DNA of 35,277 nt from Hemiscyllium ocellatum. Lineage: Eukaryota. A model generated the notes under the pieces. That model did no database searches, had not been told where the DNA came from, and saw only the letters and a list, made by a program, of their open reading frames with translations. The stretch covers positions 5,101,239 through 5,136,515 of the forward strand of contig NW_026867487.1 of assembly GCF_020745735.1 (NCBI RefSeq). Direction: 5' to 3'. This document shows positions 1-35,277 of this stretch, piece by piece (within the stretch, counting starts at the first letter, position 1; each line of letters opens with the position of its first letter). The translations under genes and the position numbers were made by a program.

Positions 1-505
1 AAATCCGGAATTTTGTGAACTTTGATCCGCTGTTGAACTTTTGGGGTAACTCCAGGAACTGCAGGTCATATGGCTGTGGAGGGATTCCAATCATCCACCT
101 GTATACGGAATTGTAAATATTTACATTTTTTCTGTCATGGGAAATCCTTCTAAATTAGACCATTGAGTCCAGGCAACATGCGTTCAAATTCCTTCAGCAC
201 TGTTTCAGTTTAATAAATCTGTATTTGCATCAATATCCATAACAATTAAATTAGATTCCCGATTTCCTAAATATACTGACTACGCTTCAAAAAGTCAGTT
301 TTTGAGCGACGCTCCAGCGCCTAGAACGTATTATCCTGCTGCATGAAAAGTTATTTTGAAAGTTTCCATCCCTCAGTGACGGTGAAGACATTCAGAATCA
401 GTTGGAGACATCTCTCGATAAAGACCACTGCCTTTTGAGGAAGGACATTCCCAAGTCTCACAATGCTCTGACAGATAAGTTATCCCTCGTCTCTGATTAA
501 ACGGG

Positions 506-1445
506 TAGAGTCATAGAGTCCTACAATACGGAACAGCCTCTCTGTCTCAAATCCCCGAAGCCATCTGTCAACCCGAATACCATTTCCCTACACTTGACCC
601 ATACCTTTCTAATCCTTTCCTATCCATGTACTTGCTGAATGCCTTTTAAATGTTGCTAATGTAGCCACCTCAACCACCTCCGCTGGCATTTCATTCCACA
701 TGAGTACGACACTCTGCATTAAAAAAGTTGGTCCTTCGGTTCCTTTTCTTCCTTCCCCTTAAAGTGATGCCCTCTACCTCTTGATTCCCCACCTCCGGGA
801 AAAAGATTGATTGAATTCACACTATCCATGCCTCTCATGGCCTTGTACACCTCCATATGTTCCACACTCTCCACCCCTATTGCAATCAATGTCCTACACT
901 CTAAAGATAAACGTCCTAGTTTGTCTAACCTCTCCTTGCAAATCAGACCATTCAGTCCAGGCAATATACTTGTAAATTTCTTCTGCACTCTTTCCATTTT
1001 AATAAATCTTTCATACAGCAAGGTGACCAGACTGAGCACAATAACCCAAGTGCGGCCTCACCAACGTTGTGTACAATTGTAACATTATTTCTAATTTCTA
1101 TACTCAATTCCCTGACTGATGAAGACTAGTGTGCCAAAACCTTTTTCACTGTCCTGTCTAACTGTGACTTTCAGAGAACCATGCACTGAACACCGAGGTC
1201 TGTCTGTTGCACTACACTCCTTAAGGCCCTACCATACAACATGAAGTTCTTGCTTTGAATTGACTTTCCAAAATGCAATACGTCGCACTTGTCTATATCA
1301 AATTCCATTTGCGATTTCCGGCCCACTTTCCCAGCTGATCAAGGTCCTGTTGTAATTTCTGACAACCTTCTTCATTGTCCATGAAAACTCCGATTTTAGT
1401 ATCATCTACAAACTTACTGTAAATTTTCATCCTAATCATTGATAT
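506..1445 (-). mobile_element. CR1-type LINE, 5'-truncated and decayed (RT C-terminal region and 3' end)
   Basis: Minus-strand ORF 719-1039 reads ERVQKKFTSILPGL...ERLDKLGRLSLECR, matching the CR1 RT tail also seen at 24876-25232. It starts with the AGAGTCATAGAGTC-type tail repeat. Confidence 0.85.
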
Positions 1446-2477
1446 CAGAACATTGGATAGCTGTTTAAAAACGGATGAGTTTAAACTATAACCTCTCGTT
1501 CTAGTACGTCATGCAGATTAGAAAGTAGCCCTTGAAATATTTCCAATCTGAGCCCTCTTAAAAGACTGGCTTTCAGATTTTGGAAACTCGTCAGATGACT
1601 AAAAGCTCTTCTCACTTTCCCTGAATCTCATCATCCCTCTTACTTTAAAATTATGCAGCGGTCATTGAAGCGTTCACCAATGGGAAACTTATGTCTGTGC
1701 ATTTGATCCTGTCCTTTCAATCAAAACTCGAATTTCAATCGAATTTTAGTCAATACAATATTATTGCCCTCATGCCACATTAAGGTTAACTAAAACTTTA
1801 CTGAGCTGCTGAGCGCTGTAAAGCTTGGTTGATTGGATCCACCATGCCAAATTGTTTTCACTTGTTTAGATTTCCGTAATCTATGCAACACGATCAAGAG
1901 AGTTGACAAATAAGAGAAACACAGCTTCTTTTATAGATTAAGCCTTATTATAATCTAGAATTTCGAATGTAAGTGGGAATTCATTCAACACACATAGAAA
2001 GTATTAAAACTTGTACAACTACAGAATGTGGCAATTGCTGTGGCTGTGAAAATAATTATACTTTCTCTTTCAAAGAGCAGCCACAGACACAATGATAGGA
2101 ATACCTTCCATTTGTATTGTGTAGTAACACAATCCTTGATCTTTTATTCTCTCCTTCTCCATTTGTTCATCAGTGCTGTCCTGATGTGTTTTGGGGTGGT
2201 CACCGACTTCACAACATCCAAGATGTCCAGTTGCAGTTGTGCGGCATTACATTCCTTCTGCGCTCACACGGATCAATAAGTTCAGTCAGAGCTGAGTCTG
2301 CTGCAGTTCTGCCTTGAGCTTCCTTTTGATGCCCTTGGCTCTGACACGCCTTCCCTTCCCTGTGATACCATAGATATTGCTCTAGCCATCACTGTTAATC
2401 GTTGAGAACAACGGTTTAGATCAGGATCTCAAACAAAGGGTATTCCAGAATGCAGAATTACAAACCAAGAGTTCATC

Positions 2478-2991
2478 ACGAGGAAACTTTTGGCACCAAT
2501 GCTCATCGTTCTCTAAATTCTCAGTGTGTCTTCCTAGTAACATTCAAGTCCTCCTGACACAGATGTTTCCAACTCACATGCTATGAGTAGGAAACCAGTG
2601 ATGGTAATGAACGTGATCTTGAATACTGCTTTTCGTTTTTCTTAGAATGGAGTCATCAAGACATGTGGGAACAGTCAGTCCCTGAAACGGCGGTTAAACA
2701 GGGAGGCAATGTCACAGTAACATGCAGCTTGAAGTCAAGTGATCCAGACCCGACTTTTACTGGTACAATCAGTTCCCAGGGCAACCTCCACAATACATAA
2801 TTTATATAGTTGCAGCAGAGATTGCAAAGAGGAATCCTGATTTTGCTGAACGATTCTGTTTCACATTTACTAAATCTTGGAATAATACAGAGTAAGCAAT
2901 CAACAAGGCCATCAAATCAGACTCAGACATGGATTTCTGTGCTATGAAGCCTACATTGATAAAGAGTTATGACACAGCCCCTTTAAAGCCT
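2478..2991 (+). pseudogene. TCR alpha/delta-type V pseudogene (V1), paralog of V6
   Basis: Leader 2478-2523 has ACG in place of ATG and a TAA at 2514-2516. V exon 2646-2951 follows TTCTTAG and reads GGNVTVTCSL...WYNQFPGQPPQY...DMDFCAMKP. It has a 1-nt frameshift near 2750 and a TAA at 2893-2895. The RSS is degenerate (TACATTG at 2952-2958, TTAAAGCCT at 2983-2991). Confidence 0.9.
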
Positions 2992-4025
2992 CACTCTGAG
3001 CATGACAGTTGGAGCTCACCGAAAGGTTCTTTCGTATGGAGAAACAGAAAGAACCATTCAACTCCAGAGAAAGAATCACGGGGGTGGTGGGGGTGGGGGT
3101 GGTACTTAAACCGAGAAAAAAAAGTGCACGATAAATAAATCTTAATTACTTTTGAGAGTCATATCAATATGTTAGCTTCGATGTAAACGTGCTAGGAATG
3201 AACTGCACAAACCCATCAGTGAAGATCTGTTTCTGGTTTAGTTTCCCACCAAACATTTTCAATATCTTGCGTTCTCATCCCCCCTGTCAGTGGCCTTTGT
3301 CCATAGATAGAGAAATTAATTTTATGAGGAAGCTTTTCATAATATAAAACTTGCTTTTCATAATGGTAGTTCAGATATAGAGTCATGCCATTTAGATGAG
3401 TTGCAGACTGAGTGGCAAATATATAAAGTAAATACTTTATTCCTCAGTTCACAGATTTGAAAACAGTCATCAGAACAATCCACCGAGCCAGTCATCTCAC
3501 AAACTTATATTTTAAAATCCACTCCCAGGCGATGAGTTTAATACTTTTTATTCAACAGTATTGAGAAATGTTGAGTGAATGGAAGGTACACATTTGAAAT
3601 CCACAGTGGGCTGTTTCGGACATCCACCGATAGACATCAAACAGAACAGAAGGTGTGAAAAAGCAATTCTGAAGGGGGTGCTAAGAGTGAAACATTCTGC
3701 GTGTTGAAAATTTTAATTTTATTACATCCTGCATCTTACAAATCGAACTGTTTTTCCCTATCAGTTTACAGATTTCACGATAAGCATATATTTTGCAATA
3801 AAAATGCAACCTTTGTCACACTATGTACTGCTGCATCAAATGATTAATTAAAATTACATCAATGAACATCCAGCGAGATCTAACAAAGTGGATCCTCACA
3901 GGTACCTGCTGTAATGAAGAGGGCCATCTGCTGATAATCAGTAGATTAATGAGTCCTGTGTCTGTTAAAGTAATGAATTCAAATCGGTGTGTTAGGCTCG
4001 TACTGAACGCATGTTTTCATTTACC

Positions 4026-4249
4026 GAAAGGAGTTGAAAAATGTGGTGCTGGAAAAACACAGCAGGCCAGGCAGCATCCGAGGAGCAGGAGAATCGGCGT
4101 TTCGGGCATAAGCCCTTCTTCAGAAAGAAGGGCGTATGCCCGAAATATCGATTCTCCTGCTTCTCAGATGCTGCCTGGCCTGCTGTATTTTTCCAGCAGC
4201 ACAATTTTCAACTCTGTTCTCCAGCGTCTGCAGTCCTCACTTTCTCCTA
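4026..4249. mobile_element. Hairpin mini-element derived from a Penelope-like 3' repeat, with 7-bp target-site duplication
   Basis: 90-bp inverted arms (4031-4120 / 4125-4214; 9 mismatches; loop CAGA). ATTTACC is duplicated at 4019-4025 and 4250-4256. The paralogous right-arm site (~27990) is empty. The sequence matches the 3' end of the Penelope-like element at ~9165-9290. Confidence 0.8.
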
Positions 4250-4444
4250 ATTTACCTTAAGGATCCTGTCACATATTGAAAGCAAACGTATTCAGTTTTG
4301 GGCCAGGACGCTTCCACGGAGTTGCCTTCACTTTAAATCAATTTATTGATGTTTCCGATGATAAAGAATACAAGTGACAGCTTAATTTTGGAATTTGCCA
4401 CGTAGCACGGCTAAACAAGTAACAAAGAAGTAAAAAGTATCGAA

Positions 4445-4520
4445 ACAATAAATGCCAGAAACCACAGTGCATGAGGCATTGATCATAGACAGAGGGGAAG
4501 CTGACGTTTAAAGTCTACAG
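4445..4520. repeat. Short decayed SINE-like fragment, shared with ~27725-27795 in the other arm
   Basis: Resembles the ATGCTGCCTGA...TTCCAGCA motif of the mini-element family and sits at the paralogous position in both arms. Confidence 0.35.
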
Positions 4521-5549
4521 GAACCTTGATTAAGCTGATAAAAAGTAAAATGTATGCGCGACATATTTGCGAAGGCATGGTGACAGATTTCAAAAGAACC
4601 TGGTTCTTCCTGAAATGGTTATTCTTCAATAACTAAAGATGTACCTGATATCCCCGCCTCTGCTCATATTTTTTTTCTGGACAGAGACACCAGACAACAC
4701 CCAATCAATTGATAAATGCATTGTCAGCCAATCAACGAACTGCATCTCTATTTTGCAATTCAGCACGTCAACTTAGGACGGCGAGAAATAAATTGAAATT
4801 GAAACCGGTAATAACTTGCATTTGAAATTGATACTGCACTTGAAGTTTGGAATTTTTGCATTAGCCCTCATTCATGCAAAGCAGAAATCTGCAGTAATTC
4901 CTTTTCAAAGCAGTGCTTAGATTGTTCTTTTATAACGGGTACTTGATTTTGAAAATTTGGAGCAGACGGTATCTGAGGTTCATTGACATGAAATGCCTTC
5001 ATTGCATGTTTGATAGGGAATAGGTGTTACCATGAACAGTAGAAATGAAAATGAATTGAGTATCCTGACAGTACTTCACGGTGTATGGTAAAACGCATTT
5101 TATTTCACTCTTGCTATAGATATACTCGACACAGACTGATGGCATTACAGCGGTTTCACATTGTCCTGAGTCTGTGATTGTTACCCATTTGTAGAAATCA
5201 CATTTTGAGTTTTCTATCAAAGCAGCTAAATGTTCTTATTCTGATAATGATAGGTTCAGATTTAGGTCCTTATCGCACATTGGTAGCATCCCTGACCTCG
5301 ATGTAGGCAGCTTGCATTGAAGTTTCACCTAGTCTTAGGGTACGTGATAATGTTGTTTAGAAAATAACGTCAGTGACTGTAGAGCCGAATGAGCATGACC
5401 AGTGTTCAGTAACGAACAGTGTATCTATGCACTTCAGGACAGAGATTGTCTTATTTTAGACACTCTTACGATCGGTTACAGTTTAGAATAAGGCATTGTC
5501 ACGTAGCTTCTGTGTCCTTGATACACTGTGTCATAGATTCCTTGCGATT

Positions 5550-5900
5550 TTACAATTTAAAACAAGCTGTGATGTGAGGCATAGATAGAGTGGATAGCCA
5601 GAGACGTTTTCCAACGACGGAAATGGCTATCATGAAGTGGCTTGAATGACGGTTTAGGGGAGATTTCAGAGGTCGTTTCTTTACACAAAGTGTGTTGAGT
5701 GCGTGGAATATACTACCAGAACTGCCAGAAGAATCAGATACATTGGGGACATTTAAAAGACTCTTGGATTGCCACCGTGAATGTTTGGAGAAAGAAAAAT
5801 GAATCTGAGGATGAGTTTCATATAGAGTAGGATAACATAGGATAAAACAACACTGAGAGCCAAAGCCCCTATTCGGTTCTGTACTGTTTCCCATGTTCTA
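5550..5900 (+). mobile_element. CR1 LINE 3'-end fragment inserted before the duplication
   Basis: Contains TTCTTTACACAAAG...GCGTGGAAT...GATACATTGGGGACATTTAAAAGACTCTTGGAT and a ...TGTTCTAAGTTCTAAG tail. The paralog is at ~26340-26660 (-). Confidence 0.75.
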
Positions 5901-7340
5901 AGTTCTAAGCTGCTATTTCGTCCATTTGTAGATTGAATATTGGCAACAGAAGCAAATGAAGCACGAAAATAAGGCCACGATCTGCCAATAAGTGAAACCT
6001 GTCCTGTCTTGGGTTACAATTTAATATGTGTCAAGTTTCAAAACATTTTATGAGTTACTGTGGTTCAGAGATAGTACCCTTAGCTGTAGGCTAGAGGACT
6101 GGGTCTAATTTCACCATAGGAAATAAAAACGGCTACACTCTTGTTTCATGCCATGTACTGAAACAAAAAACTGTTGAAGTCTAAGGCAGAAACCGTGTTC
6201 TCTAAAAGGTTCCTCATAATAGTGTAACATAACGAGTCTATTGTGATGACGTATTAATATGTTAAATCCATACATTAACTTAGATAAGGTCTGTTTTGGT
6301 ACAGAACTGAGTGGTGCAGACTTAGTGTTGCAATGTTATGTGAGGTAATTGTATTGGAATAGCATTCCCTCATTTGCAGTTTTAAGTGCTCAGTATTTGA
6401 CGGATTGCATTATCTATGTATCCATGTCAGGATTCCTGTTACGATCCGACCGATCATATAAATTGTGAAATTGAGATAATACTTAACATATTCTAAACGT
6501 CTTTTGGACAGGAGTTGTTATGTAATTTTACAATAAGTAAGTCTACTAGTTTTCCTTCTCTATGAATGCGAGATCTAAGCACACCATCAGATAAAGGCAC
6601 GAGTGGGATAAAGCTGGAAGTACTCACTGTGTTCTCCAAGCTTTTCACTGTTATCTGATTCCACGCCTTATTGTATTGTAATAGACCACTATATATTTCG
6701 CAATCAGACTGTTTATATTGAGTTAACAGTACTTACAACAGATGTCTACAGTTGCCATGCATGTGGTCCTGACAATTCCTCATCGTCAAACGTAACTACT
6801 ATGGTAAAAATCAGTTTTGGAATGTTTACCAGTTTCTGCAGATACCACTGCATGTAGGGTGTGTCCAGGTTTCTATAGTCACAATCCATCTTCACAGACG
6901 CTCTTCAGCCATGGCTATGGGCTCCAGATGCTGTGTTACTCGATTTGCACGTAGGCCCACAGTGGGCACAGACGAATAAAGTATGAATTAGTTGCTAGTA
7001 TCCATTCAAGCGAGTTTATATGTGAGCGAGCATGTGGAGTATAGAATTTCGCTAGCTGTCCATTATACGGCTATTTCACCACAATAATAATATCAAACAA
7101 GACATCAGACGTTGAACAATGTGCCTTTATGGACATAACTAACACAGACTCTTTCAATTAAAAGAAAACTATTTATTTAAACAAAAATGTTTGTAGTACA
7201 CTTCTGTCAGAAACCTTTAATGCAGTGAGAGTGAGTTGCGAAGAAAAGAGCGAACACAGACACTGCTTAACTTATTCTTCAAGATATTCAGTTCACCGAG
7301 ACAATAAAGTGTCTAGAACCAGAGTCACAGAGTAATTTTT

Positions 7341-7488
7341 CCATTGTGACCTCACTCACTGCATAGGTACAAGTCCATTATGAACTCACTGCGTGGGGAC
7401 AGGTCCATTGTGACCTAAGTAACTTCAGGGAGACAGCCTCAAGATGACCTCAACCTTTTAGGGGTATCAAGTTCATTGTGACCTCATT
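7341..7488. repeat. Degenerate minisatellite, ~34-bp period, about 4.5 units
   Basis: Units start at 7341, 7375, 7405, 7439 and 7473, with core CCATTGTGACCTCA. A decayed paralog lies at ~23770-23920. Confidence 0.7.
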
Positions 7489-7691
7489 AGGTTAGAATGC
7501 CTCTTGGTTTTGGCCCTGCTAACGCCCGAGACTCACTTCCTGTTTAAATTAAACTGGATAACTTTGGAATGCCCCAACGAATATATTCAGGATTAATTAC
7601 TTTTCATAAATGACCAGCAGACTTTCCCAGAAATTTAGTTTAGAGCTGCGAAGACTGAAAGTTTATCAATCTCGATAATCATATCTGATGG

Positions 7692-9293
7692 CCTTCCAGC
7701 TCCCCACTGCTGTGTTTGCCACCACTTCCGCCCCCACCAACGCCACTCACCTGCATTCTGCTGACACGCCTCCCACAGATCCCACTGTCATCATCCTCAA
7801 CCCCAGAACCCTATGGGGAACACCTCTCCTGCTCATGACTCCACCCAATTCGCTCTAATACCACGCCCACTCCAGTGACAGGCTTCGCCCCTACTCCCAG
7901 CTCCACACTGACACCAGATCCTAGTTCCCAGCCCTGCTGAGTTCTAACATCCCTCAAGACCTCCCAGTCACTCAAGACGAACGATCACTCCTCAGCAAAC
8001 GACTCACTTTCAACCTCCTCCGCCCACGTATCAATGAACTTAATACACACCATGACGTCGAACATTTCTTCTGCCGCCTCCGCCTCTGAGCTTACTTATA
8101 CAATCAGGTCTCCCACCCACCTTCCGAGGACCCCTTCGCCCGCCTCCAGCACACTCCATCCAACTGGACAGCACGTGCTGGCCTATTACCTGCCCTTGAC
8201 CTCTTCATTTCCAATTGCCGCTGGGACATTAACCGCCTCAACCTGTCTACCCTCCTCTCCCACTCCAACTTCTCACCCTCACAACGCACTGCCCTCCACT
8301 CCCTCTGCTCCAATCCAGACCTCACCATCAAGCCAGCAGATAAAGGGGGTGCAATGGTAGTCTGGCGCATTGGACTCTACGCAACTGAAGCCAGACACCA
8401 ACTCGAGGACACCTCTTCCCGCCGCCTCCTCGTCCGTGACCCCACCCCCCATCACCAAACCATCATCTTCCAGACCATACAGAACCTCATCACCTCAGGA
8501 GATCTCCCACCCACAGCTTCCAACCTCATAGTCCTGGAACCCCGCACTGCCCGGTTCTTCCTCTTTCCCAAGATCCACAAGCCTGACCACCCTGGACAAC
8601 ACATTGTCTCAGCATGCTCCTGCCCCACTGAACTCATCTCTACCTACCTCGACACTGTTCTATACCTCTTAGTCCAGGAAATCCCCACATATGGTCGAGA
8701 TACCACCCATGCCCTCCACCTCCTCCATGACTTCTGTTTCCCCGGCCCCCGACGCCTCATCTTCACCATGGATATCCAATCCCTCTACACCTCCATCTGC
8801 CATGACCAGGGCCTCCAAGCCCTCCGTTTCTTCCTCTCCCGACGTCCCCAGCAGTACCCTCCACCGATACTCTCATTCGTTTGGCCGAACTGGTCCTCAC
8901 CCTTAACAATTTCTCCTTAGAATCCTCCCACTTCCTCCAGACCAAAGAGGTAGACATGGGCATCCGTATGGGCCCCAGCTATGTGTGCCTCTCACCTTCA
9001 TCCTACCCCCTCCACCCATTGTACTCTTTGCTACCTTCCCCATCCTCTTCCCTGACCTACCACCTTCACCCCCACCCCCACTCACCCACTGTACTCTATG
9101 CTACTTTCTTCCCACCCTCACCCTCCTCTCATTTATCTCTCTACCCTTCAGGCACTCTGCCTGTATTCCTGATGAAATGGTTTTGCCCGAAACGTCGATT
9201 TTCTTGCTCCTCGGATGCTGCCTGAACTGCTATGCTTTTCCAGCACCACTCGAATGCAGAATCTGGTTTCCAGCATCTGCAGTCATTGTTTTT
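7692..9293 (+). mobile_element. Penelope-like retroelement (PLE), internally deleted, left arm only
   Basis: RT motifs KPADKGGA (8330-8353), FPKIHKP and TMDIQSLYTSI (ORF 8354-8920), then frameshifted QTKEVDMGIRMGPSY. It has a pyrimidine-rich tail and a hammerhead-type 3' end. The right arm is continuous across this point (~23550-23560). Confidence 0.85.
9165..9198 (+). ncRNA. Minimal type I hammerhead ribozyme motif (stem II degenerate)
   Basis: CTGATGA at 9169-9175 and GAAAC-GTC from 9189, with a palindromic ACGT stem III. Stem II (ATGG/GCCC) has lost its pairing. Minimal hammerheads are an established feature of PLE terminal repeats. Confidence 0.6.
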
Positions 9294-9352
9294 ACCGAGC
9301 CATTTAAAATCATTGACTATGAGGTAACAGTCAGCTCCCATCCTGGGCAATA

Positions 9353-9714
9353 GGGAACGCGATGGAATAGTTGGATTACCACTGACTGTTAATGCCAAGA
9401 TGCAGGCGATGTTCTAGCGTCTCAGATTCGAATACCACCATGTCAAAAGGCGGAAGTTGAATTCAATGAAAGACCTTGAATTTGGGCTCCAATGATCATC
9501 ATGAATCCGTTGCCGCTTGTCAGACAAACCGATCTCAGTCACGCACCTCTTTTAGGTAAGGAAACTACCATTCTTATCTGGCCTGATTTACATATGAATC
9601 AAGACCCAGAGCAATGTGGTTGAATCTCAAACCACTTCTGGGAAACTAGAGATCGGCAATAAAAGCTTCTCTACCCAGCGATGCCAACATCCCATGAAAA
9701 AAAGAAAAACAAAA
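9353..9714 (+). mobile_element. tRNA-derived SINE, DeuSINE/SacSINE1-like
   Basis: Box-B-like GATTCGAATACC, a central TTTAGGTAAGGAAA...GCAATGTGGTTGA core and a CAGCGATGCCAACATCCCATGAAAAAA tail. The family name comes from recalled consensus and was not confirmed by search. Confidence 0.6.
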
Positions 9715-9829
9715 TTGGATGCGTCTTTGGAGATTAGGACAGGTTCAATTCTGACTGCAGGCCCGGGTTCAACTTTCGGTATGAGTACTAACTCTGAGCT
9801 GGTTGACCAGAAAATGCCAACAAGTCAAT

Positions 9830-10260
9830 GATAGTGTCTGGGTCTCTAAGCCAGGAAATGTCACCTGTTTCAAAGATGCTAAATGACACATCATGAACAT
9901 GTTGTTGAAAAATTATGCACCTGACATGAAGGATTTCAATCTGAACAAGGAAACGAAAATGAGATTTTCCCCTTTACAAAACTGTGGCCTTTTCATCGAC
10001 CGATTGTACCTGATTTTTTCCAACCAAACTGATTATATTTTTACAAGGATTCTTACACTGAAGAATAAATTTTATTTAGGGCAGAGGGATCTTTTATCCA
10101 TTTGAAACATCGTATCTAAAATGAGCAGGCAAACAACTCCATGTTAAATCGCCAAAAGAAACTGTCATCAGTTGTCAAGTAAATGGAATATCAAAAAGAG
10201 AAGGTGAAAAACAATGTAAATAGGCATTTCAAATAGGTGCGGGCATAATAATTGGAATTA
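9830..10260. repeat. Unidentified module present three times (also ~22560-23030 and ~31560-32035)
   Basis: Shared strings such as CTAAATAAAA(C/T)TTATT, CATCGAC.GATTG.ACCTG and TTTCCTGGCTTA occur in all three copies. Confidence 0.75.
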
Positions 10261-11530
10261 TCAGTGTGTTCGCTCATGTTTTATTACTCTATTCACTCCA
10301 TACCCCATTTCCACCCGTATTCCTCTTTCAGCTGTTCTTCATCAGTTAAAGTGAACATGCGTAGGATGCAGACAGATTTCTCGAGATCAAGGCGTCACTA
10401 TGTCCACTCCATCACTGCGGATGCAACTGAGAGCCATCACACCTTCTTCACTCTATCAACACTGTAGTTGCTCGCCACACAATTTCCATTTGCTGTGAGT
10501 AATCTGCTCTGAATTCATGAATAGGGAGATTGCTGCTGCTAGTCTTTTCCTGTCATTGGTTAGATCAGCAGCGAGATGAAATAAGGATCTGTACTTCTGC
10601 TCTGACTGAATGTTTTCTGTGTTAAAGGCTGAGAGACTCAGGAAGTATAAAACAGAACAATTTCGCACCCTCTCCTCAGCATTAACTCACAACACAGTTG
10701 ATATTTCCTCTCAGTAAAATTTCATTCTCCCCATGATTACTTGCAAGTCTGTCACAGTAGTAATGATGCGGTGATGCTGATGAAAATGTTGGTGATGATT
10801 ATCTAAACTAAACTTGTTCTGATTGTTGGTGCCGCTATTAAATCTGGTTACTGGAATGACAGGAAATAGTGTGGAATAAAATTTTTATTATCACTGTTGC
10901 AGAAATTGATGACATACTAAATGAAACCTCTAACACGAATATTCACGCTTGTTCTGATATAGTCTGTATCTAGGCATGTTCTATAATTCACGATTTGGCC
11001 CACTGAGAACAGGAATTTCAGAATCACGAATTAGTTTTTCTTCCATGTATAATGGAACTGAGGAAAGTACTAAAGTAACAATTGATCCTACCCTGAAGTT
11101 TGAGACTGATGTCATGAGAAGCATACACTGCTGCAAAGATTCTGATCAAAACTCCATAATGAGATTTCCATGTATTGTTTGACAAAGAATGCCATTGTAC
11201 CATTAAGCAGGTGAAATAATTTGAAGTCCACAGTCTCCTGAAGTGAATGCAACTTTCAACAGCTTTGGTCACTGGTCCCCATGAATGTCTTCACTATGAC
11301 ATGATTGTTTAGTCTGATATCGTTACACAATGCCCTGTCTACTAAGACCTGCTGTCCAGTCTACTCAACAGCAAGCTGCTCTAAGAAACTATCCTGAAAA
11401 GCCTCTTTGAGCTCTCCATCTAGGGTAGCTTTAGATGTTTGACAGTTACAGTAGAAATATCGATTAAAATATTCCATGATTATGTCGAAACTTCTGAAAA
11501 ATGCTATACCCACTTCCTATTTGAGGGGGA

Positions 11531-11569
11531 GTGGCCACACACCACCCACATTTCCTGCTTTGAAAGTTT
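11531..11569 (-). promoter_or_regulatory. Candidate T-cell enhancer core (TCF/LEF + ETS + RUNX-like), left copy
   Basis: AAACTTTCAAAGCAGGAAATGTGGGTGGTGTGTGGCCAC is 37/39 identical to 21220-21258, within otherwise visibly diverged arms. Confidence 0.45.
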
Positions 11570-12764
11570 CACTTCACTACCTGAAACACATTTCACATTC
11601 TAGTTTCTCTAAGATGGTCTTCCCCTCTGTAATGCTTAATGCATAATTAGTAAATATAGATACCTTTCGACATTTTCTGTCTTCCTTTCCTTCTGAATAT
11701 CCTGTAACCTTCCATATTCAAGTATCCTTCCATGTATTTTGTTCAGAAATGTCTTTCTAACGACTACAAGAATGCTCTTATCTGTTTGGATTTGAACTTT
11801 TGGCTGACCTATTCTTTTGTGACTGTAATGGGCATTCAGATCTGAAGGTACTTAACATTTTATATTTTCTGTTTATCCTCCCATTATTTATCTTCGTTAT
11901 TTTTTCTTAGATTTGTACTCTCAACTCTCATGGTCAGGATGCCATTTAGTTGCCTGTACAATTCTTTTTCTTCCACTCTTTGAGTTACCGCATTCTCTGA
12001 AATTTCATTATTTATCCTGCATCATTTAGTTTCAAATATTCCCTGCTTTTCTAGTTATTTCATTCATATTAACAAAGGTCCCAGCACTATTCAGGTTAAT
12101 GCTATCTCATCTGTGCATATCCCCGCGTTGTCCAGTATAGGTGCTGAAGCTTGACTTTTCCAGCACTAATCTTTCCAAAAATTACTTATCTCTGCCACTT
12201 GATTTTTTCTATTCCACGTGGTCCATGAATAAACTGAAGATTCGAGACGAACTTCATAATTTTGCTTCATAATTTATTGCGTCGTACCTCGTACAGATTG
12301 CACAGCACCTCTTTTGTTTATCTACTTATGCTGTTCGTACATTTGTGTCTCACGAAGATGGGATTCTCTCCCTCCAGATCTTGTCCACCCCACTTCACGT
12401 TCCTTCCCTTAGATGATGGACTAAAATCTGGAACCAATCAGGCAGCAAAAATGATTCTGAAAGGGATTTATAGAGCAGATACAGAACGGAAGTCTATTCT
12501 TATTTAGGAATCTGGAACAGAGAGGGGATATTAATGAAAAGACCAGTCCCATTCTTTAATGATTTGGCAAGAATTTCTTTTCTTTGAGGTCTATCGTTTT
12601 TGTGGTTCTCTTTCCACTTGCTTAAAGCCCTCCAATTCACAATGATGTTTATGTGGACGATATTCAATGTTTTCCCGTTCAGATATCTACTGAAGCAACA
12701 ATGTGTGACACCCTGTTGCATACAGTCCACAAAAGGCAACAGCTGTGACTCATAAACCTGCAGC

Positions 12765-12802
12765 AGTTATGATACAAGACTTTCTCTCGTTCCTCCACTG
12801 TG
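12765..12802 (-). other. RSS of V2: CACAGTG, 22-bp spacer, ATCATAACT
   Basis: Heptamer 12796-12802, spacer 12774-12795 and nonamer 12765-12773, assigned by alignment with the V3 RSS. Confidence 0.75.
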
Positions 12803-13106
12803 AGGCTCATTGCACAGTAATAGACCGCGGTGTCACACAGCACCAGCTTTGGAATGGTCATTCGGTACAACTTGACAGATTTCTCTATTGTATCAGAAAA
12901 TCGGATCTGAGCGAAATCCGCCTTAAGTACAGCACTGCTGCTCTCGAACCTCTGGACTGCAAACTCGAGCTGCCTTCCCGGATACTGACAGTACCAGAAC
13001 AAATAACAAGCATTGCCTGTACAGGTGCAGTTTAAAGTGACATCTTGTCTCTCTGTCTGCATGAGCGAGGTTTCCGGTTGACTAACAGAATCACCATTGC
13101 TCAGAT
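12803..13106 (-). CDS. TCR alpha/delta-type V exon (V2), open frame, four extra Cys, no canonical leader
   Basis: After the TTCCAG acceptor it reads LSNGDSVSQPETSLMQTERQDVTLNCTCTGNACYLFWYCQYPGRQLEF...LVLCDTAVYYCAMSL. The exon is 304 nt with both canonical Cys and the Trp present and no stop codon. Confidence 0.85.
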
Positions 13107-13231
13107 CTGGAACACAAGGTTAAGGAAAGCGGAAATAATCGATTTACGGTGCAGTGAGAAATGCGAATTGACGGCAAAAATATCACATTCTGTTTGAAAC
13201 AGGTATTTCAACGTAATGCAAAAAATATCTC

Positions 13232-13352
13232 CGGATGCTGGAAAGCTCAGTTGTGATGAAGGATTACAGGATCCGAAACTGTTTTAATTCTGCTTTTTCT
13301 CCAAGGTGCTATCAAACATGTGGACCTTTTCTCAGCAATTTCTGTTTCTGTT
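13232..13352 (+). mobile_element. Decayed PLE-derived fragment with hammerhead-like core, upstream of V2 (paralog 16829-16949)
   Basis: GTGATGA-A-GGAT/ATCC-GAAAC at 13253-13279, followed by GATGCT/TTCTCAGCAATTTCTG-type tail motifs. Confidence 0.55.
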
Positions 13353-16023
13353 TAGCTTAAAACCTACTTCGGAAGATCTGGCAAATGTCCATGTTAGCAA
13401 TCCACACGAGAATCCCGCTTCCCCTTGCTCTCATTTCATGAGCACGTCCGTCTTTCAATCTCTTCATAATCTGTTTAGTTGCGTCCCCGTCATGACAGTA
13501 TGGCCTGACTCAAATAAACCTGAAGCCGGTGAGTTTTATGTTCTGAAGCCAAATCAGAATTCCCTTAACATTACTCTTCGATCATATTTCTGCATCTTAT
13601 ACTAAGACTCGTCGTTTGTGAATCCTCCCTCAGCTGACACATTATGTCAGCGTTGACCACGACAAAACATTTAGTCAGATTTATCTTTATTGGAGAAACT
13701 AAGTTTCACATTTTTGGATTTTACGTTTCCAAAGCTATCATCCCTTAAGGCTGGTGTCATCATTTTAGTTACACTTTTTTGTGTTTTGTGTCCCTTCTTC
13801 TTTCAAGACGTAGAGAAAATCAGTTCACATTAGCTAAACAGTAAAGCAACCACAGTCCAATAATTAATGGAAATAGTACTGGTTTACATCAAACTGAATT
13901 TGTCATTGGGTTTGGCTTCGATTAAATTCACACTGGAGATGCACAATGTATTTCCTTGATACTTTCTGTAAGTGATTCACGGATGTGGAATTGGTGGCAC
14001 TTGGGGATCTGAAGCTCAAAACTAAGACAACATCGTGAGGTGGGAAGAACAGATGGGTTTGGCAAGTCGAAACGTGATGGGATGCCTTTCATTGGAGCAG
14101 GAGTTGCTTGTCCAAGATTGTCATGCAAACAGAACACATACCAGTATTGAACGAGAATCCTGAAGTCGAAATCGATGTTCGAGATCTCTGATTGAGGCTT
14201 CTTTTAAAAATTCAGTACTTTGAGAAATATGAACACTTCATAAGATCGCAGGAGGAAAGAACAACGTGGATTTATTCGGCAGGCAATGGGGTTTCGGAGA
14301 GGGATTAAACCAATGTTGGCAGTTAATTGTTGTATTTTCCAGTACTCACAGTCAGAGAAGGAATGCAGTTCACATTCCTCGAGTATCAGAACTAGAGGTC
14401 CCCAGTTGACAGAGCTGATTGGTGACCATGACAGCTCCCTTCACCCCATGCTGAACGTCAGTGGATCTGAGGGATTTGGGCTCAGTGATGAGGTGGATAA
14501 ACAATTAAATTCTTAACGGCTTAAATGGTGGACAGTATTACATTTGCTACATTTATTGGCAAGATTCATAACAACTGAATTTTCTGTAAGTTTATTTTGT
14601 ACCATTGCAAATGTAACTACTGCACCAATGCCAGTTTCTCTGTCGTGTCTGAATAAGATGGTTCACTGTCACATTTTCAAGGAGTGTTGCAGTTGAATGC
14701 CTGCTTTAACATCGGCGCCCAAATGGCTAAAGGATCTTTAAATAGACATTACTGTACAGTGTCTTGCAAGACATGGATGGAAGTTGCAAGAGAGCAGATA
14801 AGCACATTAAGAAAGCAGTCGAACCCTGATGGAAGTGAATGTACTCCTGCCAAGTTTGCAGGTGATATAAGTGTGAAGGCACGTGGGGAGAACGTCACAG
14901 CGATTCTATAAGATGAGAAGTATATAGAGGTTTTAGGAGCGTCGGAAATCTTTGAATTGATCCATGGCCACTGGGATCTCAGAAATACTGCAAATCAGAA
15001 AATGAAAGTTTTAATGACAGGTGGTATCGAATAAAGGTTTTTGTGCTTCGTTTTCGAAACAATTGGATTGTGTACGTATTAGTAAAATGTGAGTAATGTT
15101 AAAGGAAGGCCACATCCTTCATACTTCATTAATTTATAATTTACTCTGATCTTTCATTCTATGCATCGCACTCGTAATGTTTCACATTCTTTGTTTTTCC
15201 CTCATTCTTTCGTTTTTCATTATTCTGTCCTTTGCTATTATTGTTGCTGTGTTTCTATTCTTTATCTGTCTTTCCATCACTACTATCGACTTTCATGTAT
15301 ACTTCTGCATTTTCTCAGTGCACATTTCCAATTCTCTTCACTTCTGACTTCACTATATCTTGCTCCTGAGTATTTTATGTTTTTGTTTTCATTCTCCTTA
15401 ACCTTCATAATCTGGAGATGTGAATTCGTAACCTTGATACGCCAAACTGAGCATCACGGACCTCCCACTTGGTGTACGTTTATGTTGAGATGGTCTTTCT
15501 GTTTCTAATGCTGTGCACCAGTAGAGAGGTGGCAGTGCCCCAAACATCGATTCGATTTCGGATTGTTCCTCAGTACTGGTATGTGTTCTGTTCTCAGGAG
15601 CAATCCTCGAAAGCATTTCCCGATTCCATAATATTAATCCCATTGCATTTCGACTTGCCAATCTCTTCATGATTTTCCTGCCTCACCATGTTGACTCCTT
15701 TTTGAGCTTCATGTCTCCATCCGTTCCACAGCCGTGAATCACTTCCGTGAAAGTGACAAGGAAATACCTTGTGCATCTCCAGTGTGAAATTAATCCAAGC
15801 CAAATCCAATGACAACTTCAGCCTGATCAGACAATGTGAATAAAATAAACAGAGAATTTTCATGTACATTGCACCGCTACTTATTTGAGATAATATAAAA
15901 ATGAGATGAAAGAGAAGACTGTCAGATTTATTGGAGACCAGTCTGTCTACATTTACCCTTTTTTTTGGTCTAATCAACAGAATGTGAGTTTGTTGCCAGA
16001 AACACCGACGTTGCAGGCGAAAG

Positions 16024-16098
16024 TGACTCAACCAACCAGATTCAGTAATTGCAGCTCCTTGCTGCAGAGGATATGACATCAAACTAATCTCAACCAAT
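16024..16098 (+). promoter_or_regulatory. Putative V promoter: TGACTCA (16024-16030), TGACATCA (16074-16081), CCAAT (16094-16098)
   Basis: The motifs lie 85-160 bp upstream of an intact leader ATG. CRE-like TGACATCA elements are established in mammalian TCR V promoters. Confidence 0.55.
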
Positions 16099-16181
16099 GC
16101 TCTGGGTTTCTTTTATCTCTAATGCAATATTCTGCAGACTTCTGAAACACAAGCAAGTGTCCAGGAACCAGAGCAGCAGCG

Positions 16182-16227
16182 ATGCAGTTTTCAGTTTTTG
16201 TGATGACCTCGATGGCATTCATTTTAG
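16182..16227 (+). CDS. Intact V leader exon MQFSVFVMTSMAFIL(G), probable leader of V3
   Basis: 46 nt (15 codons + 1), hydrophobic, with a G|GTAAGA phase-1 donor. It joins in frame to the V3 acceptor at 17089. Confidence 0.75.
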
Positions 16228-16828
16228 GTAAGAGCTTTTACACTTAAGAAAAGGGATCAATCTCTCTATTTCTAAGTGTGATCCAAACCAGTACTATTTT
16301 TAGGAAGTATTGGACACTGTTGCTTTATTCTTTAGCTATTGTGTATCCATTTTCTCTGTGTCTTGCAGGGAGAAGAAAGGGGCACAAAATGCAAAGAAGA
16401 GTAATTACGGTGATGATACCAGCATTAAGGGATGATACTTTTGTAAACATAAAATAGTTTCGCTATTAAACATAATTAAACATAATTAGTTTCGCTAATA
16501 AAGATAAAACTGATGCAATTTTATTTGGGAGGGTGGAGTCGACATAGAGACAATGTTTCAGCCGAGGGAGGATTCGAAAACGACGAGTCTTAGCATAAAA
16601 TGTAGCAATATGATCAAATAGTAATAGTAAGTGAATTCTGTTTTGGCTGCAGAACATATAACTCGCTGGCTACAGGTTTAGTTGAGTCAGGCCATGCGGT
16701 CATGGTGGGCAAGTTGTCTAAAAAGATTATGAAGAGACTGAAAGATGGACAAGCAAAAGAAATTAGACCATGGGGAAGCGGGATTCTCGTGTGGACTATT
16801 TAACAGTTATTCTGAAGTAGGTTTATGC

Positions 16829-16949
16829 TAAAAGAAAGCAGAAATTGCTGAGAAAAGTCCAGACGTTTGATAGCATCTTGGAGAAAAAGCAGAATTAAAG
16901 CAGTTTCGGATCCAGTAACCCTTCTTCACAACTGAGCTTTCCAGCATCC
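16829..16949 (-). mobile_element. Decayed PLE-derived fragment in the V3 intron (paralog of 13232-13352)
   Basis: The reverse complement reads GTGAAGA-A-GGGT/ATCC-GAAAC and sits at the same position relative to the V exon as in the left arm. Confidence 0.55.
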
Positions 16950-17088
16950 ATAGTTTTTTTCTTTTTGGTTATTTTTGCTTAACGTTCAAATTCCTTGTTT
17001 AGCGGAAAGTGACATTTTTGCTGTCAGTTCGCATTTCTAACTGCACTTTTAATCAATGATTTCAGCTTTATTTTATCTTCTGTTTCAG

Positions 17089-17392
17089 ATAGGAGTGATG
17101 GAGATTCTGTTACTGAGCAGGAGCCCTGGTTCGCACAGACAGAGGGAGAAAATGTCACGTTCAGTTGCACCTATACCGGCAATGCTTTTTACTTGCTCTG
17201 GTACCGTCAATACCCGGAAAGACAGCCCGAGTTTGCAGTCTGGAAGATGGAGAGCAGTGGTGCTGAACTTAAGGCGGACTTCGCTCAGACCCGTTTTTTT
17301 GGTACACTCCAGAAATCTGAAAAGTTGTATCGACTGACCATTTCAGAGCTGGTCCTGTCTGACACCGCGACCTATTATTGTGCAATGAGCCT
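17089..17392 (+). CDS. TCR alpha/delta-type V exon (V3), apparently functional
   Basis: After TGTTTCAG it reads RSDGDSVTEQEPWFAQTEGENVTFSCTYTGNAFYLLWYRQYPERQPEF...LVLSDTATYYCAMSL. It is open, 304 nt long, and has the canonical C-W-C pattern. Confidence 0.92.
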
Positions 17393-17431
17393 CACAGTGA
17401 GGGGAGTGAGCGAAAGCCTCGTACAATAACT
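17393..17431 (+). other. 23-RSS of V3: CACAGTG, 23-bp spacer, ACAATAACT
   Basis: Heptamer 17393-17399, spacer 17400-17422, nonamer 17423-17431. Confidence 0.92.
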
Positions 17432-18380
17432 GCTGCAGGTTTCTGGGTCACAGCTGTTGCCTGTTGAAGGCGGCTAACAATAGTGTGTCGCACATGGTTG
17501 CTTCAGTAGATGCCTGAACGGGAAAATCTGAAGTGGGGCCCACATAAACATCATCAAAAATCTTCACATCGATTACTGATGTTGATAGTGACTGTGCAAG
17601 GGAGCAGATATCTGTTGTTTATTTGACCAGCTCTGGGAAATCGCTTCTGCAATGAAACAAGAAAATGTTTCACGTAGACTAGAACAGACATGTCCTCATC
17701 TGGTAGTTTCAGAAAGATCCCACTGCAAATGAAGAGCAAGTTTTGATTAGAAATATCAGTTTGTAGTGTACATTGGAGCCTGTCCAGTGAAAGTCCTAAT
17801 AATTGCAATAACCAGCTTGCAGGTGTCATCATATTAAACATGCGTGTACCTAGTAATTCCAGGTCTCCACAAGATGAGCAGATGCGATGAGGTGTTATCG
17901 ATATGAAGTTCAAAGTAAAGAAACAAAGTTAAATATAATAATCTGTTACACAGAAACAGTGAGCACCACGTTTGCAGAACAGTGCCTGGATGATCAGAAA
18001 TCAGTCTAAAGAAAAGAGTCAAATTGCAAATATAAGGAGGGCATGCTTTGGCAAATCTTGACCTAACAGGTAAGGCTGTAGGTGTTGTTGCTATTTACCT
18101 CCACGTTATTCAGTATTCAGTTAATGTTGCTTCATGCTCTATTGTGCACCTTTTTGTACCAGCTGAAATATTTTGACAGTCACTCGAATGCAATGGCTTT
18201 AATTTTCTGAATATTTTACACTCAGGAACGAAGTATTTGAATTTTATTCAAATGCGGTGAACACGCCCTCCCCAGTGCTGTCGCCTTGTGAATTGTTTTG
18301 GTTCATTTGAAATCAATGAATTCCAGTATAATTTAAGAAGTAATGTTAATTCTTACTGTATCAGCCATAATTTGCGCTTT

Positions 18381-18925
18381 ATTAAATTGGGCGGTGTTTA
18401 TCTACTTCCAGTCATTGTGTCTGTCAGTGCACAGTAATACACCGTGCTGTCAGACAGCTGGAGCCAACTGATGGTGAAATTCCCGTCCATGTTCGAAGTG
18501 TCCAGAGATGCAGAAAATCGAGCGCCAATATCTTTTGCTCTGACGACCTTTCCTTTTGCAGGGATGTAGATCAAGAACGTTGGAGGTGCACCCGGATCTT
18601 GGCGGTACAATTATGAGGAGTATAAACGAAGTGTGATTGAATAGCTGAAACGAATAGTCACCGAATCTCCTTCAATCTGTGCTACAGGAACTGGCTTCTG
18701 TGAGACATCATCTGCTCAATTAACACCTGCAGAAATTTAGAAAGAAATGAAGTTAAGAGAAGATTAGAACAACTATTCCCAAATTAAGGGCATATATTGT
18801 AATACTGTGAAACATAGCTTAAGGGAAGACGACTGATCCAATATTGTATACCTTTTACACGTCAGCAACTTACCACTAACGAGAAATGTTGCAATTAGGA
18901 ATGCGCAAGCAATATGAAGCGAAAT
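18381..18925 (-). pseudogene. TCR alpha/delta-type V pseudogene (V4)
   Basis: Leader 18874-18925 (ATT for ATG; SLHIACAFLIATFLVSG; GTAAGT donor). V exon 18420-18726 has TGA at 18716-18718 and TAA at 18611-18613, has lost the first Cys and the Trp, and ends LSDSTVYYCALTD. Heptamer CACAATG at 18413-18419; nonamer degenerate. Confidence 0.9.
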
Positions 18926-19428
18926 GCTTACAGAGCGAGTACCCGATTTAAACAGAGGAAACTATAGCTGAATTGTATTAGCTCAGGGTCAATTGTTATC
19001 ACATGGCACCAGTAACAAATCAGACATACGAACTCTGTGTATTCTAGCTCTCAACTTCCACTCTCGCTCGCTGAAATGCTGCCTTACAACCCTATCCCTC
19101 TTTCTAACTATGTCGTTGTACCTACGTGGACCCTCTCCCTTTAGGACCCGAAAAACACGATTTGAGACATCACAGACACTGGCACCTGGGAGACAACACA
19201 CCAACCCTGAGTCACGTTCGTTCCCAACAAAACTTCCCTTAATTTCAGGCAGTCATGCAAAGAGTTGCGCCACTAATAATACACACTTATGCTCAAAAGA
19301 AAGATTTTGTACAGAAAGCAACGCAGAAAGAGGTCTTCGGAAAAATATGCCCTTTCTCATTTTCACTGTATTAAAAATTCTCAATGGAGATCAGAGATCC
19401 GAATCTGTGAAAAGGGGGGAAGTAAGTG

Positions 19429-19906
19429 TTGTTTCTTGGTTGACTGCACCGTGAATATAACTGAGTGAGCAGCAGTATGCAGTAATCAGTGGCAGAGTCA
19501 GAGACAGGAGTACCGTGATATTTACTGGAACTGTTTGCTGGTCTTCGTCCCAAATCGAGAAAGCTGCTCAGAAAACTCAGAAAACTGTTCCCCTTTTCCA
19601 CTGTTGAATCGCCTCAGTAAATGTCTCAGAGTTACCCCGTGAAACTGCATGTACCAGAGGAGAGTTGATACACTGTATTCTGTTTTGTGCAGCTGCAATT
19701 AAGTTTTAGGGTCTGTTCTTTGTGAAGATTAAACTGAAACGGATCCTGGAAAACAGAATCTTACCCACTCGTTCCTTTAACAAACACATAAAATAGATTA
19801 AAAACATGCATGCAGAAAAATACAATAAAACATATAATGACGGCTTCAGCTCAGACTTAGTGAGCAGCACAGCCAAGAGTATCAGGAAATCACACAGAAA
19901 ATACAT
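19429..19906 (-). pseudogene. TCR alpha/delta-type V pseudogene (V5)
   Basis: Leader MYFLCDFLILLAVLLT starts at 19906 and has no GT donor in phase. V exon 19468-19774 has TAA at 19761-19763, then LNCSC...LWYMQ with frameshifts, ending VSDSATDYC. Heptamer CACTCAG at 19461-19467 is followed after 23 bp by AAGAAACAA. Confidence 0.82.
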
Positions 19907-21219
19907 GGTGTGTAGTTCGACAGCAAATAAGAAGCTGTCAAAATGATGCTCTTACAGTCTTGTGTCAGCGATTGATTGCAGATAAAAAGCAGCCTTTACT
20001 AACTGTGAAACTCAGTGGTCTGACTCCCAGTTGCAATTAGCTGGGGTTCCTCAAATCGGACATTCACCGGTGACTAGTCACTGTCATATAAAGAATTACA
20101 TATGGTTGGCTGTCTCCACTCTATTCATTGGCTGTTTATGTGAGGCTGCCTTACCATTTGCTCGCCCTCACAGTTTCAGGCATTCTGTGTTATTCTCGCT
20201 TTATCTAGCCACTATTAATTGGAAGGGTTTATATTGAGGGCAAGTGAATTACACCGAATGATGGGCCTCAAAGAAAATAAGCTCTGCAAATCTCTAAATG
20301 GGAATGCCCTTTTCATTAATATGCCCCCTGTCTTCTGGATTCCTCGACAAGAATAAATTTCCTCATTATATCTGTTCTATCAATTCCCTACAGAATCTCA
20401 TATGCTGTCTGACTGATGCCAGATTTTAGTAAACCATTTAAGGGAAAGCAATGTGAACTTGGATCCCACCTTCGTGTGACATAAATGTACGAATGGCTCA
20501 GGAGGACAAAAAAAAAGTACTGTACAATCTGTACAAGGTACGAGGCACGAAATTATGAAGCAGAATGTCAAAGAAGTATCGAATCTTCGTGAAATACTTG
20601 GAATAGGAAAAGTCAAACTAGAGAGATGAGTGAGTTTCTGAAGGACTGGTGTGGGAGAAGTTGTGCGCCAGCACTGTTACTGGAGATTGTGGGATTTTCA
20701 AAGATGAGGCATTAAGTTGAATGTTGATGCAAATGATGCAAGTTGGAAAGTAGAGAAGATTTGAAACTAGATGTTGCAGGATAATTAATGAAATTTCGGA
20801 AAAATGCAGTTAATTAAAGAGTGGAAGAAATAAATAGTTTACATGTGACAAAATGACCACCTCGTTGAGACATTTGGGTATAGAGAGTACAAATCTACAG
20901 GAAATTTAAGAGAAGTGACTGGAGGATAAGCAAAATCTATAAAGTGTACTTTGCCTCGAGACCTGAATGGCCAATTCACCCCGAACAAAATTGGCAAACA
21001 AAAAATAAATAGTGCAATCTATCAACCATTATAAAGGCATTTCTGAAAAATAACATGGAAGGGTAACTGAATATGAAAGGTTATAGGATATTTCAGAAGT
21101 ACAGGCAGACAGAAAATGGTGGGAGGTAGCTATGTTTGTCAGTAATACCATAAACCTTATGGAAAGAAAGACCAACTTAGAGAAATTAGGCTGTGGAATC
21201 GGTTTTAAACAGAAAATCA

Positions 21220-21258
21220 AAACTTTCAAAGCAGGAAATGAGGGTTGTGTGTGGCCAC
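21220..21258 (+). promoter_or_regulatory. Candidate T-cell enhancer core, right copy
   Basis: AAACTTTCAAAGCAGGAAATGAGGGTTGTGTGTGGCCAC; paralog of 11531-11569. Confidence 0.45.
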
Positions 21259-23145
21259 ACACCCTTAAATACGAATTTAGCGTGGCATAAAGAAAAAAGT
21301 CATTTTCAGGATTTAGAGGTAATCATGGGATATTTTAATCCATATTTATACTGTAAATGTCAATCAGCTCAAGGTAGGCCAGATGAAAAGCACATCGATA
21401 TTTTTCAAGATAGTGTCTTAGAACACCTTGTTCTGGAGTCGACTGGAAAGGTTTAAGTAGACATGGCATTGTGTCACGATATAGACTAAATAATAATCTC
21501 ATACTGAAGAAATCATAGGGATTAGTGACCAATCGAGGTTTAATGTTGCATTCAATTTGAGGTAGACAGTGGACTTCGAATTATTTCACCTGTTTCACGG
21601 CAAAATGGAGTTCTCTGACGCGCAATACATGGAAATCATACTATGGAAATTTGCTCAGGGTATTTGCAGGCTTCCATGCTTCACATGATATCAGTGTCAA
21701 AGCTCTGGGAAGTATCAATGCTTACTTTGTTACTTTTCGCAGTTTTGTAAAACATAGAGGTAAAACTAATTCGCAATTCTGAAATTCGTGTTCACAATGA
21801 GCCAAAGCGTGAATTATGGAGCATGTGTAGATGTACAGTGCGTCAGAACAAGGATGCATATTTGTGTTCTAGGTTTATTATAGATTGTCATCAATTTCTT
21901 CTACAATAGTTACTTATTTATAAAATGATGTTGCACCACTTCTTCTCAGCCCAGTAACAAGATTTGAAAGTGACAGCAACAACTAGAACTAGCTTAATTT
22001 AGATAATCATAACCATTTTTTTCATCAGCATTACCGCATCAATGCTGTTGTTACAGACATTAGAGTAGCAATGGGGAAAATAGAGTTTTACATAGAAGAA
22101 ATAACGACTGTGTCACGACTTAATGAGGAGGGAGGATGAGATCATTCTTTTTGATACTTCCTGAGTCCACCAGGCTTTAACACAGGAAACATTAAGTCAG
22201 AGCAGAATTACATATCCCTGCTTCATTTTGCAGCTGATCTAACCAATGACAGGGATGGGCTAGCAGCAATAATCTCCTGATTCACGATTTCAGAACAGAT
22301 TGCTCACAACAAATGAAAATTGTATGTTGAGCAACTGCAGTGTCGCCAAAGCAAAGAAGGTGCACAATAACTCTCGTTTGCAGCCGCATCGATGGAGCAG
22401 ACATAGTGATGCCTAGGTCTCGGGAAGTATGTCTGCATCCTATACCTGTTCACTGTTAACTGATGAAGAATAGCTAAAGGAGGATTGCGGTGTATAAATT
22501 GATTAGAGTGCTAAAATATCAACAGTCTCATTAATCATTCAGATTATTGTGAATGTATGTATTTGAAATGCCTATTCACATCATTTTTCTACTTCACTTT
22601 TTCCAAACCCAATTCACTTAGTAACTGATGACGGGATCCTTTGAGCATTTAACATGGAATCTTTTGCTTTCTCGTATTAGATACGCTGTTTTGTATAGTG
22701 AAAACGTCACACTGTCCTAAATAAAACTTATTTTTCTCTGTAATATTGTTTGTCTAAAATATTGTTACTTTGATTCGGAATAATCAGCTGCAATTGGTCG
22801 ATCAAGAGGGCACAGCTTTGAACACACAGAGACTTACTCTGACGCTCTTTGGGAAAGAAGACAGTCTTATTTTGGTTTCCGGGCTCAGATTGAATCCTTC
22901 ATGTCCGGTGCAATGGTGGTTTACATTTTTTCTGAACAACATGTTCAGATGTGTGATTCAGCATTTTGAAGTAAGTGAGTTTTCCTGGCTTACCCGATTC
23001 AAACGCTACCACCGCATCATTACCGCTGATCTCATGTCCTAATCAATCTCTTCAGTGTTACTATGCGTACCAGAAACTGAACCCGAGACGCCTGACATAA
23101 TTGCGTGCATCCAAAATTCCCAAGACGCATCTGACATTGTTATGT

Positions 23146-23495
23146 CTTTTATTCATGGAATGTGGGCATCGCTGGCCAGGCCAATATTTATTGTCCATCT
23201 CTAATTGCCCATAGTGTGGTTGATAATCAAGCATTTTACTGTGGGACCGGATTCGCATGTAGACCAGACCAGGAAAGAATGGCATTGCCCTCCCGAAAAG
23301 ACATTGATGACTGAGATGGGTTTGTTTGACAACTGGCAATCATGATCACCATGACAGCCCTAATTCAGACTTTCTTTATTGGATTCGATTTCCACATTCT
23401 GCCAAGGTAGGATTCGGAGCTGATTCCCTAGAACATTGCCTACTTCTCTGGCTTAACAGTTGGGCGATAATCCCACGACACCAACGCATTCCTTA
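23146..23495 (-). mobile_element. DeuSINE/SacSINE1-like SINE (paralog of 9353-9714)
   Basis: The reverse complement ends CCAGCGATGCCCACATTCCATGAATAAAA, and the flanks match the left arm. Confidence 0.6.
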
Positions 23496-23833
23496 TTGTC
23501 TAGAGTGGGAAGTGACCATTAGCTTATAGTTAATGATTTAAAATGGACCTAATGACAATCCGACATGGTCATTAAGAGTAATAAACTGTCGGTCTACGCA
23601 GCTGCAAATATCTGGGAAAGCCTGCCTGTCATTTTTGCCTTTTTATGACAATTATAAATCCTGAATACATTCATTGAGTCGTTCCAACGTTATTCAGCTG
23701 AATACAACTCGAAAGCGATTCATGTGCGACTGCAGGGTCAAAACTAAGAGGCATTCTGACCTGAGTGATATTACAATGATTCTGATACCCCTAAAGTGGT
23801 GCGGTCATAATGAGGATGTCTTCCAGCAGTGAC

Positions 23834-23841
23834 TGACGTCA
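23834..23841. promoter_or_regulatory. Perfect CRE palindrome TGACGTCA inside the decayed 34-bp repeat
   Basis: Motif match only. The left-arm counterpart is TGACCTAA. Confidence 0.25.
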
Positions 23842-24546
23842 GAATGGACCTGTCCCCACGCAGTTAGTCAGGTCAAATGAGCTGTTCCTATTAAGCGATT
23901 GAGGTAACAATGGACCTATCCACCCGAAAGACTGAAATGACGGGCTTAGGCGCTCCACTGCTTGTATGAGATGAACATCGTGAGAAGAGATTAAGAGTTC
24001 ATGTTCGCTCTTTTCTTCGCAACTCACTCTCACCCCATTAAACTTTTCTAACAGAATTACATTTCAAAACGTTTTTGATCATACTAGTTTTCTGTTAATT
24101 GAGAGAGCCTGTGTTAGTATATGTTCATGACGACTCAGTTTAGATTAATTCTTCAAAATTTGTCATCGTGTTTGACACTATTACTGAGGTAAATTTGCTA
24201 CATTAAGGACAGCTCGGTAAACTAGACACTCCGCATAATTACTCATGTACAAACTCGCTTGAATGGATATTGGTAACTTATTCATACGTTTTTCTGCTGC
24301 GCCCATAGGTGGCCGACATGCAGATCGAGTAATACAGTCTCTGGTGATCACAGGCGTGGCTGAAGTGTGTCTGTGAAGTTGGATTATGACTATAGAAATC
24401 TGGACACAAGTTGCACGCAGTGGTCTCTGCAGAAACTAGTACACAATCCAACAGCGATTTTCACTAAAGTGGTAACATGAGACCATGAGAAAGTTTCAGG
24501 ACCATATATATATGGTAACTGTTGACATCTATAGTAAGTACAGTTA

Positions 24547-25523
24547 TAGAGTCGAAGAGTCATAGAGATGTACAATATGGAAACAGACCCTTCGTTCCAA
24601 CCTGTCCATGCCGACCAGATATCCCAACCCAATCTAGTCCCACCTGCCAGCACCCGGCGCATATCCATCCAAATCCTTCCTATTCATTTACCCATCCAAA
24701 TGCCTCTTAAATGTTGCAATTGTACCAGCCTCCACGACATCCTCTGGCAGCTCATTCCATACATGTACCACCCTCTGCGTGAAAAGTTGCCCCTTAGGTC
24801 TCTTTTATATCTTTCCCCTCTCACCCTAAACCTATGCCCTCCAGTTCTGCACTCCCTGACAACAGGGAAAAGACTTTATATATTTATCATATCCACGCCA
24901 CTCATAATTCTGTAAATCTCTATAAGGTCACCCCTCAGCCTCCGACGCTCCAGGGAAAACAGCCCCAGACTGTTCAGCCTCTCCCTACAGCTCAGATCCT
25001 CTAACCCTGGCAACATCCTTGTAAATCTTTTCTGAACCCTTTCAAGTTTCACAACATCTTTCTGATAAGAAGGAGACCAGAATTGCACGCAATATTCCAA
25101 CAGTGGCCTAACCAATGTCCTGTACAGCCGCAACATGACCTCCCAACTCCTGTACTCAATACTCTGACTAATAAAGGAAAGCATACCAACCGCCTTCTTC
25201 ACTATCCTATCTTCCAGCAACTCCACTTTCAAGGAGCTATGAACCTGTACTCCAAGGTATCTTTATTTAGCAACATTCCACAGGACCTTACCATAAAGTG
25301 TATAAATCCTGCTAAGATTTGCTTTCCCAAAACGCAGCATCTCGCATTTATGTAAATTAAATTCCATCTGCCACTTCTCAGCCAATTGGCCCATCTGGTC
25401 CAGATCCTGTTGTAATCTGATGTAACCCTCGTCACTGCCCACTACACCTCCAATTTTGGTGTCATCTGCAAACGTATTAACTGTACCTCTTATGCTTACA
25501 TCCAAATCATTTATATAAATGAT
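24547..25523 (-). mobile_element. CR1-type LINE, 5'-truncated, right arm only
   Basis: RT motif NTFADDTKIGGVV (ORF 25263-25505), then WQMEFN..KCE and RPLLEYCVQFWSP...RLRGDLIE. The left-arm site (~6720) is empty and its flanks rejoin. Confidence 0.93.
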
Positions 25524-26339
25524 ATCTCAATATAATCGGTCTGAGTACGAAAGATTAGTATTACTATGCCTTGGGGCACAGAATCAAATAAAAGCTAAAA
25601 GTTTGGATAACATTGGCGAGTATTTGCAGCATTATTCCACTCGTGCCTTAATCTGCTGGTGTACTTAGATCCTGGCTTCATAGAGAAGGATTACTGTTAG
25701 AGGTACTTACAGCAAGATAACTACTGATAATATCTAAAAGACCTGTAGAATATGTTAAGAATTATCTTGAATTCACGAGTTATATGATAAATAGATTGGG
25801 TTTTAACAGGAATCCTGACATGGATACATAGATAATGCATTTCATTAAATAGTGAGCACTTAGAACTGCAAACGATGGACTGCTGTTCCCAGACAATTAC
25901 CTTACATAACCTCAGTAACACCAAGTCTGCACCACTCAGTTCTGTACCAAAACAGAACCTATCAAAGTTGCTGTGTTGAGTTAACAAATTAATAGTCATC
26001 AGTAGGGACACGTAATCCGACGCTATCATGAGGAACGTTTGAGAGAACACCGTTTCTACTTCAGACTTCAAGAGCAATCTTTTCCCAACGTGGCATGAAA
26101 CAAGAATGTGGCCCTTTTTATTTCCTACTATGAATGTTGAATGCATTCCTTCTGGCCTAGAGAAAAGGGCACCATCTCTGAAGCACAACAATACAAAAAT
26201 ATTTTAAAACTTGCTTGATATTAAATCGTAGCCCCGGACAAGGACAGATTTCAGTCATTGGCAGATTTCAGCCTTATGTCTGAGCTTCATTTGATTATAT
26301 TCTCAAGATAGAGGCTGGAAATGACCTGAACACCAGCTT

Positions 26340-26660
26340 AGAACATAGAACACTGAACAGTACAGCACAGTATAGAGGCTTCATCCTCAATATTGTTTTA
26401 TCTTACTTTATCCTACTCTAAGATGAAACTAATCTTCACACCCTTCATTTTGCATTCATCCACGTGGGTATCCAAGAGTCGCTTAAATGTCGCTAATGTA
26501 TCGGAATCTACTACCACTGCTGGCAGTACATTCCACAACTCACTGTGCAAAGAAACGACCTCTGGCATTTTCCCTAAACCTTCCTCTAAACCGCTTGGCG
26601 ATAGCCATTTCTGCCTAGAAAAACGTCTCTGGCTATCCACTCCACCTATGCCTTAAAACT
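26340..26660 (-). mobile_element. CR1 3'-end fragment (paralog of 5550-5900)
   Basis: The minus strand reads HSELWNVLPAVVVDSDTLATFKRLLD, and the AGAACATAGAACA tail is present. Confidence 0.75.
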
Positions 26661-29035
26661 GTGTTTTAAGTTGCAAAGTCACTGTGAATTTATGACACAC
26701 TGCACCAAGGACACAGATGCTATGTGACAATGTCTTATTCCGGACTGCAAGAGAAAATGAGGCAGTTTTTCTTCTGAAATATAGAGATACACATTTCGTC
26801 ACTGAACACTAGTAGTGCTCATTGGGTACTACTAGCTACTGTCGACATTTTCAAAAGAAAGTTACAACGCATCCTTGGACTAAGTGATACTTCAATGCAC
26901 GCTGCCTACATCGAAGGTAGGAATGCTACCAACGTGTGTTAAAAACCCTTACTCTGAGCCTTGCATTATGGGTAACAATCACTGAATCAGGACAATGTAA
27001 ACCCGCTGTACTGCGATCAGTGTCTGTCAAGTAGGTCTATAGCAAGGGGGCAATAAAATACTTTTTTTTATCCACCATGATGTACTCTCAGAATCCTCAA
27101 TTCATTTTCGATTTTACTGATCAATGTAACACGTATTCCGTATCAAATAGGCAATGAAAGCATTTCATGACTTTTCCAGCACCTCAGTGCATTGTATGTT
27201 GCAATACAACAGCGAATCTCAGACACCAACTACTCCAAATTCTCATGCGAAATCCATTTCAAAGACAAACATCACGCCTTCTCGGCATCAAGCGCCCGTT
27301 ATGACAGAACAATCCAAGCATTGCTGTGAGAAGGAAATATAGGTTTCCGCCTTGCATGCATGAGGACAAACACTAAAACTTCCAAATTTCCAGTGCAATA
27401 TCAGATTCAACCGCAGGTTAGCCCCGATTTCAATTTCATTCTATTTCTCACCATCCTTTGTTGGCGTCTTGAATCGTTGAATAAAAAAGCAGTTAGCTGA
27501 TTGGCTGACATGCAGAACAATGGCAACTGCCAATTGAGTTTATTTTGCCTGGTGTCTCCTTCCTGACCAAACTATCAGCTGAGACACGGATATCAGGTGC
27601 ATTTTCCTCTTTGTTTGCGAATAACCATTTCAGGGAGAACCAGTTTGTCTTCAACTCTGTCATCGTGTGTTCGTCAATATGCCGGTGCATGGTTTTTAGT
27701 TTTTTCCAGCTCCGACATCTAACTTATAGACTTTAAACGTTTGTGTCCCCTTTCTCCATGAATGCTGCCTGATGCGCTGTGACTTCCAGCATTTTTCTGT
27801 TTCCATGCCTTTTTACTGATTCACCACCTCTTCGGCCATGCTCTGTGGCAAATTCCAAAATTAGGCAATGTCTTGCATTCTTTGTAATCGGATGACACAA
27901 ATATCAGTATCTCGATTTGAAGTGAAGGAAATTCTTTGAATGCCTTCTGGAACAAAATTGAACACTTTTTAAATTCAATATGCACCAGGATCCTTGAGGT
28001 GAATGAAAGCACGCGTCAGGCGAACATTTAAAGAAAAACGTCCCAGTCAGTGCCTAGCACACTGATTTAAATTCATTAATTTAACGGACACAGGACTGAT
28101 TAAACTACTGATAATCTGCAGATGTCCCTCTTCACTACAGCAGTTGTTTGTGAGGATCCACTTACGTTAGATATCATTGGAAGTTCATTGAACTAATTTG
28201 AATTAATCAGTTATACACAATTCTATTGCAGCAGTCCATAATGTGACAAAAGGTTGCATTTCCCCCAAAATATTTACTGAATAGTGACATTTGGAAACAT
28301 ATATGGCAGAACATTTCAAATTGTAGGATGCAGAATGTCAGAAGATTCAAGTATCTGCTACAAAGCATGGTATACTTTTGGGAGCCTCTTCAGTTTGCCT
28401 TTTGACAACTTTAATTTTGTTTGATGATTATCGATGGATCGCTGAAAAAATCCAATTGTGGCTTTCCAATGTGAATCGATCATTCATTCATTCCACATCT
28501 CATACAACTGTTGAAGAAACAATATTTAACTCATTGCCTGGGAGCAGAACTTAAAATGGAATTTGATAAGCTGGCTGTCTCTGCTTGTTCTGATGACTTC
28601 TCTCAAAGCTGTGAACAGAGGAGTGAGGCATTTCATTTATATTTGCTATTCAGTCTGCAATTCCACTAAATGGAATGGCTCTATTTCTGAACTATAATAT
28701 CGTATAGCAAGTTTTATGCGATTGGAAGTTCACTGGCAAAATCATTTATGGAACAAAAAGGACACTGACTGAGGGATGAGAAGGCAAGACATTGGAATAG
28801 TTTGGTGGTACACAAAATTGGAAACGAAACTCCACTGATAGATTTGTGTAGTTCATTCTTAGCACACTTGCATCTGAAGCTAATATACTGATATTCTTCT
28901 GAAACGAAGCTAACTTTAATTTATTGTGCATTCTTTTTTTCTCACTTTAAGTCGCTTCTCTATGAATCTTTCTCTGGAGCTGAATTGTTCTTTCTGTTTC
29001 TCGGTAGGAAAATGCCTTTTGCTGAGCTCACTATG

Positions 29036-29075
29036 AGTTTTTGTAAGGGCTGTGTCATAACTCTGTATCATTGTG
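29036..29075 (-). other. RSS of V6: CACAATG, 24-bp spacer, ACAAAAACT
   Basis: Heptamer 29069-29075, spacer 29045-29068 (24 nt), nonamer 29036-29044. Confidence 0.85.
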
Positions 29076-29382
29076 GGCTTCAAAGCACAGAAATACATGG
29101 CGCAGTCAGAGATGTTGGCCTCGCTGACTGTTAGCTCGGTATTCTTCGTGGATTTAGTAAATGTGAAAGAGAATCGTTCAGAAAAATTAGGATTCCTCTT
29201 TAAAATCTTTCCTCCAAGTATATAAACCATATACTGTGGAGGCTGCCCTGTGAGCTGACTGTACCAATAAACGTCTGGGCTGGAATCGCTTGTCGTCAAG
29301 CTGCAGGTGAGTGTGACATTGCCTCCTTCCTTAACAGCCATTTCAGGGTCTGCTTGTTCCACCGTGTCTTCCTGACTCCATT
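29076..29382 (-). CDS. TCR alpha/delta-type V exon (V6), apparently functional
   Basis: After TTCTTAG it reads WSQEDTVEQADPEMAVKEGGNVTLTCSLTTSDSSPDVYWYSQLTGQPPQY...ISDCAMYFCALKP. It is open and 307 nt long. Confidence 0.92.
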
Positions 29383-29508
29383 CTAAGAAAAACGAAAAAT
29401 AATATTCAAAATCATGCTCATTACCGTCATTGTTTTCCTAATAATGGCATCTCATTTGGAAACATCTGTGGCAATTGGAAATAGAATGTTACAAGCAAGA
29501 AGCATTAC

Positions 29509-29554
29509 TGATAATGAAGAAAATGACGAGCATTGGTGCAAGAAGATTCCTCAT
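29509..29554 (-). CDS. Leader exon of V6: MRNLLAPMLVIFFII
   Basis: 46 nt with an A|GTAATG donor and a 126-nt intron, in frame with the V exon. The V1 paralog has the same layout. Confidence 0.85.
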
Positions 29555-31255
29555 GGTGCACTCTGGGTTTGTAATTCTGCAGTCTGGAAAACCCTGTGTC
29601 TGAGTTCCTGGCCAAACCCGTTGCTCTCAAAGACAAACAATGACGGCTGCAGCGATCTCAGTGTTATCACAGGGAAGGGACGGCGGAACAAAATGGAAGC
29701 TGAAGGCGGAACTGCAGCAGACTTAGTTCTGAGTGAACGCATTGCTCCCTGCGAGAACAGAAGGCTAGCAACGCAACACAGATGTATCCGGAGCTATTGG
29801 ATGCTGCTAAGTCTGTGGCCATCCTGCACCCGAGCACAGCGTCACTGATGAACGAATAGAGAGAGAGAAGATAAAAGATCAAGGATTGCATAATTACACA
29901 ATACAAATGGAAGCTATTCTTTGTATTGTGTCTGTGGTTTCTCTCTCAAACTTTCATGTAGTTGCCACATTCTGTAGCTGTGTAAATTCAATTCCTTTCC
30001 ACGTGTTTTTGCAACCGTATTCTGAAAATTACCATTGAATCAAAACCCACTTAAGGTGGAAATTGTAGCATATAATAAGGTTAAACGTGTAAAATAAGGC
30101 ATGTTTCTCTTCTTTGTCAATCTTCCCGATCGTGTTTCTTTGATTACTGAACTCCAAACAAGAGAAAACACTTTGGTATGATGGATTCCATCAATCAAGC
30201 TTTTTAGCGCTCAGCTGCTCAGTAAAGTTTTAGTTAACCTTAATATGACGTCTTACCTTAATTTGTCTAAAATTCACGTGATTCACATGTCTCTCGTTTC
30301 ATCAAATCAGTAAATCGCAGTCTCACAAATAATCTCTGGCTGAACTCCAAGCGCAGCTCCACATTCGTTGCCTCCACTCCCCATTTTCTCCATCGTTCTG
30401 AATCATCTGTTTTTCTAAAGTTGTCCATCTCCTGTCTGCATACTACAAATCAAATCAATGAGACGATCCGGGGTTTTGCACGGTCCAGGGATCGGAACTA
30501 TCCTGACAAGTTTGAAGATTGAATAATACCTTCCAGGTGCTGTAGTCGTGGGGCATTTGCTATTTTACCACCATTGCATTGCTTTAATTACTGTTCAGGA
30601 ATGGTAGATATATTCTTCTTGTATATTTTTTCAAAAAGTAAGCGTGAATTCTTGACTTAAAAGCAGCAAAGTCAGAGAAAAAGCTGCTCTTACAAAATCA
30701 GTCAAGGTTTGACATCAGAGGTGAAAACACCACACTGGGCTGGAAGGCAGCCAGCCAGAGGAATCAAGGTAACGGGCAGCAACCCTTGGAGCAGAAGAGG
30801 CTCAGTGGTCATGATTAGCATGTGAAAATTAGGAGAGATGCAGATCGTAAGGAAAGGAACAAACGTAGGTAGAATGGACAGGAATAAATGTTTCCTGTTG
30901 ATGGACACCTCGATGATCACTGCAGACAAGTTTATCGTAAGATGCAATAGATTCAGCAAAAATGTTTTTATTCAGCCAACGTGTGTCCAGAATCTAGCAG
31001 ACAATCATTGAGAGTGGTAGAGGAAAAAACTGTGTTAGCATTTGATAATTCTTTCTACAAGTACTTGTGATACTAGGCAACCCAAGGGAATTGGCCAGTT
31101 GTTCGAAGATAAGATTAGGATAGTTAATTTCTTGTTATTTACAAACGCAGTTTTGTTGCTGCAAAGAACAGTTTCATGTGCCGTAAAATTCTTTCCCTGT
31201 ATGACTCAATGTCTCGTGTGCAAACTTGAATATCTGCTTGTGCATTCCTGTGTGG

Positions 31256-31262
<7 letters not shown>

Positions 31263-31302
<40 letters not shown>
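31263..31302. repeat. (TG)20 microsatellite with imperfect flanks
   Basis: Read directly from the sequence. Confidence 0.97.
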
Positions 31303-31306
<4 letters not shown>

Positions 31307-31559
31307 TGTCGGTCTGTCTGTCTCTCTGTTTCAGTATCTGATTAGGTACAAGCTCAAAAGATTGGAAATGATCTCAAGAGCGTGGGTTGATAGTTATTAA
31401 GTTTTTTTTACAAGACATTGACAGCAGCAATAGGAGATATAATGTCTGGAGGGATAATTATGATTAGTAAAGTCACAGTTCCTTTCCGAATTTCATCAAA
31501 AGTTTTGTGCGGTGCAGTGCTTCCCTCTGCTGGTGTATATACAAGTTGAAGCTGAAATA

Positions 31560-32035
31560 TTGTTCATACCGTTTTTCACCTCCACATTTTCCATGCTCTC
31601 CTTCTTTTTCAAGTTATGACGTTTCCTTTGGCAACATAGAAACTTTCACTCTCTCATTTAGATAGACCGTGCCAGATAATTAAAAATGTCGTACTTTCCT
31701 AAATAAAACTTATTTTCCATTGAAATAATCCTTGTCTAAAATAATATTACTTTGGTTGGAAAAAACCAGGTGCAATCTGTCGATGAAAACAGCACTATTT
31801 TTGAACAGATAGAAACTTTCTTGGATTCCCTTTGGTCAAGTAGATGACCTCATTTTCCTTTCTCTGTTCAAATTGAAGGTCTTAAAGTCAGGTGAAATGC
31901 TGGTTTACACATTTTCTAATCAACATGTTCAGATGAGTTAACTTAGTATCTTTGAAGTAGATGAGATTTCCTGGCTTAGAGATCCAGACACTACCACTGC
32001 ACCATTAGAGCTGTTATCATCTTCTAATCACACTT
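31560..32035. repeat. Third copy of the 9830-10260 / 22560-23030 module, outside the inverted arms
   Basis: Same orientation as the right-arm copy, with shared strings throughout. Confidence 0.75.
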
Positions 32036-32729
32036 GCTTTGGATATCATGGATTCTTAAGTTTTGTACCAACGTTTCATGCTGGTACCTCAATACATTTC
32101 AGCAGCCTTTCAAAGAATCCTGCATTTCCAAATGTGGATTAATGCTGCCCCTCAGAAGTTACCACAGTTGTCGGATGAACTGGCCTGTAATTTTCTGCCT
32201 ATCCTGGCTTCCTGGTTTCAGTTCTGATTCACATCAGCGGGGATTTTAACACTGATGGCTAATCACTTCCATTTACGAGTGCCTGTTTAGACCATACTCG
32301 ACCAATTGCCTTCCTGAGGTGAAGCAATATGACTCTCAGTTCATTTCAGTATTTCTGCAAGTTTGAAGAAAGGATGCAAAAAGATCTGGAGCCGAATGGA
32401 TAGAACAGAACGCACCTGAGCATCATCTTAAAGACCAGCAGAACCTATACGAGGTTTAGGTGTTACGAGAAGTGACAAGAAATGGAACTGTTAAATCGCA
32501 GGACGTCCATTATCTTGCTCTTCCCCGTCTCATGAAGCTTCCTCCTGTGAATTGATCTACGTCAGACGTTTCCTGCTCCTCGGATTTCAGGTAAATGATA
32601 CCTCACTGACTTAATTTCAGTGAGACGCGGTACATCCTTTAAGAAATGATGAATCTTCTCCAGTTGCTCAGTTTCTGAATAAACGCCCTTATTTACATGG
32701 TATCTCACAAGTTTGGTGAGGAACCGAAG

Positions 32730-32945
32730 AAGGAGGAAGTCAGGACTGCAGATGCTGGAGATGAGATACAAAAGTGTGGTGCTTGAAAAAAAAACTCATC
32801 GGGTCAGGCAGCATCCAAGGAACAGGGGAATCGTAATTTCAGGCATAAGCCTCGATCTGAATGAAGGCCTTATGCCCGAAACCTCGATTGTCCTGCTTCT
32901 TGAATGCTGCCTGACATGCAGTGCCTTTCCAGAACAACAGTTTTA
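32730..32945. mobile_element. Second hairpin mini-element of the 4026-4249 family, opposite orientation
   Basis: Begins AAGGAGGAAGTCAGGACTGCAGATGCTGGAG, has inverted halves, and carries CTGAATGAAGGCCTTATGCCCGAAAC from 32857. Confidence 0.75.
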
Positions 32946-33405
32946 ATGCAAGTTGGGGTTTAGTAACTCATCCAGGAATGCAGCGCCTCTTACATTCCAG
33001 TGTTCTTTTAATATGGACCATGGAAAATCATGCAGCTTGAGACTTAGGATTCGAAATCCAACCTTTTAGATTTAGGTTTGAAGGACGTTCATATTTACTC
33101 TGAAGTCCTAATGGAGTATCATCATCAGAATATTACGTTTTGTTTGTCATTCACGGATTAAATTCAGAATAAGGAGTAATTTAATCCATGAATGACAAAC
33201 AAAACGTAATATTCTGATGATGATACTCCATTAGAACTTGAGAGTAAATATGAACCTCCTTCAAACCTAAATCTAAAAGATTGAATTTCGAATCCTAAGT
33301 CTCAAGCTGCATGATTTTCCATGGTCCATATTAAAAGAACACTGGAATGTAAGAGGCGCTGCATTCCTGGATGAGTTACTAAACCCCAACTTGCATTAAA
33401 ACTGT
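32937..33405. repeat. Near-perfect 469-bp palindrome (228-bp arms, 13-nt loop, 6 mismatches, no indels)
   Basis: Base-by-base comparison of 32937-33164 with the reverse complement of 33178-33405. Confidence 0.97.
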
Positions 33406-35277
33406 CCAATGAAATGTAATATGTCCCATGGTCATGTTTTCAGAAACAGAATAGGGTTCACCATCTGCGCCAAACGTGTTTATGACCCTGGAACTTGAAG
33501 CACTTACTGCACAGGTTTCTGTTGACGGGTCGTTTGGAGGGTAGACGTGGAGAGGATGTTTTCTCTGATTGGACAGAGCAAATGGAGAGACCGCTTCTTG
33601 AAAGTAGTGTAACGCCCACTCATAACAGAGATGAAATATTTAGTTATTATTTTCTATGGGTGGGTCATGAGAACTCACTTTCAGAAAAGGTGATAGAAGT
33701 AAATTGTTCGAATATTTTTGAAAGGAAGTAGAAATATTACTGCTAAACAACAGGATGAAAGATAATCGGGAATAAATGGGGATGCTACGTTTGGTTACAA
33801 ACAGATCAGCCATAGTTTCATTAAATAGCGAAGCAGACTTGAGAGGACACACGGTCTACTGCTGTTCCTTGTTCCAATGCTACCTCTTTCTTGTTGCTGA
33901 GAGAATCTGTGCACAGTGACATACCACAGTGTCAGATAGCTGAAGCTCCTAGATGGCAAGCCATATTGTTCCCCATTTGACATTGATCTGATCGACCGAG
34001 GAATGTTCTGGGAATCTAAACTGCAGCTTGGAAGGAGGACACCCCAGTTGCAGATTCACAGGATAAAGGGATACCATTAGGGGACGCCCCACACCTTGCC
34101 ATTAATATATTGTTTCTCGTTCGTTGCTTCTCAGTAAACAAGTAATTCGCAAGAAATAAAAGTAAATCACCTCCTCCTCTTTATTGCTGTAAATCTTCAT
34201 TGTTATATACGATATAATTAATGTTGACAATGATAATGTTGTTTAGTCATCTTGGAATAGTTTACATCAAGAGTTAACGCAGATTGTCCAGCGACAAATT
34301 ACAGATATAAAGATTATTTTTAACACTAACAAAACTTAGAGTAAACAATGAACCCTCTATTGTGTTTCCCATTGTAAGATTTCGATGTACTGAGTATTAA
34401 CCAGAAGAGTTTGGTGTGCACTTATTTGCACGAAATCTGCTAAATCTGTGGAGTACCGTGGGTTCCATAGCACAGCACTGCACTGCAGAGTCATAAGTAA
34501 GTGTATTGCTGATCATGCATTAGGCAATCTGACCAATGCCGTCAAAGGTTGAAGAGAAACGTTCAGGGACGGCTGAATGTATTTTTGAATTCCTTCCTAC
34601 AATATGAACGACATTCCGTGGAGATTGTCCACGTGATTACTACAGCAGTAGATACATTTGATTGCTATTTATTCTTAAGATGTCAGTGACTGTGACATTT
34701 CTTCCCTATTCAATCATAATTTCAGGAACCAGCTGTGCCAATGTTGCTTGGTGTTTCCACTCAAATAGAAAACCTGGTCTAATAATCATCACCGTTATCA
34801 CCAGGACATCTGTTACGATCTCAATGGGAGCAATAACTTCGTCACAATACTCAGAGAGAACGGATACATGCTGGAAAGGAGATAGCTACTGTGAAATTAT
34901 AGCATGGTAAGGAGCAGTGAGAGACTGTTCTGCATAGTGCGACGTAATTGCAAAGCATTGCCATCCACATTATTCCCTTTGGAGCAAAAATACACATAAC
35001 TGACCTACTGCACCGGAGTGCAACTAATGACGATGCGAGATCCACATAGAATTGGCAATGTGGTCAGACTGAAAACAACAAAAAAAAATCTGATGGCGCT
35101 GCAGACTTGTATGTGCTACTGTGATACCCAATTTCAAAAATGCCTGATAAACGTGACCATGGCATCTATGGCAGGGAATCATATTCTGGCCCTGGCGATG
35201 CAAGCACTGAATCTTGACAAAGGTAATGATGTTGACATCAAGCCTTAAGATCTGAATTTTGCCATTTCTTCATGTAA

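What the first reader, a model, noticed from the sequence alone, without database searches (positions are those of the whole stretch)
1780..30250. About 28 kb of the TCR V array is one old giant inverted duplication
Seen: the window folds back on itself around a ~1.3-kb spacer (~14190-15530). V1(+) pairs with V6(-), V2(-) pairs with V3(+), and intergenic DNA and old repeats also pair. The arms are clearly diverged (roughly 70-80% by eye, not computed). Inference: V-repertoire expansion here happened by inverted rather than tandem duplication. This leaves V segments in both orientations, so some must rearrange by inversion whatever the J-C polarity. The arms could also support ectopic inversion or gene conversion.
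Basis: partly seen in the sequence, partly recalled or inferred. Interest (0 to 1): 0.7.

Follow-up and report, generated by a model that had tools for sequence, protein, structure and literature searches.

The report
Old inverted duplication in shark TCR V array
About 29 kb of this T-cell-receptor V-gene array really is an ancient, strongly diverged inverted duplication around a 1.35-kb single-copy spacer. It is present in independent samples and in two related species, but it is one event among many duplications and inversions, of a kind already known from antigen-receptor loci.

Summary
Window 1776-14179 aligns collinearly with the reverse complement of 30247-15543: 10,154 aligned columns, 76.2% identity, K2P 0.289. 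A weak extension reaches about 1540 and 31026. V1 pairs with V6 and V2 pairs with V3.

It is not an assembly fold-back. Contigs from an independent sample of the same species bridge both centre junctions without a mismatch. Contigs from two related species (about 6% diverged) bridge them too.

The 1.35-kb centre is not a symmetric axis. In at least 7 paralogous copies elsewhere in the genome it continues the left-arm sequence and then runs into a flank that the window lacks. The right arm is therefore joined, inverted, to the far end of a single-copy spacer, which is the geometry of a fold-back or template-switch inverted duplication.

The arms belong to a multi-copy cassette family that arose in one old burst. 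Trees make the inner modules only weak sisters (81/83). They do not make the outer modules sisters.

Mixed V orientation already exists inside each arm, so the palindrome is not its only cause. Identity is uniform and the longest exact match is 36 bp, so there is no sign of gene conversion or present recombination potential. Verdict: real, old, and an ordinary kind of feature. Modest interest.

The parts
1540..14183 (+). Left arm (outer module O_L about 1540-7689, TE insertions 7693-9299, inner module I_L 9300-14183)
   Evidence: Inverted collinear HSPs. Weak outer extension. Inner end fixed by alignment to the right arm.
14184..15538 (.). Single-copy spacer S. It is contiguous with the I module in all other family copies.
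   Evidence: S follows I in one HSP on C95, C1773, C96 (4 places), C76, C68 and C74:4.86 Mb. In 7 paralogues S runs on into a shared flank Y that the window lacks.
15539..31026 (-). Right arm (I_R 15539-23546, O_R 23558-30247, weak extension to about 31026)
   Evidence: Junction S/I_R is bridged by contig 15321-16929 of independent sample X1 with 0 mismatches.
2669..2979 (+). V1 pseudogene (frameshift, stops, heptamer TACATTG), partner of V6
   Evidence: tblastn 54.6-67.9% to V6 with stops. Translations.
12764..13106 (-). V2: open V exon 13106-12803, heptamer CACAGTG, 23-nt spacer, poor nonamer TCATAACTG. Partner of V3.
   Evidence: Pfam V-set 1.4e-7.
17089..17431 (+). V3: open V exon 17089-17392 plus RSS CACAGTG-23-ACAATAACT
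   Evidence: Pfam V-set 4.9e-12.
18404..18706 (-). V4 pseudogene (no Cys23, in-frame stop). It lies in a right-arm stretch, 17554-20257, that the left arm has lost.
   Evidence: The stretch is present in the other family copies, so its absence from the left arm is a deletion.
29036..29382 (-). V6: open V exon 29382-29076 plus RSS CACAATG-24-ACAAAAACT. TCR-alpha-like.
   Evidence: Pfam V-set 5e-17. Best single-domain PDB matches are TCR alpha chains.
4005..4250 (.). Left-arm-only insertion of a self-complementary high-copy short element
   Evidence: Self-inverted hit 4031-4214 at 88%. Many copies at ~90% genome-wide.
7693..8992 (+). Left-arm-only dispersed repeat (TE fragment), shared with the ~90% copies of O_L
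   Evidence: At least 40 copies at 86-89% on many contigs. The C95 copy matches the window through 8983.
24546..25520 (-). Right-arm-only young LINE-like insertion
   Evidence: At least 40 copies at 91-92%. Weak RVT_1 match.
30275..30872 (.). Right-arm-only stretch of about 600 bp that interrupts the weak outer extension

Best explanation
A single ancient germline inverted duplication of a roughly 12-15 kb cassette. The cassette has an outer module O with a V1/V6-type V and an inner module I with a V2/V3-type V plus a V4-type V. It sits in a TCR alpha/delta-like V array.

Shown: the ancestral unit was O-I-S-Y. In the window the left copy keeps I-S, and the right copy is joined in reverse to the far end of S, so S (1,355 bp) is a single-copy spacer.

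Inferred: this is the product expected from a fold-back or replication template-switch event. A break or stalled fork at the S/Y boundary would let the 3' end prime on the complementary strand 1.35 kb back and copy I and O in reverse.

Shown: the event belongs to the same old burst that created the whole cassette family (pairwise K about 0.26-0.30) and is about 4-5 times older than the split from two related species (about 0.06).

Later changes, each shown by comparison with other copies:
- a 2.5-kb deletion removed the V4-type segment from the left arm;
- TEs inserted separately into each arm;
- the left arm was truncated near 1550;
- V1 and V4 decayed.

V3(+) and V6(-) keep open frames and good 23/24-spacer RSSs. 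If both are used, at least one must join by inversion.
For: Collinear inverted alignment over 10,154 columns.

S is contiguous with I in all other copies. In those copies it continues into a shared Y that is absent from the window, and the break is resolved to a few bases at 15538/15539. No orphan S without an adjacent I was listed anywhere in the genome.

I_L and I_R are sisters in the best tree (82/86 and 81/83).

The arms share about 10 kb of collinear sequence, including 9300-12598/23546-20257. Other family members match that block only in fragments at similar divergence.

Contigs bridge both junctions in an independent sample at 100% identity, and in two related species at about 94%.

The spacer length lies within the 0.77-70 kb range reported for fold-back inverted duplications (PMC3907307).
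Against: The sister relation of the inner modules is weak, with an internal branch of 0.013. The alternatives are not rejected (p-AU 0.15-0.17).

For the outer module the best tree puts a copy on C96 nearer to O_L than O_R is. Holding O_L and O_R together costs 5 log-likelihood units (p 0.064).

Inverted microhomology at the joint cannot be assessed after this much divergence.

The Y flank expected beyond the duplication could not be located, because the contig ends 4 kb past the right arm.

Only the 40 best candidates per genome search are scored, so an orphan S could have been missed.
Confidence: 0.68

Rival explanations
1. Tandem duplicates, one flipped later. Two neighbouring direct copies of the O-I-S-Y cassette arose in the old burst. 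A later two-break inversion, with one break between I and S of one unit and one between S and Y of the other, put them head to head. The inversion could then be much younger than the arm divergence, and only older than the split from the two related species.
For: The family does grow by tandem duplication (O_R then O'' in the window; O then O' on C95 and C1773). Other family loci carry inversions of their own: on C95 and C1773 the O modules are reversed relative to I-S, and an inverted Y-like piece lies between them. Trees do not force the arms to be sisters.
Against: This model predicts a second S, inverted and joined to Y, at the other end of the flipped segment. All S copies found sit next to their own I. 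It needs an extra deletion to explain the single S. The arms are far more collinear with each other than with any other copy.
Confidence: 0.22
2. Chance juxtaposition. The arms are unrelated members of the cassette family brought together by several independent rearrangements. The apparent palindrome then only reflects shared family membership.
For: The O tree is star-like, with O_L nearer to a C96 copy (94/92). The region is heavily reshuffled: window 1-1568 belongs to a different duplication family, and O_L has four ~90% copies elsewhere.
Against: The O-I joint and the order of 8 blocks are the same in both arms over about 12 kb, apart from dated TE insertions and one deletion. No other copy shares this much structure with either arm.
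Confidence: 0.08
3. Assembly artefact: a fold-back chimera or a wrong-orientation join at the end of contig C74.
For: The window is the last 35 kb of a 5.14-Mb contig, a place where such artefacts occur.
Against: The arms are 24% diverged, whereas artefactual fold-backs are near-identical. There are no N runs. Contigs of an independent sample tile 12600-18500 with 0 mismatches across both joints, and two other species have the same joints.
Confidence: 0.02

Closest known systems
Human IGK locus: distal V-kappa cluster as a large duplicate of the proximal cluster
   Same: A block of V segments in an antigen-receptor locus was duplicated, so the repertoire holds paired paralogous V genes. PMC8945572 states that the 400-kb distal cluster results from duplication of 36 proximal genes. 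That the distal copy is inverted and joins by inversion is textbook knowledge from my own memory, not checked here.
   Different: The human copies are hundreds of kb long, 800 kb apart and very similar, and the duplication is polymorphic in humans. Here the arms are 12-15 kb, 1.35 kb apart, 24% diverged and fixed across at least three species.
Atlantic salmon TRA/TRD locus with an inverted block of 29 TRAV genes
   Same: A TCR alpha/delta V array holds V genes in both orientations. The inverted functional TRAV are used at frequencies comparable with the others (PMC8559430).
   Different: In salmon one large block is inverted relative to the rest. Here orientation alternates on a scale of a few kb, and the inverted copy is a recognisable duplicate of its neighbour.
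Fold-back inverted duplications with a single-copy spacer (Hermetz et al. 2014, PMC3907307)
   Same: Both have non-inverted and inverted copies separated by a short normal-copy spacer (766-70,466 bp, median 3.4 kb). Here the spacer is 1,355 bp and is shown by paralogues to be the natural continuation of one arm.
   Different: The human cases are recent, megabase-scale, terminal and pathogenic, with 2-8 bp of inverted microhomology. Here the event is ancient, small and interstitial as far as can be seen, and the microhomology is no longer readable.
Sex-chromosome palindromes kept alike by arm-to-arm gene conversion
   Same: Inverted arms around a short spacer that carry multi-copy genes.
   Different: Those arms are more than 99.9% identical (own knowledge). 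Here they are 76% identical with no conversion tracts, so this is not a member of that class.

Membership tests
Inverted segmental duplication of fold-back / template-switch type | Two collinear arms in opposite orientation | tested here: met
   8 collinear inverted HSPs, 10,154 aligned columns
Inverted segmental duplication of fold-back / template-switch type | A single-copy spacer that is the natural continuation of one arm | tested here: met
   I-S is contiguous in all other copies. In 7 paralogues S continues into Y, and the window's S is joined to the reversed I_R.
Inverted segmental duplication of fold-back / template-switch type | Short inverted microhomology at the spacer/inverted-copy joint | tested here: inconclusive
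   Joint located to +-3 bp. About 0.29 substitutions per site have erased any 2-8 bp signal.
Inverted segmental duplication of fold-back / template-switch type | The arms are each other's closest paralogues | tested here: inconclusive
   I modules are sisters at 81-82/83-86, with alternatives at p 0.15-0.17. O modules are not sisters in the best tree, p 0.064.
TCR alpha/delta V-gene array | V-set Ig domains with conserved Cys...WY(R/S)Q...Y(Y/F)C | tested here: met
   Pfam V-set for V2, V3 and V6. Translations.
TCR alpha/delta V-gene array | A 23-spacer RSS directly after the V exon | tested here: met
   V3 7-23-9, V6 7-24-9, V2 7-23 with a poor nonamer.
TCR alpha/delta V-gene array | Closest to TCR alpha/delta V rather than to Ig or other TCR chains | tested here: inconclusive
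   The best single-domain PDB matches of V6 are TCR alpha chains. The top matches of V3 are antibody scFv and light chains. No homologue was found in the large protein collection.
TCR alpha/delta V-gene array | Linkage to TRAJ/TRAC or TRDC | tested here: inconclusive
   The Pfam model of the TCR alpha constant domain found nothing over its cut-off in the genome. The contig ends in the window.
Homogenised palindrome (arm-to-arm gene conversion) | Near-identical arms or patches of near-identity | tested here: not met
   76.2% overall, best window 88%, longest exact run 36 bp.
Assembly fold-back artefact | Near-identical arms with no independent read support across the centre | tested here: not met
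   Diverged arms. Bridging contigs in an independent sample and in two other species.

The most novel reading that the evidence does not exclude
This cassette family may be a recurrent hot spot for small fold-back or inversion events. Besides the window's palindrome, the C95/C1773/C96 loci have their O modules reversed relative to I-S, with an inverted Y-like piece between them, and V3/V4-type segments sit tail to tail in every copy. V orientation in this shark's TCR alpha/delta array would then alternate every few kb as a long-maintained state. Inversional V-J joining, which keeps the intervening V segments available for further rearrangement, would be a routine mode rather than an exception.
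Probability: 0.25. Interest if true: 0.5.

Novelty: new member of a known kind. Interest (0 to 1): 0.33.

Why it matters
The finding documents, with a base-level junction and cross-species support, how one piece of a cartilaginous-fish TCR V array was built. An inverted duplication with a single-copy spacer has been retained for several times longer than the age of the species group, and it has not been homogenised.

It gives a concrete pair of intact, oppositely oriented V segments (V3 and V6). Repertoire sequencing of these two could test whether deletional and inversional joining are used side by side in a shark.

It also corrects two tempting readings. The palindrome is not the source of mixed V orientation here, and its arms are too diverged to drive recombination today. 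Inverted V blocks and inverted V duplications are already known in human IGK and in teleost TRA/TRD, so the result adds a case and not a principle.

Tried and rejected
Paralogue structure was therefore reconstructed from hit tables and the 34 loci already held.
- The first search with the right outer arm was swamped by a LINE. I repeated it without the LINE.
- A strict RSS pattern search found nothing. A looser scan and direct reading found the signals.
- A homology search with V6 in the large protein collection found no candidate. This is a word-index limit, not evidence of novelty.
- The search for the TCR alpha constant gene with Pfam PF09291 gave nothing over its cut-off, so J-C polarity is unknown.
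- The search for the missing Y flank found it only beside S in paralogues.
- Leader exons: a candidate exists for V6 (ATG at 29554). I saw none within about 600 bp upstream of V2 or V3, and I left this open.
- Expression: no run on record as RNA holds the stretch. A run guessed to be RNA holds 31% of the V6 words.
- RAG-mediated germline inversion was considered and rejected. The joint is 1.6 kb from the nearest V RSS, and two 23-type signals do not pair under the 12/23 rule.
- PMC12227049 and PMC2193639 held nothing on V-array inversions.
Full report
**1. Observation.**

The window is the last 35,277 bases of a 5,136,515-base contig (C74) of a 3.98-Gb genome. It contains no N.

BLASTN of the window against itself gives eight inverted HSPs that form one collinear anti-diagonal from 1776/30247 to 14179/15543, at 71-82% identity and E from 0 to 1e-53. 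Block-wise global alignment gives 10,154 aligned columns, 76.2% identity, K2P 0.289 and 536 gap columns. A more permissive search extends the pairing weakly (63.5%, E 1e-8) to L 1540-1718 / R 30872-31026, with about 600 right-arm-only bases at 30275-30872. A paralogue on C95 links the same two stretches independently. The paired region is therefore about 1540-31026.

**2. Gene content.**

tblastn and reading of the frames give six V-like segments:

| Segment | Strand | Coordinates | State |
|---|---|---|---|
| V1 | + | 2669-2979 | frameshift, stops, spoiled heptamer |
| V2 | - | exon 13106-12803 | open; heptamer, 23-nt spacer, poor nonamer |
| V3 | + | exon 17089-17392 | open; CACAGTG-23-ACAATAACT |
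| V4 | - | 18706-18404 | no first cysteine, in-frame stop |
| V6 | - | exon 29382-29076 | open; CACAATG-24-ACAAAAACT |
| V7 | - | 34735-34442 | several stops |

- V2, V3 and V6 match Pfam V-set.
- The best single-domain matches of V6 among solved structures are TCR alpha chains.
- The top matches of V3 are antibody fragments, so the chain assignment of the V2/V3 type is less sure.
- V1 pairs with V6, and V2 pairs with V3 at 69% amino-acid identity (dS 0.355, dN/dS 0.58).

**3. Differences between the arms.**

Each difference can be dated by comparison with other copies.

- Left-only 4005-4250 is a self-complementary short element with many ~90% copies.
- Left-only 7693-8992 is a dispersed repeat with at least 40 copies at 86-89%.
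- Right-only 24546-25520 is a LINE-like tail with at least 40 copies at 91-92% and a weak RVT_1 match.
- Right-only 18997-19236 is another short interspersed element.
- The right-only stretch 17554-20257, which holds V4, is present in the other family copies. Its absence from the left arm is therefore a deletion.

**4. Is it real?**

The window lies at a contig end, where fold-back chimeras occur, but such artefacts have near-identical arms. I laid the contigs of four public runs on 12600-18500.

- An independent sample of the same species tiles the stretch with 0 mismatches. One contig covers 12600-14491, across the I_L/S joint. Another covers 15321-16929, across the S/I_R joint.
- A related species (organism B) has one 3,160-base contig across the first joint and one 4,536-base contig across the second. 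It shows 340 mismatches in 5,795 aligned bases (5.9%).
- A third species (organism C) has contigs 13709-14866 and 14894-16286 across the two joints. It shows 370 mismatches in 5,767 aligned bases (6.4%).

No paralogue within the genome is closer than 78% for this stretch, so these contigs are orthologues. The structure is real and older than the split of the three species. The ratio 0.289/0.06 puts the arm divergence at roughly 4-5 times that split. This is an inference that assumes similar rates.

**5. The arms belong to a family.**

Searches of the whole genome show that both modules are multi-copy.

- The inner module I with the 'spacer' S occurs on C95, C1773, C96 (four places), C76, C77, C68 and C74 at 4.86 Mb.
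- In every one of these copies S follows I in the same orientation as in the left arm.
- In seven fetched copies S then continues into a shared sequence Y that the window lacks.
- The window follows the paralogues up to about 15538 and then switches to the reverse complement of I_L, starting at the equivalent of 14183.

The centre is therefore not an axis of symmetry. S is a single-copy stretch that belongs to the left copy, and the right copy is attached backwards to its far end.

Loci on C76, C77 and C96 (two places) have the order O-O-I-S with the same relative orientation of O and I as both arms. Loci on C95, C1773 and C96 (two more places) have their O modules reversed relative to I-S, with an inverted Y-like piece between them. 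Orientation changes are thus common in the family. The opposite orientation of the outer and inner V, and the tail-to-tail V3/V4 pair, predate the palindrome.

**6. Are the arms each other's duplicates?**

- A maximum-likelihood tree of the inner module (2,023 columns, 11 rows) puts I_L and I_R together at 82/86. The internal branch is only 0.013, against tips of 0.12-0.14. Joining either arm to the C95 group instead is not rejected (p-AU 0.15-0.17).
- The outer-module tree (2,273 columns, 8 rows) is star-like. O_L groups at 100/100 with four copies only about 0.076 away (C95, C1773, C96 twice). A C96 copy is placed nearer to that group than O_R is (94/92). Forcing O_R with the O_L group costs 5 log-likelihood units (p 0.064).

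So the duplication cannot be separated in time from the burst that made the family.

Structure speaks more clearly than the trees. The arms share the O/I joint and about 10 kb of ordered sequence, including 9300-12598/23546-20257. Other copies match that block only in fragments at similar divergence.

**7. Mechanism.**

A copy and its reversed copy, separated by a short stretch that is single-copy and continuous with one of them, is the product described for fold-back inverted duplications. In those cases the spacer is the hairpin loop, reported at 766-70,466 bp with a median of 3.4 kb (PMC3907307). Replication template switching gives the same geometry. The 1,355-bp spacer fits. Microhomology at the joint can no longer be judged.

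The main rival is a later two-break inversion of one of two tandem copies. It predicts a second, displaced S-Y joint. Every S copy listed sits beside its own I, but the searches score only the 40 best candidates and the contig ends 4 kb beyond the right arm, so this is not decisive. I put the direct inverted duplication at about 0.68 and the inversion at about 0.22.

**8. Later history.**

- The left outer module (1553-8983) has four ~90% copies elsewhere. These include the left-only TE and, beyond 1553, a stretch similar to what follows the right arm (30843-32030).
- The left arm therefore once extended further out and was truncated near 1550. There, a different duplication family of C74 begins: window 1-1568 has 11 copies at 78-87%.
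- The right arm runs on into a further partial O unit (31633-32030, similar to 22651-23045) with the V7 pseudogene.

**9.

- Inverted duplication did add V segments here, but it is one event among tandem and dispersed duplications.
- Both strands carry intact V segments (V3 on +; V6 and V2 on -), so if all are used, one orientation must join by inversion. Use was not testable: J-C could not be located, and only a run guessed to be RNA holds part of V6.
- Gene conversion or ectopic inversion between the arms is not supported. Identity in 200-column windows is 0.762 +- 0.039. The maximum is 0.88, upstream of V2. The longest exact match is 36 bp.

**10. Comparison with what is known.**

- The human IGK distal cluster is a duplicate of the proximal one (PMC8945572). 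That it is inverted is from my own knowledge.
- TRBV30 lies inverted behind TRBC2 (PMC8945572).

The present case is smaller, older and more tightly spaced, but it is of the same kind. I found no paper describing V orientation in a shark TCR alpha/delta array. This is a gap in the searched library, not proof of novelty.

Earlier notes of this scan name the genome as the epaulette shark. I did not verify that.

Noticed in passing
window 32937-33405: A 469-bp stretch that is 95% identical to its own reverse complement, that is, a near-perfect local palindrome. It lies in the partial O'' unit beside short interspersed repeats.
   Followed up: no
window 4031-4214 (also 9166-9284, 32731-32944): A self-complementary element of about 185-220 bp with dozens of ~90% copies genome-wide. 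It hits in both orientations at each site, so it looks like a MITE or a hairpin SINE.
   Followed up: partly
window 1553-8983 versus C95:189660-196793, C1773, C96 (two places): The left outer module has four copies at about 90-93% identity, a much younger duplication wave than the palindrome. One boundary falls within 10 bp of the end of the TE at 8992. The other falls at 1553, where a different duplication family starts.
   Followed up: partly
window 1-1568: This stretch belongs to another segmental-duplication family confined to C74, with 11 copies at 78-87% between 4.69 and 5.08 Mb on both strands. An old LINE fragment is embedded at 580-1449.
   Followed up: no
window 18404-18706 (V4): V4 has Phe in place of the first conserved cysteine and a stop just before 'LYRQ', where the conserved tryptophan would be. 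It may be a dead member of the Cys23/Trp41-less V family that other notes of this scan describe.
   Followed up: no
window 13107-13680 and 16500-17088: I saw no ATG-led hydrophobic leader exon within about 600 bp upstream of V2 or of its partner V3, although both have a splice acceptor. The most conserved stretch between the arms (88%) lies at 13210-13423, upstream of V2.
   Followed up: partly
C95:190950-222793, C1773:4866-36535, C96:1120976-1152800, C96:1898799-1932869: These are four nearly identical blocks of about 30 kb (tips 0.001-0.02) holding O, O', an inverted Y-like piece, I, S and Y. They are either very recent segmental duplications or redundant assembly of one locus on small scaffolds.
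   Followed up: no
C74:3.89-4.54 Mb: About 20 further V2/V3-type V exons at 72-77% identity lie on the same contig. Those at 4.34-4.53 Mb have one orientation. Those at 3.89-3.99 Mb, and one at 4.54 Mb, have the other.
   Followed up: no
window 29048-29400 (V6): A small run of the source individual, guessed to be RNA, holds 31% of the sampled V6 words. Two probable RNA runs of a fourth organism hold 17-22%.
   Followed up: partly
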